This document shows positions 1 to 64,000 of a stretch of 64,000 bases of DNA, one piece after another. The translations under genes were made by a program, and so were the position numbers. Where the stretch lies: the NCBI GenBank assembly GCA_018110825.1, contig JAGBCL010000046.1, forward strand, positions 3,064-67,063, read 5' to 3'. The number at the start of each line of letters is the position of its first letter. Within the stretch, counting starts at the first letter, position 1. Source of the DNA: Oscillospiraceae bacterium. Lineage in GTDB: Bacteria > Bacillota > Clostridia > Oscillospirales > Ruminococcaceae. The notes beneath the pieces are model-generated. The model saw only the letters and a program-made list of their open reading frames with translations, was not told where the DNA came from and made no database searches.

Positions 1-21
1 ATATATCGGAAAGGATAGGTT

Positions 22-357
22 ATGAGCAAGAGGACAATAGAAAAGCATATCAAATTCAATGCAGATGAATATGCTGTTGTTTGCAAGAAAGCCAAAGCAT
101 TGAATAAACGTGCTGGTACATATATCCGTGAAATTGCAGTTCGTGGTGAAATCAAACATTACGATATGGTCCAGCTTAACAATCTTCGCTTATCGTTCAA
201 TCGAATAAGTTATGAGCTTAATCAGATTGCAAAGGTTGCAAACAGTACCCATTCGATTTTTCAGAAAGATATTGAAGATATGCAGAAGCAGATGGAGTAT
301 TTTTCAAGGGTTATGGATAATTACCTTTCAGAACTCAAACCGGATTATGTAATATGA
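22..357 (+). CDS. mobC: MobC-type relaxosome accessory protein (ribbon-helix-helix)
   Basis: 111-aa ORF ending 10 nt before the relaxase ATG. It has the N-terminal beta-strand/helix pattern and the LNQIAKVAN motif typical of MobC. It is a clear paralog of the ORF at 52321-52650. Confidence 0.8.
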   Translation: MSKRTIEKHIKFNADEYAVVCKKAKALNKRAGTYIREIAVRGEIKHYDMVQLNNLRLSFNRISYELNQIAKVANSTHSIFQKDIEDMQKQMEYFSRVMDNYLSELKPDYVI

Positions 358-367
358 GGTGGTTGTT

Positions 368-1825
368 ATGCCTTATGTAAAACAAATCTCCGTGCATAAA
401 CATCCGTTGAAGATGATCCGATATATTCTGAATGGTGATAAAAACTCTGAGATGAAATATTCGTCAGGTTTGAACTGTACGCCTGATATTAAGCTTAGCT
501 GTCAGGAACTTTCAGAAGTTTTTGAGAAATTTACCGGTGAGCGTTTTTATAAAAGCTCATTAAATGATGCAGATAAGCAAGCACTTAAAAAACAAAAGGT
601 CAGACTTCATCATTATATCCAATCGTTTGCTCCGGGAGAGGCAACACCCGAAGAAGCTCATAGGATTGGTGTTAAGTGGGCAAAAAAAGTTTTTGGTGAC
701 AAACACCAGGTAATCATATCAACGCACATTGATAAGGGACATTTACATAATCATTTTGCGGTTGCTGCGTATAATCTTGAAGGAAAAGCCTGGCACAGTA
801 ACATAAGGACACTGAAACTATGCCGAGAGATTTCTGACAAACTTGCTTTGGAACACGGGTTAAGTATAATCAAAAATCCAAAACGTAACGCTTCATATAA
901 ATACGGGGAGTGGCTTGCCCGTAAGAACGGGACATCGTGGAAAGTAAAATTGTGCGAAGATATTGATCACTTGATTTTGCAGGACAATGTAAAAAGTGTA
1001 GATGACCTTGTTGGAGAATTACGCAAAAATGGATATGAGGTAAAGCAGGGCAAATACATTTCAGTGAAAGCTCCGAAACAGAAACACGCTATTAGAACGT
1101 TCAGGCTTGGTGATGGATATGATATACAAGATTTGCAATATCGTATCAGTAACAAGAATGAAGAAATGCCGCTTTCTGAAGCAATTAAATATGAAGGCAT
1201 ACAGCGTGAATATGCGTTATGCCTGCGTCAGCTCCAGATTACCGTTTATCGAAACATTGAAAATCCAGTACACGTTGGATATTCAGATTTAAGAAACAGT
1301 GCAGAGCTTCTTTCATTTCTTTGCAATAATAACATACACAGTGTTGAAGATTTTGAAAGCCTTGTAAATAGTGCGGCTGATACAGCTGCTGAACTAAGAC
1401 AAAAGAAAAAATCTATTGAAGATGAGATTACTCAAATTCAACAGATTTGCGGTCCAGCAGAAAAGTTTGTAGAGCTTAATTCAAAGGCAACGTTAAGTCC
1501 ACAGGAAATCAAAACACTGCTTGAACTGAAAAAAACATTACCTTCTGATATTTCAAGTTTGGATGATGTTATGAAATACAGAGTACGGCTTGAAGCACTA
1601 AAAAGCCAACTCGGTGAAACATCGGAACAGCTTGAAGCAGTGAATATACAAAAGCGTGAATATGGCAGATACTATTCGTATTTCATACAGCAGGCTCAAA
1701 GCGATTATGATTTTATCCGTGAGCAGATTAAGAGAGAGCAGGAAGAAATCAAAAGGGCAGAGCAGCTTAAATTGTTACAGGAACAAGGAGAGCAGAGCCG
1801 TCATATAAACAAATGGGTAAAATAA
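368..1825 (+). CDS. Relaxase/mobilization nuclease (Pfam Relaxase-type, MOBQ/P-like)
   Basis: Contains the histidine cluster HIDKGHLHNH and YIQSF, followed by a coiled-coil C-terminus. Homologous to the ORF at 52651-54195. I prefer ATG 368 over the track start GTG 359 because the GAGGTGG RBS lies about 6 nt upstream of 368. Confidence 0.85.
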   Translation: MPYVKQISVHKHPLKMIRYILNGDKNSEMKYSSGLNCTPDIKLSCQELSEVFEKFTGERFYKSSLNDADKQALKKQKVRLHHYIQSFAPGEATPEEAHRIGVKWAKKVFGDKHQVIISTHIDKGHLHNHFAVAAYNLEGKAWHSNIRTLKLCREISDKLALEHGLSIIKNPKRNASYKYGEWLARKNGTSWKVKLCEDIDHLILQDNVKSVDDLVGELRKNGYEVKQGKYISVKAPKQKHAIRTFRLGDGYDIQDLQYRISNKNEEMPLSEAIKYEGIQREYALCLRQLQITVYRNIENPVHVGYSDLRNSAELLSFLCNNNIHSVEDFESLVNSAADTAAELRQKKKSIEDEITQIQQICGPAEKFVELNSKATLSPQEIKTLLELKKTLPSDISSLDDVMKYRVRLEALKSQLGETSEQLEAVNIQKREYGRYYSYFIQQAQSDYDFIREQIKREQEEIKRAEQLKLLQEQGEQSRHINKWVK

Positions 1826-1838
1826 ATGATGAAACGGA

Positions 1839-2102
1839 TCACTCCGTTTCATCAGAAATGGGGGTATCAGAAAATGTAGAAGTTTTATCAGAATTATCGT
1901 TATGGATTTTGTCCTGTTCTTCACAATATTTGTCAATCAGTTCAGTTACATATTTTTTGATTACGGCTCCAGGTGTTGTATTGTGTGATTTGCAGTATTC
2001 TTTAAATATGTCAGCATCATATGTACGCAGACGGCAGGAAAAAGTTTTCATATTTTCCTTATCCCATTTGCGTATTGTTCTTTTTCGGTTTTCAGTCATC
2101 AT
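1839..2102 (-). CDS. Small RHH/CopG-Arc-like DNA-binding protein, probable autorepressor of the divergent promoter region
   Basis: A predicted beta-strand (KTFSCRLR) is followed by two helices. AGGAG lies immediately upstream of the ATG at 2102 (the track start at 2111 is a TTG). The gene is transcribed divergently from the 2278 operon, across a region with paired palindromic operators. Confidence 0.55.
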   Translation of the reverse strand: MMTENRKRTIRKWDKENMKTFSCRLRTYDADIFKEYCKSHNTTPGAVIKKYVTELIDKYCEEQDKIHNDNSDKTSTFSDTPISDETE

Positions 2103-2123
2103 AAAATTCAACTCCTGACAAAT

Positions 2124-2230
2124 AGTATATCACAAACTACGAATACTGTCAACAGTACAGAACAAACAAATGTTTTCGGTGAAGTTTGGTAATATTTAAT
2201 CTTGAAAAGTACTGTTGACAGTACTATAAT
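2124..2230. promoter_or_regulatory. Divergent promoter pair with two copies of the palindrome TACTGT-NN-ACAGTA
   Basis: Plus-strand promoter: TTGAAA (2202-2207), 17 nt, TATAAT (2225-2230), with TACTGTTGACAGTA (2210-2223) inside the spacer. Minus-strand promoter: TTGACA (complement of 2147-2152), 17 nt, TATACT (complement of 2124-2129), with the palindrome TACTGTCAACAGTA at 2144-2157. Confidence 0.65.
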
Positions 2231-2277
2231 GTGATTGTAAGGAAAAATCCCAAAAAACTGAAAGGAGCAGATTTGAT

Positions 2278-2553
2278 ATGAAAACAGACAGAATTGATGA
2301 AATGTCAAAGGAGCTTGATGTGTCATTAGCCTTTATCAAGGCGGCACAGGAAGCCAAAGCTGAAAAGCAGGAGCGTGACAAGCGTAACAAGGAACAGGTG
2401 GTTAAGGCTGCTCAACAGCGTCGCAGACAGAAATATGAGCGTGAAGCCTATGAAAAGTGGCGTATGGAAAATCCTCTGACCGATGAGGAAAGGAAAGAAA
2501 ATAAGCATAAGCTTAACATATTGCTTGGTAAGGAGGACAAATCTGATGAATAA
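2278..2553 (+). CDS. Hypothetical K/E/R-rich small protein
   Basis: 91-aa ORF with an AGGAG RBS. It is the first gene downstream of the plus-strand promoter. Confidence 0.5.
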   Translation: MKTDRIDEMSKELDVSLAFIKAAQEAKAEKQERDKRNKEQVVKAAQQRRRQKYEREAYEKWRMENPLTDEERKENKHKLNILLGKEDKSDE

Positions 2554-2764
2554 GGCAGAGCTGAAACAGATTGAGAAGCTGAAAAGGGAATACCTTAAAC
2601 ACAAGCAGATCGCAGACGAGATTTTCAATCGCAGTAAATATGAATATGAAGCGTTGGACGTCTGCGAGAAGCGTAAGGGTGACCAGGCTTACGGCTATGC
2701 ACAGGGAATATACCAGGCATTATCAATTTTGGGACAAGCGGCAGAATTGCCGATTATGTCATAA
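2546..2764 (+). CDS. Hypothetical small protein
   Basis: The internal ATG at 2546 is preceded by AAGGAGG. It overlaps the stop of the previous gene, suggesting translational coupling. Confidence 0.45.
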   Translation: MNKAELKQIEKLKREYLKHKQIADEIFNRSKYEYEALDVCEKRKGDQAYGYAQGIYQALSILGQAAELPIMS

Positions 2765-2790
2765 ATTATTATATTATAGGAGGAACTATT

Positions 2791-3168
2791 ATGTATATTG
2801 AAATCAGTGAAGCATCTTATGAGAGAGTTATGAAGGCAGTAGAAGATATAAATATGTGTTGTGTCACAGAGGATGATTATAACGATTGGGAAGATATAGC
2901 TTCATCTTCTATTGCTGCATTTATTGACGACCTTAATGACGAACAGCTTGAAATGACCTGCGGAGCGTTTATCGAGTACATCGAAGATACAGCCGAAAGC
3001 GACAGAAATATGGCAATGGGTGTTAAGACAGCTCTTGAACGTGCATTAAAGGAAATGCTTGATAACGCAGGAGTTATTTCTGAAGATGATGATGAAGAAC
3101 GAGTTTTCTTAATCAACGCTATGAAGAACAGTCTGAAGGCTGTTGAAAAAGCAGAGGTAGGTGAATAA
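2791..3168 (+). CDS. Hypothetical, strongly acidic 125-aa protein
   Basis: ORF with a GGAGG RBS. D/E residues are dense throughout (e.g. EDDYNDWED, SEDDDEE). Confidence 0.5.
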   Translation: MYIEISEASYERVMKAVEDINMCCVTEDDYNDWEDIASSSIAAFIDDLNDEQLEMTCGAFIEYIEDTAESDRNMAMGVKTALERALKEMLDNAGVISEDDDEERVFLINAMKNSLKAVEKAEVGE

Positions 3169-3171
3169 TAG

Positions 3172-3957
3172 ATGGGAAAGATTATTGCTATTGCAAATCA
3201 AAAGGGCGGTGTGGGAAAAACAACTACTGCCGTACATCTTGGAGCAGCTTTGCAGATGAGCGAGAAAAAGGTGCTTCTTGTTGACTTTGATCCACAGGGC
3301 GATACATCCGCATATATGGGATTTGACGATGAGGACGGCAGAACAATAAGCCAGGTGATTGAGGAGTATGTTAGGGGTGGCAATGCGAATATTCGTGAGG
3401 TTATCCGCATAAGCGAACAGAATGATAACATTGCATATATACCGTCTGATATTTCTCTTGCAGGTGCAGAGATGTATCTCATATCGGTAATGTCGAGAGA
3501 AACAGTGCTTAAAAGGCTTCTTGAAGAAATCCGTGACGATTATGACTATATCATAATTGACTGTCAGCCTTCGCTCGGTGTCCTTGTTCTGAACGCTCTT
3601 GTGGCGGCAGACGGTGTTGTAATACCGGCACAGACGCAGGAATTTTCCAAAAAGGCACTGAAAGCTATAACCGATATTGTGGGACAAGTTCAGCACAGCA
3701 TTAACCCGGAACTGAAATTCCTCGGAATACTTCCGACAATGGCTGATAACACAGCTATGACAAAGGATACCCGACAGGAATACGACAATAGTTTTGGACA
3801 GCTCATCTTCCCGATGAACATATCAAAGTCGGTAACTGCGGCGTACTCCAGCAGGGATAAGAAAGCGTTATGTTTCAAAGCAAATTCCAAAATCGGCTGT
3901 GAATACCGTATGTTTGCCGCAGAGGTCGAAAGGAGAATAGGCAATGAGCAAGTTTGA
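3172..3957 (+). CDS. parA: ParA/Soj-family partition ATPase
   Basis: Deviant Walker A motif NQKGGVGKTT, plus VDFDPQGD and IIIDCQPS motifs. The gene overlaps the downstream parB-like gene. Confidence 0.9.
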   Translation: MGKIIAIANQKGGVGKTTTAVHLGAALQMSEKKVLLVDFDPQGDTSAYMGFDDEDGRTISQVIEEYVRGGNANIREVIRISEQNDNIAYIPSDISLAGAEMYLISVMSRETVLKRLLEEIRDDYDYIIIDCQPSLGVLVLNALVAADGVVIPAQTQEFSKKALKAITDIVGQVQHSINPELKFLGILPTMADNTAMTKDTRQEYDNSFGQLIFPMNISKSVTAAYSSRDKKALCFKANSKIGCEYRMFAAEVERRIGNEQV

Positions 3958-4921
3958 TATATCTTCAATGGTTGAAGTACCTGACAGCGTGAAAAAGGGA
4001 GTAAGGCTCATTGACATAAAGAGCCTTGTTCCATACAAACAGCATTGCTTCACTCTGTACAGTGGCGAAAGACTTGACGATATGGTAAGGAGCATACAGA
4101 ACAACGGTGTAATTGTTCCTATAATCGTGAGGAACATCCCCAACAGCGATAAGTTTGAAATACTGTCGGGACATAACCGAGTGTATGCGGCAGGTATGGC
4201 GGGTAAGAAGAATGTACCTGCCATTGTAAAGGAAAATCTTTCAGATGAAGAAGCTTCTGTTTATGTAATAGAAACTAACCTTATCCAACGTGGATTTAAG
4301 GACCTAAAGATTTCCGAACAGGCTTTTGCTATTGCTTTAAGATACAAGAAGCTGTTTGACAGCAAGAAAATAAGAGCTATCAATGATGAGTTACAAGCAC
4401 TTGAAAATGGTGCCCCAGTGGGGCACGAAAAGAGTGATACTCCGGTGGAGCACGATAATAAGACAAGGTTAAGGGATATTACAGCTGAGGAATATGGTAT
4501 AGGACACTCAACTGTTGCACGACTTTTGCGTATCAATGAGCTTACAGATGATTTAAAGAAAATGGTTGACGAGGGCAGTATTAAAATACGCACAGCGGTT
4601 GAGCTGTCTTTTATCCCTCACGAACTGCAAGCGTACATTTACACGGTAATTCAGAAGCACAGTATCGAAACTGTTGATATGAAAACGGCAAAGCAGCTCC
4701 GTGACATTGTTTCATCGTACAGCAATCCCTCAAAGAAACTTATAGAGGAAACTCTGATAGGTGAGCAGAAAGAGCCGACACCTAAAGAGAAAGCATATAA
4801 GGTTACTGTCCCGACGGAAACATATACAAGGTATTTTGAGAATGTACCAAAGAAGGAGATTTCGGGTATCATTGAGAAGGCTTTGAAGATGTATTTTGAC
4901 AGTGTGGCAATAACAGAATAG
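3944..4921 (+). CDS. ParB/Srx N-terminal-domain protein (ParB-like, with central HTH)
   Basis: ILSGHNRVYAA corresponds to the GxRR box region. An HTH is present (YGIGHSTVARLLRI). The gene is coupled to parA. Confidence 0.8.
   Translation: MSKFDISSMVEVPDSVKKGVRLIDIKSLVPYKQHCFTLYSGERLDDMVRSIQNNGVIVPIIVRNIPNSDKFEILSGHNRVYAAGMAGKKNVPAIVKENLSDEEASVYVIETNLIQRGFKDLKISEQAFAIALRYKKLFDSKKIRAINDELQALENGAPVGHEKSDTPVEHDNKTRLRDITAEEYGIGHSTVARLLRINELTDDLKKMVDEGSIKIRTAVELSFIPHELQAYIYTVIQKHSIETVDMKTAKQLRDIVSSYSNPSKKLIEETLIGEQKEPTPKEKAYKVTVPTETYTRYFENVPKKEISGIIEKALKMYFDSVAITE
4420..4440. repeat. GC-rich palindrome GTGCCCCAGTGGGGCAC (+GAAA), copy 1, inside the parB-like CDS
   Basis: Perfect 8-bp arms around a single central G. 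The identical 21-mer recurs at 22813-22833. A degenerate half-site, GTGGAGCACGA, follows at 4446-4456. Confidence 0.8.
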
Positions 4922-4927
4922 TATGGA

Positions 4928-4974
4928 AAAGGCAGCATAAAAGTTTGGTATAAGCAAGCTTTTGTGTTGCCTTT
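4928..4974 (+). terminator. Putative stem-loop terminator after the parB-like gene
   Basis: AAAGGCAGCA pairs with TGTTGCCTTT (one G-U pair), followed by GTTTTA. The loop is large, so confidence is moderate. Confidence 0.4.
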
Positions 4975-5041
4975 GTTTTATAAATATGATATAATTAAAC
5001 ATAGTATAAATCCATATTTTTCAATTATGAGAGGTATTGTT

Positions 5042-6811
5042 ATGGCAGATACATATATAAAATACATAGATCGTTCAATTGCTTCAGCCTTTACAGATTT
5101 ATATATAGTTCCAGACTATCAGAGAGAATATGTATGGACTGATACGCAGGTAGAGCAACTTCTATCCGACTTAATGGAAGCTTATGCAGCAGACAGCAAA
5201 AAAGCATATTTTCTTGGTACAATCGTTACTTTTGATGAGGGAACACGTTTTGAACTGATTGACGGACAGCAGAGATTGACCACCTTTTTTATTCTCTTGT
5301 GTGCAATAAAACATATATATGCACAGAATAATGAAAAAGCAGGAGCAATAGAAAAGCTTATATACAGTGAGGTGATGAATGACTACGGTGATACCGTAAG
5401 TCAGTATCATTTGCAGCTTCAGTATGAGGACGCCGGAAACTGTCTTGAACTTATAGAAAAAGGTGAGGATAAGCCTAAAAATATAACACAATCAGGTGAA
5501 CGGCTCTTTAATGCGTATAATATAATTCTCAATACAATGGAGGATAAATTTTCGGATTTTGCTGAGTTAAAGAAATTTGTGGTGTTCCTGCTTAATAAGA
5601 CAAGCTTTATCAGAATTGAAACATATGATATAACAGACGCATTAAAGATATTTGAAACCATTAACCAGCGAGGAAAAGGACTGGATCCTATGGACCTGCT
5701 TAAAAATATGGTTTTCAGACAAGTTGATAGAAGTAAGTTCAAAGAACTTAATATGAATTGGAAAGCTATTACCACAGCTCTTGAACAGATTGATGAAAAG
5801 CCATTGCGTTTTCTCCGTTATTTTATAATGGCTAATTATGATACGTCAGAAAGCAAAGATGGTATCATTCGTGAAGAACAGATTTACTCCTGGCTAAGTG
5901 CAAACAAGGCACAGTGCAGATATGAGGAAGAACCATTCAAGTTTGTTCAGAAGATGAAGGATAACGTTGATGTATATGTAAAGTGTAGACAGCCTGAAAA
6001 TAATCTGAACGGCAATATACACCTTAAAAATATACCAATGCTTGCAGGTAAATCATATAAACTTCATCTTATGCTTATGCTTGCTGCGTCAAATATGGAT
6101 GAAGAAGCTAACGAATTATTTAAAAAAACTATTGAATCAGTAGTATATTATACTGTAATTGATAAGGTTGCTACAAATGTTACAGAGCGTACATTTGTAT
6201 TATGGTGCCGTAGGATAAGACAGATAAAAACTATTGAAGAATTGCAGAGCTTCATAAATGAAATCATTGTTCCGACAGTTAATGAATGGAAACAGGATAA
6301 TGAAATTAATTTCCTGCGTCTTGGTTTAAATAGTATGCAGCAATACAGAATAAAATTTATTCTTGGTAAGATTACTGCGTATGTTGACTCATTAAGGTTA
6401 GGAAAAGATACTGTTGACAGCCTTGAAGCATATATACCATCTGCTGTTGAAATTGAACACATTATGCCACAGACCTGCCCTGATATGTCAGCGTATGATA
6501 TTACAGAAGAAGAATTTAATGTATATATAAACAGGCTTGGAAATCTTACTCTCCTTGAAAATACACTTAATAAATCTATCCATAATGATAAGTATGACGA
6601 GAAGTTAAATGCGTACAAACAGTCAAGGTTTTATCTTACGTCAGCAATATCAGAGCTTGTTAATCAGGGACAGAATACTGCTATAACAAGAACAAATAAT
6701 ATTCTTTTATCTTGGAGTGTCTGGACAAAGCAGTCCATAGAAGAACGTCAAAGGATGTTGTATGATTTAAGTGAAAGAATATGGGCTTTCAATGATAACA
6801 AGACTGATTAA
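5042..6811 (+). CDS. GmrSD-like type IV restriction enzyme (DUF262 + DUF1524/His-Me finger)
   Basis: N-terminal motifs PDYQREYVW and DGQQRLTT (DUF262). C-terminal motifs EIEHIMPQ and NRLGNLTLLENTLNKSIHN (DUF1524 HNH-like). I chose the ATG at 5042 (GAGAGG RBS). An extended -10 (TGATATAAT) lies at 4987-4995. Confidence 0.8.
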   Translation: MADTYIKYIDRSIASAFTDLYIVPDYQREYVWTDTQVEQLLSDLMEAYAADSKKAYFLGTIVTFDEGTRFELIDGQQRLTTFFILLCAIKHIYAQNNEKAGAIEKLIYSEVMNDYGDTVSQYHLQLQYEDAGNCLELIEKGEDKPKNITQSGERLFNAYNIILNTMEDKFSDFAELKKFVVFLLNKTSFIRIETYDITDALKIFETINQRGKGLDPMDLLKNMVFRQVDRSKFKELNMNWKAITTALEQIDEKPLRFLRYFIMANYDTSESKDGIIREEQIYSWLSANKAQCRYEEEPFKFVQKMKDNVDVYVKCRQPENNLNGNIHLKNIPMLAGKSYKLHLMLMLAASNMDEEANELFKKTIESVVYYTVIDKVATNVTERTFVLWCRRIRQIKTIEELQSFINEIIVPTVNEWKQDNEINFLRLGLNSMQQYRIKFILGKITAYVDSLRLGKDTVDSLEAYIPSAVEIEHIMPQTCPDMSAYDITEEEFNVYINRLGNLTLLENTLNKSIHNDKYDEKLNAYKQSRFYLTSAISELVNQGQNTAITRTNNILLSWSVWTKQSIEERQRMLYDLSERIWAFNDNKTD

Positions 6812-6821
6812 AGGAATGGAT

Positions 6822-7022
6822 ATGAAGGAACAACTCATAAAAGACACATTGAACGGTATGCGTGAAAGATACAGAAATGACAGTGATGTACTGTCGGCAA
6901 TAGAACGAGAGGAACAAGATTTAAAGTATATTCTTGATAAAGAAGATGATAGTGAATACAAGGGACAAACAGCGTTACAGCATTTAAGAATGTTTCAGGC
7001 ACATATTGAATACTGGAATTGA
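6822..7022 (+). CDS. Hypothetical small protein
   Basis: 66-aa ORF just after GmrSD, with an AAAGGA RBS. I found no recognisable motif. Confidence 0.35.
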   Translation: MKEQLIKDTLNGMRERYRNDSDVLSAIEREEQDLKYILDKEDDSEYKGQTALQHLRMFQAHIEYWN

Positions 7023-7100
7023 AAATGGGCAGGTTGAGTAATCATCGTGCCTATATAAACTGACGTATATATTGAAATAATAATGTAAAGAGGTAATTGA

Positions 7101-7343
7101 ATGGAAAACAAGTTTTTACTTGACAGGGCATTATATAAACGAATAAAAGGGTTTGACAAAAATCGTATGCAGCAGTTTATAGAAGAAATATATAATTGTG
7201 CTGCAAAAGAAGTTCAAGGAGGTGAATCGGTTACACTTGATATGCAAGAACTTCGTAGTGAGTTAGGTCAGATTAAAGGAATAGGGGAAAATCGTCTTAA
7301 TGAGATTATGTTAGTAATAGAAAAGCATTTGGAGAATAAATAG
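7101..7343 (+). CDS. Small helix-hairpin-helix-like protein
   Basis: 80-aa ORF with a GAGG RBS. IKGIGENRLNEIM resembles an HhH motif (hxGIGxxxA). Confidence 0.4.
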   Translation: MENKFLLDRALYKRIKGFDKNRMQQFIEEIYNCAAKEVQGGESVTLDMQELRSELGQIKGIGENRLNEIMLVIEKHLENK

Positions 7344-7362
7344 TATAATACATCTCTGCTGG

Positions 7363-7394
7363 AGTCTTCGAGAAATCGAAGGCTCTTTTTTATT
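7363..7394 (+). terminator. Rho-independent terminator
   Basis: AGTCTTCGA, GAAA loop, TCGAAGGCT (one G-U pair), followed by CTTTTTTATTT. Confidence 0.8.
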
Positions 7395-7587
7395 TCGTTG
7401 GGTTTACAAATAGTTTACAAAAAGTTCAGGCACATTTAATCTATGACTGAACTGTTAAAAAGCACGTCTTTTAGTGTATTAAAATTAAGTTTATTCTACT
7501 CTCTTTACAAATGAGTGAATTGTAGTGTACTCTAATGAACTCTACCGAATATGCTATAATAATATCAGAGGAAAGGAGAGAAATGAA

Positions 7588-8454
7588 ATGAAAAAGATAA
7601 TGATAGTAATTTTCTCTTGTATTGCAGTTATTATGACAGGCTGTACCGTTCAGAACAGTGCCGACAGTGATATTCCGCAGGAAGAACAGGAAATCAGGGC
7701 TGTAACGGAATGGTTTTCTGAAAGTATGACCGATGAGGACGAGTTCCCCGACGTAAAGGATTATCAGTATTATGCAAGAAGCCTTGGTCTTGAAAAGGAC
7801 GCTTTTCTTAACGCTGATATGTGGGAAGTGTTCTATAATGATAGTATAAACATCAATCGTGAGATTGACGGCATCGCATACTACCTCATAAGGCTTAATC
7901 CCGAAAAGCTGATTGAAATATACGCAAAGAATAATAACTGTACAACAGATGAAATCTGTAAAAAGCTGTCCCTTACTTATGACCAGCTTTATTACAATTT
8001 CGGCTGTACAGCTTCATCGGTTGATTATACGAAAAATCATAAGGATAACAAATCAGCGTATTCACAGCTTGAAGCAGATATTTTTGGCAGGGATAACGGA
8101 GAGAACAGACATATAGTGTTGAGTACACATATTCTTGCTGTTGATGTTGAGGACGGAAATTCCGTTACATATTCAGAGGGCACGGAGCAGCTTACAATCC
8201 TCCGAAGAGATTTACTTAAAAGCACTACAAAGCTCACCCATAATTACAGCGAATACACAGAAGATGAGAAAAATCCAGCTTTTTATGTAAATGGAGTTGG
8301 TATAAGACGAGTTCTTCCGCTGTCAATCCCAAACGCATACAGAGAAGCTGTTGACACGGATATTACGGTAATGCTTAATCTGTCACCTTTTTCATACGGC
8401 TGTACAGAAGAAGATAAAATAACACTTCCTGTTGAAAGCGAGGTTGAGGAATAA
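7588..8454 (+). CDS. Putative lipoprotein
   Basis: MKKIMIVIFSCIAVIMTGC is a signal peptide with a lipobox. AGGAGAG lies 7 nt upstream of the ATG at 7588. The track start at 7525 is probably too long. Confidence 0.65.
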   Translation: MKKIMIVIFSCIAVIMTGCTVQNSADSDIPQEEQEIRAVTEWFSESMTDEDEFPDVKDYQYYARSLGLEKDAFLNADMWEVFYNDSININREIDGIAYYLIRLNPEKLIEIYAKNNNCTTDEICKKLSLTYDQLYYNFGCTASSVDYTKNHKDNKSAYSQLEADIFGRDNGENRHIVLSTHILAVDVEDGNSVTYSEGTEQLTILRRDLLKSTTKLTHNYSEYTEDEKNPAFYVNGVGIRRVLPLSIPNAYREAVDTDITVMLNLSPFSYGCTEEDKITLPVESEVEE

Positions 8455-10622
8455 TGTTAGGCGATGACGCAAGTATGGTATTTATGGAGCTTATTAAAAG
8501 ACTCCTTGAAATCATAAAAACAGTATCAGACGGACATTACAGAAACAGCGGAGCAAAGACTAAACAGCCGAAGAAACCTAAAATCAAAATGGGCAAGCTC
8601 TCTAAAGCCGATTTCAATAAGCTCCGTGACAGTGGTACAAATTTCAGTTATGTTACATTACCGAAGGAAAAACTTGCAGACCTTGAAATAGATGTAAAAA
8701 GGCTTGGCGGCTCATTCTTTGCAACAAAGCTTGAAAACGGCAATAATGCTGTTGTTGCTGTTCCCCAGCAGTATATGGAAATGGTAAGCACAGCAATGAA
8801 GCATATTGTTGCTGATGAAATGTGCAGTGCAGCTGATAAGCTTAAAATCAAGGACGGAGAGGGCAAGGTTGACGAAGCTGATATGAAGCTTACTGCGGAT
8901 ATTCTCCGAGGATATGACATTCCCGTGTATTCCTTTAAGAGTTCAGACGGAAGATATATGAATGTTGTTCCCGATGAATTTGACGGACAGTATGAAGCTG
9001 CTATGAAAGAGGTGCGGACTGTATCCGAACAGCTTAAAAAGGTACAGATTACAAAGTATGAGCAAACCTCACCGCTTGACAGCCTTGACGTATTTGCTGT
9101 AAAGCTTTCTCACGAAGCGGCAAAGGCTTTATATATGCAGGCAAAAGAAAAAGGACTTGATATTAAGTTTGCAAAGGATGGCGAACAGGATATAGCGGTT
9201 TATCCTTCCGAGCTTAAAGACGAAATTGACAGCTTACAGCAGAATGTTTCTGACGGCGTGGAGGAAAGCGAACAATATCTGATTGATGTTAAGGATAATA
9301 CCGTCACAATGGATATTGGCAAGCTTCTTATGGGAGAGGACGAAGCAACATATTTTGTGAGAGTTCCAAACACAGCAGGTAGAGATTATATGTATATCAA
9401 TAAGTCTGATGTGGAGCTTATAAATGACAACAAGACCATTTCAATGAAGCTTGATATGAAGAAATCATATCGCATTTTTGACGCAGAGGGTAATCTGAAA
9501 ACAGGAAGAACAGGAGCACAGCTTTCCCGTTCATACAATACAAAGAGTATGTATGCGGATAAAAATACCGAGGTTGTAAAATACGGCGTAGGTATGGAGC
9601 GTGTGGAGTTGTATAACAAGGAGCAGAACAAGCTCATTAGTCTTGGTATTGACAGTGCAGATAAGATCCGTTCGGAACTGCTCGAACAGGGAATATCGGC
9701 AAGAGCCGCAGAACGTCTGCTTGACGATATTGATAAACAGATTCCTGACAACTACAAGAGTATTTTCAATTATACAGCAGAAAAGACAGAAATCGTGTAT
9801 GATGATATTCCAAACATCGGACAGCTCCTTGCACAGTGTCAGCTTGCCCATCAAGTTATCGGCAAGGCTGAATGTGTAGGCGAACTTCCGCAGGGTGTAG
9901 GTGAAATGTGCTGTGTTTTCGATGAGAGCAGTAATAAATATGCGGTGTTGACGGACTTTTCAAAGGATAGCGTCCTTGAAATCCTTGATACAATGGGATT
10001 TGAAAAGCTCACAGCGGAAAGAATTGCAGACAGAGTAGCGGAAACCGAGGATATTCATATTGAGGATAAGCAGACAGAGCTTGCACCAAAGACCTTTGAA
10101 GCAAGCAATCCCGAACTTGCAAATATGATGTATCATAATTCAGAGTACGGTATGCTCATAGTTCAGGAGTCGGGAGAGCAGTACAGATATATGGATATTG
10201 ACAAAGGTACTCCGAGAGAAGATGTTGAAAAAGCTTTGCTAAAAAATTTTGATATTAAAGATGAAATGTCGGCGGCAGATATTATGAAACAGCTTGTAAA
10301 GGACGGTGTTATCGAAGCACCTGACGTAACAAAATATGCTGACGTAAGCATTGAGAAAATATCCACGAATCTTGTTGAAATCTCACACGGCGGACAATCG
10401 GCAGTAATGCCAAAGGATAAGCTTGACAGAAGCAGGCTTGAGGATATAGGTTTGGATAAAAAGACAGCCGACGGAGTTATAAAAACAATCGGCAGCTCAA
10501 ACAGACAGACCTTACAGCAGCTTAAAAGATATGCCGCTAATGCTATCGGAACTGTTAAGGATAACGGCGGAAAGCTCCTTAATTCTATCGGAGATAAGCT
10601 TTCCAAAGGACAGGACAGGTAG
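8454..10622 (+). CDS. PcfB/DUF3801-like N-terminal domain protein with a long C-terminal extension
   Basis: The N-terminal segment (LSKADFNKL...VTLPKEKLADLEIDVKRLGGSFFATKL...VAVPQQY) has the sequence character of PcfB and its usual position directly upstream of the coupling-protein gene. Confidence 0.55.
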   Translation: MLGDDASMVFMELIKRLLEIIKTVSDGHYRNSGAKTKQPKKPKIKMGKLSKADFNKLRDSGTNFSYVTLPKEKLADLEIDVKRLGGSFFATKLENGNNAVVAVPQQYMEMVSTAMKHIVADEMCSAADKLKIKDGEGKVDEADMKLTADILRGYDIPVYSFKSSDGRYMNVVPDEFDGQYEAAMKEVRTVSEQLKKVQITKYEQTSPLDSLDVFAVKLSHEAAKALYMQAKEKGLDIKFAKDGEQDIAVYPSELKDEIDSLQQNVSDGVEESEQYLIDVKDNTVTMDIGKLLMGEDEATYFVRVPNTAGRDYMYINKSDVELINDNKTISMKLDMKKSYRIFDAEGNLKTGRTGAQLSRSYNTKSMYADKNTEVVKYGVGMERVELYNKEQNKLISLGIDSADKIRSELLEQGISARAAERLLDDIDKQIPDNYKSIFNYTAEKTEIVYDDIPNIGQLLAQCQLAHQVIGKAECVGELPQGVGEMCCVFDESSNKYAVLTDFSKDSVLEILDTMGFEKLTAERIADRVAETEDIHIEDKQTELAPKTFEASNPELANMMYHNSEYGMLIVQESGEQYRYMDIDKGTPREDVEKALLKNFDIKDEMSAADIMKQLVKDGVIEAPDVTKYADVSIEKISTNLVEISHGGQSAVMPKDKLDRSRLEDIGLDKKTADGVIKTIGSSNRQTLQQLKRYAANAIGTVKDNGGKLLNSIGDKLSKGQDR

Positions 10623-10630
10623 GTGAGATA

Positions 10631-12769
10631 ATGGCAAGTAATATGGGTGTTAAGGAAAAGAAAACAGATTATACTATGCTTGCCATTTACGGTATAGCGG
10701 TTGTAGCTGTTATCGTAATATGCACTTGGGGCGGTTATGTTCTTGAAATGACCGCTTCACCGAAAAAGGGTGTACAGTGGCTTAAAGCATTAAATGAAAT
10801 AGGTGAGTATGCAAATCCTGTTGCTTTTTTCAATGCCTTCGGACAGATTTTTGTGGGAAACGGTATCACGAAAAAAGGCTTTATCATAGGAATGATGGGA
10901 GCAGCTCTCATTGTACTGTATAAGCTGTCAAGCGGCGGTAAGCGTTACCACAGAAAAGGCTCGGAGCACGGCTCGGCAAGGTGGGGAAATGCACAGGAAA
11001 AGAAAATCATTGCTGATACCACCGATTTCTATAACAATGTAATCTGTGCTTCTGATGTATTTTTAGTTCTTGACCGTAAAAAGCGTGAGGAAAACGAAAA
11101 TGCAGGCAAGAAGCAGAAAAAGAAGAAGCAGACAAAAAAGTCTGCTCCCGAAAATGTAGAATATGTTTATGATGAAGAAGCTCCCACAGAGCAGAAATTT
11201 GACAATGAAAAGCTGACACTTACAAAAATAGCGGAAATGAGAAAAGCGGCGGCAAAGATAAAACCTATGCTTAACCTCAATATGATAGTGCTGGGCGGCT
11301 CAGGTACAGGTAAATCTCGTTTCCTTGTAAAACCAAATCTGCTTATGTGCAATACATCTTTTGTTGTTACAGACCCGTCAGGTGAGCTTGTGCAGTCCTG
11401 CGGAATGATGCTGCTGCGTAGGGGATATAAGATAAAGGTGTTTAATATTAACGATATGAAGCACTCGTCAAACTATAACCCTTTCCATTATCTCCGTGAC
11501 AGCAACGGCGAAATCAACAGCAACAATGTCATAAAAATGATTAACGTTTTTATGGAAAACACAAAGGAAGAAGGAGCTTCATCGGGTGACCAATTTTGGA
11601 CGGACGCAACAAGACTTCTGCTTTCATCGCTTTGTTTCCTGTTAATCGAAACGGGAACGGAGGAAGAACAGAACTTTGCAAATGTCCTTGACCTTATTCA
11701 TAAGGCAAAAGTAATCGAGGGCAAGGAAGAAGAAAAATCCGAGCTTGACCTGATGTTTGATAAGCGTAAGGAAGTTGCTCCAAAAGCCTTGTCAGTACAG
11801 TATTATGAGGAATTTAAACAGGCTGCGGGCAAAACAATGCAGTCAATCCTCATTTCAACCACAACAAAGCTTCAGCATTTTAAGCTGGAGGATGTGCGGA
11901 ATCTGACATATACCGACAACATTCACCTTGAAACAATGGGAGATGAAAAGACAGCGTTATTTATCATAATTCCGTCAACAGATACAACGTACAATTTTCT
12001 TGCGGCGATGATGTACACACAGCTTTTTGATACGCTGTATGACAGAGCGATAACGCATTTTCACGGAAGATTGCCTGTTCACGTCCGTTTCCTCCTTGAT
12101 GAGTTTGCGAACGTAGGTAAAATCCCTGAATTTGAAAAGATACTTGCAACCTGCCGTAAGTTTGAAATATCAGCGGTTGTAATTCTGCAAAACCTGTCCC
12201 AGCTCAAGCGAATGTATGAAAAATCGTGGGAGGAATTGCCCGGTAACTGCGATACTATGATTTATCTCGGCGGTAAAGACCAATTCACTAATGAATATCT
12301 TTCAAAGGAGCTTGGCAAGGAAACCATCGACCAGCAAAGCATAAATCAGACAAAGGGCAAGCAGGGCAGCTCATCGTACAATAACGCAATCCTCGGACGT
12401 GAGCTTGCAACTATCGACGAGCTTTCCACAATGGATAACAATGATTGTATTGTAATGGTGCGAGGTCTGCACCCATTCCTTACGGCAAAATTTGATGTAA
12501 CAAATCACCCACGCTACAATATGCTTGATGAAGCCGACAAGGAGCATAACACATATTATCTTGAAGAAAAGATATTCACACAGGAAGAAACTGAAATTAT
12601 TGAGTTTTCCGAATTTTACGATGATGAATATGAGGAAACGGAAACTCTTGAAATCGGCTATGTAACAAGCAATAACGAGATTATTATTCCACCGCCTGAC
12701 CTGATGGAAGATATTCCTGACGAGATATGCGACAGGCTGAAGGATTTTGTAGGTGTGTATGCAATGTGA
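10631..12769 (+). CDS. Type IV coupling protein (VirD4/TraG family)
   Basis: Two N-terminal TM helices, Walker A LGGSGTGKS, Walker B-region FLLDEFANVG, and an acidic C-terminal tail. Confidence 0.9.
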   Translation: MASNMGVKEKKTDYTMLAIYGIAVVAVIVICTWGGYVLEMTASPKKGVQWLKALNEIGEYANPVAFFNAFGQIFVGNGITKKGFIIGMMGAALIVLYKLSSGGKRYHRKGSEHGSARWGNAQEKKIIADTTDFYNNVICASDVFLVLDRKKREENENAGKKQKKKKQTKKSAPENVEYVYDEEAPTEQKFDNEKLTLTKIAEMRKAAAKIKPMLNLNMIVLGGSGTGKSRFLVKPNLLMCNTSFVVTDPSGELVQSCGMMLLRRGYKIKVFNINDMKHSSNYNPFHYLRDSNGEINSNNVIKMINVFMENTKEEGASSGDQFWTDATRLLLSSLCFLLIETGTEEEQNFANVLDLIHKAKVIEGKEEEKSELDLMFDKRKEVAPKALSVQYYEEFKQAAGKTMQSILISTTTKLQHFKLEDVRNLTYTDNIHLETMGDEKTALFIIIPSTDTTYNFLAAMMYTQLFDTLYDRAITHFHGRLPVHVRFLLDEFANVGKIPEFEKILATCRKFEISAVVILQNLSQLKRMYEKSWEELPGNCDTMIYLGGKDQFTNEYLSKELGKETIDQQSINQTKGKQGSSSYNNAILGRELATIDELSTMDNNDCIVMVRGLHPFLTAKFDVTNHPRYNMLDEADKEHNTYYLEEKIFTQEETEIIEFSEFYDDEYEETETLEIGYVTSNNEIIIPPPDLMEDIPDEICDRLKDFVGVYAM

Positions 12770-12805
12770 AATTACATACACATATTAACAGTATCAATAT
12801 TTCTT

Positions 12806-13669
12806 TTATTTTTTTCTTCCCATATATTTTGAGGATTCATATTGTTTTAATGAAGAAAAGTCACATTTTGCCTTGTTAATATCAAATAAAGCCAAGCAAG
12901 CTCCCTTTTTATATACTGTACTTCTATATATTACCCCATCAAAGCCATTTCTTTCAAAGTAATCACAGAGAACGTGAAAAGGTCTATATTGATTTTGCAA
13001 AGTTATTGACGACGATTTATCAATGGGTTCAAACATTTTTGAGTGCTCCCAAATTGATAAAGAAATCTGTATTAACCATTTTGCTACTATGTTTTCTGAT
13101 AAACTATTTCCAAATGGGTCAAAACATTTTTCTTTTAAGAAACTATAGACTCTTTTTTCATTTGTAGGAATTTTTTCAATAGTTCTCAAATCAATAAACT
13201 TCAACTCACCAACATCATTTGGAATATTGAAATAGCATCCGTAGAAATCATCATCGTTTTCAAGTCTTAATTCATGTGCAGCGGTATATATTAATTCTTC
13301 TCCGTAGCATTCTTTGTAGGAAATGGTGAAATAATTATATAATCTATCCGAACCATTCATACGACTTGGATTGTCATCACTGACAAATTTCCAATCTGGA
13401 ATAAATCGTGATTCTATTACTTTTGAAGGATCATTTTCTCGTACACCTCTAAAGTAACTTGAAATTGCTGGTGATGTGACTGTGAATTCGTCCTTATATT
13501 GAAGTAATTGATTTATTACATTTATGAAGGTACTGTCATCTATTAAGTTTTCAAATTTAGGAAGGGGATTGTGATTATCAATAAGGTAGTTGCATATGTT
13601 ATCCCATTGCTTATTCCATGTGACAATACATTTTTCATAATTGATGTTTAAATTTTCAAGCATTAACAA
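12806..13669 (-). CDS. RES-domain protein (putative NAD+-targeting toxin fold), orphan
   Basis: The R/E/S triad appears in the expected contexts: SRMNGSDRLYNY, TAAHELR and GFDGVIYRSTV...CLALFD. It is the only minus-strand gene in this stretch and is visibly more AT-rich than its neighbours. Confidence 0.6.
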   Translation of the reverse strand: MLMLENLNINYEKCIVTWNKQWDNICNYLIDNHNPLPKFENLIDDSTFINVINQLLQYKDEFTVTSPAISSYFRGVRENDPSKVIESRFIPDWKFVSDDNPSRMNGSDRLYNYFTISYKECYGEELIYTAAHELRLENDDDFYGCYFNIPNDVGELKFIDLRTIEKIPTNEKRVYSFLKEKCFDPFGNSLSENIVAKWLIQISLSIWEHSKMFEPIDKSSSITLQNQYRPFHVLCDYFERNGFDGVIYRSTVYKKGACLALFDINKAKCDFSSLKQYESSKYMGRKK

Positions 13670-13752
13670 TTTTCTCCTTTAAATATAATCTTATTATGTT
13701 AAGTATATTATATCATAAACCCATAGACAAAACAACAAGGAGCTGAAAACTT

Positions 13753-13914
13753 ATGTTAAATACAAAAGAAGTCAACATCATAAACAAAACTCTTGCCAAA
13801 GGGTATGATGTAGAAATACAGCATCGTAAAAACGGTCTTGTTATAATAAAATCCGATAAGGAAGTCTGTTATCGGCAGGAAAAGAAAGAGCCGAAAGCAG
13901 AAAATACAACTTAA
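13753..13914 (+). CDS. Hypothetical 53-aa protein (not in the ORF track)
   Basis: ATG at 13753 preceded by AAGGAG. The product is MLNTKEVNIINKTLAKGYDVEIQHRKNGLVIIKSDKEVCYRQEKKEPKAENTT. A strong terminator follows. Confidence 0.4.
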   Translation: MLNTKEVNIINKTLAKGYDVEIQHRKNGLVIIKSDKEVCYRQEKKEPKAENTT

Positions 13915-13952
13915 TATATTTGCCGTACCTAAAGAGTGGTACGGAACAGCTA

Positions 13953-14003
13953 AAGAGAGCTAATAAACGTGTTAATTCACGTTTGTTGGCTCTCTTTTTT
14001 TAT
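13953..14003 (+). terminator. Rho-independent terminator (compound stem)
   Basis: Outer arms AAGAGAGC and GCTCTCTT enclose an inner AAACGTG/CACGTTT stem, followed by a T7 run. A second small hairpin, CCGTACC/GGTACGG, lies at 13923-13944. Confidence 0.75.
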
Positions 14004-14138
14004 TTCCCCAAGTTATCAACACTTACGCTGTCAGCCTCGGCAGATGAGTAATAACTGTTTTTGAACAAAGAGTGCGTGTAAGAGCAGGGAGCGTAAAGTG
14101 ATGATATAAAAAAAATATTTTAAGGAGGTTCATTCAAA

Positions 14139-14540
14139 ATGAACAAGATTACAGCAGCAGTAAACAAGGCACAGGACGCAGTTACGGAGTTCGGTGCAAG
14201 AACAATGGTTAAGGCAACAAACGCAACGGGCAAGCTTATGACAACAAAGGTCGGCAAGGCTATGTTCGCAGTTCCTATGGCGGTATCGGCTTGTTCCCTG
14301 ACCGTACACGCAGAGGATGCAACCGCACAGGGTATGATTGACGGAATTATGGGTATCCTCGGACCCGGCGTAATCGGTCTTGGCTCGCTCGTTGCAGTTG
14401 TCGGCGGTATTCAGACAGGCGTAGGCTTCAAGGACGATAATGCCGACGGTAAGACAAGAGGATTCCAGACACTTATCGGCGGTGCGATTATTGCCGCAGT
14501 AGGAGCACTTGTTCCTTCCACAATTTCTCTCGGTGGTTAA
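14139..14540 (+). CDS. Maff2-like / VirB2-analog small membrane protein
   Basis: Signal-like segment ending in AxA-type HAED, then two Gly-rich TM helices flanking a short charged loop (GFKDDNADGKTRG). It is the first gene of the MPF block. Confidence 0.5.
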   Translation: MNKITAAVNKAQDAVTEFGARTMVKATNATGKLMTTKVGKAMFAVPMAVSACSLTVHAEDATAQGMIDGIMGILGPGVIGLGSLVAVVGGIQTGVGFKDDNADGKTRGFQTLIGGAIIAAVGALVPSTISLGG

Positions 14541-14606
14541 TAAACGATAGGTAGGGGCGGTTTTATACAGAATCGCCCTTGTCGTGAGAAAAGGAGAGTG
14601 ATTAAA

Positions 14607-15437
14607 ATGGCTGAACCAAGCGGTGCACAGAAATTCTTTGAAGCAGCAGTATCGGTAATCGAAAGTGAAGCGGAAGGATTTGCGGGTGTGCTTGACGCAA
14701 TGGTGTCCTTTGACGTAGTAAGTCAGTGCGGAAGTGCCCTTGATATTTTCACAGCGGCAGGCTCGGCATTGCTCACTTTGTTTTTCTGTATGGAAGCTTT
14801 CACATATTGTGCGTCCATTGATTTCAACGGCGGTATCGAGGGAGCACTCCGAATAGCGATGAAGCTTATCGTGAGCCAGCTTATAGTATCAAACACAGGA
14901 AACATTGTAGGTGCAGTATCAGAGCTGTTCAGAAGCGTAACCTGCGACTCGTATTCAACAGCATTTTCGGGAATATCAACAGCCTTTACAACAGCGGCAA
15001 CAGCCGGAGAAATGGACGGCGGCGTGCTTGACATCAACTATATCTGTATGGGTGTCCTGTTGTTCCTCGTGGTAGCGGTACTGTTTATCCTGTTTTCACT
15101 CATCGTCATTACAATGCTGGGTGTGGTATTTGAAACAGGCGTACTTATTGCAATTTCTCCCGTAGCACTGTCAACACTTGTAAACTCACAGGCTCGTTCA
15201 ACAGGTATTACTTTCATCAAGAATTTTGCGGCAGTATCAATGCAGTGGGGAGTTCTTTCAGTATGTTTCCTTGTATATACGCAGGTGAGCAACGGACTTG
15301 TACTCTCATTTGCAGACGTATCAGACAGTATGCTGGGACAGATAATGCGTTTTGCTACTCCGCTTTTAAGCGTAATAATGCTTGCGGTTATGGTATCAAA
15401 GGCAAGTGAAATGACCAAGAGAGCGTTAGGAGGTTAA
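14607..15437 (+). CDS. VirB6/TrbL-like polytopic membrane protein
   Basis: At least 5 predicted TM helices, positioned between the pilin-like and PrgI-like genes. I chose the ATG at 14607 (AAGGAGAG RBS). Confidence 0.55.
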   Translation: MAEPSGAQKFFEAAVSVIESEAEGFAGVLDAMVSFDVVSQCGSALDIFTAAGSALLTLFFCMEAFTYCASIDFNGGIEGALRIAMKLIVSQLIVSNTGNIVGAVSELFRSVTCDSYSTAFSGISTAFTTAATAGEMDGGVLDINYICMGVLLFLVVAVLFILFSLIVITMLGVVFETGVLIAISPVALSTLVNSQARSTGITFIKNFAAVSMQWGVLSVCFLVYTQVSNGLVLSFADVSDSMLGQIMRFATPLLSVIMLAVMVSKASEMTKRALGG

Positions 15438-15441
15438 GCAG

Positions 15442-15921
15442 ATGATAAGAGCAGATATTCCGCAGGATGTAACAGAGTATAAGGAGCAGTTCTTTCTCGG
15501 AATGACAGGCAGACAGATACTTTGCGTAATTCTTATGCTTGTGCTTGCGGTAGGAACATTCCTTATCGGAAAGAATTTTGTAACAACGGATATTCTTGTT
15601 TATCTCATAGTGCTTGAGGTTGCACCTCTTGCAGCAGTGGGATTTCTGAAATACAACGGTATGGGATTTGAGAAAATCATAGTGCAGGTTGCAGATTTTT
15701 ATGTAGGCAATCAGCACCGAAAAATCGCATATCTTCCCGAAGAAACGGAAATACACGATAAGGTGCGTGAAATTGCACTTTCTGCCGCTGAAAAAGAGCG
15801 TAAGGCAGAGCTTAAACAGCGTAAAAAAGACAACAAGGCTTTAAAGAAAGCCGAGAAAATCGAAAGGAGGAAAAGAAATGCCCGAAGGAACAAACGAGGT
15901 AACAACGGCGGTAACTGCTGA
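15442..15921 (+). CDS. PrgI-family (VirB3-like) membrane protein with a K/R-rich tail
   Basis: The N-terminal pattern IPQDVTEYKEQFFLGMTGRQIL plus two TM helices is typical of PrgI-family proteins. It lies directly upstream of, and overlaps, the VirB4-like gene. Confidence 0.6.
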   Translation: MIRADIPQDVTEYKEQFFLGMTGRQILCVILMLVLAVGTFLIGKNFVTTDILVYLIVLEVAPLAAVGFLKYNGMGFEKIIVQVADFYVGNQHRKIAYLPEETEIHDKVREIALSAAEKERKAELKQRKKDNKALKKAEKIERRKRNARRNKRGNNGGNC

Positions 15922-18787
15922 ATCAGTTACAACGGTTATCCCGTCAAATGAAGAAGTCATTTCACAGATAGCATCCGAAGCGGTATCGGAAGCTATGGAA
16001 AATGCGGGAGTAAGCTTTTCCGAAACAGCAGAAACAAATGCTGAAACCACAGCTTTTTCAACAGCTACACAGATGACGGTTGAAACGGAAACTGTAACCG
16101 AGGTTACAGAAGCAGAGGTTACGGAAAGCGTAACTGTATTACCGCCCGAAACTGCGGCAGTAGTAACAGAGCCGACAGCGGAAGTAACAACCGTAACCGC
16201 TGTTAATGAGGAAACACCACAGCAGAACAGTATCCCTCCGCAGTATATTTTTATCCCCCTGCTTATCATCATACTTGCATTTGCTGCAATTTTTGTAAAG
16301 AAAAATAGCGTAAAAAGCAAGTCGGCGGAGGGTAAATCTTCCGCAAAGGCAAGGGATATTGCAAGACTTGAAGCGGCAAAGTCAGGCAAGTCCAAGAAAA
16401 AGGATAAGGCAGATAAGTCCGAAAAAGAAAAGAAAAACCTTTCCAAAAAGGTGCTTGACACTATTCCGTATAAAAAGGTACTTGCGGATAATATATGGTT
16501 TTTGGGTAAGAAAATGTATTCAAAAGCCTACACATTCGATGATATAAACTTTAATCTTGCTGATGAAGAACAGCAGTATATGTATCTTGAACGCTACATT
16601 GAATTTATGAATGTGCTTGATGATACAGTTGACTGTCAGATTTGTCTTTGGAACAGCAAGATAAATATGGAGGAGTTCAGACACAGAACGCTTATGAAGC
16701 AGAGAGCCGATGACTATTTCAATCTCCGCTTTGAGTACAACAACCGTGTGCTTGAAGAAAACATTAAGAAAGGTCAGAACGCTATTCAGAAGCATATGTA
16801 CATAACCCTCACTATCAAAGCTCCCGATGAGGAAACGGCGGCAAGAAAATTCAAGTCGCTGGATATAGCGGCAGTGAACAGTTTTAACCGTATCGGAAAC
16901 ACTAATATGCGTGTGCTTACATCACAGGAAAGGGTTGAAATGCTCAAGGATTTCTTTATCGGTACAAATGAAGAAGCTGTTCCGAAGCTCACCGAGGAAG
17001 ATTATGCAAAGGGCAGGGATAAGCTGTATTGCTGTCCTGACTATTTCGATTTCAAGAAAGACTACTTTATGTTCAACGATACCTATGCAAAGACAGTGTT
17101 TATCCGTGACTATCCCGCAACAGGAACATCGGAAATTTTCACTGATTTGCTTGCAACAGGTATTGAGATTATGATTACCACCAATATCGAAACCTATGAT
17201 ACTGCTGCCGCACGAAAGCTTGTACAGCACCAAATCACAGCGATTGATACGGATATGGCAAAGAGAGAGGTAGCCGCAGCTCAGCACGGTAATTTCAGCT
17301 CACAAATGCCACAGCGTATTAAAAATCAGCGTGACAGTATGGTAAGCGTGTATGACAAAATCACAATGAAAGACCAGAAGCTTTTCCTTACGAATATTCA
17401 GATACTCATTAAGGCAAAGTCTTATGAAGAACTTGTCAACAACACGGAAATCATCGAAAGTACGCTGAAACGCTCAGGCTGTGTAAAGGGTGAAATGGCT
17501 TGGCAGCAGGAGGACGGAATGGTTGACTGTCTGCCTTGCGGTTATCAGCGTAAGTTCAACTGGCAGAGAACAATGCCTTCGGAGTCGGTAGCAATTTTTA
17601 TGCCGTTCAATGTAAAGGAAATGCAGATGAACAATGCAACATACTATGGTCTGAACGTTCTGTCGCATAATATCATTACATTTGACCGTATGACAGGACT
17701 TATAAACCCGTCAGGCTTCATTTTAGCCTGCCCCGGCTCAGGTAAGAGCTTTGCGGCAAAGCGAGAAATGATTGATGTGTTCCTGCGTGATCCGAACGCA
17801 GATATTCTTGTAATTGATCCGGAAAGAGAATACTGGAAGCTTGCAGAAGCTTTTGACGGTACTGTTGTAAAGTTTTCCAACGGCTCAAAGTCATATATCA
17901 ATCCATTTGATTTTGACCTTGCACTCCTTGACGATGATGAAATTGATATTATCGCTGACAAGTGCCAGCTTATCACATCATTTATCAGTTGTATGGACAG
18001 CAAGCACCCATTGAACGCACAGGAGAAATCCTTTGTTGACCGTTGCGTAAGAAAGGCATATATCAAGTCAGGTGTACTTGACAGCCTTGATCCAAAGGAT
18101 ATGCCTACATTGGGGACTTTTTATGAGTGTATGAAGGCTGAAACGGAGAATATCAGCAAGGAAATGAAAGATAAACTTGTCGTAACCATTGAGATGTATG
18201 TAAACGGTTCGGCAAAATATTTCAACAATCAGACCAATATCGACACCGACAACCGTTTCATTTCATACGATATTCGTGACCTAAGCGGCAATCTTAAAAC
18301 GCAGTCAATGCTCCTTATTCTCGATTATGTATGGAACAGGCTTTCACGAAATCGTGATTTGGGACGTGCTACATACATTTATTTCGACGAAGCACACCTG
18401 CTGTTTGCAGACGAATACGCACTTGACTATCTCCGTATGTTGTGGAAACGAGCAAGAAAGTACGGCGGTGTTCTCACAGGAATCACACAGAACGTTGAAG
18501 ATCTGCTGAAAGATGATAAGTCCCGTTCAATGCTCAGTAACTCAGAATTTCTTGTTCTTCTCAAACAGAATCCCACAGATGCGGCAAAGCTGCAGGATAT
18601 TCTTCACTTTACCGACAGTGAAATTCAGTATGTAAATGATACACCTGCGGGACACGGTATCCTTGTCCTCGGCGGTAAGGATAAAATCCCGTTCTATGAC
18701 GAATTCCCGAAGGATACAGAGCTGTATAGCAAGATGACCACAAACTTCTCTGAAACAGCAAAAATGCTTGAAGCAAAATCAGGATAA
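15878..18787 (+). CDS. VirB4-like conjugative ATPase with an N-terminal low-complexity + TM extension
   Basis: Walker A ACPGSGKSF and Walker B-region YIYFDEAHLL. A strong AGGAGG RBS precedes the ATG at 15878. The first ~190 aa are T/V/E/A-rich, followed by one TM helix and a K-rich linker. Confidence 0.85.
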   Translation: MPEGTNEVTTAVTAESVTTVIPSNEEVISQIASEAVSEAMENAGVSFSETAETNAETTAFSTATQMTVETETVTEVTEAEVTESVTVLPPETAAVVTEPTAEVTTVTAVNEETPQQNSIPPQYIFIPLLIIILAFAAIFVKKNSVKSKSAEGKSSAKARDIARLEAAKSGKSKKKDKADKSEKEKKNLSKKVLDTIPYKKVLADNIWFLGKKMYSKAYTFDDINFNLADEEQQYMYLERYIEFMNVLDDTVDCQICLWNSKINMEEFRHRTLMKQRADDYFNLRFEYNNRVLEENIKKGQNAIQKHMYITLTIKAPDEETAARKFKSLDIAAVNSFNRIGNTNMRVLTSQERVEMLKDFFIGTNEEAVPKLTEEDYAKGRDKLYCCPDYFDFKKDYFMFNDTYAKTVFIRDYPATGTSEIFTDLLATGIEIMITTNIETYDTAAARKLVQHQITAIDTDMAKREVAAAQHGNFSSQMPQRIKNQRDSMVSVYDKITMKDQKLFLTNIQILIKAKSYEELVNNTEIIESTLKRSGCVKGEMAWQQEDGMVDCLPCGYQRKFNWQRTMPSESVAIFMPFNVKEMQMNNATYYGLNVLSHNIITFDRMTGLINPSGFILACPGSGKSFAAKREMIDVFLRDPNADILVIDPEREYWKLAEAFDGTVVKFSNGSKSYINPFDFDLALLDDDEIDIIADKCQLITSFISCMDSKHPLNAQEKSFVDRCVRKAYIKSGVLDSLDPKDMPTLGTFYECMKAETENISKEMKDKLVVTIEMYVNGSAKYFNNQTNIDTDNRFISYDIRDLSGNLKTQSMLLILDYVWNRLSRNRDLGRATYIYFDEAHLLFADEYALDYLRMLWKRARKYGGVLTGITQNVEDLLKDDKSRSMLSNSEFLVLLKQNPTDAAKLQDILHFTDSEIQYVNDTPAGHGILVLGGKDKIPFYDEFPKDTELYSKMTTNFSETAKMLEAKSG

Positions 18788-18829
18788 AAATTCATTCCGC
18801 TTAACAGCGGAAAGTGTTAGGAGGTCCGT

Positions 18830-21220
18830 ATGGAAAATACGAAAAGCGAAAGAAATATTGTCCTGCGTGACCGTAAAACTTCCGTGTTTGCAAGGAAGAA
18901 ATTTACCGTAAAGAAGAACGTCCGCAGTGTTCGTGATACGGATACTGCGAATGTTCCCGACGGTATCAAATTCACGGAGCGGGGCAAGAGCGAAAACCCA
19001 AAGGCAAAAACCAAATCTGTATTGCAGAAAAACAATGCGGATAAGAAAAGAGCTAAAAGGGCGGCATATCTCAAGGAAAGTATGGAATGGGACATTGCCG
19101 CTTCTTATGCTGAAAATTATGAAGAAATCCCACAGGAAACGGATAATCATACAGCAGATGAAAATGCTGACAATCCGATTGAGGATAAAGAGCAGTTCAA
19201 AAGCCATTTCCTCGGCAACACGTCTTTTGTAAGTGAAAACGTCCACAAGAACAGCCTTGACGATGAAAATGTGCGTAAGGCATACAAAGCGAAATTGGCT
19301 GAAAAGATTTTAGGCAGACGAAAAGAAACCGCCGAAATCAGAGCACAGGTTCAGACCAACGCTGTAATGTTGTCAGCTGAAAGGGCGAAAGCAGCGGCAG
19401 AATTAAGTGCAAAGGCTGATATTGCCGTAAGGGATAATGTTATCCCCGGAGCTGAAATTGCGGCAGAATATGTTTCCGCAGTAAAAAGCGGTGACGCAGC
19501 AGCTATGATTACACAGCCTGCTGTAAGCATTGTAAAAAAGCACCTCGGCGGTTCGGGGAAAGTTTTTGACAATATTTCAAATGCAGCAGGTACAGTAAAT
19601 TCAGCTGACTCCGTAGGCGGTGCGGCGGCAAGCGTAGGTGTAAATCTTGCGGCAGACAAAATAAAGTCTGAATTGTTTGAAAGTGCCTTTAAGCCTTCTG
19701 ATGAAAGGATACGGGAGCGTATGGAGAAGAAATTTTACCATATTGACCGTAAGGCTGAAAAGAAAATTCAGAAAATTGAAAAAAGGAAAGAGAAAATTTC
19801 TGATGGCAATGTTTCTGAAAAGGAGCTTAAAAAAATTGAACAAAGCAAGGAGAAATATCAGAAGAAGCTGGCAAGTCAGCAGAAGGAATTACAGCGTAAT
19901 CAGCAGAAGAAAATATTTATCAAACACAATAAAAACAATCCCTCTTTTGTGGGAAATAAGCTTGCAAAGAAAACAGTACAAAAGGTAGGAAAGGGAAAAC
20001 TTATGTTAATACTCGGATCAGGCTCAGGCTTTTTTATGGTTATTCTCATTATAATCATACTGCTAATGATAGTAGCTTCATTATTTTCCTGGATGACACC
20101 TTATGACTACTCACTTGCAGGTGATGAAAGTGAAGAACCTACCGTAGAAGCCAAAACCAATGCTGAAATCATAGACGGATATGCTCTTATGATACAGAAC
20201 TATATGGATGTAACTCAGGCTTATTATTATCTTGTTTACGGTGATTGGTACGGTGGTGTTTATGCTTATCCTCCCCCGGAGGAAATGCTGTCCTTTGCAG
20301 AATATTTTGCGGAATTTCAGGAAAAGATCATTCGTGATATTCAGGCAAAGTATGAGCCTTTATTTGCAGCAGCTACTACTCCCGAACAGGCACAGGCAAT
20401 AGCAAGAGCAATGTCACAGGAAATTTCAGCAGCTCTATCTGTTGCGGCAGAACAGGCAAGAGCTGAATACGAAGCACTTATGGAGGAACTGGATGATACA
20501 ATGACCTCTGATGAGAGAAGATTGCATTATGAAGTGTTTAATAACGGCGGTACAAATGGTGTAAGAGATTCAGGTGAGTTCACAAACAGACCTATAATCG
20601 GGACAAACCATTTTGATGATTATGAAATTGACAGTGAGATGTCAGCTGAAGAAATGCTTGCACTTACTGCTTTGTATAAGGCACTTAAAAATATGCAGGA
20701 ACCCGAAGAAGATGCAGAAGTTGTATATAACATAACCCCGCAGGACATTATGGACCTTATCAATGATACAGAGTTTATAACAATAAGTGCTGAAATCACT
20801 GAGGGAAACAGTTGCAGCGGTAATTGCAAACGTATGATTATGGGTGATATTGAATCAGGCTATTACTGGGTATATTACTGTGATAACGACCACAAAAATT
20901 TAAACGGAGCTGTTGAACCCTGCAAAACAAAGGAAGAAATGATAGAGAAAATTCTGTCACTGACAAATGCAGAGGAAAATGGATTTGATAAGGATAAATG
21001 CACTGAAATGTATGACGAGTATATTGAAGTTATCAAAAAAGAGCTTGATGTAACCGAATCTGATTACCGAAAGTTCGGTGCAGACGATAATGAGAGAGCA
21101 ATGAAGTTTTATGAAATGCTCATTGATCCAAACAAGGGAGAGATACCGAACAATTATTGGACGGTAAACACTCCTTTACCAGATGATGAAAGTGAGGAAA
21201 CCGAAGATGAACAAACTTAA
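18830..21220 (+). CDS. Large conjugation-associated membrane protein, function unknown
   Basis: 796 aa with a K-rich N-terminus, an Ala-rich segment, one TM helix (FFMVILIIIILLMIVASLF) and a Cys-containing C-terminal domain. It occupies the slot after VirB4. I did not recognise a hydrolase motif. Confidence 0.45.
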   Translation: MENTKSERNIVLRDRKTSVFARKKFTVKKNVRSVRDTDTANVPDGIKFTERGKSENPKAKTKSVLQKNNADKKRAKRAAYLKESMEWDIAASYAENYEEIPQETDNHTADENADNPIEDKEQFKSHFLGNTSFVSENVHKNSLDDENVRKAYKAKLAEKILGRRKETAEIRAQVQTNAVMLSAERAKAAAELSAKADIAVRDNVIPGAEIAAEYVSAVKSGDAAAMITQPAVSIVKKHLGGSGKVFDNISNAAGTVNSADSVGGAAASVGVNLAADKIKSELFESAFKPSDERIRERMEKKFYHIDRKAEKKIQKIEKRKEKISDGNVSEKELKKIEQSKEKYQKKLASQQKELQRNQQKKIFIKHNKNNPSFVGNKLAKKTVQKVGKGKLMLILGSGSGFFMVILIIIILLMIVASLFSWMTPYDYSLAGDESEEPTVEAKTNAEIIDGYALMIQNYMDVTQAYYYLVYGDWYGGVYAYPPPEEMLSFAEYFAEFQEKIIRDIQAKYEPLFAAATTPEQAQAIARAMSQEISAALSVAAEQARAEYEALMEELDDTMTSDERRLHYEVFNNGGTNGVRDSGEFTNRPIIGTNHFDDYEIDSEMSAEEMLALTALYKALKNMQEPEEDAEVVYNITPQDIMDLINDTEFITISAEITEGNSCSGNCKRMIMGDIESGYYWVYYCDNDHKNLNGAVEPCKTKEEMIEKILSLTNAEENGFDKDKCTEMYDEYIEVIKKELDVTESDYRKFGADDNERAMKFYEMLIDPNKGEIPNNYWTVNTPLPDDESEETEDEQT

Positions 21221-21509
21221 AAAGTGGCTGTCGGAGAACAAAGATAATCCCACGTTCAAGCATACAGTTTTAATCGTAGTGCTTATTATTCTTGCAATAG
21301 CAGCACAGCTTTTTGATAACTGGCGTGATACCTGGGACACAACGGAAACTGCATCTGAAATTGTTGCAGAAGAAACAGAGGACGAAAAAAATACTGTTGC
21401 CGAGATTATCGACAACAGTAAGGGACATATCATTATGCTTTGTATAACGGGCACGGCACTTGCTGTTGTTCAGTACAAGAAAAAACACAAGATTAAGGAA
21501 AGCAGGTAA
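21207..21509 (+). CDS. Small membrane protein
   Basis: The ATG at 21207 overlaps the end of the previous gene. Two hydrophobic helices are present. Confidence 0.4.
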   Translation: MNKLKKWLSENKDNPTFKHTVLIVVLIILAIAAQLFDNWRDTWDTTETASEIVAEETEDEKNTVAEIIDNSKGHIIMLCITGTALAVVQYKKKHKIKESR

Positions 21510-23867
21510 ATGTATATGAAACTTATCATAAGCGAAAAGCCGTCAACGGCTAAAATCATAGCTCACGCAGTAGGAGCGAGAGAAAAGATTTACGGTGAAG
21601 GCAAGGAGTTCTGCTATAAAGGCAACGGTTTTTATGTTGTAGGTGCAAGGGGACATATTTACGGTGTAGGTATGCCGCAGGATTACGGTTACAGCAAGTC
21701 ATACAAAATGGACGAACTGCCTATGTTCCCGGAATTTGAACTTTACCCCGCAGGAGAGGATACCGAAAATCTGCGTATCCTCATTACACACCTTATCAAT
21801 CTCCCCGAAGTCGATGAGCTTATCTGTGCAACAGACGCAGGACGTGAGGGTGAGCTTATCTTCCGTCACATTTATAACGCAAATAACTGCACGAAGCCTG
21901 TAAAACGGCTCTGGACTAACTCTATGACCGATGAAGCCATTACAAAATGTATGGCAAATCTTCCTCCCGACAGCGATTTTGACGGTGAGTATAAGGCGGC
22001 AATTGCGAGAGAGCAGTCGGATTGGATAATCGGAATGAATTTATCCCGTCTTTACGGTCTGAAGGATAATTACACACATCGTATCGGACGTGTGAAAACT
22101 CCTGTGCTTGCAATAATTGTTGACCGTGATAATGAAATTTCAGCGTTCAGCAAAAATACCACATACCGCCTTGAAATGCCAAACGGAGCTGTTTCCGAAA
22201 CAGAGTATTCCACAAAGGATGAAGCGGAATATGCAAGGGTGAAATGCACAGGCAAGAGTGTAAATGTCCTTTCTGCCATAGCAGAGGAAAAGTATACAAA
22301 CAGACCGCTTCTCCATAGTCTGACTACGCTCCAGCAGGAAGCTAACAGGGTGTACGGATTTACTGCCAAGCAAACACTTGAAGCTGCACAGAATTTGTAC
22401 GAACAGAAGCTTATAACTTACCCCCGTACCGATTGCAACTATGTTTCCGAAGATATGCGAGGACAGATTGAACGTGCTGTAAGTGTGATGAGAGAACAGA
22501 CAGAATATTCTGAAAGAGCACACAAATTACTTAACGCAGGTCTTAATCTTGACAAACGAGTTATCAATGATAACGCTATGAACGGGCACGACCACCACGC
22601 AATTATCCCCGAAGCAACAATGACGGCTCTTGACGGCTTAAATGATACGGAGCATAAAATTTACGGACTTGTGGTAAACAGGCTGCTTTGTGCGGTAGAT
22701 AAGGAATGCAGATATACCGAAACCAATTACGAGTTTTGGTGCGAGGATATAACCTTTTCCCTCAAGCGTGAAAAGACCGTTGAAATCGGCTGGAAGAAGT
22801 ATGACACAGAACGTGCCCCAGTGGGGCACGAAACAGAAAGCTATACAGAGGGTACTACCTTTACAATGGAAAACCTTACTGTCAAGGAGTGCGTAACAAA
22901 GCCGCCAAAACATTTTACAGACGCAACCCTTCTTTCTGTTATGAATAATATCGACAACCGTATTGACGATAAGGAGCTGAAAACAGCGGTAAACGGCAAG
23001 GGTATCGGCACAGAAGCCACAAGAGCAGATATTATCGAACAGCTTGTTGCCGCAAAGTATGTTGAAAGAAGCGGAAAGAGCATTATTGCAACAGAGTTTG
23101 GTAAGTCTTTTATCGCTTCAATTCCTGATACGGTAAAGTCCGTAGAGCGTACAGCGGAATGGGAACAGGTTTTCACAAATATCAAGGAAAAGGGTATTAG
23201 TGCAGAGCCTTTTATGAAGGAGGTTAAGGAATTTGTAAAGGGTGTTATCGAATATGAGAACAATCCCGCACGTCACAGACCTTCCGTTCAGATACCCGAA
23301 GGCAGTGGACCGCAGAGAAATTCAGTAGGTGTTTGTCCACGTTGCGGTAGGCAGGTTTATGAGGGTAAAACAAACTATTACTGTGAAAGCGGTAAGGACG
23401 GTTGTGGCTTCACAATTTGGAAAGAGCCTATGTTTTTCAATGACGTTATCACTCCCGAAAAGGCTGAAAAACTCATCAAGGGTGAAGTTGTTCCGCTTAA
23501 AGCAACAAGCAAGGAAGGTAAGCTTTACACAGCAGATTATAAGCTCAACTATTCAGGCGAATATGTAAATCTTGAACGTGTTAAGGAAGAAAAGGTTGCA
23601 GTAGGCAAGTGCCCAAGGTGCGGTAAGCAGGTATTTGAGGGCAAGAGTAATTTTTACTGCGAGTCGGGAAAAGACGGCTGCGGTTTTACCCTCTGGAAGA
23701 ATGATAAATTCAACGGCATTACCGTTACTGTTGAAAATGCAAGAGATTTGCTTGATGGAAAGGTAATAACCAAGACCAAGAAGAAAATCTCAGGTGAGAA
23801 ATTAAAGGTAAATTACAGAATGGTTGATACAGGCAAGTATATCAATCTTAAATCAGAGGGTGATTAA
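21510..23867 (+). CDS. topB: DNA topoisomerase III (type IA) with two C-terminal zinc-ribbon repeats
   Basis: Toprim start (LIISEKPS, DAGREGE), the active-site region ITYPRTD, and two copies of CPRCGxxVxEGKxNxYCESGKDGCGFTxWK. Confidence 0.9.
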   Translation: MYMKLIISEKPSTAKIIAHAVGAREKIYGEGKEFCYKGNGFYVVGARGHIYGVGMPQDYGYSKSYKMDELPMFPEFELYPAGEDTENLRILITHLINLPEVDELICATDAGREGELIFRHIYNANNCTKPVKRLWTNSMTDEAITKCMANLPPDSDFDGEYKAAIAREQSDWIIGMNLSRLYGLKDNYTHRIGRVKTPVLAIIVDRDNEISAFSKNTTYRLEMPNGAVSETEYSTKDEAEYARVKCTGKSVNVLSAIAEEKYTNRPLLHSLTTLQQEANRVYGFTAKQTLEAAQNLYEQKLITYPRTDCNYVSEDMRGQIERAVSVMREQTEYSERAHKLLNAGLNLDKRVINDNAMNGHDHHAIIPEATMTALDGLNDTEHKIYGLVVNRLLCAVDKECRYTETNYEFWCEDITFSLKREKTVEIGWKKYDTERAPVGHETESYTEGTTFTMENLTVKECVTKPPKHFTDATLLSVMNNIDNRIDDKELKTAVNGKGIGTEATRADIIEQLVAAKYVERSGKSIIATEFGKSFIASIPDTVKSVERTAEWEQVFTNIKEKGISAEPFMKEVKEFVKGVIEYENNPARHRPSVQIPEGSGPQRNSVGVCPRCGRQVYEGKTNYYCESGKDGCGFTIWKEPMFFNDVITPEKAEKLIKGEVVPLKATSKEGKLYTADYKLNYSGEYVNLERVKEEKVAVGKCPRCGKQVFEGKSNFYCESGKDGCGFTLWKNDKFNGITVTVENARDLLDGKVITKTKKKISGEKLKVNYRMVDTGKYINLKSEGD
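22813..22833. repeat. GC-rich palindrome GTGCCCCAGTGGGGCAC (+GAAA), copy 2, inside the topB CDS
   Basis: Identical 21-mer to 4420-4440. Here the arms extend to 9 bp (CGTGCCCCA G TGGGGCACG). In both genes the sequence encodes APVGHE. Confidence 0.8.
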
Positions 23868-25277
23868 ATGAGCATTTATACTCAAATCGGCAATGATGTA
23901 ACCGTTATAACGAATCTGACACGATATGCAATTATTGCAAAGATTTTCGGTATAGAACTAAAGCTTGATGATGTAAAGGTGCTTACAGATAAGATGAGAA
24001 CCGATATTCGCATTGATGAATTCAATGAGGGTATCAACAGACTTGTGGTTTTGTATGGAGCAGGTTTTATAAACGAGGACACGTTTTGTGTTATGGCGAA
24101 AAATGCAATGCTTCACATTGATGACCTTACCGCAGCAGAAAATCTTGTCATTTCACAGGCTAAAGACGAACCGGAAGATAGAATAACACCTGAACTTCTT
24201 ACAAATGCACTTCGTTCAGCTGCATATTCAAAAAAGTATCAGGAATTTGAAAATATAAGCTTTGATGAAGCCTTGCAGATGACAGAGCTTGCACACGTTG
24301 AAATAGTTGACGGATGTATGAGAGCAAGGGATAAGGAGTTTCTTGAATTTCTGATGAACATTGGTGAGCCAATGGGAAATATAAACGATGACAAGTGTGA
24401 AGCTGTTAAAGAAGAAAAGACCAATATCGAACAGCTTATTCTTGATGAAAACAGTACCACAGATGAGTTTCCTGTCATATTCGATATGAAATCGGCAGCA
24501 ATATATTCAAAGCTTTTTGATAAAGCGTATGGCAGGGACTTCATTCTGTACGCAAGGAAAAAGAAGATGAAGCTTGATTTCAACTGTAATGATGAATATG
24601 AGAAATTCGTCAGAATGGTAAAGCTTCATTTTGAAATCCGTCACTATGAGCGTATCCGTCAGATTTGCGGAAGAAAAGTTAATTGGTTTGATTATGCTCC
24701 ATCGGTTGACGGGAATATATCAGACAATTTAAGCAGCCTTACAGAAATGAAGCCTGTTGACCTTGATGTTGATGAAGAATACGCAGATGATGAACTTCTT
24801 GAAAAAGCGGTTGCTAAATATGCCCGAAATCTTCCCTTTAGTGAGGATACTGTTTTTGAGGTGTTCCACAACGGCAAGGTAATTGTGGGTGTGTTAAGGA
24901 ACAAGAAGTTTGCGGAGATTGACAGCAAAGCTTTTCACTCCCAGCTTTTCGATTTTAATAAGATTTGGGGCGTTATTCAGATGTGTTCCCGTGATGGACA
25001 GCTTAAAAAGCAGGGTGAGTGTATTGTAATTCCCGAAAGTGTGTGGAAGGAAATCGCACCCGAACAGCGTGAATATGCAGACAGGCTTATTAAGGAGCAG
25101 TATCACAGGCTTGTGGAACATAGAAAGGCAAATAAGCTGCTGCAATCTTTAAGTGATCTTAAAGCTTCGGCAGAAAGTGCAAAGAAAATCAAAGAAGCAG
25201 GGGATGCAGAAAAAAAGGCAGCAGAGCAAAAACATATACAGGATAAGGAAAACCGACCTGCAGGTGTTGAAACGTAG
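23868..25277 (+). CDS. Hypothetical protein (469 aa)
   Basis: Long ORF coupled to the topB stop. I recognised no motif. The C-terminus is a K/E/A-rich coil. Confidence 0.5.
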   Translation: MSIYTQIGNDVTVITNLTRYAIIAKIFGIELKLDDVKVLTDKMRTDIRIDEFNEGINRLVVLYGAGFINEDTFCVMAKNAMLHIDDLTAAENLVISQAKDEPEDRITPELLTNALRSAAYSKKYQEFENISFDEALQMTELAHVEIVDGCMRARDKEFLEFLMNIGEPMGNINDDKCEAVKEEKTNIEQLILDENSTTDEFPVIFDMKSAAIYSKLFDKAYGRDFILYARKKKMKLDFNCNDEYEKFVRMVKLHFEIRHYERIRQICGRKVNWFDYAPSVDGNISDNLSSLTEMKPVDLDVDEEYADDELLEKAVAKYARNLPFSEDTVFEVFHNGKVIVGVLRNKKFAEIDSKAFHSQLFDFNKIWGVIQMCSRDGQLKKQGECIVIPESVWKEIAPEQREYADRLIKEQYHRLVEHRKANKLLQSLSDLKASAESAKKIKEAGDAEKKAAEQKHIQDKENRPAGVET

Positions 25278-25292
25278 AAAGAAGGTGAGTGA

Positions 25293-25595
25293 ATGAAAGT
25301 TTTTATTAAAGAATACTGCCGTGATGTTACAATCAGGATTTTCGGTATGGATAATGAAGAACGCACAAAAGAATTTTTTGATAAATATTTTTACGATGTG
25401 GATGGCGTTGAAATAATGACCGATGATGAACGCAGTGAGTATTTATCCGAAGCAGAATATTCCATTGAAAAAGCGGCACAGTTTGAATATTTTGCACAGC
25501 ATATCGGTGCTATTCAGACTGCTATTGACCTTGTTGCCGTAGCTCATATTTACGGCAGAGATAATTACCTTAATGAAGAAAACTATATTGTGTAA
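25293..25595 (+). CDS. Hypothetical protein (100 aa)
   Basis: ORF with a GAAGGTGAG RBS. No motif recognised. Confidence 0.45.
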   Translation: MKVFIKEYCRDVTIRIFGMDNEERTKEFFDKYFYDVDGVEIMTDDERSEYLSEAEYSIEKAAQFEYFAQHIGAIQTAIDLVAVAHIYGRDNYLNEENYIV

Positions 25596-25610
25596 CGGAG
25601 GTATAACAAG

Positions 25611-28157
25611 ATGGCAGATATATCTATTGAAGAACTGCTTAAAAGAATAGAAGAACTTGAAAAGCATAGTTCATCACTTGAAAGCAAGTTTGAGAACCTT
25701 GAAGAACAGGTGCAGACCATTAACCGTTTCATTTCTGCTATTACCGAAGCACAGGACTTTGAGCAGACTATGACGGAAATTGAAAGCGTTACAAAGCAGC
25801 TTACTGATTGCGAAAAGGCTACATTTTATTGCTATGACAACAGCAATGATAAATTCTTTTCTCACGGAGATTACCGTAACTGGCAGGAAGAACAGATCGC
25901 TGATGAACTGCGTGGTGCGTTTGAAAGCGGAGAAATTATGTCAGACAGTAAAGAAGCAGTTATTCCTCTTGTTTCCGCAAACGGTAATTCTCTCGGTGTT
26001 ATAGTTGCAGAAAAAGAAAGCGGCTTCACTCCTGATGACTATAACAATTTTATAAAAGGCGGACAGGTTGTAAATACTGTTGAGCTGGCACTCAAAAAGG
26101 AATTTGAACACCAGGGCAGAATTACAGATGAGCTTACTCACCTTAAAAACAGGCAGGGACTTAACGAATATCTTGCAAATACCCTTGTAGGCAATATTAA
26201 CAGCGGACGAAGCGTAAACATTTTGATGATTGATATTGATCATTTCAAGAGCGTGAACGATAACTACGGACACGACGCAGGTGACGTTATCCTTAAAGGC
26301 GTAGCGGAAGTATTGCAGGAAGCTACAAGAACAGGTGCGGACTGTGCGTTCAGAATGGGCGGTGAGGAACTTGTATGTATTCTTAACTGCACACCTGAAG
26401 AAGCGGTTGACGTTTCGGAACGTCTGCGTGTGAAGATTGAAAACACTATACATAATATCACACACAATAATGAGCCGCTTGAAGTAAAGGTAACCGTTTC
26501 AATGGGACTTCATAATATGTCACCCGAAGCGGAAATGACCGCTGAAAATGCAAGAGCCGTATTTGACAGTGAGTTCAAGTATGCCGATGAAGCAGTGTAC
26601 AAGGCAAAGGAAACAGGCAGAAACAAGCTTATCTGTTCTGATGAAAAAATGTTTATGTCATACCTTGCATTAAAGTCGGCAGAGCTTTTATGCGGAGAGG
26701 ACCGCAGTAATATTGATGAAATCAAGCAGGCAACGGTAAAACTGCTTGTAGATGACAAGGATATTGGTACAGTTGTTGAAGCATTACAGACTTATGCAGA
26801 AGAAAAGCCTGAACTTGCAGAGATGATAACAGAGCTTATATCCAAGATAAATGAAACAGCATATAAAATTGATGAAAAACAAACGGAGGAAACAGAAATG
26901 AGTTACGAAAGCAGAGCACCTAAATATTATAACAAGGAAGCATTTAAGGGAATTGAGAATAAGACATATCTTAATACGGATGCTTCAACAGCATTTCAGA
27001 TCGCACAGAGAGCAACGGCAGCTAACATTGAATTTTCTGCAAAGTATGACGGTGAAAAGTCGGCGGTTACACTTGATGGTGTAAAGGACAGATGGTTTAT
27101 CGAAGCTGTGAAGTCTGAATTTAATGTTACGGAACAGTCAAGTATTACCCCTGAGCGTGGCAGAGCAGCCTATACACAGGAAAATACACATTACGGACGT
27201 GAACAGACACAGCAGAGAGGTCCGGCATATTTCGGACACCAGGCTGAACAGCCGAAGCAGGACAAGGGAGCCACATATTTCAACCGTGAAGGCTTTAAGG
27301 ATATTCAGAACAAGGAATACATCCGCACGGACGCAAAGACCGCATACACCATTTCGCAGGAAGCACAGAAGTATGGTATTGAACACTCCGTAAAGTATGA
27401 CGGCGAAAAGTCGGCTGTTACTATTGACAGCGTAAAGGATAAAGCTTTTGTTGAAGCGGTAAGAAGGGAATTTAATATTCCTGAAACTACACGTCAGGAA
27501 AGACCTGCACAGAGAGAAACTGCATATTTCGGACGTGAACAGGAACAGCCACAGCAGGAGGAAAATGCTCCTACATATTTCAATCGTGAAGCTTTTAAGA
27601 ACATTCAGAACAAGGAATATATCCGTACTGATTCAACCACAGCATATATGATTTCTCTTGAAGCACAGAAGTATGGTATTGAGCACTCTGTAAAGTATGA
27701 CGGCGAAAAGTCAGCGGTTACAGTTGATGGTGTAAAGGATAAGGGATTTGTTGATTCCGTAAGAGCAAGATTTAATATTCCCGAATATTCACGTCCTGCA
27801 CAGTATCGCAGTGAAGCACCGAACCAGAGAGAAAGTGCATATTTTGGACGTGAGCAGGTTCAGCCGCAGCAGAGCAAAGAAGTAACATATTTCAACCGTG
27901 ACGGATTTAAGGATATTCAGAATAAGACTTTTATCCAGACAGATGCCAAAACAGCATATATCATTTCAAAAGAAGCTTCAAAGCACGGTATTGAACACTC
28001 TGCAAAGTATGCAGGAGAAAGGTCGGCTGTAACGCTTGACGGTGTAAAGAACAAAAGCTTTGTGCAGGCTGTAAAAAGTATGGCAGAGTGGGCAGATAAG
28101 GTTCAGATTAAAGAAGCACAGAATCAGAACAGGGGCAGAAATAACGGAGCGAGATAA
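25611..28157 (+). CDS. GAF-like + GGDEF (diguanylate cyclase fold) protein with four C-terminal repeat modules
   Basis: GGDEF-domain signatures IDIDHFKSVNDNYGHDAGD and RMGGEEL (a GGEEL variant of GGDEF). A coiled-coil and a GAF-like segment lie upstream. Four ~100-117-aa repeats lie downstream. Confidence 0.75.
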   Translation: MADISIEELLKRIEELEKHSSSLESKFENLEEQVQTINRFISAITEAQDFEQTMTEIESVTKQLTDCEKATFYCYDNSNDKFFSHGDYRNWQEEQIADELRGAFESGEIMSDSKEAVIPLVSANGNSLGVIVAEKESGFTPDDYNNFIKGGQVVNTVELALKKEFEHQGRITDELTHLKNRQGLNEYLANTLVGNINSGRSVNILMIDIDHFKSVNDNYGHDAGDVILKGVAEVLQEATRTGADCAFRMGGEELVCILNCTPEEAVDVSERLRVKIENTIHNITHNNEPLEVKVTVSMGLHNMSPEAEMTAENARAVFDSEFKYADEAVYKAKETGRNKLICSDEKMFMSYLALKSAELLCGEDRSNIDEIKQATVKLLVDDKDIGTVVEALQTYAEEKPELAEMITELISKINETAYKIDEKQTEETEMSYESRAPKYYNKEAFKGIENKTYLNTDASTAFQIAQRATAANIEFSAKYDGEKSAVTLDGVKDRWFIEAVKSEFNVTEQSSITPERGRAAYTQENTHYGREQTQQRGPAYFGHQAEQPKQDKGATYFNREGFKDIQNKEYIRTDAKTAYTISQEAQKYGIEHSVKYDGEKSAVTIDSVKDKAFVEAVRREFNIPETTRQERPAQRETAYFGREQEQPQQEENAPTYFNREAFKNIQNKEYIRTDSTTAYMISLEAQKYGIEHSVKYDGEKSAVTVDGVKDKGFVDSVRARFNIPEYSRPAQYRSEAPNQRESAYFGREQVQPQQSKEVTYFNRDGFKDIQNKTFIQTDAKTAYIISKEASKHGIEHSAKYAGERSAVTLDGVKNKSFVQAVKSMAEWADKVQIKEAQNQNRGRNNGAR
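26919..28080 (+). repeat. Four in-frame tandem repeats (about 300-350 nt each) within the GGDEF gene
   Basis: Units start near 26919, 27268, 27567 and 27882. Each encodes YFNREGFKDIQNKEYIRTD..TAY.IS.EAQKYGIEHSVKYDGEKSAVT.D.VKDK.FV..V...FNIPE plus an AYFGREQ-QPQQ linker. Units 2 and 3 are highly similar at the nucleotide level. Confidence 0.85.
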
Positions 28158-28159
28158 TT

Positions 28160-29413
28160 ATGTTTTATTCCGATGAGCAGATAGAAAGAGCAAATGCACA
28201 AGGGATAACGGAATATTTCAGAATGAAAGGCTATTCCTGTGAGCGTGAGGGCAGAGAAACCCATATTCACGGATTCGGCGGTTTAAAAGTCAAGGACAGC
28301 ACACAGGAATATTACATACATTCCCGTCACGTCGGCGGCATAGGACTTGTGCATTGCCTGATGAACGCTTTTGATATGACATTTCCCGAAGCCGTAAATG
28401 AAGCTCTCAACGGAGAAAATCCAAGCAAAGATTATGCTGTCGGAAGAAAAAATATTTACGCTCCCAAGCCTGTCGAGGAAAAGAAACCTCTTGTCATTCC
28501 GACAAAGGTTGAAGATAACAGACGGATATATGCGTATCTGATGAAGGAACGAAATATATCACCTGCTGTTATTGACGAGCTTGTTAAGACGGGACTTCTG
28601 TATCAGGACGATAAGGGTAATGCTGTATTTCTTCATCGCAGGGACAATGCTCCCTGCGGTGCGGAGGTACACGGAACGGGAAGAAAAAAGTATGCTGTCG
28701 GCAATACAAAATATACGGATATTGAGGAAAAGCGGATTTTATCAGTAGAGCCATACGAAGCGGAAATGCTGGAAAGGGTATTTTCAGATACAAGTCTGAA
28801 CTTTGCGGGATATGTGTATCCCAATGAAGCCAACATTATTTCCGATAGTGAGAATTTCAGAATAATATTAGACCTCATATCCCTTGTATCTGATAACAGG
28901 TATGAAACACCCGAAATACAGCAGACCGTAAGAAAAAAGCTGAAAAACTATAAAGGAGTGTCGCAGGGTACAACCGACTCATATTTTCAATATGACAGAG
29001 GGATACCCGATAAAGCGTATGTGTTTGAAAGCTCCATAGACCTTATGAGCTTTATGCAGCTGTATCCTAAAGAAAATAACTGTAAATTCGTTGCAATGGC
29101 AGGATTGAAACCTACTGTTGTAGAAGATTTGCTGAATAAAAATCTGACCGTTATTCTTTGCGTTGACAATGACAGTGCAGGATATGACTTTCGTAAAAGA
29201 TTTGGCAACAGATGTTTGGTTGTAACAGATTGTATAAAGAACGGAGTTAAGGATTTTAATGAGCTGTTGCAAATGCGTTTCCCGAAACGTGAATTTTACA
29301 CAGCCGTCGGAGATATGGTGCAGTGGAGCAGAAAGGTTATGTCAAATGAAAGAGAGGTGCGGAATGGAACGCACAGGAATAAACCCGTTAAAGCGGAACA
29401 TTTCCGCCGTTAA
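28160..29413 (+). CDS. DUF3991 + Toprim domain protein (primase/TraC-like)
   Basis: The central segment RRIYAYLMKERNISPAVIDELVKTGLLYQDDKGNAVF has DUF3991 character. The C-terminal part (VFESSIDLMS ... ILCVDNDSAG) matches Toprim acidic motifs. Confidence 0.6.
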   Translation: MFYSDEQIERANAQGITEYFRMKGYSCEREGRETHIHGFGGLKVKDSTQEYYIHSRHVGGIGLVHCLMNAFDMTFPEAVNEALNGENPSKDYAVGRKNIYAPKPVEEKKPLVIPTKVEDNRRIYAYLMKERNISPAVIDELVKTGLLYQDDKGNAVFLHRRDNAPCGAEVHGTGRKKYAVGNTKYTDIEEKRILSVEPYEAEMLERVFSDTSLNFAGYVYPNEANIISDSENFRIILDLISLVSDNRYETPEIQQTVRKKLKNYKGVSQGTTDSYFQYDRGIPDKAYVFESSIDLMSFMQLYPKENNCKFVAMAGLKPTVVEDLLNKNLTVILCVDNDSAGYDFRKRFGNRCLVVTDCIKNGVKDFNELLQMRFPKREFYTAVGDMVQWSRKVMSNEREVRNGTHRNKPVKAEHFRR

Positions 29414-29564
29414 GCAGATAAGTGAGCTTGGCGAAAGAAAAGCAAAGTTTGTGAAGCTAAGGCAGGAAAAGCAGCTTGAACTTGATGTTATAAACTCAGA
29501 TATTTCAAGCATTGAAGCACAGATCGCAAATATTCTAATGATAAAAAGGAGCAAAGGAAAATGA
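29364..29564 (+). CDS. Small coiled-coil protein
   Basis: Internal ATG at 29364 with a GAGAGGTG RBS. The sequence has a heptad-like character. Confidence 0.35.
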   Translation: MERTGINPLKRNISAVKQISELGERKAKFVKLRQEKQLELDVINSDISSIEAQIANILMIKRSKGK

Positions 29565-29926
29565 ACGCTGAATATATAAAAAATGAAACAGCGGTAGTTC
29601 AGCAGACGGAAGAAAAGAAACCTATCAGCAAGAGTGATAAGGTTGCCGAAAAGCTGAACGCTCTCCGTGAAAAGCTGGGTAAGGCTGTTGAAACCCAGAC
29701 TGCAGCAGAAAAGAAAGCGAAAGACCTGAAAAATGAGATAGCCAAATGTGAGAAGATTTTACACGATGAGGAAGTAAGACGGCTTGATAATGTGTGTTCC
29801 GAAAGAAAGCTTACTTATGATGAAATTATAGCTTTTATTACGGCGGTTACAGGCAAGATGACAATTTACGAAGCGGCAGAGCTTCTTGATTTAAGAATAA
29901 GAAAGGATGATATAAATGACCGATAA
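29561..29926 (+). CDS. Coiled-coil protein (DUF4315-like character)
   Basis: 121 aa, made of a K/E-rich coil followed by a short helical C-terminal segment. Its start overlaps the previous stop. Confidence 0.4.
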   Translation: MNAEYIKNETAVVQQTEEKKPISKSDKVAEKLNALREKLGKAVETQTAAEKKAKDLKNEIAKCEKILHDEEVRRLDNVCSERKLTYDEIIAFITAVTGKMTIYEAAELLDLRIRKDDINDR

Positions 29927-30182
29927 AATACATATTCAGGGCAGAGTAAGCGAAGCTCCTGTTACTGAACGCAATAACGAATATACTTTTTTCGTAATGC
30001 CGCATAATTCAGATGAGCCTGTTAAGGTAATTGTCAATAACGGCACAGGACTTGAAAAGAGGTACAGAAGCGGTGATAAGGTTATCGTTTCGGGTACAAG
30101 AGCAACAGCCAAAATCATTGAAAACGGATTTGTAAGATGCAGAATAATTGTCCGTGCTGAAACTATCATCCTTATGTCATAA
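29916..30182 (+). CDS. Small beta-rich protein (possible OB-fold)
   Basis: 88 aa with alternating beta-strand-like segments. No motif recognised. Confidence 0.35.
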   Translation: MTDKIHIQGRVSEAPVTERNNEYTFFVMPHNSDEPVKVIVNNGTGLEKRYRSGDKVIVSGTRATAKIIENGFVRCRIIVRAETIILMS

Positions 30183-30197
30183 AGGGAGGAAATACAA

Positions 30198-33100
30198 ATG
30201 ACCGAATATATCAATAAAGATTTTTACAAGGCTATTCCGCCCCAGGAACGCCATTATATAAACCTCAGCGGAAATAATATCAATGACGTAATTGACAGAC
30301 TCAACAGCGAGGGTATTGTTTTTTCTGCTACAATAAGCAATTACAAGAATGTTGTTACCGTTCATATTGCAGACCGTGAGAGAGCTTCAGCTATTGCAGC
30401 AGAGTTCACACAGAAAAAGTCTGCCGAGCTTAAAATTATCGGTAATACGGAATACAAATATATTTCCGATAAAAGATATATCAATATGGACAGTGAAACC
30501 GCATTAAAAGTTGCAGCAGTGCTGTCAGGTGACAACAATAGTCGCTTTTCGGGACGTATTGTAGGTGATAAGGCTACCATTACCGTAAGCGGAGATAAGA
30601 ACGCTGTTGCAGTAAGAAGAATTGCAGAGAATATAAAGAATATGGATCTGCTCACAGAACTTGAAGCGGCAGGCTTTGAGCGTGTAAATATTAACGGTTT
30701 TGATGACTTTGTTCATTTTAAAAACAAAGCAACAGGTGCTATCGAAGGATTTGACGGTCTGGATATGGTGCGTGATATGTTCTATGATACAGAATCGGAG
30801 TTCTTTCACCCAACAGCATACAAAATTGACCTTGCTTCTGACGCATACAATGATGTGTATTTCATTTCCGCTTATGACCTTACAACAGGTAATGTAAAAG
30901 TTCCGTATTTAAAGGAAGATGGTGAAATTGTTACCTTCTCCAGCGTTACCGATGCAGTAAACTACGGTTACAAGAATGAAATCCCATTTACAAACCCTCC
31001 CGAAGAAATTGCTGAGTGGAGAACCATTGACGAGAACAGGGAAAACAAGAGTATTTCAGAAGAAAATGCAGAGCGTATTTCATATTTCCCTATGCAGAAC
31101 GGACTTTACCCCGACCATATTCGTTATAACGAAAAGGACAACAGCTTCTATTGGGTATATTTCAACCCTGACGCAGATAATGGTGACGGTGCTTTTATAG
31201 AAAAGTACATCTCTGAAAGTGATATTTACGCTGCATATAAGGCAAGGGAAGAATCTGAAAATGAAGCCGAGGGTAACACAGCATTTATAAACTATATCTT
31301 TGAAAACTGTCGTGAAAACGCAATTGATACAAGTACAGCATACTTTGAAGATTACGCCAATGACTACATCAATCGCCCCGAAAACACAGCAGAATTTTAC
31401 GGTATCGGTGCAGAAAGCATTTATGTGGAGGAAGTAACTGCTTTTATTACTCTCCTGGAAGAAAACTGTCCTTCTGTTGTAAAGGATAAGCAGACAAATA
31501 AATCAAAAGACGTGCTTGATCTTAACAGCGATAATATTGAGATTGAGGGATATACAGGCACCTGGTATGTTATCGAAGCGGAGCATATCAAGGGTAAGGA
31601 TTTATTCCTGCTTGAAAGTGAATATTACGGCGATGAAGCTGCTTGCCTTATTGTTGACGGCGAAAGAAATCTTGTAATGGACGATGTTCATAACGGTTTT
31701 TCCGATTACCTTGAAAGAATTTCCGTACCCGAAAATCAGATGATAATTCCCGATGAAGATGCACAAGAAATGTGGACTTATGACTTTGATGTGTATATGA
31801 ACGGGGAGAAGCTTCCTCCGTTTATTGAGGGAGAATATGAGCGTAACCGTCAGATATATGCTGCAATGGTAGAGAAGGAGAATATTGTATCCGCAGTAAA
31901 GGAAGATGTTTCAACCTATCATAATGCGGACAGTATTGCAACAACAGTTTTTGAGATTAGCGAAAGCTATAACGGAACACCCGTAGCAGGAGAGCCGTAT
32001 TATCTTTATCTTGACGAAAACTATGAGGATTATGAGTGGCAGAATTGGAAAAAGGAATACAACAGCTATCAGAATACTATGTATTCCCTTACACACGGTC
32101 TGGCACAGAATGTTGAGGATTATCTCCTTAATGTGGTGAGCGATACACTTGTTGTTGCCCAGCGTGAAAGAGCACTTGCAAATGTTAAGCTTGTTTCTCT
32201 TTTCAAGACAGAGGAACAGAAAGAAGTAACTGAAGAAGCTCCTGTCACACAGCCTGATGAGGAATTAAGCTATCAGGAACAGCTTTTTGAAAGAGTAAAT
32301 GAAGAATACAACACCTTTATATCCGAAATCAGACAGGAAAGTGCAGATGTGCTTATTCAGTCAGCTGCTGCAATTGTTGATAAGGACAGGATAAGGCTTT
32401 ACCTTAAAGAATTCACACCTGAGCTGACCGATGAGCAGTATGAAGCTTTACTGTCAAGAAAATATCCGCTTGATGAAATTTATGAGCAGTGGGTAAAAAA
32501 CGGCGAGCTTAACGGACTTGAAGATGTAGGAATTGCACTTGAAGAAACAGCAGACCGTATCCTTATTTCGCTTGGACGTGAACAGCCTGCCGCACCTGTT
32601 ATTGAAGAAGCACCCGTTAATAACGTTGAATACGGTTATATTAACTGGAACGGTTTTGATAAGCAGAAATATGACGAACTGGTATCCAATGTGAAAAATC
32701 ATATCAGCGGCACTGACTATGCTTTCCTTTTTGTTGACAAGGAACTGTATAACTATCAGCTTGAACTTAATATCCGTGAGCTTGGTGATGAGTGGGCATT
32801 GGATTATGATATTTATGACAATGAAGCCGAGGAATATATCCACTGCGGCGGATATTATGAAAGTGCAGAATTCCCTTCATTTGAGATTTTTATTTCAGAT
32901 ATTGAAGCAAATGTAAGAACTGCGTTTGAAACAAGGGAACACGAAAGCAAGCAGCAGGAAGAACAGAAGCAGCAGTTTGTGTTTATGGTTGAACAGTACG
33001 GCGAAACAGCGTTTTTCCGTAACGATGAAATGACAGTTGAACGTCTGAAAAGAGAATGTGTATCAGCTGAAAAGCCGTTTCTGTACTGCATTGAACACGG

Positions 33101-36100
33101 CAGCAGAATAAGCGGTATAACCTTTGCTGAAATCTCACAGTCAGATAACGGACTTGCAGTTGAGGTAAATGTTGATAATCAGGAAATGAGGGTATATAAC
33201 AACGACATTGCCGAAACCTATTCCTTTGATGAAATCCGCAAAGAAAACAGACGTGCAGAAATTGCTGAACGGCTTGACCTTGAAAACAATAAACTCACTT
33301 TTTCTGTTGTTTCCATTGACGGTGAAGAAGAATTTGTAATGGGCGGTTTTGCCGACAGTGACAGGGTAACTGAAACTGACGAATACATCAATTTCATTGA
33401 CAGCCACGATGTAGATAATGTTACTGTAAGAGTTGACTTCTATATCGTGGGCAATGGTGATATTGAAAGTCAGGATATGTCTGAAGAACAGGCAGCGTAT
33501 GTACAGCAGCACCTTGACGATGTTCTTGAAATTGCTGATTCCCTTGATGTGCAGAGTTATGATATTGAGCCTGAAATTGACTATGATATTGAAGAAGATG
33601 AGCCGTCAGAGCTTGACAAGGCAATCGCTTACATAAACGATTATGTATCAAAGGAATTTGATATTGAAGCGTCCGTTGTGTCTGATGAAAATCTTGAACA
33701 CGTCAGCCTTGGTTATACGGAGCTGGGCGATAACGCAGAATATCCATTCCAGGTTGAAGCAGACCTCAAAAACTTTGCAATCAATTATTATATCAGTGGA
33801 AATCTTATGCGTACAGACAAATACGATTTCCTTGATGAGCTTATTGAAAGGGAGCTTGAAAACCTCGAATTTGACTATTTTGTCAGTGAGGGTAATTCTC
33901 TCCTTGAAGAAATGCTTGAAAAAGAAGCCGAGCTTTCACCTGTTGAACAGGCAAAGAAATATATCAGCGAGTATGTCGGTAAAATTTATGATAAGAACGA
34001 AGATTTTGAGGATATGAAGAATATCCCAATCGATCATTTCGTTATTGATGTACTTGAGGAAAATGTTTTTAATATGGACGTTGACCTTGAAGCCTTTGCT
34101 GTTACATATAAAATCAATGGTGATGTAACGCTGACAGAGCAGTACAATTCCGTTGAGGAAATGAATGAAGAATTACTGTCACAGCTTAATTACACAACGA
34201 ACAGAGCAACAGCAGGACGTTTGCTCAAAGAATACAAGCATAAGCAGTATGAGGAACAGAGCAAGAATGTTGAAGCCGCAGTAAAGGCAGATATTAAGCC
34301 TGATACCTTTATCGAGCCTGAAAAAATGCCCCTTTATACAAAGGATTACAACGCAGCAAAAGCGGCGAACGAAATGGACGTATATATTGCCAATCTCAAA
34401 GAAAACCGTGCTTGCAGGGAAGCAATCGACAAGGCTATAAACGAACATTACAGTGATAACAGACTTAACAGCAGTGCTGCACTTGAAAGCGTAATGCAGA
34501 ATTATACTTTTGAGCGTATCGCACACGTTGTAGCGGCAAGAGTTTATCATAACGAATGGGATATACGAATTACCAAAGACAATGTGGAATGGGGCAAGGA
34601 ACTGTTTGCAGAGCTGTCCTCCGACGCACGTCAGATGGCTAATCAGTATCAGCTCACTTCTCACCCCGGACTTATTGACCTTTTTGCAAACACTGTAAGA
34701 AAAGAAATCGACAGAGTAAGAGAGCAGGAACAAAGCATACCCGAAAACACTGTTACAGCAGAATCCGAAACAGTAAAGGATAATTACGCTGACGCTCCCG
34801 TAAGAAAAGGCTTTACATCAAATACCGCACCGACAATGAATATGATTGACCATATTCTTCGTTGTGGCAGTAACGAGCCGTACAGCCTTGAACGCATTGT
34901 CCGTCAGTTCCAGAAGAATAAGTCTGTTGAAGAAAATGCTGAATTTCTTAAAAAGGAGTTCGGTGAGGACGGCAGAGGATATATCATCAACGAGTATTCA
35001 GAGTTCAATGTGTCTGCGTGGTTTAACGAAAAGGGCATTACTGTTGCAGTAGGCGAAACAGCTTACCCAAGCGGAAGTAAAGCACATATTTCTTGGGAAG
35101 AAGCTGCCAATCGTATTAAGGTAATGCTTGAAAAGGGTAATTACTGTTCACAGGAAATCATCGACAACGCAAGAAATAATGATATAAAGGATATTGCCAA
35201 TAAGCTTGGTTATCTCCGACAGGACAGCAATATCAGACCGTTCTTTATTCCCGACTACTTTTTTGACGGTGGCTATTACGAAGCTACTGACAAAATTGCA
35301 GAAGCACTGCACGAAATCGCACCGCTTGATGAAATCGCAGAGGGACTTTCAAGCTTTATTGAAATGTACGAAAAAAATCCCGAAGTTATGCGTTTTCATT
35401 ACCATAAGCCTGCCGAACTGCTTGAAAGAATAAACGATTTGAGAGCAGAGTATAACCGAGGCAAGGTAAAGTTTGAGTATCCCGAATTTAAAACGAATGT
35501 TGATTTTGCATTTGAGCCAAAGCATTTTATTACAGAAGATGAAAAGGACTGGCTTCTTTTAAGCGGAAGCGGAGTTGTCGGCGGCAAATTCAGAATACAG
35601 GGATTTTTCAATCAGGACCATAACGCAAAAGAAAAAGCAGATTTCCTTAAAAACGAGTATGGCACAGGCGGAGTAGGCAGAAGCTGGTATTCTTCCAATC
35701 ACGACAGCAAGGGCATAGACCTTACAAAAGGCAGAGAGGCTAATAAATGCAAAGCTGAAATGAAGTGGGGAGAGGTTGTAAAGCGTATTGACAGACTTGT
35801 TGAAGCAGACGTATATATTTCCCCAAAGGACATTGAAAACCGTATCAGAGATGCCAAAAGAGATATTTCCCGTGGAAATTACGCTGACAGCTATGACAAG
35901 CACGTTATGGATAACGCTATGAAAATCCTTGACGAATACGGCATTGAGTACGAAATGCCGCAGGCAGTAATCGAAGCAAAGAAAAATACTTATGAAATCT
36001 ATCAGATTCCCCGTGGTGAACAGTATCACGATTTGCGATTTCTGCGTTATGCACAGCTTGAAAAAGCAGGACAGAAGCCTGATCCGAAGAATTACGAAAA

Positions 36101-39100
36101 GGTGTACAGCGGTAATCTTGATGATATTCCTTATGCAAATAAGCTGGAGGGAATATTCACAGTGTTCAATATTGAGCAGCCAAAGGATTTTGAGGGACAC
36201 TCATTAAGCGTTTCTGATGTTGTGGTTATTGATGATGAAAACGGTAAACACGCATATTATTGCGACAGCGTAGGCTACAAGGATATTACAGATATGTTCC
36301 TTAACCGTTCAACGCAGACTATTGAACAGCCTGCCGAGGAAGAAACGGAAAAGGTTAATGCCGAGCCTGCCGTTACAATAGGTGTAATCGAAAAGTATGG
36401 TCTTGAAATTGATTTTAACAGCATTGTGGGAGTCGATATTGAAAGCGAGGAGCTTACATACATCGGCGGTATAGACAGCGACGGACACGAACGCAAAGAC
36501 AATTACGGTGTTAATTATGTAACCACAAGTTATGATTATGCAGATGTCCTTTATAAAACGATATATATAAACGGAGAGTTGGAGAGATATGCAGATGTAA
36601 CGCTTTCCGATGTACTCGCAAGCGTTGAAGAAGCTCTTGACGAGCGTAACAAGGTATATATCAATCATAAGGACGGCACAAGAGAGCTTATCTACACCAA
36701 GAAACTCCTTGAAGCAAAAGAAAAGGCTGAACAGGAACAGCAGAACGAAACTGCACCACAGAGAAAGTCAGGCGATGAGGTTGAGGTAGGGGATAAGTTC
36801 CTTTACAAAGACCGTGAGTACACTGTAACATCTATGCTTGGTGTATATCCGAATGACGTTGGTGTTTCATATTTTGAGCAATCCTCATTCCGTACATATC
36901 AGGTGACAAGCAATATTGACAGATATGAGCTTGCGAACAATGGTGTTTATCTCGGTAATCCTGAAAAGGAAGAACGTCTTGCACAGCAGACAGAAATTTA
37001 TGAGCCGAGAATAAATGATGTTATTGAGTACGAGGAACAGCTTTTTAACGTAATTGATGTTAGTAACGGCAGAGTAACCTTGCAGGAAGCAGATTCATTC
37101 TTTGGCAGAACGATTACAGTTCCCGAAACTGACCTTATTACAAGTGACAGCCTGGTTGTAGTGCAGGGAAATGTAAAGAATGTAGAAAAACAGAATGTTC
37201 CCGAAGTTCCGACAGGTACGAATTATGTTATTACAGATGATAATTTCGGTGTTCCGGGCGGAGCAAAGGCAAGATACGCTGATAATGTTGAAGCAATAAA
37301 AACGCTGAAACAGATTGAAGCGGAAAACCGTACAGCCACAGCTGAAGAACAGCAGATTTTATCCAAGTACACAGGCTGGGGAGCTATTCCACAGGCTTTT
37401 GATATGAGCAATGAAAAGTGGAAGGAAGAATATGCGGAGTTAAAGGAACTGCTTTCTCCCGAAGAATATTCAGCCGCAAGACATTCGACAATGAACGCAC
37501 ATTTCACATCTCCCGTCATAACCTCCGCAATCTATGAGGGACTTAAAAATCTCGGATTTGAAAGTGGAAAAATCCTTGAGCCTGCAATAGGTATCGGTAA
37601 CTTTTTCGGAACACTCCCCGAAGAAATGCGAAACAGCAAGATTTACGGCGTAGAGCTTGACAGCCTTACGGGACGTATCGCACAGCAGCTTTATCAGACA
37701 GCGGATATTCAGATTAAAGGCTTTGAGCAGACAACATTTGCAGACAACAGCTTTGACATAGCTGTTGGTAATGTTCCGTTCGGTGACTATAAAGTAAATG
37801 ACAGAAAATATAACGATATGCACTTACTTATTCACGATTATTTTGCAGTGAAAATGCTTGATAAAGTACGTCCGGGCGGTATTGTTGCATTTGTAACCTC
37901 AAAGGGTACTTTGGATAAGGAAAATCCCGAAATCAGAAAATATCTTGCACAGAGAGCAGAGCTGTTAGGAGCAATCAGACTTCCGAATAATGCTTTCAAG
38001 GCTAACGCAGGTACAGAGGTTACTTCCGACATCATTTTCTTACAGAAGCGTGACCGTCCTATTGAAATCAATCCCGATGAGGTGGAATGGCTGAATAAGT
38101 CAGAAACAGCAGACGGATTTTCCGTAAATAACTATTTCGTTCAGCATCCAGAAATGGTGCTGGGTAAAATTGCAGAAGCAAAGCATATTTACGGACCGAC
38201 AGAAAACACACAGGTGTTACCTGTCGAGGGAGCAGACCTTAAACAGCAGCTTGCAGAAGCGGTAAAAAATATTAAGGGTAATTATGTTGTAGGGGAACTT
38301 GAAGAAAACAAGGATATTGACGAAATTCCCGCACCTGCAAATTCCCGAAAGTACAGCTTTTATGCAGTTGACGGCAATCTTTATTACAGAGAAGCCGAGG
38401 ATACTATGCGTAAGGTTGAAGTGCCAAAGGATACACTTAACCGTGCAGTAGGTTTGATTGAACTCCGTGACAATGTTCGTGAGCTGCTTGATTTACAGCT
38501 TGAAAATTCAGATGGTACGCTTGACGGAGATATTGCCGAGAGCAGAAAAAAACTGAATGAGCGTTATGACAGCTTTGTTGCAAAATACGGTAATGTGAGT
38601 GATCGTAAAAACGCAAAGGCTATGCAGGGCGATGATGGTTACAACATTGTATCCGCACTTGAAATCAAAGACGAAAAGGGACAGGTAACAGGAAAGTCAG
38701 AGATTTTCACACAAAACACAGTAAAGCCAAAACTTCTTGCAACACACGTTGAAACAGCACAGGAAGCCTTGATTTTATCCGTTGCAGAAAAAGCAAAGGT
38801 TGATTTTGAATATATGACCGAGCTTTGCGGTATGAGCAAGGAAACCCTTGTTTCAGAACTGAAAGGACAGATTTACAGACTTCCGCAGGAGAAGGAAAAG
38901 TATGTGACAGCGGATGAATATCTGACAGGAAATATCCGCAAAAAGCTTCACGAACTTGAAAATGCCCCTGAAGATATGGACATTTCCGAAAACAGAACAG
39001 CTCTTGAGAACGCTATGCCGCCAAGAGTGGAAGCGAAGGACATTTCCGTTAAGCTGGGTGCTCATTGGGTAGATCCGAAATATATCGCAGACTTTATTAT

Positions 39101-40436
39101 CGAGAAATTCAAACCTGATTATGATACAAAATATAAAATGAGTGTTCAGTATAGTGCAGTTGCTGGTACTTGGAAGATTGAAAATGTAAAGGGCAGAGCA
39201 AAAACTAACTATTATGCTTCTCAGACATACGGAACAAGCCGTAAGAACGCATACGAAATCCTTGAAGCAATTCTGAATAATGGAGATTTGCAGGTTAAGG
39301 ACAGAGTTAAGGACGAGTACGGCAATGATGTTCGTGACGCTAACGGTAAGTACGTTCTTGTGGTAAATGATGAGGAAACAAAGGCTGTACGCAGATGTGC
39401 AAATATCATTAAATCAGAGTTTGAGGACTGGATATTCCAGGATCCCGAACGCCGTGAAGCACTGGTGCAGAAATACAACGAGGTATATAACTCAATCAGA
39501 CACAGAGAGTATGATGGTTCACATCTTCATTTTACGGGTATGAACACCGAAATTACTCTTAAAGATCACCAAAAGAACGCAGTCGCAAGAGGTTTGTACG
39601 GCGGTAACTGTCTGCTTGCACACGCCGTTGGTGCGGGCAAGACCTTTGAAATGATTGCTATTGCAATGGAAGGCAAACGCTTGGGATTACATAATAAGTG
39701 CCTGTTCGCAGTACCAAATTCTCTTACGGAGCAGATGGGTAATGACTTCCGAAAACTTTATCCTAACGCTAAAATTCTTGTTGCAACACTGAAAGACTTT
39801 GAAAAGCCAAACAGATTACAGCTTTTCGGTAAAATCGCTGCAAATGATTGGGATGCAGTTATCGTAGGACACAGCCAGTTTGACCGTATGGGACTTTCTC
39901 CCGAACGTGAAAAGTCATATCTTATGGCAGAAGTTGAAAAACTCCGTTATGAACTTGAAATGGCTGCTGCCGAAAATGACGGCAAAAAGAGCTTTACTGT
40001 AAAGCAGATTGAAAAATCCATTGCAAACTATGAGGATAAGCTGGAGAAGCTTAATGACGCACAGGTTAAGGACGGTTTTATTGACTTTGAACAGCTTGGC
40101 TTTGACAAGGTTTTCGTGGACGAAAGCCATATGTACAAGAACCTTGCAACAGCAACAAAAATGCACAATGTTTCAGGACTTGGAACAGGCGGTTCGGCAA
40201 GAGCATTTAATCTGCTGATGAAATCTAAATACCTTGATGAGCTTACGGGCGGACGTGGTTTGACATTTGCCAGTGGCACACCTGTTAGTAACTCAATGAC
40301 AGAGCTGTACACCCTTATGCGTTATCTTCAGGCAGGTATGCTCAAGGACCTGGGTATTAACCATTTTGATGAATGGGCAGCCGATTTCGGTGAGGTAAAG
40401 ACAGATTATGATTACAATTTATTGTGCACCACATAA
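30198..40436 (+). CDS. Giant polyvalent protein (N-terminal part), disrupted: repeat modules + YodL-like domain + N6-adenine methyltransferase + SNF2 helicase N-lobe
   Basis: AGGGAGG RBS. Two N-terminal copies of the module also found in the GGDEF protein. Two EFLKKEFGEDG / DFLKNEYGTGG domains. A YodL-like segment (YEIYQIP...FNIEQPKDFEGHSLSVSDVVVI). Methylase motifs LEPAIGIGNFFG and GNVPFGD. Helicase motifs HAVGAGKTF and VFVDESHMYKN. The last 8 codons and the stop (40413-40436) come from the inserted element. Confidence 0.85.
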   Translation: MTEYINKDFYKAIPPQERHYINLSGNNINDVIDRLNSEGIVFSATISNYKNVVTVHIADRERASAIAAEFTQKKSAELKIIGNTEYKYISDKRYINMDSETALKVAAVLSGDNNSRFSGRIVGDKATITVSGDKNAVAVRRIAENIKNMDLLTELEAAGFERVNINGFDDFVHFKNKATGAIEGFDGLDMVRDMFYDTESEFFHPTAYKIDLASDAYNDVYFISAYDLTTGNVKVPYLKEDGEIVTFSSVTDAVNYGYKNEIPFTNPPEEIAEWRTIDENRENKSISEENAERISYFPMQNGLYPDHIRYNEKDNSFYWVYFNPDADNGDGAFIEKYISESDIYAAYKAREESENEAEGNTAFINYIFENCRENAIDTSTAYFEDYANDYINRPENTAEFYGIGAESIYVEEVTAFITLLEENCPSVVKDKQTNKSKDVLDLNSDNIEIEGYTGTWYVIEAEHIKGKDLFLLESEYYGDEAACLIVDGERNLVMDDVHNGFSDYLERISVPENQMIIPDEDAQEMWTYDFDVYMNGEKLPPFIEGEYERNRQIYAAMVEKENIVSAVKEDVSTYHNADSIATTVFEISESYNGTPVAGEPYYLYLDENYEDYEWQNWKKEYNSYQNTMYSLTHGLAQNVEDYLLNVVSDTLVVAQRERALANVKLVSLFKTEEQKEVTEEAPVTQPDEELSYQEQLFERVNEEYNTFISEIRQESADVLIQSAAAIVDKDRIRLYLKEFTPELTDEQYEALLSRKYPLDEIYEQWVKNGELNGLEDVGIALEETADRILISLGREQPAAPVIEEAPVNNVEYGYINWNGFDKQKYDELVSNVKNHISGTDYAFLFVDKELYNYQLELNIRELGDEWALDYDIYDNEAEEYIHCGGYYESAEFPSFEIFISDIEANVRTAFETREHESKQQEEQKQQFVFMVEQYGETAFFRNDEMTVERLKRECVSAEKPFLYCIEHGSRISGITFAEISQSDNGLAVEVNVDNQEMRVYNNDIAETYSFDEIRKENRRAEIAERLDLENNKLTFSVVSIDGEEEFVMGGFADSDRVTETDEYINFIDSHDVDNVTVRVDFYIVGNGDIESQDMSEEQAAYVQQHLDDVLEIADSLDVQSYDIEPEIDYDIEEDEPSELDKAIAYINDYVSKEFDIEASVVSDENLEHVSLGYTELGDNAEYPFQVEADLKNFAINYYISGNLMRTDKYDFLDELIERELENLEFDYFVSEGNSLLEEMLEKEAELSPVEQAKKYISEYVGKIYDKNEDFEDMKNIPIDHFVIDVLEENVFNMDVDLEAFAVTYKINGDVTLTEQYNSVEEMNEELLSQLNYTTNRATAGRLLKEYKHKQYEEQSKNVEAAVKADIKPDTFIEPEKMPLYTKDYNAAKAANEMDVYIANLKENRACREAIDKAINEHYSDNRLNSSAALESVMQNYTFERIAHVVAARVYHNEWDIRITKDNVEWGKELFAELSSDARQMANQYQLTSHPGLIDLFANTVRKEIDRVREQEQSIPENTVTAESETVKDNYADAPVRKGFTSNTAPTMNMIDHILRCGSNEPYSLERIVRQFQKNKSVEENAEFLKKEFGEDGRGYIINEYSEFNVSAWFNEKGITVAVGETAYPSGSKAHISWEEAANRIKVMLEKGNYCSQEIIDNARNNDIKDIANKLGYLRQDSNIRPFFIPDYFFDGGYYEATDKIAEALHEIAPLDEIAEGLSSFIEMYEKNPEVMRFHYHKPAELLERINDLRAEYNRGKVKFEYPEFKTNVDFAFEPKHFITEDEKDWLLLSGSGVVGGKFRIQGFFNQDHNAKEKADFLKNEYGTGGVGRSWYSSNHDSKGIDLTKGREANKCKAEMKWGEVVKRIDRLVEADVYISPKDIENRIRDAKRDISRGNYADSYDKHVMDNAMKILDEYGIEYEMPQAVIEAKKNTYEIYQIPRGEQYHDLRFLRYAQLEKAGQKPDPKNYEKVYSGNLDDIPYANKLEGIFTVFNIEQPKDFEGHSLSVSDVVVIDDENGKHAYYCDSVGYKDITDMFLNRSTQTIEQPAEEETEKVNAEPAVTIGVIEKYGLEIDFNSIVGVDIESEELTYIGGIDSDGHERKDNYGVNYVTTSYDYADVLYKTIYINGELERYADVTLSDVLASVEEALDERNKVYINHKDGTRELIYTKKLLEAKEKAEQEQQNETAPQRKSGDEVEVGDKFLYKDREYTVTSMLGVYPNDVGVSYFEQSSFRTYQVTSNIDRYELANNGVYLGNPEKEERLAQQTEIYEPRINDVIEYEEQLFNVIDVSNGRVTLQEADSFFGRTITVPETDLITSDSLVVVQGNVKNVEKQNVPEVPTGTNYVITDDNFGVPGGAKARYADNVEAIKTLKQIEAENRTATAEEQQILSKYTGWGAIPQAFDMSNEKWKEEYAELKELLSPEEYSAARHSTMNAHFTSPVITSAIYEGLKNLGFESGKILEPAIGIGNFFGTLPEEMRNSKIYGVELDSLTGRIAQQLYQTADIQIKGFEQTTFADNSFDIAVGNVPFGDYKVNDRKYNDMHLLIHDYFAVKMLDKVRPGGIVAFVTSKGTLDKENPEIRKYLAQRAELLGAIRLPNNAFKANAGTEVTSDIIFLQKRDRPIEINPDEVEWLNKSETADGFSVNNYFVQHPEMVLGKIAEAKHIYGPTENTQVLPVEGADLKQQLAEAVKNIKGNYVVGELEENKDIDEIPAPANSRKYSFYAVDGNLYYREAEDTMRKVEVPKDTLNRAVGLIELRDNVRELLDLQLENSDGTLDGDIAESRKKLNERYDSFVAKYGNVSDRKNAKAMQGDDGYNIVSALEIKDEKGQVTGKSEIFTQNTVKPKLLATHVETAQEALILSVAEKAKVDFEYMTELCGMSKETLVSELKGQIYRLPQEKEKYVTADEYLTGNIRKKLHELENAPEDMDISENRTALENAMPPRVEAKDISVKLGAHWVDPKYIADFIIEKFKPDYDTKYKMSVQYSAVAGTWKIENVKGRAKTNYYASQTYGTSRKNAYEILEAILNNGDLQVKDRVKDEYGNDVRDANGKYVLVVNDEETKAVRRCANIIKSEFEDWIFQDPERREALVQKYNEVYNSIRHREYDGSHLHFTGMNTEITLKDHQKNAVARGLYGGNCLLAHAVGAGKTFEMIAIAMEGKRLGLHNKCLFAVPNSLTEQMGNDFRKLYPNAKILVATLKDFEKPNRLQLFGKIAANDWDAVIVGHSQFDRMGLSPEREKSYLMAEVEKLRYELEMAAAENDGKKSFTVKQIEKSIANYEDKLEKLNDAQVKDGFIDFEQLGFDKVFVDESHMYKNLATATKMHNVSGLGTGGSARAFNLLMKSKYLDELTGGRGLTFASGTPVSNSMTELYTLMRYLQAGMLKDLGINHFDEWAADFGEVKTDYDYNLLCTT

Positions 40437-40570
40437 ATTACAGCAGATTATGACGAACCATTCAAAATTTCGTACTGTGAAATGTTATCGGTATATTGTC
40501 AGGAGGATGCTTTACTCTTCATATGATGAATATGCTTTGATAATATTCGGATGAGGACAAATAATTATAA

Positions 40571-40606
40571 GAGCGAGTTGTCAGTTCATAAAATGGCAGC
40601 TCGCTC
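40571..40606. terminator. Bidirectional stem-loop terminator
   Basis: GAGCGAGTTGTC pairs with GGCAGCTCGCTC (12 bp, two G-U pairs). It is followed by TTTTT on the + strand and preceded by an A/T run, and it lies just downstream of the minus-strand helicase gene. Confidence 0.7.
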
Positions 40607-40615
40607 TTTTTATAA

Positions 40616-43459
40616 TCATCCTATCTCATTTTTTAACAATGCTATGTCCTGACGGTTATCAATGGGTTTGATTCTTCCAAGTATCTTCTGTTCAACGGAT
40701 TTCGACCAATATATTTTTAATCTTTTCTTAGCACGAGTAATTGCTGTATAAAAAATACTGTGAGTGATCATTTCATCTATCTCATCAGTTATAACAATTT
40801 TAACAGAATCATATTCCAATCCTTGTGCTTTATGAATTGAAACAGCATAAGCAATCTGAAAAGGAATGGTTGTTTTGGAAGTTTCATCGTCATCTTCATC
40901 AGTACTTTGGTTTTTGTATACTTCAAATCGAATAATAGAATTTCCTTCACTATTTGTTCCAATGATTATAAAGTTACGCTTCTCCATATTTAATTCAATG
41001 AGGGGTTTATCAAGTTCTATATCAAATTGGATTGATTCATTTGCTTGTCCATCATTTAAAACTCTGAAATCTACTATCTTGGCTTTCATATTATTATGGA
41101 TAATCGGAACTTCATCTGAATTATTGCTGAAGAATAAATCTGCTGAATCATTAAACAATATAGGGTCACCAACTTTATACCTTTGTATACCACGGTATAT
41201 TTCTTTGCCACTATTGTTTTCTTGCATGAAATGATTAATGTTATTTATTCCATATAAACCGCCATAATTCAGACAGAGAATAATTTCGTTATCGGCAGCA
41301 GGCGTAAAAATTGAAGTATCCAGATTTGCTGAGAATTCACCTGCTTGTAATCTATCAAGAACATCACTATCATTTAAATCCCCTTTCATTTTTCTGACGT
41401 TCTCCCATAGGCCTAACAGTTGTTTACTTTCCGTTCTAAATGGCACAGTCAACTCACATACAGATGTTTCGGGAATAAAGAATCGTACAGCGTTAAACCA
41501 ATTACCAAATTCAATAGCCTCTATTTGATATATATCGCCTACCAATACCAAAAGTTTGTATTTTGCAAGACGCAATAATTCTCTCATGTCCTGATTATTA
41601 ACTGTACTACACTCATCAATTATAAGAATGTCATAATCTCTTTTTATATCTTTAGCATATGGATTATTGAATTTGGTGATAGTCATAAAATCGCATTTTG
41701 ATGATGCAGATATTTTTCTTTTAAGATTATTTACTGCTGGATTCGTATGAGCTAAATATAACCGTGAGTAATCCTTAAAAAACGTTGATATATAATTAAT
41801 CAAAGTTGTCTTTCCAGTTCCTGCTGCACCGTAGATTAGTGCAACCTTGGAGTTATCAAACATTTTTATCAAAGCAATTTTTTTCTCGTCAGAAACATCC
41901 GTATGATCTTGAGTCTCTACCCAGTGCTTCACTGTGTTTGAATAATTTTCTATTCCACTAACAGTCAAATTCTTTATAATTTCAATTATAGAGACAGTGT
42001 CATCTTTATAGCTTTCTATAAAGATATAATCATTTTTGATTATCAGCTTGCGTGCCTGCTGTGTTTCGTTGCCATATAGTTTGCTATTATAGATTCTTAC
42101 AAGCTCTTCGATATCATCAAAGTATTTATATTTATGGACGACACTATCTTCATTTCTCTCCAAAGGTGTAAACAAGATTCCTTTTTGTTCAGTATTATTT
42201 CTGATAATCCAAGCTAAAACCTCATGTTCACGTCTGGATACGTCGAAACAATCAAATATATCAGAAATGCTTGGCACATGTTTTTTTAGAGAAGAACAAA
42301 ACGGCATTTCATCAAAAGGAATGCATTTATAATCTAAATAAAGATCAGAGAGCTTAAAATTGCCACCTATATATTCTTTACAATTTCTTTGATAATCCCA
42401 TTTCCAATGTTCCTTGTATTGTGCCTTAATTATTCTATTTGTCATGTGGAATAATAAATATCTAAGTACATTAGCACCAGGACGTTCATTCTTTACAAGA
42501 TCTCTACAAAAATTAAGAATATCAAAGAAAAAATTTGATTTTGAATTTGGGACAATCTGACTGCGCAAACTAATAAAGTCATCATCTGATATATCAAGTA
42601 TTTCAGATAAGTTCCCACCTGTTTTGGTCAAGTATTGAGATAAGTTTTGCTGTTCAGTTCTTGAAAGTTTTGGCGCATTCTTGTATATAATCTTTGCAAA
42701 ATTATCATATTCACATGGACGAATGTTTACTTCCCAATTAACAATAACTCTTATAGGCATTGTCTTGTCAAAGATTTCGATAAAATTATTAGCTATGGCA
42801 AGTTTAACAGCATAATAATCTGATAATTCAATATCGGTGAATGCAATTATTCGATCTGTTTTGCTTGCTTTATCATTTGCTGGTATGAATGCAACCTCAT
42901 AGTACACTTTGTTATTTACAAAAAATGGTTTGATTGATTGAATATAAAATCGGTCTAACCTAAAGCCATCTTTTATTGGAGCACAGTAAGAATCTACTTT
43001 GCTTGCAATCTTTTCGTAGTATTCTTTATAATTATCGTCTACTTCAATTGGAAATTTTTCGAGATTGTGAAGAACCTCCATTGAATAATTATCATGAAGG
43101 TAATTCTTTATTCTTAAAAGATACTCATAGTATTTGAGCATTAAGCGAGTTGAATTTTCTTCTGCTAAAGTTCGATGAGATATTGATACCTGTAAGTAAC
43201 TATGAAATCGTGCTATATGTTTTAATTTCATCTGACTTTTAACGTACTTCACTGCTTTTTTAACATTTTCATGAGAATCTTCAATGTCATTTCCGTCAGC
43301 ATAAATTTTTAAAATAATATGTTCAACAAAATGACGAAGCTGAGAAAGAATATCCTGAGATATTTCTCCTACAGAAGTTTTTTCTACACTATCAATATGA
43401 CGACAGATGACTTTATCGCTATTCATGATCTGCTCGTCAATACGTGAAGGTATATTCAT
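40616..43459 (-). CDS. SF1B (RecD/AAA_30 + UvrD_C-like) helicase with a ~530-aa uncharacterised N-terminal region
   Basis: Walker A YGAAGTGKTT, Walker B ILIIDECS, motif III VLVGDIYQ, and C-terminal AVSIHKAQGLEYDSV and YTAITRAKKRL. An AAGGAGAA RBS is present. Confidence 0.8.
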   Translation of the reverse strand: MNIPSRIDEQIMNSDKVICRHIDSVEKTSVGEISQDILSQLRHFVEHIILKIYADGNDIEDSHENVKKAVKYVKSQMKLKHIARFHSYLQVSISHRTLAEENSTRLMLKYYEYLLRIKNYLHDNYSMEVLHNLEKFPIEVDDNYKEYYEKIASKVDSYCAPIKDGFRLDRFYIQSIKPFFVNNKVYYEVAFIPANDKASKTDRIIAFTDIELSDYYAVKLAIANNFIEIFDKTMPIRVIVNWEVNIRPCEYDNFAKIIYKNAPKLSRTEQQNLSQYLTKTGGNLSEILDISDDDFISLRSQIVPNSKSNFFFDILNFCRDLVKNERPGANVLRYLLFHMTNRIIKAQYKEHWKWDYQRNCKEYIGGNFKLSDLYLDYKCIPFDEMPFCSSLKKHVPSISDIFDCFDVSRREHEVLAWIIRNNTEQKGILFTPLERNEDSVVHKYKYFDDIEELVRIYNSKLYGNETQQARKLIIKNDYIFIESYKDDTVSIIEIIKNLTVSGIENYSNTVKHWVETQDHTDVSDEKKIALIKMFDNSKVALIYGAAGTGKTTLINYISTFFKDYSRLYLAHTNPAVNNLKRKISASSKCDFMTITKFNNPYAKDIKRDYDILIIDECSTVNNQDMRELLRLAKYKLLVLVGDIYQIEAIEFGNWFNAVRFFIPETSVCELTVPFRTESKQLLGLWENVRKMKGDLNDSDVLDRLQAGEFSANLDTSIFTPAADNEIILCLNYGGLYGINNINHFMQENNSGKEIYRGIQRYKVGDPILFNDSADLFFSNNSDEVPIIHNNMKAKIVDFRVLNDGQANESIQFDIELDKPLIELNMEKRNFIIIGTNSEGNSIIRFEVYKNQSTDEDDDETSKTTIPFQIAYAVSIHKAQGLEYDSVKIVITDEIDEMITHSIFYTAITRAKKRLKIYWSKSVEQKILGRIKPIDNRQDIALLKNEIG

Positions 43460-43663
43460 ATTTATCTATTCTCCTTTCAAGATTTAGAATCTGTTTTTTA
43501 AAGAGCTACAAGTATTTTTTTACATACAGCTCTTAATTATAATGAATCTTTGCTTAGCAATTCATACGGTTGCTCGTAATGACATCCTGTACTTTTGATA
43601 GAACTCGGAATTAGGTTCCTAAAAGGAGCGAACCTGAGGATTTATTCTATCTACTATATGTTA

Positions 43664-44968
43664 TTATAAAGGTAATTCAACATCAGCTATTACCCAACCA
43701 TTATCTTCATATAAATCAAAAATTCCATTAACTTTTTCAATCTCACTCAAAACATTTTTAAGCCCGATACCATGATATTTTTCATCTGATTTTGATGTTT
43801 TTGGTAAATTATCAGAAGGCAATACTTTTATAGCGACCTTATTTTGGATAGTTAATCGGATATTTTTTTCATCACTGATAATCGACAAGCGAATTTCTTT
43901 TGTGTCCTCTTTCAGTTCTGCTTCAATCGCATTATCAATAAGATTTCCGAATATTATGCATAAAAGAAAATCATCAATTTCCGGCAAATCAGTCTGCAGA
44001 TAACACTTTAGATCAATACCTTCCTTCTTACAAACTGTTTTCTTTACATTCAACATTGCATCAAGTGCAGGATTGCTTGTTTGTGTTATATCAATAACAT
44101 TATCAATGCTTTTCTGCATTTTTTCAATGTATTGTTGTATCGATAAATAATCGTTGTTATCAGCATATTGTTTTATTATCAAAAGATGATTATTCATATC
44201 ATGGCGCAGAGATCGTATAGAATCATTCCATTCAAGCATTTCTTTCAGCTTTTTCTCATCATCACGAAGACGTGTTTCCAACATTATACGATTTTGTTCT
44301 GAAATATTCTTTTTTGAAATTTCTGCTGCAATATAAATAAACAAAACTATTATTGCGGATAAACAAAAAATTATTATAGTAGCATATGTTCTTGTCACCG
44401 CATCATCAAGAAGCATTTTTTCTATAATTACTCCTATAATTATCGCAAGAAGGAACACTGTGATTGCACTGATACTTTGCCCGATATGTAGTGAATAATT
44501 ATTTTTAGTTATTATTTTGCTCATAGTCATAAGCAGTGCAGCCAAAGCAAACTTTGATAGAAATAGTAAAAAAATTCTGGCTGGATTGCGCATAAGCAGA
44601 ACTTCCGAGTAGCTGTTATCCAAAACCGTACTTGAACATGAAAGAATAATTATATTAATCAAAAAAACTGTAATTATTGACACAAGGGATAATATTGCTT
44701 GTGTCCACCATTTACCTTTCAGCATAGCTCTGGAAAAGATGAATAGAAGCAGAGTATATGATACTGAAAATATATGTTCATGGCTAAAAAGAACATTAAT
44801 TTTATCCCAAAACAAAGCATTGGTAATTATAAGAATAATAAAACCAATAGTTCCGATAATTCTTTCTATTTTTGACATTGATTTATATTGCAAAGAAGCA
44901 ATAAGAAATACACATAAAATGATACTTTCTATTCCGGTAGCAATATATTCACTGACTGTATATATCAA
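43664..44968 (-). CDS. AgrC-like (HPK10, GHKL) sensor histidine kinase
   Basis: Six to seven N-terminal TM helices, H-box SLRHDMNNHL, N-box GNLIDNAIEA and G-box HGIGLKNV. A 4-nt overlap couples it to the response-regulator gene. Confidence 0.85.
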   Translation of the reverse strand: MIYTVSEYIATGIESIILCVFLIASLQYKSMSKIERIIGTIGFIILIITNALFWDKINVLFSHEHIFSVSYTLLLFIFSRAMLKGKWWTQAILSLVSIITVFLINIIILSCSSTVLDNSYSEVLLMRNPARIFLLFLSKFALAALLMTMSKIITKNNYSLHIGQSISAITVFLLAIIIGVIIEKMLLDDAVTRTYATIIIFCLSAIIVLFIYIAAEISKKNISEQNRIMLETRLRDDEKKLKEMLEWNDSIRSLRHDMNNHLLIIKQYADNNDYLSIQQYIEKMQKSIDNVIDITQTSNPALDAMLNVKKTVCKKEGIDLKCYLQTDLPEIDDFLLCIIFGNLIDNAIEAELKEDTKEIRLSIISDEKNIRLTIQNKVAIKVLPSDNLPKTSKSDEKYHGIGLKNVLSEIEKVNGIFDLYEDNGWVIADVELPL

Positions 44969-45678
44969 ATCAATAACCTCCTTCTTGCTTTAGCATATGC
45001 TTCTCGTACCGATTGCATTTTTCTTCTGCTGACGTAAAGCACTGTTTCATTCGGAAGTATAATTTTGTCATTATCTATTTTAATAATAGTTGTATTGACT
45101 ATTGTACCTGAATTTATATAAATGAAATCTTTGAATTGAGACTGATCCATAAAGAATGAAAGAGTGTTTCGTGTAGTAATAATACTTCCGTCTTTCATAT
45201 GTATAAGAATGTTATGGTTATTGCTCTCCAAATATTGTATGTCATGAACAAGTACCAAATATTCTTTTCCACCGTTTTTTCGCAGTTCAGTTACTAATAC
45301 TGTTGCTGTCTCCTTCTCTATTTCTTTTTTTAAGGTTTCATATGCAAATTTCAACTCATTTTCGAGATTTCTTTTACGAACAAATCCTACAGCGTGGTAA
45401 CGAAAAGCATGAAATACAAGATCATCCTTTCCTGTAACAAAAACTATACGTACATTGCTGTTGCAATCATATAATAAATTACTAAGCTCAAATCCATTCA
45501 TTGCAGGCATATCTATATCAAGAAAACATGCATCATACTTTTGATCAGAAAAGTTTGATAATAACACAGAAGGGTCGCTGAAAGCTTCAATAACGGCACT
45601 GTTATCTGAAATTTCTTCTAAAGTACTAACAACTTTTTTGAGTACCGGTAATTCGTCATCCAAAACAGCGAAAATCAT
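44965..45678 (-). CDS. LytTR-family response regulator (AgrA-like)
   Basis: Receiver domain (FLDIDMP, VFVTG) plus a C-terminal LytTR region (IQYLESNNHNILIHMKDG...). Confidence 0.85.
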   Translation of the reverse strand: MIFAVLDDELPVLKKVVSTLEEISDNSAVIEAFSDPSVLLSNFSDQKYDACFLDIDMPAMNGFELSNLLYDCNSNVRIVFVTGKDDLVFHAFRYHAVGFVRKRNLENELKFAYETLKKEIEKETATVLVTELRKNGGKEYLVLVHDIQYLESNNHNILIHMKDGSIITTRNTLSFFMDQSQFKDFIYINSGTIVNTTIIKIDNDKIILPNETVLYVSRRKMQSVREAYAKARRRLLI

Positions 45679-45761
45679 TTAATCACCCCATTTGTACTAA
45701 TTACATTATAACAGAATTATATTAATAAAACAATAGCACTTACAAAGTATTATAAACATTT

Positions 45762-45831
45762 TTACCAATTACGACATATAATTACCAGTTACGACACAAA
45801 TATTGATTTAACTGATTTTGAATGCTATAAT
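45762..45831 (+). promoter_or_regulatory. LytTR-type direct repeats plus a sigma-A-like promoter upstream of agrB
   Basis: TTACCAATTACGACA (45762-45776) and TTACCAGTTACGACA (45782-45796) have a 20-nt start-to-start spacing. They are followed by TTGATT (45803-45808), 17 nt, TATAAT (45826-45831). Confidence 0.65.
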
Positions 45832-45857
45832 TTCAAAAAACAAAAGGTGAAAAGATT

Positions 45858-46457
45858 ATGATTGCTGAGTTATCATCGCAAATTGTTGCAACCCTTTTAA
45901 ACAATAAAATTATAACATATAAACAGAAGGATGTATACCAGTACGGGTTTGAGATATTGATTTCATCCGTTATAACCTTTCTTATTGTATTGGTTTGTGG
46001 ATGTATTTTTAATTGTATTATTCCTTCTTTTATATTTTTTGTATTATTTGTAATTCTCCGCTCTATATGCGGAGGATATCATGCGTCAAATTATTTAAGC
46101 TGTAATTTAATTTTTGGATTTGTTACTATAGGTGTACTAATGTCGTACAAATATATAAATATTGAAGTGTTCTCTGATTTACATTATTTTATATGTATGC
46201 TTTCATTTATTTGTGCAATAATTTATTCTCCTATTGAAAACGAAAATAAACATTTAACAACAGCTCAAAAGAAGAAATTTCGTATTCTTGGAACGGTTTT
46301 GGTATTGATGTTTTCATTAGTATCTACTGTTATTAAGATAAAACTACAATCATCGTATACCATATTAATGGATATGACTCTTTTGGTTGTGTCAATTTTT
46401 ATGGTTGTTGTGAAACTAAAGAAGGGAGGGAACAAAACAGAGATGTCAGGTTTGTGA
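45858..46457 (+). CDS. agrB: AgrB-family membrane peptidase
   Basis: Polytopic membrane protein carrying the LRSICGGYHASNYLSC motif, which contains the catalytic His/Cys context of AgrB. Confidence 0.8.
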   Translation: MIAELSSQIVATLLNNKIITYKQKDVYQYGFEILISSVITFLIVLVCGCIFNCIIPSFIFFVLFVILRSICGGYHASNYLSCNLIFGFVTIGVLMSYKYINIEVFSDLHYFICMLSFICAIIYSPIENENKHLTTAQKKKFRILGTVLVLMFSLVSTVIKIKLQSSYTILMDMTLLVVSIFMVVVKLKKGGNKTEMSGL

Positions 46458-46546
46458 CGATGTTATAGATTCTTCCACGTTTAATGTTGAGGATCACAGT
46501 GCTTGGAACTAGAACTAATCATCAAATTTAATATAATTTAAATTCA

Positions 46547-46576
46547 GCAGTAACAGGAAAGATTTTCTGTTACTGC
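46547..46576 (+). terminator. Perfect 10-bp stem-loop after agrB (weak T-tract)
   Basis: GCAGTAACAG, 10-nt loop, CTGTTACTGC. The sequence that follows is CGAATATTAT, so this is not a canonical T-run. Confidence 0.4.
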
Positions 46577-46596
46577 CGAATATTATAGGTGAAGTT

Positions 46597-47838
46597 ATGA
46601 AGAAAAGTATTTTAATCAGTATGGTATTATCTGTTTTTATTTTATCTTCCTGTGAAGTGGGAGAAGAGACTTTATCTGAAAATCAAAATAAGCAAAACGA
46701 GATTATTCTTACAAGAATAACTGAATCTCACGATTTTCTCTATACTTTAATTGATAATTACAACAGCGAAAGTGATGTTCAAATCACCTTAAAAGAATAT
46801 CCTTCGTCTGAGCAGCTTACAATGGCTATTCTTGGAGGAGAACCAATAGATATTGTTTATTCTGGAAAAACGTTAGATGTTTCACCTTTAGTAAGCAAAG
46901 GCTTTTTTATAGATTTTTCTCAATACATAAATGAAGATGAATATGTAAACTCAGTCATTGATGCGATGAAGCAGGATGGTAAGCTATATGAGCTGCCTTA
47001 TGATTTTGATGTTGAATCAGCTATTGCAAAATCCGATTTATGGGGTGAAGATACAGACACTACCTTCTCTCATATTACCGAAAAATCTACAAATTTGGGT
47101 TGCTGGATTCCGTTCGATTTTACAATGGATTCCTATGGGTTTGTAAGTTTTATTAAATCAGAGTTTATTGATCTGGAAAACCGCACCTGTAATTTTAACA
47201 GCAAAGAGTTTGAAGAATTTATCCTGTTTATGAAGGAGTATTATTCTTCGGTTAAGAACTTATCAAATGAACAACTTTATAATGAATTCAAAAATGATAA
47301 TATGCTTATGCTTGCAACAGGATTTTCAAGTTTTGATCAATTGGATTATCTGGAAAGAGATATTGGTGCAAAAGTCAAATTTGTGGGTTTCCCTTCTGAA
47401 CAGAATAATTATCACATAGCAGTTCCACGTTCGACGTTCTCAGTTGCCCAAAACTCATTAAATAAAGATACTGCTGTTGATTTTGTTAAGTATTGCGTAT
47501 CTTACGATGCATATATTACAACAAATCCTGATGGTTCTGAAATGATTGCCCATAGTTTTAGTTTGCCGATAAACGTAAAAGCACTTGAATTTTGTTATAA
47601 CCTCTCAATACAAAGTAATATCTATGATATTGATGAAACAATGCTTGTTTCCAACAGGGAACAGCTTTTATCTCAGATAAATTCAGTTTCGGCAGCAGCA
47701 CGTTTATCTGATGATAATATCAAGGATATTCTTAATGATGAACTTTCAGCGTTTTTTGCCGGTGATAAGGATGTAGGAACAGTTAGTGAGAATATTCAGA
47801 GCAGATGTATGCTTTTGTTGTGGGAGCAGTATGAGTAA
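46597..47838 (+). CDS. Extracellular solute-binding lipoprotein (ABC SBP family 1-like), orphan
   Basis: Lipobox VFILSSC. Size and sequence character fit a sugar/oligomer-type SBP. No permease or ATPase gene lies nearby. Confidence 0.55.
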   Translation: MKKSILISMVLSVFILSSCEVGEETLSENQNKQNEIILTRITESHDFLYTLIDNYNSESDVQITLKEYPSSEQLTMAILGGEPIDIVYSGKTLDVSPLVSKGFFIDFSQYINEDEYVNSVIDAMKQDGKLYELPYDFDVESAIAKSDLWGEDTDTTFSHITEKSTNLGCWIPFDFTMDSYGFVSFIKSEFIDLENRTCNFNSKEFEEFILFMKEYYSSVKNLSNEQLYNEFKNDNMLMLATGFSSFDQLDYLERDIGAKVKFVGFPSEQNNYHIAVPRSTFSVAQNSLNKDTAVDFVKYCVSYDAYITTNPDGSEMIAHSFSLPINVKALEFCYNLSIQSNIYDIDETMLVSNREQLLSQINSVSAAARLSDDNIKDILNDELSAFFAGDKDVGTVSENIQSRCMLLLWEQYE

Positions 47839-47924
47839 AAAAAGATATAAATTCTAAAGATTGTGTGTTATCATACTAATGAAAATATATTATATGCCAA
47901 AAATACTGAGGAGGAATCAAGCTT

Positions 47925-48779
47925 ATGTCAAATACAAAAGAAAACAAGTTGATGAAATTATGTGCTACACTTATCATATGTCTACTATGTATTGTAAATA
48001 TATATAGTTTGCCTGTTTCTGCAGTTGCAAGTGATCTTCCTGTCATTCGCAGCGTTAATGGATGGAGCGTTCCAGCTGGTTCTACAAAGCAAAGCAGTAC
48101 AGGAGTATATCTATATCCTGGAGATATTGTATATTTTGATTTTACATATACTCCATCACATACAAGCATGTCATTTGGATTGTTGACACCTTCGAATACC
48201 TTTAAATTGTTTAATACTGCAGGAAGCGGAATTGCTAAGAGTACCATTACAATTACAGAAGAAGGGGTGTATAAGTTCAGAGTTAGAAATAATTCATCAT
48301 CTTATGATGCAACTATAAACGGAAAATATTATACAGGTTGTTCATATCCTTTTAGAAGTCCTTATGTGGCAAAAAAAATATCTACTTCTTATACCTCATC
48401 TCATTATGGGTTAGATATTGTTGCAACTACTCCTGGTGCTATTGAAGGTTATCCTATTTATTCTATTCAGAAAGGAACTGTTGAAGTTGCTGAATTTTCA
48501 GCATCAGCAGGATATTATGTAGTTATAATTGGGGATAATGGTTATACAGCCCGATATTTACATATGCAAGACACTCTAGAAGTGAATGCAGGAGATAACG
48601 TTACATATACAACATTATTAGGCTATGTTGGAAATAGCGGAATTTCAACAGGACCTCATTTACATATTGATGTAAATACAGTTAATGGAACTGCAGGAGA
48701 ATCTTCAGGTGGTACAATTAATTACAATACAACTATTGATCCCGAATCTTTATTTCCACAAATCAGCTTTACTTATTAA
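47925..48779 (+). CDS. Secreted M23 (LytM/lysostaphin-type) metallopeptidase
   Basis: Signal peptide. The HxxxD motif (SHYGLDIV) and HxH motif (GPHLHIDV) lie in the C-terminal half. The N-terminal ~140 aa are unassigned. Confidence 0.8.
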   Translation: MSNTKENKLMKLCATLIICLLCIVNIYSLPVSAVASDLPVIRSVNGWSVPAGSTKQSSTGVYLYPGDIVYFDFTYTPSHTSMSFGLLTPSNTFKLFNTAGSGIAKSTITITEEGVYKFRVRNNSSSYDATINGKYYTGCSYPFRSPYVAKKISTSYTSSHYGLDIVATTPGAIEGYPIYSIQKGTVEVAEFSASAGYYVVIIGDNGYTARYLHMQDTLEVNAGDNVTYTTLLGYVGNSGISTGPHLHIDVNTVNGTAGESSGGTINYNTTIDPESLFPQISFTY

Positions 48780-48800
48780 TTAAAACAGGAGGGAATTAAC

Positions 48801-49655
48801 ATGGAAAAAAGAATAAAAACAGTTATAGCCATCGCTATGGCATTAATTGCAATGTCTTCACTTACAGCTTGCAACAGTATGGAGGAAGTTACTACACATT
48901 TAACAACGTCAAATATTGCAGATAACACTCAAAAGTCAACCGAAATAAAAAACACAATAGATGTCAATATGGAAATGCCTCAGCCCTTTGAGATGGGAAT
49001 TGATGCAGGTGGGGACGAAAATGATGGCTTTTATTTACCGTTTAATTCAATTATAAATGGTATTCCTGTGGAACTTATAAAGCTGAGGGATAAAGCTGAA
49101 GTAGATAATTGGATTAATTCGTTCCCCTCAGTATCTTATGCTCCGTCAAATATTAGCGAGTATGCAAATATCTATTCATTTATAACAGATTTTTCTATTA
49201 CAAAAGATGAAGCAGAAACAGCTCTCAACTACTATCTTGATAATAATTTAATATCATATGAACAATTGAATCTTATTTATTCCGGAGACAAAGAATTGAT
49301 AACCAAAACATTTGCCTCTAAATATTCTATTGTGATTGGAGAAAGTATTTATTGTCCTAACTGGATTTATACACATTCTATTGATGATTATTCAGATGCA
49401 GGGATAACAACTGATAAAATCGACATGATGGCATCTATCTACTCTGATTTTACTTTTACTGAAGAAGCACGAAAAGCATTTGAAGGAAAATTGTCATTGT
49501 ATTCAAATAAAACAATTAACATAAAATCAAAAGCATCTAAAACAAAATATGTTGATAAAGATGATTCTTTATGTGAGGTAATTGAGGATGAAATGGAAGA
49601 TGTCGCTGACGAAGATACAGTTGTTGATGATGTAGTGGAGGTAGTACAAGAATAA
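48801..49655 (+). CDS. Putative lipoprotein with an acidic C-terminus
   Basis: Lipobox SSLTAC. The C-terminal tail is rich in D/E/V. No motif recognised. Confidence 0.55.
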   Translation: MEKRIKTVIAIAMALIAMSSLTACNSMEEVTTHLTTSNIADNTQKSTEIKNTIDVNMEMPQPFEMGIDAGGDENDGFYLPFNSIINGIPVELIKLRDKAEVDNWINSFPSVSYAPSNISEYANIYSFITDFSITKDEAETALNYYLDNNLISYEQLNLIYSGDKELITKTFASKYSIVIGESIYCPNWIYTHSIDDYSDAGITTDKIDMMASIYSDFTFTEEARKAFEGKLSLYSNKTINIKSKASKTKYVDKDDSLCEVIEDEMEDVADEDTVVDDVVEVVQE

Positions 49656-49699
49656 TGGCTTTCTTTTGATTTAAATAAATCAAATAGAGCATTTACCGT

Positions 49700-49830
49700 C
49701 ATGCAATTTATATTCAATATATATTAGATTGCCGTAGTCCGATTTTGTCCCCACAAAATCAATGCTTGCTATAATCAACCCACATTCTTCCGAAATGAAT
49801 ACGCCGCCTATTCTCATATTTAGAAAAATC
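49700..49830 (-). other. oriT-like region, inverted second copy (hairpin GATTTTGT-CCCC-ACAAAATC at 49741-49760)
   Basis: The reverse complement aligns over ~100 nt with 52225-52310, the region upstream of the element's mobC, including AGCAAGCATTGATTTTGT....ACAAAATCGG. Confidence 0.6.
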
Positions 49831-49885
49831 TTCTCATAAGTTGAAACCCACACAAATACGTTATTACAACCGAATATACAAGAAA

Positions 49886-49920
49886 GAAGCTTCAAAGGCT
49901 GTTAAAACCTTTGAAGCTTC
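49886..49920 (+). terminator. Perfect 13-bp stem-loop followed by a T-rich tract
   Basis: GAAGCTTCAAAGG, 9-nt loop, CCTTTGAAGCTTC, then TTTAATTTTG. Confidence 0.65.
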
Positions 49921-49969
49921 TTTAATTTTGCCTATAAATATATAAAAAAGACATCGTAATTTACATTTT

Positions 49970-50146
49970 GATGTCAAAATCAAAGTCAATCAGTCTGCAA
50001 TGCAGTAAAATGACGTCATAATCCGAAAAATGACGCATATCAGACGTCAATTTCCTGTCAAAAAGACGTCAAACCGAGAAATTTCAGCTGTGATAGAATA
50101 GAAATCAAGATAAGGAACGTCAAATCAATCGGATACGATGTCACTT
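49970..50146 (+). repeat. Array of direct GTCAA-core iterons (parC-like centromere/operator)
   Basis: Seven same-orientation GTCAA-core copies of (A/G)(A/T)(C/G)GTCAA(A/T)(A/T), plus GTCA-only or degenerate copies (GACGTCATAATC, GATGTCACTT, GACGCATATC). Examples: GATGTCAAAATC, AAAGTCAATC, GACGTCAATTTC, GACGTCAAACC, AACGTCAAATC. The array lies immediately upstream of tnpW-parM-parR. Confidence 0.65.
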
Positions 50147-50204
50147 ATCAAAAAGTACATTTCCGGCCGGACTTGTAACTTTCAAATAATACAGGAGGCA
50201 GAAA

Positions 50205-50381
50205 ATGAATGAAAGAACATACAATCCACTCGGAACTGAACACAGCATAACTATCGGTAAAACAACATTTACGGTAAATTCTTTTGCTGATACAAATTCA
50301 ACTGTTACAGCAGAAGAGCTTATCATCAGAATGTTAAAATCAAAGGTTAAAGATACGTCAAAGGAGGAAAAAACAGCATGA
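50205..50381 (+). CDS. TnpW-like small transposon protein (58 aa, not in the ORF track)
   Basis: AGGAGG RBS. The pattern ITIGKTTFTVNSF...TAEELIIRMLKSKV matches the IG-TT(Y/F)-V ... (I/L)(L/I)R(L/M)(I/L) pattern of Clostridial TnpW proteins. An ATGA overlap couples it to parM. Confidence 0.5.
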   Translation: MNERTYNPLGTEHSITIGKTTFTVNSFADTNSTVTAEELIIRMLKSKVKDTSKEEKTA

Positions 50382-51307
50382 TTCCATATAATAATTCTAT
50401 CATTATTCCCGTTGATACAGGATACGGAAATATCAAAAACTCTCTGCATTCTTTTCCGACAGGAATTACGGAATACAGCACAAAGCCTGCTTTTGAGGGC
50501 AGGATTCTTCATATCGGAGATAAGTATTACCGCATCGGCGAAGGTCATAAGGAATATATCCCCGATAAAACCATCGACGAGGAGTTTCGTCTGTTGACCA
50601 TTGCTGCAATCTGTGACGAGTGCCGCAGCTGCGGATATTATGAAGGCAATATCTACCTTGCGGTAGGTTGCCCTACTGCAATGCTTGCGGCTCAGCGTGA
50701 AAGCACAAGAGGGTATTTTCTCAGTAATCCTCATATCGACTGCGAGTATAATAACAAGCATTTTGTGCTTGAAATTGTCGGCTGTTTTGTTTATCCGCAG
50801 GGATATGCGGCGGTCACGGAGCACCTTCATAATATGACAGGTGTTAATATGATTATCGACATCGGAAACGGTACTGCGAATATTCTTCAGATCAATAACA
50901 AGCGTGTAATTGAAGATAAATGCGTAACAGAAAAGCTGGGTGTAAATCAGTATATGATTGCTGTGCAGAAAGCGGTTATGGCTCGGTTCGGCAAGAAAAT
51001 TGATACTGAAATTGTTGAGCAGTTTATCAGAAACGGGAATACAGACGCTCCCGATGAATACAGAAAGATTTTCATTGATGAAGCAAAGAAATATTGCAAA
51101 AAGCTCTTTGATGCGCTTTCCCGTTGCGAGTATGATCCCGACTTTATGAAGCTGTATATATGCGGCGGTGGCGGTCGGCTTATCAGACAGTTCAGCAGAT
51201 ATAATTCCGACAAAACTGTTTTCATTGATGATATTTGCGCTGCTGCAAAGGGTTATCAGAAGTTTACATTAAAGACGCTTAAATCCCTTGAAAAGAGGTC
51301 TGAATAA
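50378..51307 (+). CDS. parM: ParM/StbA-family actin-like segregation ATPase
   Basis: Phosphate-1 motif IPVDTGYGNIKN and phosphate-2 motif IIDIGNGTANI. YICGGGG is an adenosine-motif-like segment. Confidence 0.8.
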   Translation: MIPYNNSIIIPVDTGYGNIKNSLHSFPTGITEYSTKPAFEGRILHIGDKYYRIGEGHKEYIPDKTIDEEFRLLTIAAICDECRSCGYYEGNIYLAVGCPTAMLAAQRESTRGYFLSNPHIDCEYNNKHFVLEIVGCFVYPQGYAAVTEHLHNMTGVNMIIDIGNGTANILQINNKRVIEDKCVTEKLGVNQYMIAVQKAVMARFGKKIDTEIVEQFIRNGNTDAPDEYRKIFIDEAKKYCKKLFDALSRCEYDPDFMKLYICGGGGRLIRQFSRYNSDKTVFIDDICAAAKGYQKFTLKTLKSLEKRSE

Positions 51308-51636
51308 TGAAGCAAATCAAAAGAATCACACTCAGACTGTCACTGGATAAACAGAAGGATAAAGCAGTTGCGGACTTTCTTTCGCAACTTGATAAGTCTG
51401 AATATCGTACAGTAAATAGTGCAATAAAAACAATCCTGTATTCATTTATTAAAAACGGTATTTCAGAAAAATCCGATACAAGTGAAATAATTTCGGTAAT
51501 CAGATCAACCATTGAAACGGAATTGACACGACTATTTTCAGAATTCGTATCGCATAATACACATAATGTTATTTCAAAAGATAAACCTAAAATATCCTCC
51601 GACGACGATATTGATATGAGCTTTATAGGAGAATAA
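51307..51636 (+). CDS. ParR-like RHH adaptor (by position and N-terminal strand-helix pattern)
   Basis: 109 aa. An ATGA-type overlap couples it to the parM stop. The N-terminal KRITLRLSLDKQKDKAVADFL is RHH-like. Confidence 0.5.
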   Translation: MKQIKRITLRLSLDKQKDKAVADFLSQLDKSEYRTVNSAIKTILYSFIKNGISEKSDTSEIISVIRSTIETELTRLFSEFVSHNTHNVISKDKPKISSDDDIDMSFIGE

Positions 51637-51638
51637 AA

Positions 51639-52187
51639 ATGATGACAGTCAAGGAGCTTTGCAGGAAATATAATCTGAAATATCAGACAGTTTACAGGAA
51701 AATTTCCGCTCATAAAAAAAACGAGCTTGCAGGACACATCATAAAAGAAAATGGCGAAAGCCTTGCCCTTGATGATTATGCAGTGGATTTTCTTACGCCT
51801 TTTAATGTCAAGGTCATTCAGGCGGTTGAGGAATGTGAAGCAGTTATCAGAGAAAACAGCGATTTGAAGGATAAGCTGTATGCTGCTGAATGTAATCTCC
51901 GACGGGCAGAAAAAAGAGTATCTGATATTACTGCCGAAAATGAAAAGCTGAACGCCGAAATTAATGTGCTTACAGATGAATTATCAGATAAAGGCAAAAT
52001 AATCAAAGAGCTTGAATTTCAGTGCAATAATTACCGTCAGAAAATATCCGAACTTGAACAGGGTGCGGATAATTCTGAGTGCCGTATCTCTGAACTTGAA
52101 AAAATAATTTCAACCTTGGCAGAAGAAAACAGACTTCTTACCGAAAAGTATGAAGCTGTCCCCAAAATATTCAGAAAAAGTCAGTAG
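51639..52187 (+). CDS. HTH + long coiled-coil protein
   Basis: The N-terminal MTVKELCRKYNLKYQTVYRKI is excisionase/MerR-like HTH in character. The remainder is heptad-rich. Confidence 0.45.
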   Translation: MMTVKELCRKYNLKYQTVYRKISAHKKNELAGHIIKENGESLALDDYAVDFLTPFNVKVIQAVEECEAVIRENSDLKDKLYAAECNLRRAEKRVSDITAENEKLNAEINVLTDELSDKGKIIKELEFQCNNYRQKISELEQGADNSECRISELEKIISTLAEENRLLTEKYEAVPKIFRKSQ

Positions 52188-52224
52188 AAAAAGCTATTCT
52201 CTGCGGTAGAAAAATATTCGCATT

Positions 52225-52310
52225 ATGAGAAATGCAGAGTATTTTCATCGCAGAGAATATAGCATGATTTTAGCAAGCATTGATTTTGTTGCCACAAAAT
52301 CGGTAACGGA
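52225..52310 (+). other. oriT-like region upstream of the element's mobC (hairpin GATTTTGT-TGCC-ACAAAATC at 52282-52301)
   Basis: An inverted repeat sits directly 5' of the mobC-relaxase pair. It is homologous to the inverted copy at 49700-49830. Confidence 0.6.
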
Positions 52311-52320
52311 AAGGAGCATT

Positions 52321-52650
52321 ATGAACAGAGATAATTTCATAAAAATAAGAGTCACGGCAGATGAAATGTCTGTTATAAAAAAGAGGGCGGAAAATGCAGG
52401 AATGAATGTTAGCAAGTTTATCAGAACGCTTGTTCTCAACGGTAAAATAATTCTGTATGACACAGAAAATATTTACCGTTTTAATCAGCTTATGCGTTCT
52501 GTGGGAACAAATATAAATCAGATTGCGGCAGTTGCAAATTCGGAGAAAAGTGTGTATAAAAATGATATTGATTCACTCCGCAGAGAAATAGAGAAAATAT
52601 CGGCTGATTTTAAAAGCTGTATTTCTCCGCTTAAAAGCAACGAAATATAA
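52321..52650 (+). CDS. mobC: MobC-type relaxosome accessory protein (element copy)
   Basis: The ATG at 52321 has an AAAGGAG RBS (the track start at 52225 reads through the oriT-like repeat). VTADEMSVIKKRAENAGMNVSKFIR and INQIAAVAN are MobC motifs. Confidence 0.8.
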   Translation: MNRDNFIKIRVTADEMSVIKKRAENAGMNVSKFIRTLVLNGKIILYDTENIYRFNQLMRSVGTNINQIAAVANSEKSVYKNDIDSLRREIEKISADFKSCISPLKSNEI

Positions 52651-54195
52651 ATGGCATACATAAAGCATACCGCAATTCACACAACACCAAAAGCACATCT
52701 GAAATATATCCTGAATCCTTCCAAAAATGAGGATCTGAAGTACACTACCGCAATTTGCTGTACAAACGAATTAAACGCTGCCTATGAGGATTTCAAGGAA
52801 ATTTATGAAGCATATGCAGGTCATAAATTCGATATTCGCCATAAGCGAAAAAATGAAAGCGTCCGTATTCATTCATATATACAGTCATTTGATGAATCTG
52901 TTTCGGCTGAGACAGCACATAAAATAGGCGTTGAATGGGCGAAAGCTATGTTTGGTGAAGATCGCCCTATTATAATTTCAACACATACAAACACAGGACA
53001 TTGTCACAATCATATAGCCGTTTGCGCTTATGATGTCAGAGGCAACAGATGGCTTGCCGACAGAAAAACATATCAGCTTGCAAGGGATATTTCCGATAAA
53101 ATCTGTCTTGAACACGGTCTTGAAATCATAAAAAATCCCAAGAAAAAAAGTAATCTGAATTACAAGGAATGGGACGCACGTAAAAAGGGGTGTTCGTGGA
53201 AAATAAAAATGGCTGATACTATTGACAAGCTGATTATCTCGCCCGATGTTACCGATATAGATTCTCTTATTGAAAAAATGCGTGAGCAGGGATATGTTTT
53301 CACAAACGAAAAGCGACTGATCGCAAAGCCTGCAAACGTTAAATATGGCTGTTCATTTGCCAAGCTTGGTTACGGTTATTCTTCCGAAATGCTTATGCAG
53401 AGAATTATAAACAAGCAGAACGAATTTGCAGGATTAAAGATAAGTGCATTACTCGGTATTCAGGTTGAGCTTGCGGTCACGCTCCGTGAAAAGCAAATTG
53501 AAATTTATCGTTCCAAAACACATTATAACAGCTATGCAGAAGTGAAAAGAAGTGCTGATCTTCTGCAATTTATTCATCGTAACCATATTCACTTGCTTGA
53601 TGATATGAAAACGTTGGTAGCTAAGGCAGAAGTTACTGTAAATAAGTTGAATAACAGGTATTCTCAGATTGAACGAGATGAAAAATTGTTTGAACTTCTT
53701 AATCAATACGGTGATGAATATGCTGAACTGCTGAATACTTCCAACCGTAGTGAACATCAGCAGAAACGGCTTGAAATTCTTTACGGTAAGCTTTTACATG
53801 GTGGAATTATTATGCGTGATACTCATTCTCCCGATTGGCTTTCAAAGCTGAAAAGTGAGCTTAAGGACAGCATTTCTGAAAAGAAAAAAATATTTACTGA
53901 AATGAATAAGGCAGTAAGCGAATGCAATAAAATGAGAAATTATCTGCATAAAACAGAGGATATTTTAGAATCCGATTATGAGAGAATATATCGTCAGGAA
54001 CACTTGAAAAAGCAGATAGAAATGTATCATCAGGGTTATGAGCCGCAGGAAAACGGTACATATATCCGTGAGCCGGAGCCTGCTTTCGCAAGAAATTCCG
54101 AGCTTGAATATCTTGAAAAAAGACGTATTGCAGAGCTTGAAAAACTCAGGACTGCCGAGATAAACAACCGTAGAATCAGCACTTATTCAAGATAG
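52651..54195 (+). CDS. Relaxase/mobilization nuclease (element copy)
   Basis: HTNTGHCHNH histidine cluster and YIQSF. It is collinear with the relaxase at 368-1825 along the whole N-terminal domain. Confidence 0.85.
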   Translation: MAYIKHTAIHTTPKAHLKYILNPSKNEDLKYTTAICCTNELNAAYEDFKEIYEAYAGHKFDIRHKRKNESVRIHSYIQSFDESVSAETAHKIGVEWAKAMFGEDRPIIISTHTNTGHCHNHIAVCAYDVRGNRWLADRKTYQLARDISDKICLEHGLEIIKNPKKKSNLNYKEWDARKKGCSWKIKMADTIDKLIISPDVTDIDSLIEKMREQGYVFTNEKRLIAKPANVKYGCSFAKLGYGYSSEMLMQRIINKQNEFAGLKISALLGIQVELAVTLREKQIEIYRSKTHYNSYAEVKRSADLLQFIHRNHIHLLDDMKTLVAKAEVTVNKLNNRYSQIERDEKLFELLNQYGDEYAELLNTSNRSEHQQKRLEILYGKLLHGGIIMRDTHSPDWLSKLKSELKDSISEKKKIFTEMNKAVSECNKMRNYLHKTEDILESDYERIYRQEHLKKQIEMYHQGYEPQENGTYIREPEPAFARNSELEYLEKRRIAELEKLRTAEINNRRISTYSR

Positions 54196-56480
54196 TTATT
54201 TTCCCATTCCTTCGGATATTGTACACCGAATTTGTTGAGTAGTGCAGCCGCAAGAACTTTTCTTGCCTGCACCTCATCGGTACTGCCGAGTGCGGTTAAT
54301 TCTTCAAAAGCTTTGTTGTAATATTTTACTCCAAGAGCAGTTTTTCCTGTTCTGATATAAATTCCCGCAATGTCATAAAAAATATTTGCGTGGTTATTTG
54401 AACGGCAGCCATCTGTAATTTCTGCACATTCAAGGAGTATTTCAAGTGCTTTATGAGGGTCGGAATTTTCCGTTAATGCTGCCGCATAATTTCTTGAAAT
54501 TGTTATAAAATCGTCGTTATATGAACGGCTTGATCGGATAAAACACCAAGCCTTTTCCATAAATCCAAGACCACGTTCTGTTTCCTTATTTTCGATGTAC
54601 AGAACACCTAAATTCATGTTGATATTCGCAAACAAAACTATATTTTCCGATTTATCACAGAGAGAAAGTGCTTTGTTCATCAGGCTTATTGAATATGTAA
54701 GTTTTTCGTTTCTGTTCATAGGCAGCATAGCCTTGTTGTTCAGAAGTAACGCACGGTTATTCTGTGTTCCGATGTATTCATCATCAAGCAGCTTTTCTGT
54801 TTCGGAAATTATTATTTCCATAAAAGCATATTCATGATAATTATCGAGAAAAACGTATGCGCTTTCAAGAATATTCAGATAGGAATTTTTGTCCGTTTCA
54901 CCGATAAATTTCATTATATTTTTTACCGTAGAAATTATTACAGCTGAATCGGGCAGTTCATATCCGATTATTTTCAGTTTGGTGTTTACCGCATTTATCA
55001 GCGTATTGCAGTTTCTGAAATCAGGCTTTAAATCAAGCAGAACAATGTCCTTTATCATAGGGTGGAGTGTGATAATATCGGCGTGAGTGTTGTTGATAAA
55101 TCCAAGCTCGCACAGTTCATTTATTCCGTTTGTATCGTTCAGTTCAAGCATTTTTGCAAAATATCTGATACGCATCTCATCAAAGAAAATCATATTTCTC
55201 ATTACATTCTGATAATCTTCACTGAGCAGATATAACGAAAAAAGAGTACGGATATGATTATAGTATGTAGCCCTTGTGTTTTCACCGTCCTTATTGATTT
55301 TTATTTTATCCGATGATTCGGGATCGGCACTGTTTATTATAAGATGTTCAAGAATTTCATCGGGCGTATGAATTCCTTTTTCAAGAAGCTTTCCTATCAT
55401 TTCAACGGATAAAGTATGACTATGGACAGCTTCGATAAGCTTAATTATTGTAGACTTATTTTCATCGGCATAGGTAAAATACTTGCTTACAAGCAGATAC
55501 AATTCATCGGGATTTTTTATAGCATCAAGTTCAAAAATATGCCCGTATTCAACATTACAGCGTGTTGTAAAAATCATCTTACAGCTGTAATTCAAAAGTG
55601 TGCTGAGAAAGCTGTCATTCGGAGAATTGAAGTTATCGATTATAATAAGCGAATCTGTTTTCAGGCTTTTCAGAAAGCGAATATGCTTTGTGAATTTTGT
55701 ATGTTCATCATCAGAAATACTATCGCCTGCAAATTCAATATCAGCTATCATTTCTTTCAGATCTCCGCTGTAATTGAAGTAGAGAATATTTTTATATTCT
55801 TTCTTGTATTTCTTTGCATAAGCTTTTGCAAATTCGCTTTTTCCAATTCCGGCAAAGCCTGTTACATATATTTCATTGTGATTTTGCAGTGCGGTATGAA
55901 GTTCTGTTGTTTCGTTGTCACGTCCGCAGAAATATTTACAGGGAGCAGGAACATCTGCACCAAAAATGTATTCGGAAGCTGTTATTGCAGAGGTTGGGAG
56001 CATAGCTTTATCAGCAGGGATAAAAGGGCGATCAATAGCCGTAAAAATAACGTTTCCGATAAATGAGCATATTTCATAATCTGTGTACTCAGATATATTC
56101 TGCGGTAATATTTCAGCTTTCTTTTCTTCTGAAAGAGTGTAATCATTTCTCACAAGATTTACAAGCTCATTATATAGATTGTGTTTATCAAAAACCAATT
56201 TAAGACAGTTTTCCTGAAAGCTGTCACCGATAATATCGGAACCTTCTTTACGATAATAATTTACAACGATTGCAGGTATGGGTCGATTGCCCTTTATCCA
56301 TCGGCTGACTGCTGAATTATCAAATCTGACATCGTCATTTTCGGTATAGAAATCATAGAAAATATCGCACAGAAGGTCAAACTGAGAATATGCAGTTTCT
56401 CTGTTTTTTGTTGTGTGCATATTCTCACGGCAGTTCTCAATTATTATGTTTATCACTGTACTGAAATCTACTCTTTGCAT
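54183..56480 (-). CDS. STAND NTPase: unknown N-terminal domain + NB-ARC + TPR repeats
   Basis: FCGRDNETTEL, Walker A GFAGIGKSEF, Walker B LIIIDNF, a TTR motif, and HSHTLSVEMIG (GxP/GLPL-like). The C-terminal ~300 aa have TPR-like character. The N-terminus contains NSAVSRWIKGNRPIP, an HTH_XRE-like fragment. Confidence 0.7.
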   Translation of the reverse strand: MQRVDFSTVINIIIENCRENMHTTKNRETAYSQFDLLCDIFYDFYTENDDVRFDNSAVSRWIKGNRPIPAIVVNYYRKEGSDIIGDSFQENCLKLVFDKHNLYNELVNLVRNDYTLSEEKKAEILPQNISEYTDYEICSFIGNVIFTAIDRPFIPADKAMLPTSAITASEYIFGADVPAPCKYFCGRDNETTELHTALQNHNEIYVTGFAGIGKSEFAKAYAKKYKKEYKNILYFNYSGDLKEMIADIEFAGDSISDDEHTKFTKHIRFLKSLKTDSLIIIDNFNSPNDSFLSTLLNYSCKMIFTTRCNVEYGHIFELDAIKNPDELYLLVSKYFTYADENKSTIIKLIEAVHSHTLSVEMIGKLLEKGIHTPDEILEHLIINSADPESSDKIKINKDGENTRATYYNHIRTLFSLYLLSEDYQNVMRNMIFFDEMRIRYFAKMLELNDTNGINELCELGFINNTHADIITLHPMIKDIVLLDLKPDFRNCNTLINAVNTKLKIIGYELPDSAVIISTVKNIMKFIGETDKNSYLNILESAYVFLDNYHEYAFMEIIISETEKLLDDEYIGTQNNRALLLNNKAMLPMNRNEKLTYSISLMNKALSLCDKSENIVLFANINMNLGVLYIENKETERGLGFMEKAWCFIRSSRSYNDDFITISRNYAAALTENSDPHKALEILLECAEITDGCRSNNHANIFYDIAGIYIRTGKTALGVKYYNKAFEELTALGSTDEVQARKVLAAALLNKFGVQYPKEWENNYLE

Positions 56481-56549
56481 AATTTTCCCTTTCCCGATTT
56501 TTTATTTCAGTATAGCATAAATTTACACAAATTACAACAGAAAATATTG

Positions 56550-56567
56550 TGCGAAAACGTTTTCGCA
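56550..56567. promoter_or_regulatory. Perfect 18-bp palindrome TGCGAAAACGTTTTCGCA
   Basis: It lies in the divergent intergenic region between the STAND gene and the recombinase gene. Confidence 0.5.
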
Positions 56568-56573
56568 AATCTA

Positions 56574-56623
56574 TTGAATTCTTGCGGATTATGATGTATA
56601 ATGTATATAGTCATAATCTGCTG
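56574..56623 (+). promoter_or_regulatory. Recombinase promoter embraced by an inverted repeat of the GATTATGA motif
   Basis: TTGAAT (56574-56579), 17 nt, TATAAT (56597-56602). The arms are GCGGATTATGA (56584-56594) and TCATAATCTGC (56611-56621). Confidence 0.6.
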
Positions 56624-56636
56624 TTTGGAAAGGTAG

Positions 56637-58286
<1,650 letters not shown>

Positions 58287-58290
58287 AAAA

Positions 58291-58331
58291 ATGAACACAT
58301 ATCATTTTGGAGCACTATGATATGTGTTCAT
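58291..58331. repeat. 15-bp perfect inverted repeat straddling the right junction of the insertion
   Basis: ATGAACACATATCAT (58291-58305, element side) and ATGATATGTGTTCAT (58317-58331, overlapping TATGAT and the resumed host ORF), separated by an 11-nt spacer. Confidence 0.85.
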
Positions 58332-59343
58332 ACGAACTTAAACCTGAAAGTGACGGTAAATATCAGCTTAAAACAAGGTTTGCGAAGTTTACTAATCTCC
58401 CCGAACTTATGGGCATTTTTAAAGAAGCGGCGGATATTCGCACAGCTGATACTCTTGACCTTGATAAGCCTGACGCAGTAGTAACGGAAGTAGTGGCGAA
58501 ACCGTCGAAAATACAGAGGCGAGCCATTAAGAGCCTCGGCAAGAGAGCTGCCGAAATCCGCACAGGTACGGTTGACCCTCGTGAAGATAATATGCTTAAA
58601 ATCACATCGGACGGAAGAAAGATAGGACTTGACCAGCGTTTGCTCAATCCTGCACTCCCTGATGACCCTAACAGCAAGGTGAATTTGTGCGTAAAGAATG
58701 TCTTTGATATTTATACGCAGACAGCAGACAAACGCAGTACGCAGTGTATTTTCTGTGACCTTTCCACACCGAAGGCTGAAACACGTCAGGATAAATTTAT
58801 AATTTTCCGTCCTGATAGTAGAAAACCACTCGGTTATGACGTTATCCGTAAAAAGACAGGTATAAAAAAGGATATGGATTTGGAGAAAATCCGTAAATAT
58901 GTTGACAGCAAGGCGACAGAAGATGATGACAAGCTTAAAATCGGTGATATTGCTGTAATCCGCAGACCTTCAGAGGATATGACTAAAATCATTTCCGAAG
59001 CGGGTATTTATGAAAACGGCAAGTTTGTAACTGATGAGTCAGAAAAGCTGCTTGAACAGCTTGGAATGTCACCTATTGAGGATATGCCGCCAAAGGAGTT
59101 TAACGTTTATGACGATATAAAGAAAAAGCTTATGGTAATGGGTGTTCCCGAAGATGAAATTGCTTTTATCCACGATTATGACACTCCCGAACAGAAGCAG
59201 GCACTTTTTAATCAGATGAACGCAGGTGAAGTTCGTGTTCTTCTCGGCTCTACCGCAAAATGCGGTGCGGGTATGAACGCACAGCAGAAAATGATAGCAC
59301 TCCACCATCTCGACGCTCCAATGCGACCATCTGATGTTGAACA
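58322..59343 (+). pseudogene. Continuation of the giant gene: SNF2 helicase inter-lobe region and C-lobe, truncated again in motif VI
   Basis: Contains KTRFAKFTNLPELM, IFCDLSTPK and VLLGSTAKCGAGMNAQ...LHHLDAPMRPSDVE. The reading frame then turns into unrelated sequence and stops at 59479. Confidence 0.75.
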
Positions 59344-59397
59344 CCTTTCAGGGAACATCAAAATCAAACCCAGCCGTGATATATCAAACAAAACAAC

Positions 59398-59435
59398 GCC
59401 CATTCTCAAGGTTGTAATTGCCTTTGAGAATGGGC
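59398..59435. terminator. Bidirectional stem-loop terminator downstream of the YhcG-like gene
   Basis: GCCCATTCTCAAGG pairs with CCTTTGAGAATGGGC (one bulge). T-rich tracts lie on both strands. Confidence 0.6.
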
Positions 59436-59445
59436 GTAGTATTTT

Positions 59446-60528
59446 TTATATATCCTTATTATTTTCCTGCTGTAAATAAAACATAGCCTTCTGTGTTTCG
59501 ATTTCAGCACGGAGTTCTTCTTCAGTCGGAAGATAAAGCTTATACTTACTTGCAAAAAGCTGTTCATTGCCGTGCAGAACAGAGTACCGTGCAATATCTT
59601 CGTCTGTATCTGAGCAAAGCACGATGCCGATGGTAGGATTATCTCCCTCACTTCGTTTAAGCTCGTCATACATACGGATGTACATATCCATTTGACCTAC
59701 ATCCTGATGTGTAATTTTCTCTGTTTTAAGGTCAATAAGAACAAAGCATTTCAGAATGTAGTTGTAAAAAACAAGGTCAATAAAATAATCCTGCTTTTCG
59801 GTCTGAATACGCTGCTGACGTGCCACAAAAGCATAACCCTTGCCAAGTTCCATAAGGAATTTCTGTAAATTCGTTATAATACTCTTTTCAAGCTCCGATT
59901 CTGTAAACGCTGTATCGTTTCCAAAACCGAGAAACTCTGCGACAACAGGATTTTTGATAAATTCAAGCTTGTCTGTAAGTGAATTTGTAAGCTGTTTCAT
60001 TTCATTTTCAACAGATTCTTTTTGCTGTGATTTCAGCAGGCGATAGTAATACTGCGATGAAATATTACGCTGTAATGTACGAACACTCCAGCTTTGTTCT
60101 GCTGCTTCATTGGTGTACCATTCTCTCGCAGTGATGTCCTCGACTTGCAAAAGCGTTCTGTAATGTGTCCACGATAGTAGTGAGGATTTTCCACTCAATG
60201 AGTGGAAAATTTGCGGAAAGCATTTATAAAAGGAATAAAAGCTGTAAAGATTTGATTTTGTGAAGCCTTTTCCGTAAATCTCAGTAAGTGATTTTGACAG
60301 ACGCTTAATTACCTCAGCACCATATTCAGCACGTTCTTCACCGCCTAAAATTTCTTCTGAAATACGATAGCCAAGAAGCCAGTTCCGCTGAACAAGTGCG
60401 GCATTTACAGCCTGATATGCTGTTTTCTGTGATACATCAATAATGTTCTGCATATCACCAAGCAAATCGTCGGATTTTTTATAGTTTATCATAAGATTAT
60501 TGTTTTCGGCAGCTGATAGATTATTCAT
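59446..60528 (-). CDS. YhcG/DUF1016-like PD-(D/E)xK nuclease-fold protein
   Basis: N-terminal pattern AVNAALVQRNWLLGYRI and C-terminal YFIDLVFYNYILKCFVLIDLKTEKITHQDVGQMDMY (D...D/ExK-like core). I chose the ATG at 60528; the track start at 60621 is longer. Confidence 0.65.
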   Translation of the reverse strand: MNNLSAAENNNLMINYKKSDDLLGDMQNIIDVSQKTAYQAVNAALVQRNWLLGYRISEEILGGEERAEYGAEVIKRLSKSLTEIYGKGFTKSNLYSFYSFYKCFPQIFHSLSGKSSLLSWTHYRTLLQVEDITAREWYTNEAAEQSWSVRTLQRNISSQYYYRLLKSQQKESVENEMKQLTNSLTDKLEFIKNPVVAEFLGFGNDTAFTESELEKSIITNLQKFLMELGKGYAFVARQQRIQTEKQDYFIDLVFYNYILKCFVLIDLKTEKITHQDVGQMDMYIRMYDELKRSEGDNPTIGIVLCSDTDEDIARYSVLHGNEQLFASKYKLYLPTEEELRAEIETQKAMFYLQQENNKDI

Positions 60529-60707
60529 TAAGTTCACCGCTTTCGTTTTGGTATAATAGCATTTCTTTACATTATAACATATAAATCGGCAGAAAACAAT
60601 ATTGCAATGGCTTTTAAGCAATTTTTAGTCGTTTAGTCTGAATTTATTGACTTTTGTATGGATTTGAAATATTATTATAATATGCTATTTTTAAGGACGT
60701 GACATTT

Positions 60708-61256
60708 ATGTTAGGATTTTATCTTACCTTGCTTGATTCCGCTGAGGAAAAAAGCAAGTTTGAACAGTTGTATATAACCTATCGGCAGGATATGTTTAAA
60801 ATTGCGTATTCTATCCTCAAAGATAATTACGAAGCAGAAGATGCTGTACACGAAGCTTTTTTGATTGTCATAAAGAAATTTGATAAAATTTCAGAAGTGA
60901 ACTGTCCCCAAACCCACGCTTATTTGATTATTATAGTGAAGAACCTCGCTTTAAAAATTTATAACAAGCGTAAAAAAGTTAAAACAGAAGATATTGAAAA
61001 TATTGATATTGTTGATGAAACAAATGTTGAAGATACCGTTATTGATGAAATGACCATTGAACAGGTTGAAGAAATTTTAATGAAGCTTCCTGAAAACTAT
61101 TATCATATTTTGTATTTGGAGCAATATATGGGCTTTAATATTACAGATATATCTGAATGTCTTGATATTACATATGAAAACGCTAAAAAGAGGTTACAGC
61201 GAGCTAAAAATAAATTCAAGCAAATGGTTAAGGAGTGTTTGGAAGATGCAACCTAA
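60708..61256 (+). CDS. Sigma-70 family (ECF-like) RNA polymerase sigma factor
   Basis: Region 2 (FEQLYITYRQDMFKIAYSILKDNYEAEDAVHEAF) and region 4 (YLEQYMGFNITDISECLDITYENAKKRLQRAK). Confidence 0.8.
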   Translation: MLGFYLTLLDSAEEKSKFEQLYITYRQDMFKIAYSILKDNYEAEDAVHEAFLIVIKKFDKISEVNCPQTHAYLIIIVKNLALKIYNKRKKVKTEDIENIDIVDETNVEDTVIDEMTIEQVEEILMKLPENYYHILYLEQYMGFNITDISECLDITYENAKKRLQRAKNKFKQMVKECLEDAT

Positions 61257-61908
61257 ATTGCCGTCAGCTTTTGAAGCAACATTGTCGGAGCGTATTATAA
61301 ATACTGTTCCTGATATGCCAGACCACGTTTTTTCAAAGCGGTTTGAAAAGAAAATGAAACAGCTTATACAACAAAGTAAAACTGCTTCAAAATCTAAAAT
61401 TACAGTAAAAAGAATGTTTATATGTATTACAGCAGCGGTATTGGCTGCTACAATTATGGCATTGTCCGTAGGTGCTGTTCGTGATTTTTTCAAAAACTTT
61501 TTTATGCAGATTTTTGATACTCACACAACTGTTCAATCAAATGATATTGAAAATACACCGACATCAATAAAAGATGTGTATACAATTATTGTTCCTGATG
61601 GATATGAACTTGTGTATGAAGATGAAATTTTCGAATGGTCACCGTATGTATGCTATGATTATTATAAAGACGATATATATATTTTCTTTGCTCAATATGT
61701 AAAAGAACAATATGATGTCGATGTTAATACCGAAAATCGTTTGTTAGAATACATTTCTATAAATGACAATGATGGGTATATAGTTGATTTGGGTAATAAT
61801 GAATATTATATTTCATGGGATAATGGAGAGTATATTTTTGATATTACAAGTAATATTGGGCAAAAGCAACTAATTGAATTAGCTGAATCTGTACATAAAG
61901 TAGAATAA
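61246..61908 (+). CDS. Membrane-anchored anti-sigma-like protein (DUF4367-like C-terminal domain)
   Basis: It overlaps the sigma gene stop. It has a single TM helix (ICITAAVLAATIMALSVGAV) and an extracytoplasmic IVPDGYEL segment. Confidence 0.55.
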   Translation: MQPKLPSAFEATLSERIINTVPDMPDHVFSKRFEKKMKQLIQQSKTASKSKITVKRMFICITAAVLAATIMALSVGAVRDFFKNFFMQIFDTHTTVQSNDIENTPTSIKDVYTIIVPDGYELVYEDEIFEWSPYVCYDYYKDDIYIFFAQYVKEQYDVDVNTENRLLEYISINDNDGYIVDLGNNEYYISWDNGEYIFDITSNIGQKQLIELAESVHKVE

Positions 61909-61940
61909 TGAAAATTTGTGTATAATTCTGTCCCCTAAAG

Positions 61941-62000
61941 CCTCCTCTAAAGATTATTCAAATAGATGGTTGTATTACCATTAAATAATCTGAAAGGAGG
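61941..62000 (+). promoter_or_regulatory. 5'-leader hairpin able to sequester the GGAGG RBS
   Basis: CCTCCTCTAAAGATTATT (61941-61958) is imperfectly complementary to AATAATCTGAAAGGAGG (61984-62000). A TGTGTATAAT extended -10 lies at 61917-61926. Confidence 0.45.
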
Positions 62001-62071
62001 TTTTCTTATGAAAAAAGAATTAATATTTTACTGGTATCAGATTAAGAAAATATACATTAAGGAGGCTTCAT

Positions 62072-62800
62072 ATGAACCGAATTAGGCAAAATAACATAAT
62101 AAAATTTATGAGTATAATAATTTTAATTATGATACCAATAATCATTATAATTTATTATTCTAATCAAGGTAAACCAAACACAGAACAACAAATTGATAAT
62201 GTGTCAGATGATAAAAACATATGCAGTGCAGAAAAAATCAGAACATCAAATTTGGTATATATTCCGATTGTTGATTTAAAAAGTAAACTTCAAGAAAAAG
62301 AATTTCGTAAAATTGTTATTGAATATTTCAAAAATGAGCCTTCTCGCTTGGAATCTAATGCTGTGCTTTATAACGAGAAGGGATGCTACTTTTCTGCCTG
62401 TGGTGCGGCAATATACAATGTGAATACAAATACATTTGAAAAAACTTTACAATGTTTTATTTTTACTCATGATCTTGAAGAGGTGGGTACAATATATTTT
62501 TATTTGGATGGTAAAAAAACAATTTCACAAATTTCCATAAATAGTGCTGAGAATGGAACAAAATCAGCATTATTAAAAAAGCTATCTAAAAATAAAGATA
62601 AAGAATATATTATTGTTTCCGATGGTTATTATAGTACAGCGTTATTGGATTCAGATAATACACTGATACCACTTTCAACCGGTTCAGATGTATTTGTTGT
62701 AAATGGCGATTGCTTTTCTGAACTTAATAATACAGGTGTGAGTTTATCTTATAATAAAATAATAAATGAGGAGAATTTAATTTGGATTGAATTTGATTAG
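62072..62800 (+). CDS. Membrane-anchored hypothetical protein
   Basis: AAGGAGG RBS. The N-terminus is an Ile-rich TM helix. No motif recognised. Confidence 0.5.
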   Translation: MNRIRQNNIIKFMSIIILIMIPIIIIIYYSNQGKPNTEQQIDNVSDDKNICSAEKIRTSNLVYIPIVDLKSKLQEKEFRKIVIEYFKNEPSRLESNAVLYNEKGCYFSACGAAIYNVNTNTFEKTLQCFIFTHDLEEVGTIYFYLDGKKTISQISINSAENGTKSALLKKLSKNKDKEYIIVSDGYYSTALLDSDNTLIPLSTGSDVFVVNGDCFSELNNTGVSLSYNKIINEENLIWIEFD

Positions 62801-62816
62801 ATTTAGGAGGAATTTT

Positions 62817-63971
62817 ATGAAAAAAATAGTAAGTTTTATATCTGTATTTTTATGCTGTTCATTTATAGTTTGTTCAACAACAGTCTTTGCTCAAACAAAC
62901 AGTAATACGTCAAATATTTCTGCCCAAAAAGAAGCATCACATAAATATGTATTAAGTTGTTTTGAAGATATTATTGCTTCACAAATGGATAATGATGTGT
63001 TTCTTTCAAGAATTAATGATATAAATATGTTGGTACTGGGTGATCCATACATTGTATATCACAATGAACATACAATTCAAAACAATGTTATGTATTATCC
63101 TATTATTGATAGTTCGACGAATCAAGTGGTATACCTTATTGAAACGATCGGTATTGATGGACGATACATATGTAATCCATTAGACCATATGGTAGATGTT
63201 TTGAACGAAATAGATTATATCAATACTGACAGCGTAGCATATTACTTGAATAACAGTATTTATTTTGAAACAGAATCAGTTAAAATAGATTCGACATATT
63301 TTTATAATAACGATTATAATATGAAAAATTATCCCATAATGTTATCAGAAAGCGAAAGTGAGTTTATCAATTCTACATTTGAAGAGAAAAAGTCTATAAT
63401 ATCTAAAAACACAACCACATTAATGGATTTTTCCAATTTTATAACAGATGCAGATAGTGTTTTATCTATGAAGTGTTATGGGTATTTGAACCTTAACAAT
63501 CCACAAGGACAGTATAACTATGATATGTGTTGGGCAAGTGCAGTTGCAACTGTAAATAATTATTTGAATTCCACTGTTACTAATGGTTTTGAAGTATGCA
63601 CTCGAATGGGAAAAGGTTATAATGATGGGGGAAATGCATATGAGATTCAAGATGCACTTTGGAAATATGGAATAGATTATGGATATATTAGAGCAGATGC
63701 ATTAACATGGCAACAACTCAAAAATAATATTGATTCGGATTATCCGCCAATTGCAAATGGAAGCAACACAGCATATACAAATGGACATACTGTAACTATT
63801 TCTGGATATAAGCCCAATTCACAATCCAGCACATCATTTAATGTACGAACATGGAATAGTGCATTAAATGGTGGTACTGGAGGCTATGCAGATATTTCGT
63901 ATGGTGATCCGTTTTATACAGAAGGTGGCGGAATTCCATATTATTGGTCAGCAACAATATCTTATCAGTAA
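62817..63971 (+). CDS. Secreted papain-fold cysteine peptidase (C39-like/BtrH_N-like)
   Basis: Signal peptide (ATG at 62817, GGAGGA RBS). Catalytic Cys context YDMCWASAVATV and His context NGHTVTISGY. Confidence 0.6.
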   Translation: MKKIVSFISVFLCCSFIVCSTTVFAQTNSNTSNISAQKEASHKYVLSCFEDIIASQMDNDVFLSRINDINMLVLGDPYIVYHNEHTIQNNVMYYPIIDSSTNQVVYLIETIGIDGRYICNPLDHMVDVLNEIDYINTDSVAYYLNNSIYFETESVKIDSTYFYNNDYNMKNYPIMLSESESEFINSTFEEKKSIISKNTTTLMDFSNFITDADSVLSMKCYGYLNLNNPQGQYNYDMCWASAVATVNNYLNSTVTNGFEVCTRMGKGYNDGGNAYEIQDALWKYGIDYGYIRADALTWQQLKNNIDSDYPPIANGSNTAYTNGHTVTISGYKPNSQSSTSFNVRTWNSALNGGTGGYADISYGDPFYTEGGGIPYYWSATISYQ

Positions 63972-64000
63972 GTATTAGATTATAACTATTTAATCTAAAC

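Follow-up and report, generated by a model that had tools for sequence, protein, structure and literature searches.

How did a foreign island come to lie inside a helicase gene, and could it leave again? In the window, by which we mean the whole stretch of 64,000 nucleotides analysed, a 3,412-codon ORF (30198..40436, +) encodes most of a polyvalent methylase-SNF2 helicase before ending abruptly (...GEVKTDYDYNLLCTT*), and the helicase resumes beyond a large serine recombinase gene. We consider it very likely that a 17.9-kb integrative mobilizable element (IME) occupies 40409-58332 and that the large serine recombinase it encodes placed it in the Tyr3404 codon (TA|C) of the helicase gene of a conjugative element (ICE). 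The loci compared (n=112) come from metagenome assemblies and MAGs, in which chimeric joins are possible; each orientation of insertion described below recurs in several independent assemblies.

The interrupted helicase gene

The intact target protein is polyvalent and about 4,000 aa long, and the window holds it in pieces:

30198..40408, + strand: helicase gene fragment 1, residues 1-3404, ending at the TA of the Tyr3404 codon
58333..59335, + strand: helicase gene fragment 2, residues 3404-3739, ending ...HHLDAPMRPSD
59336..64000: left part of a second serine-recombinase element, different from the 17.9-kb element and inserted at the GA at 59333-34

After 40408 the ORF of fragment 1 reads eight foreign codons to its stop at 40436. 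A domain search found YodL, DUF3849, LPD18, DUF3848, SNF2-rel and ResIII in this fragment, and its sequence contains methylase motifs (GIGNFFG at 2465, NVPFG at 2525) and helicase motifs (GAGKT at 3145, DESH at 3308, GTPVSN at 3360). The island splits the gene between motifs III and IV, and fragment 2 breaks at 59335, directly before motif VI. A preliminary description of this locus had noted correctly that the SNF2 helicase resumes after 58321, but what follows is not the whole missing part, only residues 3404-3739 up to the new break. Two further interruptions lie downstream, one at 59335 and one after ...ALCAG beyond the window, and all three interruptions are recombinase elements or lie at recurrent sites. 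The second element runs past the window to ~73133 (window-equivalent coordinates) and centres on GA, unlike the 17.9-kb element; one further locus (L110) is 100% identical to window 52817-64000. The host region upstream encodes a relaxase, T4CP, VirB4 and TopoIII (domain search). The host of the island is an ICE of a gut Clostridia bacterium of the Oscillospiraceae/Ruminococcaceae type, and the target is the conserved SNF2-helicase (methylase) gene of that conjugative element; the earlier view of a serine-recombinase mobilizable element nested in a conjugative element and interrupting its methylase-helicase gene is borne out.

Ends of the element

40409..58332: integrative mobilizable element, 17,924 bp counting one TA copy, from the empty-site comparison
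40407..40408: left crossover TA, core of attL, from the match of a relative (L001) to the window up to 40408
58331..58332: right crossover TA, core of attR, from comparison with relatives

The site of attL spans ~40383-40433. In L001, a close relative, the site is empty, with window position 40408 joined directly to 58333 and 98% identity over 200 bp. Likewise, 13 of 13 homologs spanning the site are uninterrupted and read ...GEVKTDYELKPESDGK... (KTDY|ELKPE), without DMCSY. GC content is 30-37% inside the element versus ~41% in the flanking helicase gene. The element is 99-100% identical in six other loci (L006-L011), in one of which (L008) it is 99% identical within an ICE backbone only 90.6% identical. 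The insertion point, the empty site in a close relative, the same element in two ICE backbones and related elements at the same codon in both orientations are direct observations; no circular joint or empty site for exactly this element was found in the same samples. Excision of the element would join fragments 1 and 2 scarlessly and in frame.

A probable palindromic crossover

40409..40433: P' arm of the attachment site, TGATTACAATTTATTGTGCACCACA
58291..58332: terminal perfect inverted repeat of 15 bp, arms 58291-305 and 58318-332
40444..40459: attB-like mimic inside the element, CAGATTATGACGAACC, read directly from the sequence

TA is the only sequence common to attL, attR and attB. The attP, a reconstructed and not an observed sequence, has a dyad symmetry of 16/24 when centred on this TA and of 6/24 when centred on the nearest GA; all other centres up to 12 bases from the TA stay at or below 11/24, and shuffling gives an expectation of 6.7 +/- 2.2, with P(>=16) = 5e-5. 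Its outer GTGCACC mirrors GGAGCAC of the P arm at equal spacing from the TA, and attB has almost no dyad symmetry (4/24). At the right end, the proximal arm of the terminal inverted repeat is the P arm itself, the loop contains GGAG, and an ATG at 58322 in the repeat arm is in frame with fragment 2; compensatory changes in L014 preserve the repeat. Near the left end, the 10-bp CAGATTATGA of the attB-like mimic repeats 40402-40411, and the mimic is present in all copies (L006-L009, L011).

Related elements (n~15; recombinases 88-89% identical) occupy the same codon in independent assemblies, ~9 of them forward and ~6 reversed. The base 3' of the TA varies with the target (C, T or A) and the base 5' of it moves with the element; between TA and GA stands a C in most forward copies and a T in L092, and reversed copies read TA and then ATC.... 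In another relative (L016), a 10-bp palindrome, TTCATATGAA, with the same TA in its middle links the P arm to non-helicase cargo DNA; in the part of the contig covered, this junction is a candidate attP of an excised relative. Both orientations at one codon are expected only for a palindromic core, and the evidence as a whole points to the palindromic TA, not GA, as the crossover, and the expected circular joint is ...ATGTGTTCATATGATTACAATTT.... The GA crossover of the TnpX/TndX group, which had been assumed here as well, gives way to a TA that is shared by the att sites, centres the attP symmetry and is found with both orientations.

A palindromic core cuts productive excision by half and departs from the textbook design of a serine integrase. 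We nonetheless incline to the view that a palindromic TA is the natural crossover of this recombinase lineage, which inserts and can flip in its target codon either way, and that the helicase gene is a landing pad common to several guests, with three or more recombinase sites, and is whole again only once these guests have left. If true, the enzyme would be a naturally occurring large serine integrase that ignores orientation, from which orientation-free integrases might be derived. According to PMC3783163, which cites Ghosh et al. 2003 and Smith et al. 2004 for it, the polarity of serine-integrase sites is set solely by the central dinucleotide; a natural palindromic TA core with both orientations in the wild would be a ready-made test of this rule.

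Recombinase and mobilization genes

56643..58286, + strand: large serine recombinase, 547 aa, with Resolvase, Recombinase, Zn-ribbon and DUF4368 domains
52225-52650, + strand: NikA/MobC-like accessory protein (domain search)
52651-54195, + strand: MobA/VirD2-type relaxase (PF03432; domain search)
50205..50381, + strand: 58-aa ORF, TnpW-like but sub-threshold (PF14202, E = 0.015, 15.5 bits versus a 25-bit cut-off)

The recombinase (PF00239 78.8 bits, PF07508 73.7, PF13408 45.1, PF14287 71.2; catalytic-serine context YCRLSRDD, read directly) is 38% identical to an annotated tndX product over 97% of the query (E = 8e-113). Domain architecture and full-length similarity both place it in the DUF4368 group; judged by its sequence, it is a distant member of the TnpX/TndX group and not an orthologue, in agreement with the kinship first suggested. 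The mobilization module as a whole covers 52225..54195 (+), and its relaxase shares 36% identity with that of the host ICE and its accessory protein 29% with ICE ORF 22-357. A domain search found no T4SS domains among the ORFs of the element. It thus combines direct TA repeats, an intact recombinase and relaxase and the lack of VirB4/T4SS genes that define IMEs (Coluzzi et al. 2017); by gene content and boundaries the element is an IME, and the L001 empty site, its occurrence in two backbones and the candidate attP of L016 speak indirectly for the predicted excision and mobilization.

The preliminary description had also expected a Tn4451-like gene set, of which the relaxase is indeed present. 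It is, however, the sole relaxase, of the MobA/VirD2 type (PF03432) with a NikA-like partner, and not the TnpZ (Mob_Pre/MOBV, RSA site) of Tn4451/Tn4453; the TnpW match falls below the cut-off, and the domain search gave no match to the Tn4451/Tn4453 accessory genes TnpV and TnpY in any ORF scanned.

Proposed mechanism and alternatives

We propose that the recombinase would pair a ~50-bp pseudo-palindromic attP with attB in the helicase gene, cut with a 2-bp stagger at the central TA, rotate the ends and religate them. As TA reads identically on the complementary strand, synapsis in parallel or in antiparallel would yield ligatable ends, so integration would be orientation-blind and attL x attR could lead to excision of the element or to its inversion. 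By comparison with Tn4451/Tn5397, the recombinase can probably carry out both directions unaided. The excised circle would then be nicked by its own NikA-like/MobA-type relaxosome and may leave through the T4CP and T4SS of the host ICE, with transfer, an oriT and use of the pore all predicted; with a conserved ICE gene as its target, the element would be assured of a helper.

A skin-like gene switch was initially suggested. In a regulated form, or in a scheme in which IMEs leave and the ICE then transfers, timed excision would rebuild the helicase gene when the ICE needs it. The idea has been raised for streptococcal ICEs (PMC5357655), and both the scarless, in-frame excision at TA and the recombinase-related or recurrent nature of all three interruptions accord with it. 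However, three independent excisions would be required: given the two further downstream interruptions, excision of this element alone cannot restore the gene, and after removal of 40409-58332 in silico the ORF still stops at 59479, with motif VI and ~440 residues missing, and is not the intact functional ORF that a skin-like excision rebuilds. A palindromic core would also produce inversion as often as excision, ICESp2905 transfers with a disrupted snf2 (PMC5704250), and the full mobilization module, divergent backbones and both orientations fit a parasite better than a domesticated switch. We therefore regard a regulated switch as unlikely.

A fixed, inactive remnant, in which a decayed ICE carries immobile nested elements, would account for a helicase gene broken three times and for an interrupted arrangement that recurs with 100% identity in several contigs from a single cohort. 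It is nevertheless quite unlikely in view of the intact recombinase ORF and att arms, the presence/absence polymorphism of the element between L001 (empty) and the window (filled), its 99% identity within the 90.6% backbone and the many independent insertions of its relatives.

We find it very improbable that the crossover of the same element is a GA three bases rightward (40410-11 / 58334-35), from a progenitor attB GATTAT-GA-ACTT. Such an attB exists in nature, as the Tyr codon is TAT in L004 and L005, and GA is the rule for TnpX/TndX and the neighbouring second element. The circular joint would then be ...GTTCATACGATTACAA..., with which a C between TA and GA fits and a T (...GTTCATATGATTAC...) conflicts. 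Yet that base follows the target and not the element, GA is unavailable to reversed insertions, since attB read on the opposite strand lacks it at that place, and attP symmetry about that GA is only 6/24.

The joint first proposed, with TATGAT repeats as bounds, a GA crossover and excision to ...TDYDMCSYELKPE..., is already contradicted and keeps almost no credence: both hexamers (40407-40412 and 58316-58321) exist in codon phase, the second 30 nt after the stop (58284-58286) of the recombinase gene, and TnpX and TndX use GA (PMC3158075, PMC5704250), but the predicted empty site (...GATTATGATATGTGTTC...) and circular joint (...TTGGAGCACTATGATTACAA...) occur in 0 of 112 loci, the fusion adds five residues (DMCSY) that are absent from 13/13 homologs and the L001 empty site, and relatives have AATGAT or AATAAT in place of the second TATGAT. 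The alignment of homologs, itself offered as a check on the fusion, opens a five-residue gap there. Each strand of the window has 50 copies of the hexamer, and with so many on the + strand one within tens of bases of the recombinase stop is unremarkable. The right-hand copy lies inside the terminal inverted repeat, 15 nt short of the true end. This is a warning for annotation, in that a short repeat near a recombinase gene was not the att site, and comparison with the empty site placed the joint 15 bases away, with a different core.

Relation to known systems

Nesting in snf2-type genes of ICEs is already known from streptococcal IMEs, Tn6104/Tn6105 and Tn1806. IME_Spy2096_SNF2 and IME_SsuT15_SNF2 lie in snf2 of Tn5252-superfamily ICEs (Coluzzi et al. 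2017, PMC5357655; review PMC5704250) and, similar to the IME described here, have a relaxase, no T4SS genes and a single serine integrase, lie between direct repeats of very short length and disrupt a conserved ICE helicase gene site-specifically. The likeness described is one of arrangement; here, in contrast, the host is one of the gut Clostridia and the target a 4,000-aa polyvalent protein, and a TA core with two orientations is not described for the streptococcal elements in PMC5357655 or PMC5704250. In Clostridioides difficile R20291, the putative mobilizable transposons Tn6104 and Tn6105, which have large serine recombinases, both sit in one ORF of the CTn5-like Tn6103 (Brouwer et al. 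2011, PMC3158075), and the lost transfer of this ICE was attributed to their insertions. In Tn6104, whose excision was demonstrated, the recombinase is TnpX-related and the repeat 2 bp long, and a two-component system, sigma factors and mobA/mobL are present (PMC3158075); compared by description, Tn6104 differs in having its recombinase at the other end with a TnpV-like gene, and in its cargo. Tn1806-like ICEs nest in snf2 (a methyltransferase with an SNF2 domain) of ICESa2603-family ICEs, where experiments demonstrated the integration and the nested element excises independently (PMC12942858, 2026); the guests there are complete ICEs that have triple serine integrases and GG repeats, whereas the guest here is an IME, with a single integrase and TA as its core.

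Tn4451/Tn4453 (TnpX) and Tn5397 (TndX) share the DUF4368-type large serine recombinase and 2-bp crossover, but the element described here has TA instead of GA and a MobA/VirD2 relaxase instead of TnpZ (Mob_Pre), lacks catP, TnpV and TnpY, has only a sub-threshold TnpW match and is highly site-specific, whereas targeting by Tn4451 is loose. As in skin and other SpoIVCA-type elements, a large serine recombinase element splits a gene that scarless excision rejoins; unlike skin, it shows no sign of developmental control in its sequence, keeps its mobility genes and does not restore the gene by its excision alone. Previously known from streptococci and C. difficile, the nested-in-helicase-gene pattern is extended here to uncultured gut Oscillospiraceae and Ruminococcaceae, and one giant polyvalent gene can receive several unrelated recombinase elements and group II introns.

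Cargo

40616..43459, - strand: SF1 (RecD/UvrD-like) helicase protein, 947 aa (AAA_30, Viral_helicase1, UvrD_C_2)
43664-44968, - strand: GHKL sensor kinase (domain search)
44965-45678, - strand: LytTR response regulator (domain search), pairing with the kinase as a two-component system
45858..46457, + strand: AgrB-like peptide-processing protein (PF04647, 115 bits)
46597..49655, + strand: solute-binding lipoprotein, secreted M23 peptidase and another lipoprotein (domain search)
50378..51307, + strand: actin-like (ParM/ALP) protein (MreB-like_C, ALP_N)
54183..56480, - strand: STAND-like NTPase with TPR repeats, 765 aa (weak AAA_16/nSTAND and TPR_12 matches)

The 947-aa helicase matches PDC-S53 over its full length (1150 bits) and is a candidate single-gene anti-phage defence gene; the 765-aa STAND-like NTPase gave no PADLOC family match of note. 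The AgrB-like protein, GHKL kinase and LytTR regulator form an agr-like quorum-sensing module, and the actin-like protein may have a role in partition of the excised circle.

The site of insertion in the helicase gene

The preliminary description had placed the joint between the integrative mobilizable element (IME, or element 1) and the giant methylase-SNF2 helicase gene at two TATGAT repeats. The observations behind that placement are present in the sequence: the ORF at 30198..40436 has 3,412 codons and ends ...GEVKTDYDYNLLCTT*, TATGAT occurs at 40407-40412 and 58316-58321, the right copy lies 30 nt past the stop of a 547-aa recombinase gene, and SNF2-type helicase coding continues beyond it. 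However, the + strand of the window has 50 copies of the hexamer, so the pair by itself is weak evidence, and comparison with related sequences moved the joint. The fused protein retrieved many homologs, and every one of the 13 spanning the site reads ...FGEVKTDYELKPESDGKYQLKTRF..., whereas the fusion at TATGAT (..TDYDMCSYELKPE..) would add five residues at exactly the point where the homologs are continuous. The empty site itself was found on contig L001, which encodes the homolog P0001; L001 3567-3766 corresponds, at 98% identity, to window 40309-40408 fused directly to 58333-58432. The empty site and the circular joint (TTGGAGCACTATGATTACAA) predicted from the hexamers had no match in any of the 112 loci. 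The attachment sites, with the shared bases set off, are as follows.

attB, on L001: GGTAAAGACAGAT-TA-CGAACTTAAACC
attL: ..ACAGAT-TA-TGATTACAATTT..
attR: ..ATGTGTTCA-TA-CGAACTT..

The TA (40407-08 and 58331-32) is all that attB, attL and attR have in common, and the element therefore extends from 40409 to 58332 (17,924 bp). The right-hand TATGAT is internal to the element by 15 nt and falls in a perfect inverted repeat of 15 bp at the element's terminus (58291-305 and 58318-332).

This repeat directly follows the recombinase stop and is kept in L014, a locus with a related element, by compensatory changes. Its loop carries GGAG and its proximal arm carries an ATG at 58322, in frame with helicase fragment 2, at which gene callers begin that fragment (P0012 and P0013, MCSYELKPE...). 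Such an arrangement could allow separate expression of the C-terminal helicase piece, in this orientation only. At the other end of the element, all copies contain CAGATTATGACGAACC (window 40444-40459), which lies internally, 42 bp away from the crossover. Its 10-bp CAGATTATGA duplicates the B-arm and core sequence at 40402-11 and is followed by the B'-arm-like CGAAC; the stretch could represent a mimic of attB or the scar of an earlier event.

A probable palindromic TA core and insertions in two orientations

The crossover had been assigned to the GA dinucleotide contained in TATGAT. The tyrosine codon at the site reads TAC in L001 and TAT in both L004 and L005, which makes a crossover at the GA three bases to the right of TA possible in principle; nevertheless, three independent results (two orientations, a target-dependent base and attP symmetry) exclude it, and we give it very little credence. 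By scanning species-representative genomes with the recombinase and metagenomes with the P-arm sequence, we found about 20 junctions from recombinases 88-89% identical to that of the IME. About nine distinct contigs have P arm-TA (...GTGTTC(A/G)-TA) running into the B' arm, which is CGAAyTwAAACC or, where the helicase is divergent, TGAGCTGAAACC. In about six contigs P arm-TA runs into ATCrGTyTTkACC, the reverse complement of the B arm; in these reversed contigs, the N-terminal part of the helicase is encoded by the opposite strand and stops at residue 3404/3405. Judged from the junction sequences, the forward and reversed insertions are at the same helicase codon in opposite orientations, which a GA crossover does not accommodate. 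The metagenome-assembled genome HGM13314 contains two copies of a related element at this codon, one per orientation (L012 and L014; CAAGCE010000075 and CAAGCE010000284). Also against GA, the base following TA (C, T or A) is set by the target, whereas the one preceding it moves together with the element. Finally, the reconstructed attP, ATGATATGTGTTCA-TA-TGATTACAATTTATTG, contains the perfect palindrome TCATATGA and has outer motifs GGAGCAC and GTGCACC equidistant from the core; its symmetry about TA is 16/24, against 6 about GA and at most 11 about any other centre within 12 bases, and shuffled sequences averaged 6.7 +/- 2.2, a fraction of 5e-5 of them reaching 16.

The polarity of serine-integrase sites is known to be set by the central dinucleotide alone (Ghosh 2003 and Smith 2004, cited in PMC3783163). 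Since TA is self-complementary, exactly the two observed orientations are predicted. A limited search of the literature yielded no description of a naturally palindromic core in a large serine recombinase, nor of a palindromic TA core with both natural orientations, although either may be reported elsewhere. With a TA core, the predicted circular joint is ATGATATGTGTTCATATGATTACAATTTATTG and the predicted empty site is GGTAAAGACAGATTA[C/T]GAACTTAAACC; inversion in place would give the junctions AAGACAGATTATGAACACATATCAT and the reverse complement of P' followed by TACGAACTT.

Second and third breaks in the helicase gene

The homolog match of helicase fragment 2 (58333-59335) ends after ...HHLDAPMRPSD; beyond that point homologs have MEQRNGRIERQGN (helicase motif VI), whereas the window encodes VEHLSGNIK... 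until a stop at 59479. Locus L110, which is 100% identical to window 52817-64000 and reaches further, reveals that another, unrelated element, about 13.8 kb long, has entered the gene at GA 59333-34, immediately ahead of motif VI.

59336-64000, on to about 73133 (L110 coordinates + 52816): element 2
59446-60621, - strand: YhcG/PDC-S02, candidate anti-phage

Besides YhcG/PDC-S02, element 2 carries genes for an ECF sigma factor, DUF4367, a C39-like peptidase and a NikA-like protein, and it terminates with its own 544-aa DUF4368 recombinase, which shares 36% identity with that of element 1. An ORF at 62787-63971 has its called start at 62817. The attP reconstructed for element 2 scores 18/24 for symmetry about GA (59333-34). 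The helicase then resumes (MEQRNGRIERQGN...KALCAG) for about 80 residues (L110 20318-20602) before a third break, which is followed by a LytTR regulator gene; the homologs P0003, P0006, P0010 and P0014 end at the same point with other tails. Because database proteins cut at the second and third break points bear several different foreign tails, both are recurrent landing sites. If element 1 alone were excised, fragments 1 and 2 would be joined scarlessly, but motif VI and about 440 residues would still be missing, and the gene-restoring excision switch proposed earlier does not hold.

Comparison with known nested elements

The interrupted protein is one of the polyvalent proteins that conjugative elements encode (PMC5512222). 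In streptococci, serine-integrase IMEs occupy the snf2 gene of Tn5252-superfamily integrative and conjugative elements (ICEs), and their exit before ICE transfer has been discussed (PMC5357655, PMC5704250). In C. difficile, Tn6104 and Tn6105 share one ORF of Tn6103, and Tn6104, with a TnpX-like recombinase and a 2-bp repeat, has been demonstrated to excise (PMC3158075). In 2026, conjugation experiments showed that Tn1806-like ICEs nest in the methylase-SNF2 gene of ICESa2603-family ICEs (PMC12942858). The present arrangement is of the same kind but occurs in a different bacterial group, and what our analysis chiefly adds is a corrected anatomy, a landing pad with several sites and the observation of the TA core.

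Gene content of the IME

40616-43459, - strand: SF1 helicase, 947 aa; full-length match to candidate defence family PDC-S53 (1150 bits)
43664-45678, - strand: GHKL kinase and LytTR regulator
45858-46457, + strand: AgrB, completing an agr-like module
46597-49655, + strand: solute-binding lipoprotein, M23 peptidase, lipoprotein
50205-50381, + strand: 58-aa ORF; TnpW match only sub-threshold (15.5 vs 25 bits)
50378-51307, + strand: ParM/ALP-like protein
52225-54195, + strand: NikA-like protein and MobA/VirD2 relaxase
54183-56480, - strand: STAND/TPR protein
56643-58286, + strand: large serine recombinase, 547 aa, with Resolvase, Recombinase, Zn-ribbon and DUF4368 domains

No T4SS genes are among these, so the gene content is that of an IME in the working sense. 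The proposal of a nested mobilizable element with a DUF4368 recombinase was right. The proposed Tn4451-like gene set, by contrast, was mistaken: the relaxase is not of the Mob_Pre type found in Tn4451, no TnpV was found in the IME, and the TnpW match falls below threshold. With 38% identity to TndX across 97% of its length, the recombinase is a distant DUF4368-group member; an identical protein is encoded on L110, and the plasmid collection contained no close relative (all matches <60% identity). The actin-like (ParM/ALP) gene on a mobilizable element hints at active partition of an excised circle. Agr-like cargo (AgrB, GHKL kinase, LytTR regulator and often M23 peptidase) recurs on different elements inserted in the same helicase gene (window 43664-46457; L005 1-2279; L016 7260-9186; L110 from 20840).

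Signs of mobility and other sites

The IME, 99-100% identical and with an identical attL, is present on at least 10 contigs from several samples; carriers of the element include SAMN15830108, SAMN15829958, SRR12529195 and SRR12529201. In L008, it lies in an ICE backbone of just 90.6% identity with an additional group II intron, and it is absent from the closely related ICE of L001. The P' arm GATTACAATTTATTGTGCACCAC had no match in the JGI metagenome scan or in IMG/VR, the pattern-scanned collections, which do not contain the IME. On L016 (JAUNJJ010000084.1), a 16.7-kb MAG contig with no helicase sequence, the P arm is joined to kinase/LytTR cargo DNA in a 10-bp palindrome centred on the same TA, and this joint looks like attP from an excised relative. 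P arm and TA also adjoin non-helicase DNA beside a GDSL-like gene (L094/L095), inside a nicotinate phosphoribosyltransferase gene (L096), beside a cell-wall peptidase gene (L104) and near phage-like genes (L112, an IMG/VR contig); these may be secondary sites in chromosomes or phages, or may reflect another use of the recombinase lineage.

The host conjugative element

359-1825: ICE relaxase
4964-6811, + strand: GmrSD-type (Orf5/HEC-06) nuclease
10631-12769: ICE T4CP
15878-18787: ICE VirB4

Given the relaxase, T4CP and VirB4, with TopoIII and a DUF3991/Toprim protein also encoded upstream of the IME, the host is a conjugative element. The IME relaxase shares 36% identity, and its accessory protein 29%, with the corresponding ICE proteins, a similarity compatible with use of the ICE coupling protein by the IME. 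In three contigs, the homologous polyvalent gene is interrupted by a group II intron reverse-transcriptase gene that lies some hundreds of bases upstream of the insertion site of element 1 (L001 882-2783; L004 8463-10001; L008 9121-11013), equivalent to window about 39640-40147, where the window copy has none. Candidate anti-phage genes lie on all three nested layers, the IME, element 2 and the ICE.

Follow-up and report, generated by a model that had tools for sequence, protein, structure and literature searches.

At one end of a mobile element in the window (the whole stretch of 64,000 nucleotides analysed here, from a gut bacterium) lies a gene for a 947-aa helicase. The question it raises is whether this is a single-gene defence system, a helicase with which the element replicates or transfers itself, or a helicase that serves the cell in some other way. 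A reading made from the sequence alone had regarded the setting as typical of defence or anti-plasmid helicases, and had given equal weight to a role in replicating or transferring the excised circle.

The open reading frame is present as the sequence-only reading had described it and has its own ribosome-binding site (Table 1). In the window it is set apart by hairpins and by gaps of 204 nt and 179 nt, and no RM system adjoins it. The earlier claim of terminators on both sides stood in part. With -23.1 kcal/mol (z -4.95), the hairpin after the stop codon is strong, and none of 200 shuffles did as well. Upstream there is a weaker hairpin, within a fold of 43500-43580 that has -16.1 kcal/mol (z -2.1) and was equalled or bettered by 6 of 200 shuffles; a consensus terminator scan called neither of the two. 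Agr-like two-component genes are found upstream of the helicase gene.

Table 1. Features of the helicase gene and of the element that carries it; coordinates are positions in the window.
Feature	Residues	Coordinates	Strand	Remarks
Serine-recombinase mobilizable element		40404..58333		~17.9 kb; from tblastn against uninterrupted homologs of the giant gene and comparison of the junction with L029
Left junction core		40407-40411		TATGA
Right junction core		58331-58335		TACGA
Hairpin, likely terminator		40545..40625	minus	Directly 3' of helicase stop codon; inverted repeat 40561-40616
Helicase ORF	1-947	40616..43459	minus	947 aa, ATG start, stop codon 40616-40618; PDC-S53 family
RecD2-type SF1B helicase core	408-947	40619..42238	minus	Pre-Walker-A domain, 1A, 2A, enlarged SH3-like 2B (~aa 786-865)
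Walker A, GAAGTGKT	544-551	41807..41830	minus	K550 invariant
Helical sub-domain and small mixed sub-domain	248-407	42239..42718	minus	Invariant F382, P386; conserved D383, H394, D400
OB-fold barrel	160-247	42719..42982	minus	Conserved Y172, Y187, K200, R203, Y216
Four-helix up-down bundle	4-127	43079..43450	minus	Weakly HEPN-like, in fold and not in sequence; conserved R42, E46, S94, H95, R105, Y110
Ribosome-binding site, AAAGGAGA		43470..43477	minus	10 nt 5' of helicase ATG; read directly from sequence
Weaker hairpin		43501..43534	minus	Between histidine-kinase gene and helicase gene

The helicase gene is real but not new: its family has already been catalogued as an anti-phage candidate. Among the PADLOC models, PDC-S53 (PDLC05035) matches the protein over practically its whole length (E = 0, 1150.6 bits), with aa 6-945 aligned to positions 3-893 of the 900 in the profile. 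Fifteen PADLOC families match at E ≤ 1, and the runner-up, PDC-S68, stops at 89.8 bits and matches nothing but the helicase part. Judged by its profile match, the protein belongs in full length to PDC-S53, a single-gene "phage defence candidate." The preprint on PDC systems gives 145 candidates, calls them untested, and describes them as lying within type I RM, BREX, and DISARM systems (bioRxiv 10.1101/2024.01.29.577857). Our literature search found no paper naming PDC-S53, which the supplementary tables of that preprint may define more fully. The protein agrees with PDC-S53 in length class, in single-gene organisation, and in the extent of the HMM match, and its relatives adjoin defence genes, type I RM among them. 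It differs in its carrier, a serine-recombinase mobilizable element and not the interior of an RM operon; nothing else separates the protein from the family.

All five RecD/Dda-like motifs that had been quoted for the C-terminal ~400 aa were located: GAAGTGKTT (aa 544-552), IIDECS (613-618), VGDIYQ (640-645), SIHKAQGLEYD (874-884), and TAITRAKK (905-912). The catalytic residues K550, D615, D642, and R909 are invariant across 91 aligned relatives, and with its SF1B ATPase and helicase motifs all intact the protein is predicted to hold an intact motor. Pfam confines the SF1 helicase domains (AAA_30, UvrD_C_2) to aa 524-925 and finds nothing credible N-terminal of aa 524. An hhalign comparison with a RecD2 alignment pairs aa 408-928 with residues 202-705 of RecD2 (probability 99.8%, E = 5.8e-30), and in Foldseek the helicase matches the RecD2 structure 3gpl (E = 2.1e-21). 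The predicted full-length structure is compact (pLDDT 88.6, pTM 0.86). Two earlier descriptions need to be adjusted accordingly. The extra segment seen between the RecA lobes exists and is enlarged, but it is an SH3-like 2B domain, of which RecD2 has one too; and the N-terminal region of 530 aa, in which there is indeed no credible Pfam domain, shrinks to ~407 aa, since aa 408-928 are homologous to RecD2 and only aa 1-407 are specific to the family.

The N-terminal part is matched by 856 clusters. Among the best 150 of these, 89 are at least 850 aa long, and 87 of the 89 carry a Walker A motif. The N-terminal 407 residues are a fixed, family-specific module, in an architecture that hundreds of sequence clusters keep unchanged. 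Structure prediction and a fold search of this region, as the sequence-only reading had proposed, gave a bundle and an OB fold in a confident model, but no confident match to a nuclease or sensor fold. The OB-fold barrel probably forms a surface for binding single-stranded nucleic acid. Foldseek of the N-terminal model returned no match at E ≤ 0.001 in the PDB and none among the BFVD viral structures, where the best hint was a "RecD2 helix-hairpin-helix" protein (E = 0.014). Pfam at E ≤ 10 gave only noise on three N-terminal pieces, and an ESM Atlas feature search with aa 1-420 gave a sole match, to an unnamed cluster at 0.78, below lead level. For the ~160 residues of aa 248-407, a region barely covered by the fold searches, there was no structural or sequence match. 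With the same coverage of that region (VIA-align barely covered aa 248-530), Pfam, Foldseek, and VIA-align detected no nuclease domain, including PD-(D/E)XK. A homodimer prediction for aa 1-250 scored 0.37 against a mark of 0.42 and has no bearing either way.

The best structural matches of the N-terminal bundle are HEPN domains, with weak scores. HEPN homology by profile was ruled against: hhalign with HepT (PF01934), the one HEPN family tried, gave a probability of 0.2% (E = 0.3), and there was no Pfam HEPN match at E ≤ 10. The protein might be an abortive-infection toxin, in which the bundle would be a divergent HEPN RNase that is switched on when the helicase meets phage DNA, so that the cell is killed or arrested. 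The HEPN superfamily (HepT/DUF86 toxins, the AbiA C-terminal domain, Csx1, LsoA) differs from the protein in its catalytic Rx4-6H motif, which stands at the start of the last helix and is missing here. H95 itself is conserved in 89 of 91 relatives; 66 of the 91 have Q five positions ahead of it, and no R was found four to six residues upstream. We regard such a toxin as distinctly unlikely, and because the protein lacks the canonical HEPN catalytic motif, we rate an abortive-infection RNase as somewhat less likely than direct interference with the DNA of invaders.

Nhi is a defence protein that fuses a nuclease to an SF1 helicase. AbiO consists of PD-(D/E)XK and an SF1B helicase, as described in the review PMC13064643. 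As in these two, a single polypeptide joins an accessory module at the N terminus to a helicase of SF1 type at the C terminus, an arrangement that in AbiO and Nhi serves phage defence. In the 947-aa protein, searches that barely covered the fold of aa 248-407 detected no nuclease domain, and the 15 PADLOC families matched include neither AbiO nor Nhi. Gabija GajB is a full-length UvrD-type (SF1A) helicase paired with GajA, and the protein differs on both counts: its matches to GajB are short and local (best 34.6 bits, aa 537-597), and there is no GajA in the window.

The analysis of homologs' neighbourhoods for which the sequence-only reading had called supports a link with defence. We fetched 26 loci of relatives, 25 of them with flanks, and considered up to three ORFs per side (113 ORFs). 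A clear defence neighbour is found in 16 of the 25 loci, none in seven, and two are ambiguous; this evidence is partly circular, because PDC-S53 was defined by embedding in defence systems. Type I RM occurs in seven loci, in most of which the helicase closely follows hsdR in the same orientation, although these counts are not independent, because five of the seven are close kin (helicases 81%-89% identical, from related Ruminococcus/Oscillospiraceae-type genomes). The other defence neighbours are Gabija, GmrSD, type II RM, mREase IV with IetA, a TIR protein, and PDC-S01/02/04/27. No partner gene is common to the 25 loci; a small antisense ORF is repeated in just four of them, all near kin. Homologs consistently embedded in replication or conjugation operons had been named in advance as the observation that would count against defence, and such embedding was seen in none of the 25 loci. 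The N-terminal query matched in nine of the 401 genomes that represent the bacterium's own family and in none of three others from its genus; the gene is rare and patchy.

RecD2 has roles in DNA repair and in restarting replication, and with its RecD2-like core the protein might be a helicase of DNA maintenance without a part in defence. Such a RecD2 paralogue would aid the stability of mobile elements or RM islands, through restriction-break processing, recombination, or the countering of host defence, and the seven loci directly beside type I RM operons could then mean cooperation with RM and not independent immunity. Against this, the gene also occurs without RM, as in the window and beside Gabija, GmrSD, IetA, and others, and the genome already has a canonical RecD2. 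On the RecD2 equivalog model TIGR01448 (curated cut-off 500), the 947-aa protein scores 112.1 bits and the genome's own true RecD2, encoded elsewhere with SH3_13, OB_YrrC, and HHH modules present, scores 831.7 bits; the 947-aa protein is thus not the housekeeping RecD2. The homologous core shared with RecD2 (TIGR01448; Deinococcus radiodurans 3gpl/3e1s) runs from the pre-Walker-A domain to the C terminus and includes the SH3-like 2B domain. In contrast, the OB_YrrC, HHH_5, and HHH_RecD2 modules are undetected in the protein even at E ≤ 10, and 407 residues without detectable homology stand in their place, among them an OB fold that shares no detectable sequence homology with the OB module of RecD2. 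A separate proposal, that aa 160-407 are diverged OB_YrrC and HHH modules, was unsupported, as the hhalign match begins only at RecD2 residue 202. A maintenance role is less likely still than the toxin.

The element itself interrupts a giant conjugative-element gene, and a 28,486-nt contig (run X4) holds the same interval between unlike flanks. The tblastn comparison, the junction as compared with L029, and this contig confirm the claimed position beside an att junction at the element's left end, where the helicase gene lies ~205 nt inside the element. In the assembled contigs we found no empty site and no circle joint (40404-40411 to 58331-58335), and these contigs are uninformative on excision. 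GC content is ~30% in the helicase block, 35%-40% in the element backbone, and 41.3% in the genome; the helicase gene appears to be foreign cargo, in the low-GC, variable half of the element. The claim of partition and Mob functions without a recognisable Rep was borne out: a ParM-like gene and NikA are present in the element, together with a relaxase of MobA/VirD2 type that lacks a helicase domain, and no Rep was recognised in it. The closest backbone relative (G068:C13) keeps ParM, NikA, the relaxase, and a 765-aa gene at 57%-82% amino acid identity, but in the part compared it lacks the ~30% GC block.

These mobilization genes would accommodate a helicase of the element's own, with NikA and the relaxase nicking the excised circle and the helicase unwinding it for rolling-circle replication or mobilisation, so as to supply in trans what TraI/TraA-type proteins have fused to the relaxase; the helicase part of TraA_Ti shows a weak, sub-threshold likeness (69.4 bits vs. 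a cut-off of 590.45). Conjugative relaxase-helicases differ in having an N-terminal relaxase domain, whereas the 947-aa protein has no Relaxase Pfam domain and scores 20.2 bits on TraI (cut-off 2212). A replication or transfer role for the PDC-S53 helicase is unlikely, the least likely of the alternatives and not the equal of defence, given that G068:C13 shows no homolog of the helicase within the 20 kb that were compared (reaching the contig end ~4 kb beyond ParM), that none of the 113 flanking ORFs in the 25 relatives' loci is a relaxase, Rep, or T4SS gene, that the helicase block departs from the backbone in GC, and that the gene is convergent with the element end, with ~9 kb of unrelated cargo between it and the mob genes.

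The best explanation is that the PDC-S53 gene is a stand-alone defence or anti-invader helicase, carried as swappable cargo on a small integrative mobilizable element, to which we give a probability of roughly 60%. As a candidate label, the defence reading is supported by the PDC-S53 match, the defence neighbours, the patchiness, and the variable low-GC cargo position. RecD2, Dda, and Pif1 have an established 5'→3' polarity. The OB fold and motor of a defence helicase of this kind may load onto single-stranded DNA with a free 5' end, which is typical of invaders, whether as phage replication or recombination intermediates or as the entering strand of conjugation. The motor would then move 5'→3', dismantling replication intermediates or displacing their proteins, and the conserved polar pocket of the bundle (R42, E46, S94, H95, R105, Y110) could be the sensor or effector that gives specificity for the invader. 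A more specific version is tentative and, as a whole, rather unlikely: PDC-S53 might confer nuclease-free, single-protein immunity, its RecD2-type motor steered by a degenerate HEPN-like bundle and the OB fold onto invader single-stranded DNA, including conjugation's entering strand, and might so let a mobilizable element exclude rival plasmids, conjugative elements, and phages from the cell that it and its carrier element share; alternatively, aa 248-407 might be an undescribed nuclease fold.

The locus is a convenient test case, since the gene is intact, stands alone without an RM partner, and sits on a discrete 17.9-kb element with borders known to a few bases; beyond this, it adds nothing to what a defence-system annotation pipeline would flag. 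If PDC-S53 is confirmed as a defence system, it would add to the single-protein helicase modules of immunity one that is widespread in gut Clostridia, and its mechanism would need a new explanation, because no known sensor or effector resembles its N-terminal module.

The 947-aa helicase is matched end to end by the PADLOC model for the single-gene phage defence candidate (PDC) family PDC-S53 (PDLC05035; E = 0, 1150.6 bits, aa 6-945 on profile positions 3-893 of 900); other PADLOC matches (PDC-S68, type IV RecD, GajB, and MkoA) score lower and cover just part of the protein, namely the helicase or the stretch immediately preceding it. We consider it an intact, stand-alone member of PDC-S53 that most likely serves as a helicase in defence or against invaders, with a probability of about 0.6. 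As described in the source preprint, PDCs were predicted from their embedding in type I RM, BREX, or DISARM systems and are candidates that their authors term untested (bioRxiv 10.1101/2024.01.29.577857). A literature search found no paper using the name PDC-S53, and the accessible text of a Streptococcus thermophilus study that tested some PADLOC matches gives other PDC-S numbers, PDC-S53 being absent from it.

A ribosome-binding site (AAAGGAGA) stands 10 nt 5′ of the helicase ATG, and the five motifs quoted in the sequence-only reading are all present in the translation (aa 544-552, 613-618, 640-645, 874-884, and 905-912). Pfam confines SF1 helicase domains to aa 524-925 (see table), with no credible match in the N-terminal part, including three pieces of it scanned at E ≤ 10. 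A strong hairpin lies 3′ of the stop codon (-23.1 kcal/mol, z -4.95), which is itself ~205 nt inward from the left junction of the carrier element, and a weaker one lies inside the 204-nt gap between the helicase and the upstream histidine-kinase gene; a simple terminator scan called neither.

AlphaFold2 with family alignments gave confident models for the N-terminal 530 aa (pLDDT 91.6, pTM 0.87) and for the full-length protein (pLDDT 88.6, pTM 0.86), the latter model indicating one compact multi-domain body. By Foldseek, the C-terminal part groups with RecD2 (3gpl, E = 2.1e-21), RecD, Pif1, and Dda. When compared by hhalign with aligned true RecD2 proteins (six, taken from the window's genome and its relatives), aa 408-928 map onto RecD2 residues 202-705 (probability 99.8%, E = 5.8e-30). 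The N-terminal region originally put at 530 aa therefore shrinks to a family-specific part of aa 1-407. The insertion noted between the RecA lobes is present but not unusual: it is the SH3-like 2B domain normal in the RecD2 class, here enlarged (~aa 786-865). The family-specific region has three parts, namely a bundle, an OB fold, and a stretch without a match; aa 248-407 gave no match in searches that barely covered them. In a defence or anti-invader role, the OB fold and motor would load onto invader ssDNA and the motor would then translocate 5′ to 3′, as is established for RecD2, Dda, and Pif1, with the conserved pocket of the bundle acting as sensor or effector. A variant of the defence reading, in which the protein is a HEPN-type abortive-infection RNase, is unlikely, since the bundle lacks the HEPN motif and a profile comparison with one HEPN family, HepT, showed no similarity.

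The family is large and uniform. A word-indexed search with the helicase returned 4169 proteins at E ≤ 1e-5 out of 7999 scored candidates. The best 120 of these are all 65-92% identical to it, and query cover is 93%-100% in 118, the two shorter members being P0109 (875 aa) and P0118 (760 aa, 80% cover). With aa 1-530 as the only query, a full HMMER scan yielded 856 clusters (50% identity) at E ≤ 0.001, 303 of them at E ≤ 1e-30. Among the best 150 of the 856, 89 are at least 850 aa long, 87 of these with Walker A, and none exceeds 1001 aa; the remaining 61 are shorter, with Walker A in 23, and may be truncated by contig ends. By these lengths and counts, the N-terminal module is observed almost exclusively as a fusion to the PDC-S53 helicase. 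Five cluster representatives (P0124, P0125, P0135, P0153, and P0175; 539-564 aa) have the N-terminal module only, ending near the Walker A region, and may represent split forms or genes truncated at contig boundaries. Across 91 aligned sequences, invariant helicase positions are K550, D615, D642, R675, K877, and R909, and invariant or near-invariant N-terminal and following positions are R42, E46, S94, H95, Y110, Y172, Y187, E188, K200, Y216, R247, E250, G328, N330, Y334, Q347, F382, P386, H394, and N458. The N-terminal query matched in nine of 401 same-family genomes (the window's genome counted) and in none of three other same-genus genomes; true RecD2, by contrast, is found in 19 of 21 relatives, the window's genome included. 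The gene is thus accessory rather than housekeeping.

Coordinates of features in the window and domains of the helicase protein
Feature	Position	Strand	Details
Conjugative element (part)	1 to ~40400		MobC/relaxase, ParA/ParB, GmrSD, coupling protein, PrgI, VirB4, topoisomerase III; 3412-aa polyvalent protein with SNF2 domain
GmrSD-family enzyme	4964-6811	+	defence-type cargo of conjugative element; PADLOC Orf5/HEC-06, 3.5e-90
10-nt word CAGATTATGA	40402-40411		holds left crossover core; second copy 40444-40453, 42 nt into element
TATGA	40407-40411		left crossover core
Element left half	40.4-49.7 kb		~30% GC (genome 41.3%); helicase, agr-like set (GHKL kinase, LytTR regulator, AgrB), solute-binding protein, M23 peptidase, unknown gene
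Helicase ORF	40616-43459	-	947 aa, ATG start
AAA_30	within aa 524-925		Pfam 1.2e-18
Viral_helicase1	within aa 524-925		Pfam 2.7e-18
UvrD_C_2	within aa 524-925		Pfam 7.8e-11
agr-like quorum-sensing set	43664-46457	-/+	directly upstream of helicase; LytTR regulator and GHKL kinase (-), AgrB divergent (+)
Element right half	~49.7-58.3 kb		35-40% GC; ParM-like gene, two small ORFs, NikA, relaxase, 765-aa gene, serine recombinase
765-aa backbone gene	54183-56480	-	69% aa identity in G068
Inverted repeat	58291-58331		perfect, 15 nt, ATGAACACATATCAT ... ATGATATGTGTTCAT, 11-nt spacing; between recombinase stop codon and right crossover core
Giant-gene right ORF	58307-59479
TACGA	58331-58335		right crossover core
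YhcG PD-(D/E)XK protein	59446-60621	-	defence-type cargo of conjugative element, just beyond giant gene; PDC-S02, 6.9e-137

The carrier element, a serine-recombinase element at 40404-58333, interrupts the polyvalent gene (3412 aa) in frame, within its SNF2 region. The end of that gene's left fragment and the right ORF align to adjacent, same-frame stretches in uninterrupted homologs (3339-3728 aa). Opposite ...KTDY (left) and YELKPE (right) in the window, the best homolog has GEVKTDYELKPE, which places the crossover in TATGA and TACGA. In an independent public sequencing run (X4), a 28,486-nt contig carries 40404-46426 and 46431-58333 at ~98-99% identity, and unlike sequence continues beyond both element ends. 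Together these data define a discrete element of ~17.93 kb that is also present in other flanking contexts and so inserts at multiple sites or into diverged targets; the right border first proposed, 58321, fell ~12 nt short. The inverted repeat beside the right crossover core may serve as a binding site for the recombinase or as a terminator.

The closest backbone relative among 401 genomes (contig G068:C13) has 71% nucleotide identity over 49741-56531 and keeps ParM through the 765-aa gene (57-82% aa identity). None of the left-half genes is present in the 20 kb compared, the contig ending ~4 kb past ParM, and the helicase is thus swappable cargo, in support of the cargo position originally assigned to it. 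The agr-like set varies: X4 has 429 other letters in place at 46426-46431, and a form in another public run (X8) joins 45854 to 46596 and hence lacks AgrB. No AgrD-like ORF of at least 20 aa follows AgrB on the plus strand. The 765-aa gene has only sub-threshold matches, to STAND-type NTPases (AAA_16, nSTAND1/3/6) and TPR repeats, and no PADLOC match; it may encode a further sensor-type defence or regulatory protein.

Scanning one genome per species gave 26 loci whose helicases are 61-89% identical; most of these loci come from Lachnospiraceae, Ruminococcus, Oscillospiraceae, and other Clostridia. We surveyed up to three ORFs per side, 113 ORFs at 25 loci (L027 has no flank), and 16 of the 25 have clear defence neighbours: type I RM (seven loci: L004, L008, L012, L013, L018, L023, and L026, with a TIR protein and a Schlafen-like protein also at L018), PDC-S27 (L004, L005, L006, L012, and L023), Gabija (L002), PDC-S01 (L003), Fic-type PDC-S04 and a C5 methylase (L009), GmrSD and PDC-S11 (L015), type II RM (L019), IetA, mREase IV, and PDC-S07 (L020), and YhcG (PDC-S02; L022). 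Two loci are ambiguous (L010 and L017), their PADLOC matches resembling a tRNA methyltransferase and an ABC transporter; Pfam further identifies a SIR2_2 protein at L017. Seven have no defence match (L007, L011, L014, L016, L021, L024, and L025); several of these have integrases, a MazE/PIN pair, or a PLD fragment. The defence association of PDC-S53 is partly built in, since the family was discovered through embedding in defence systems, and five of the seven type I RM loci are closely related to one another. It is quite improbable that the protein is a non-defence maintenance helicase cooperating with RM. A role as replication or transfer helicase for the element would fit its having no recognisable Rep and no relaxase-fused helicase, but is very improbable, as it conflicts with the backbone comparison and with the contexts of relatives, where no relaxase, Rep, or type IV secretion protein occurs among the 113 flanking ORFs.

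The PDC-S27 loci, in genomes titled Ruminococcus, Porcipelethomonas, and Bacillota, share a conserved block ~0.1-5 kb past the helicase, consisting of an ATPase_2/DUF234 protein (PDC-S27) and a GGGtGRT protein. An antisense ORF of 125-143 aa with no Pfam family precedes it at all five loci but L005. The upstream side differs: type I RM in three, AAA_16 in L005, and no upstream flank in L006.

The helicase belongs to an already catalogued candidate family, and the family itself is not new. What is added is the correct extent of its uncharacterised N-terminal region (407 aa), the split of that region into these three parts, the negative test of HEPN membership, and base-level borders for the element that carries it.
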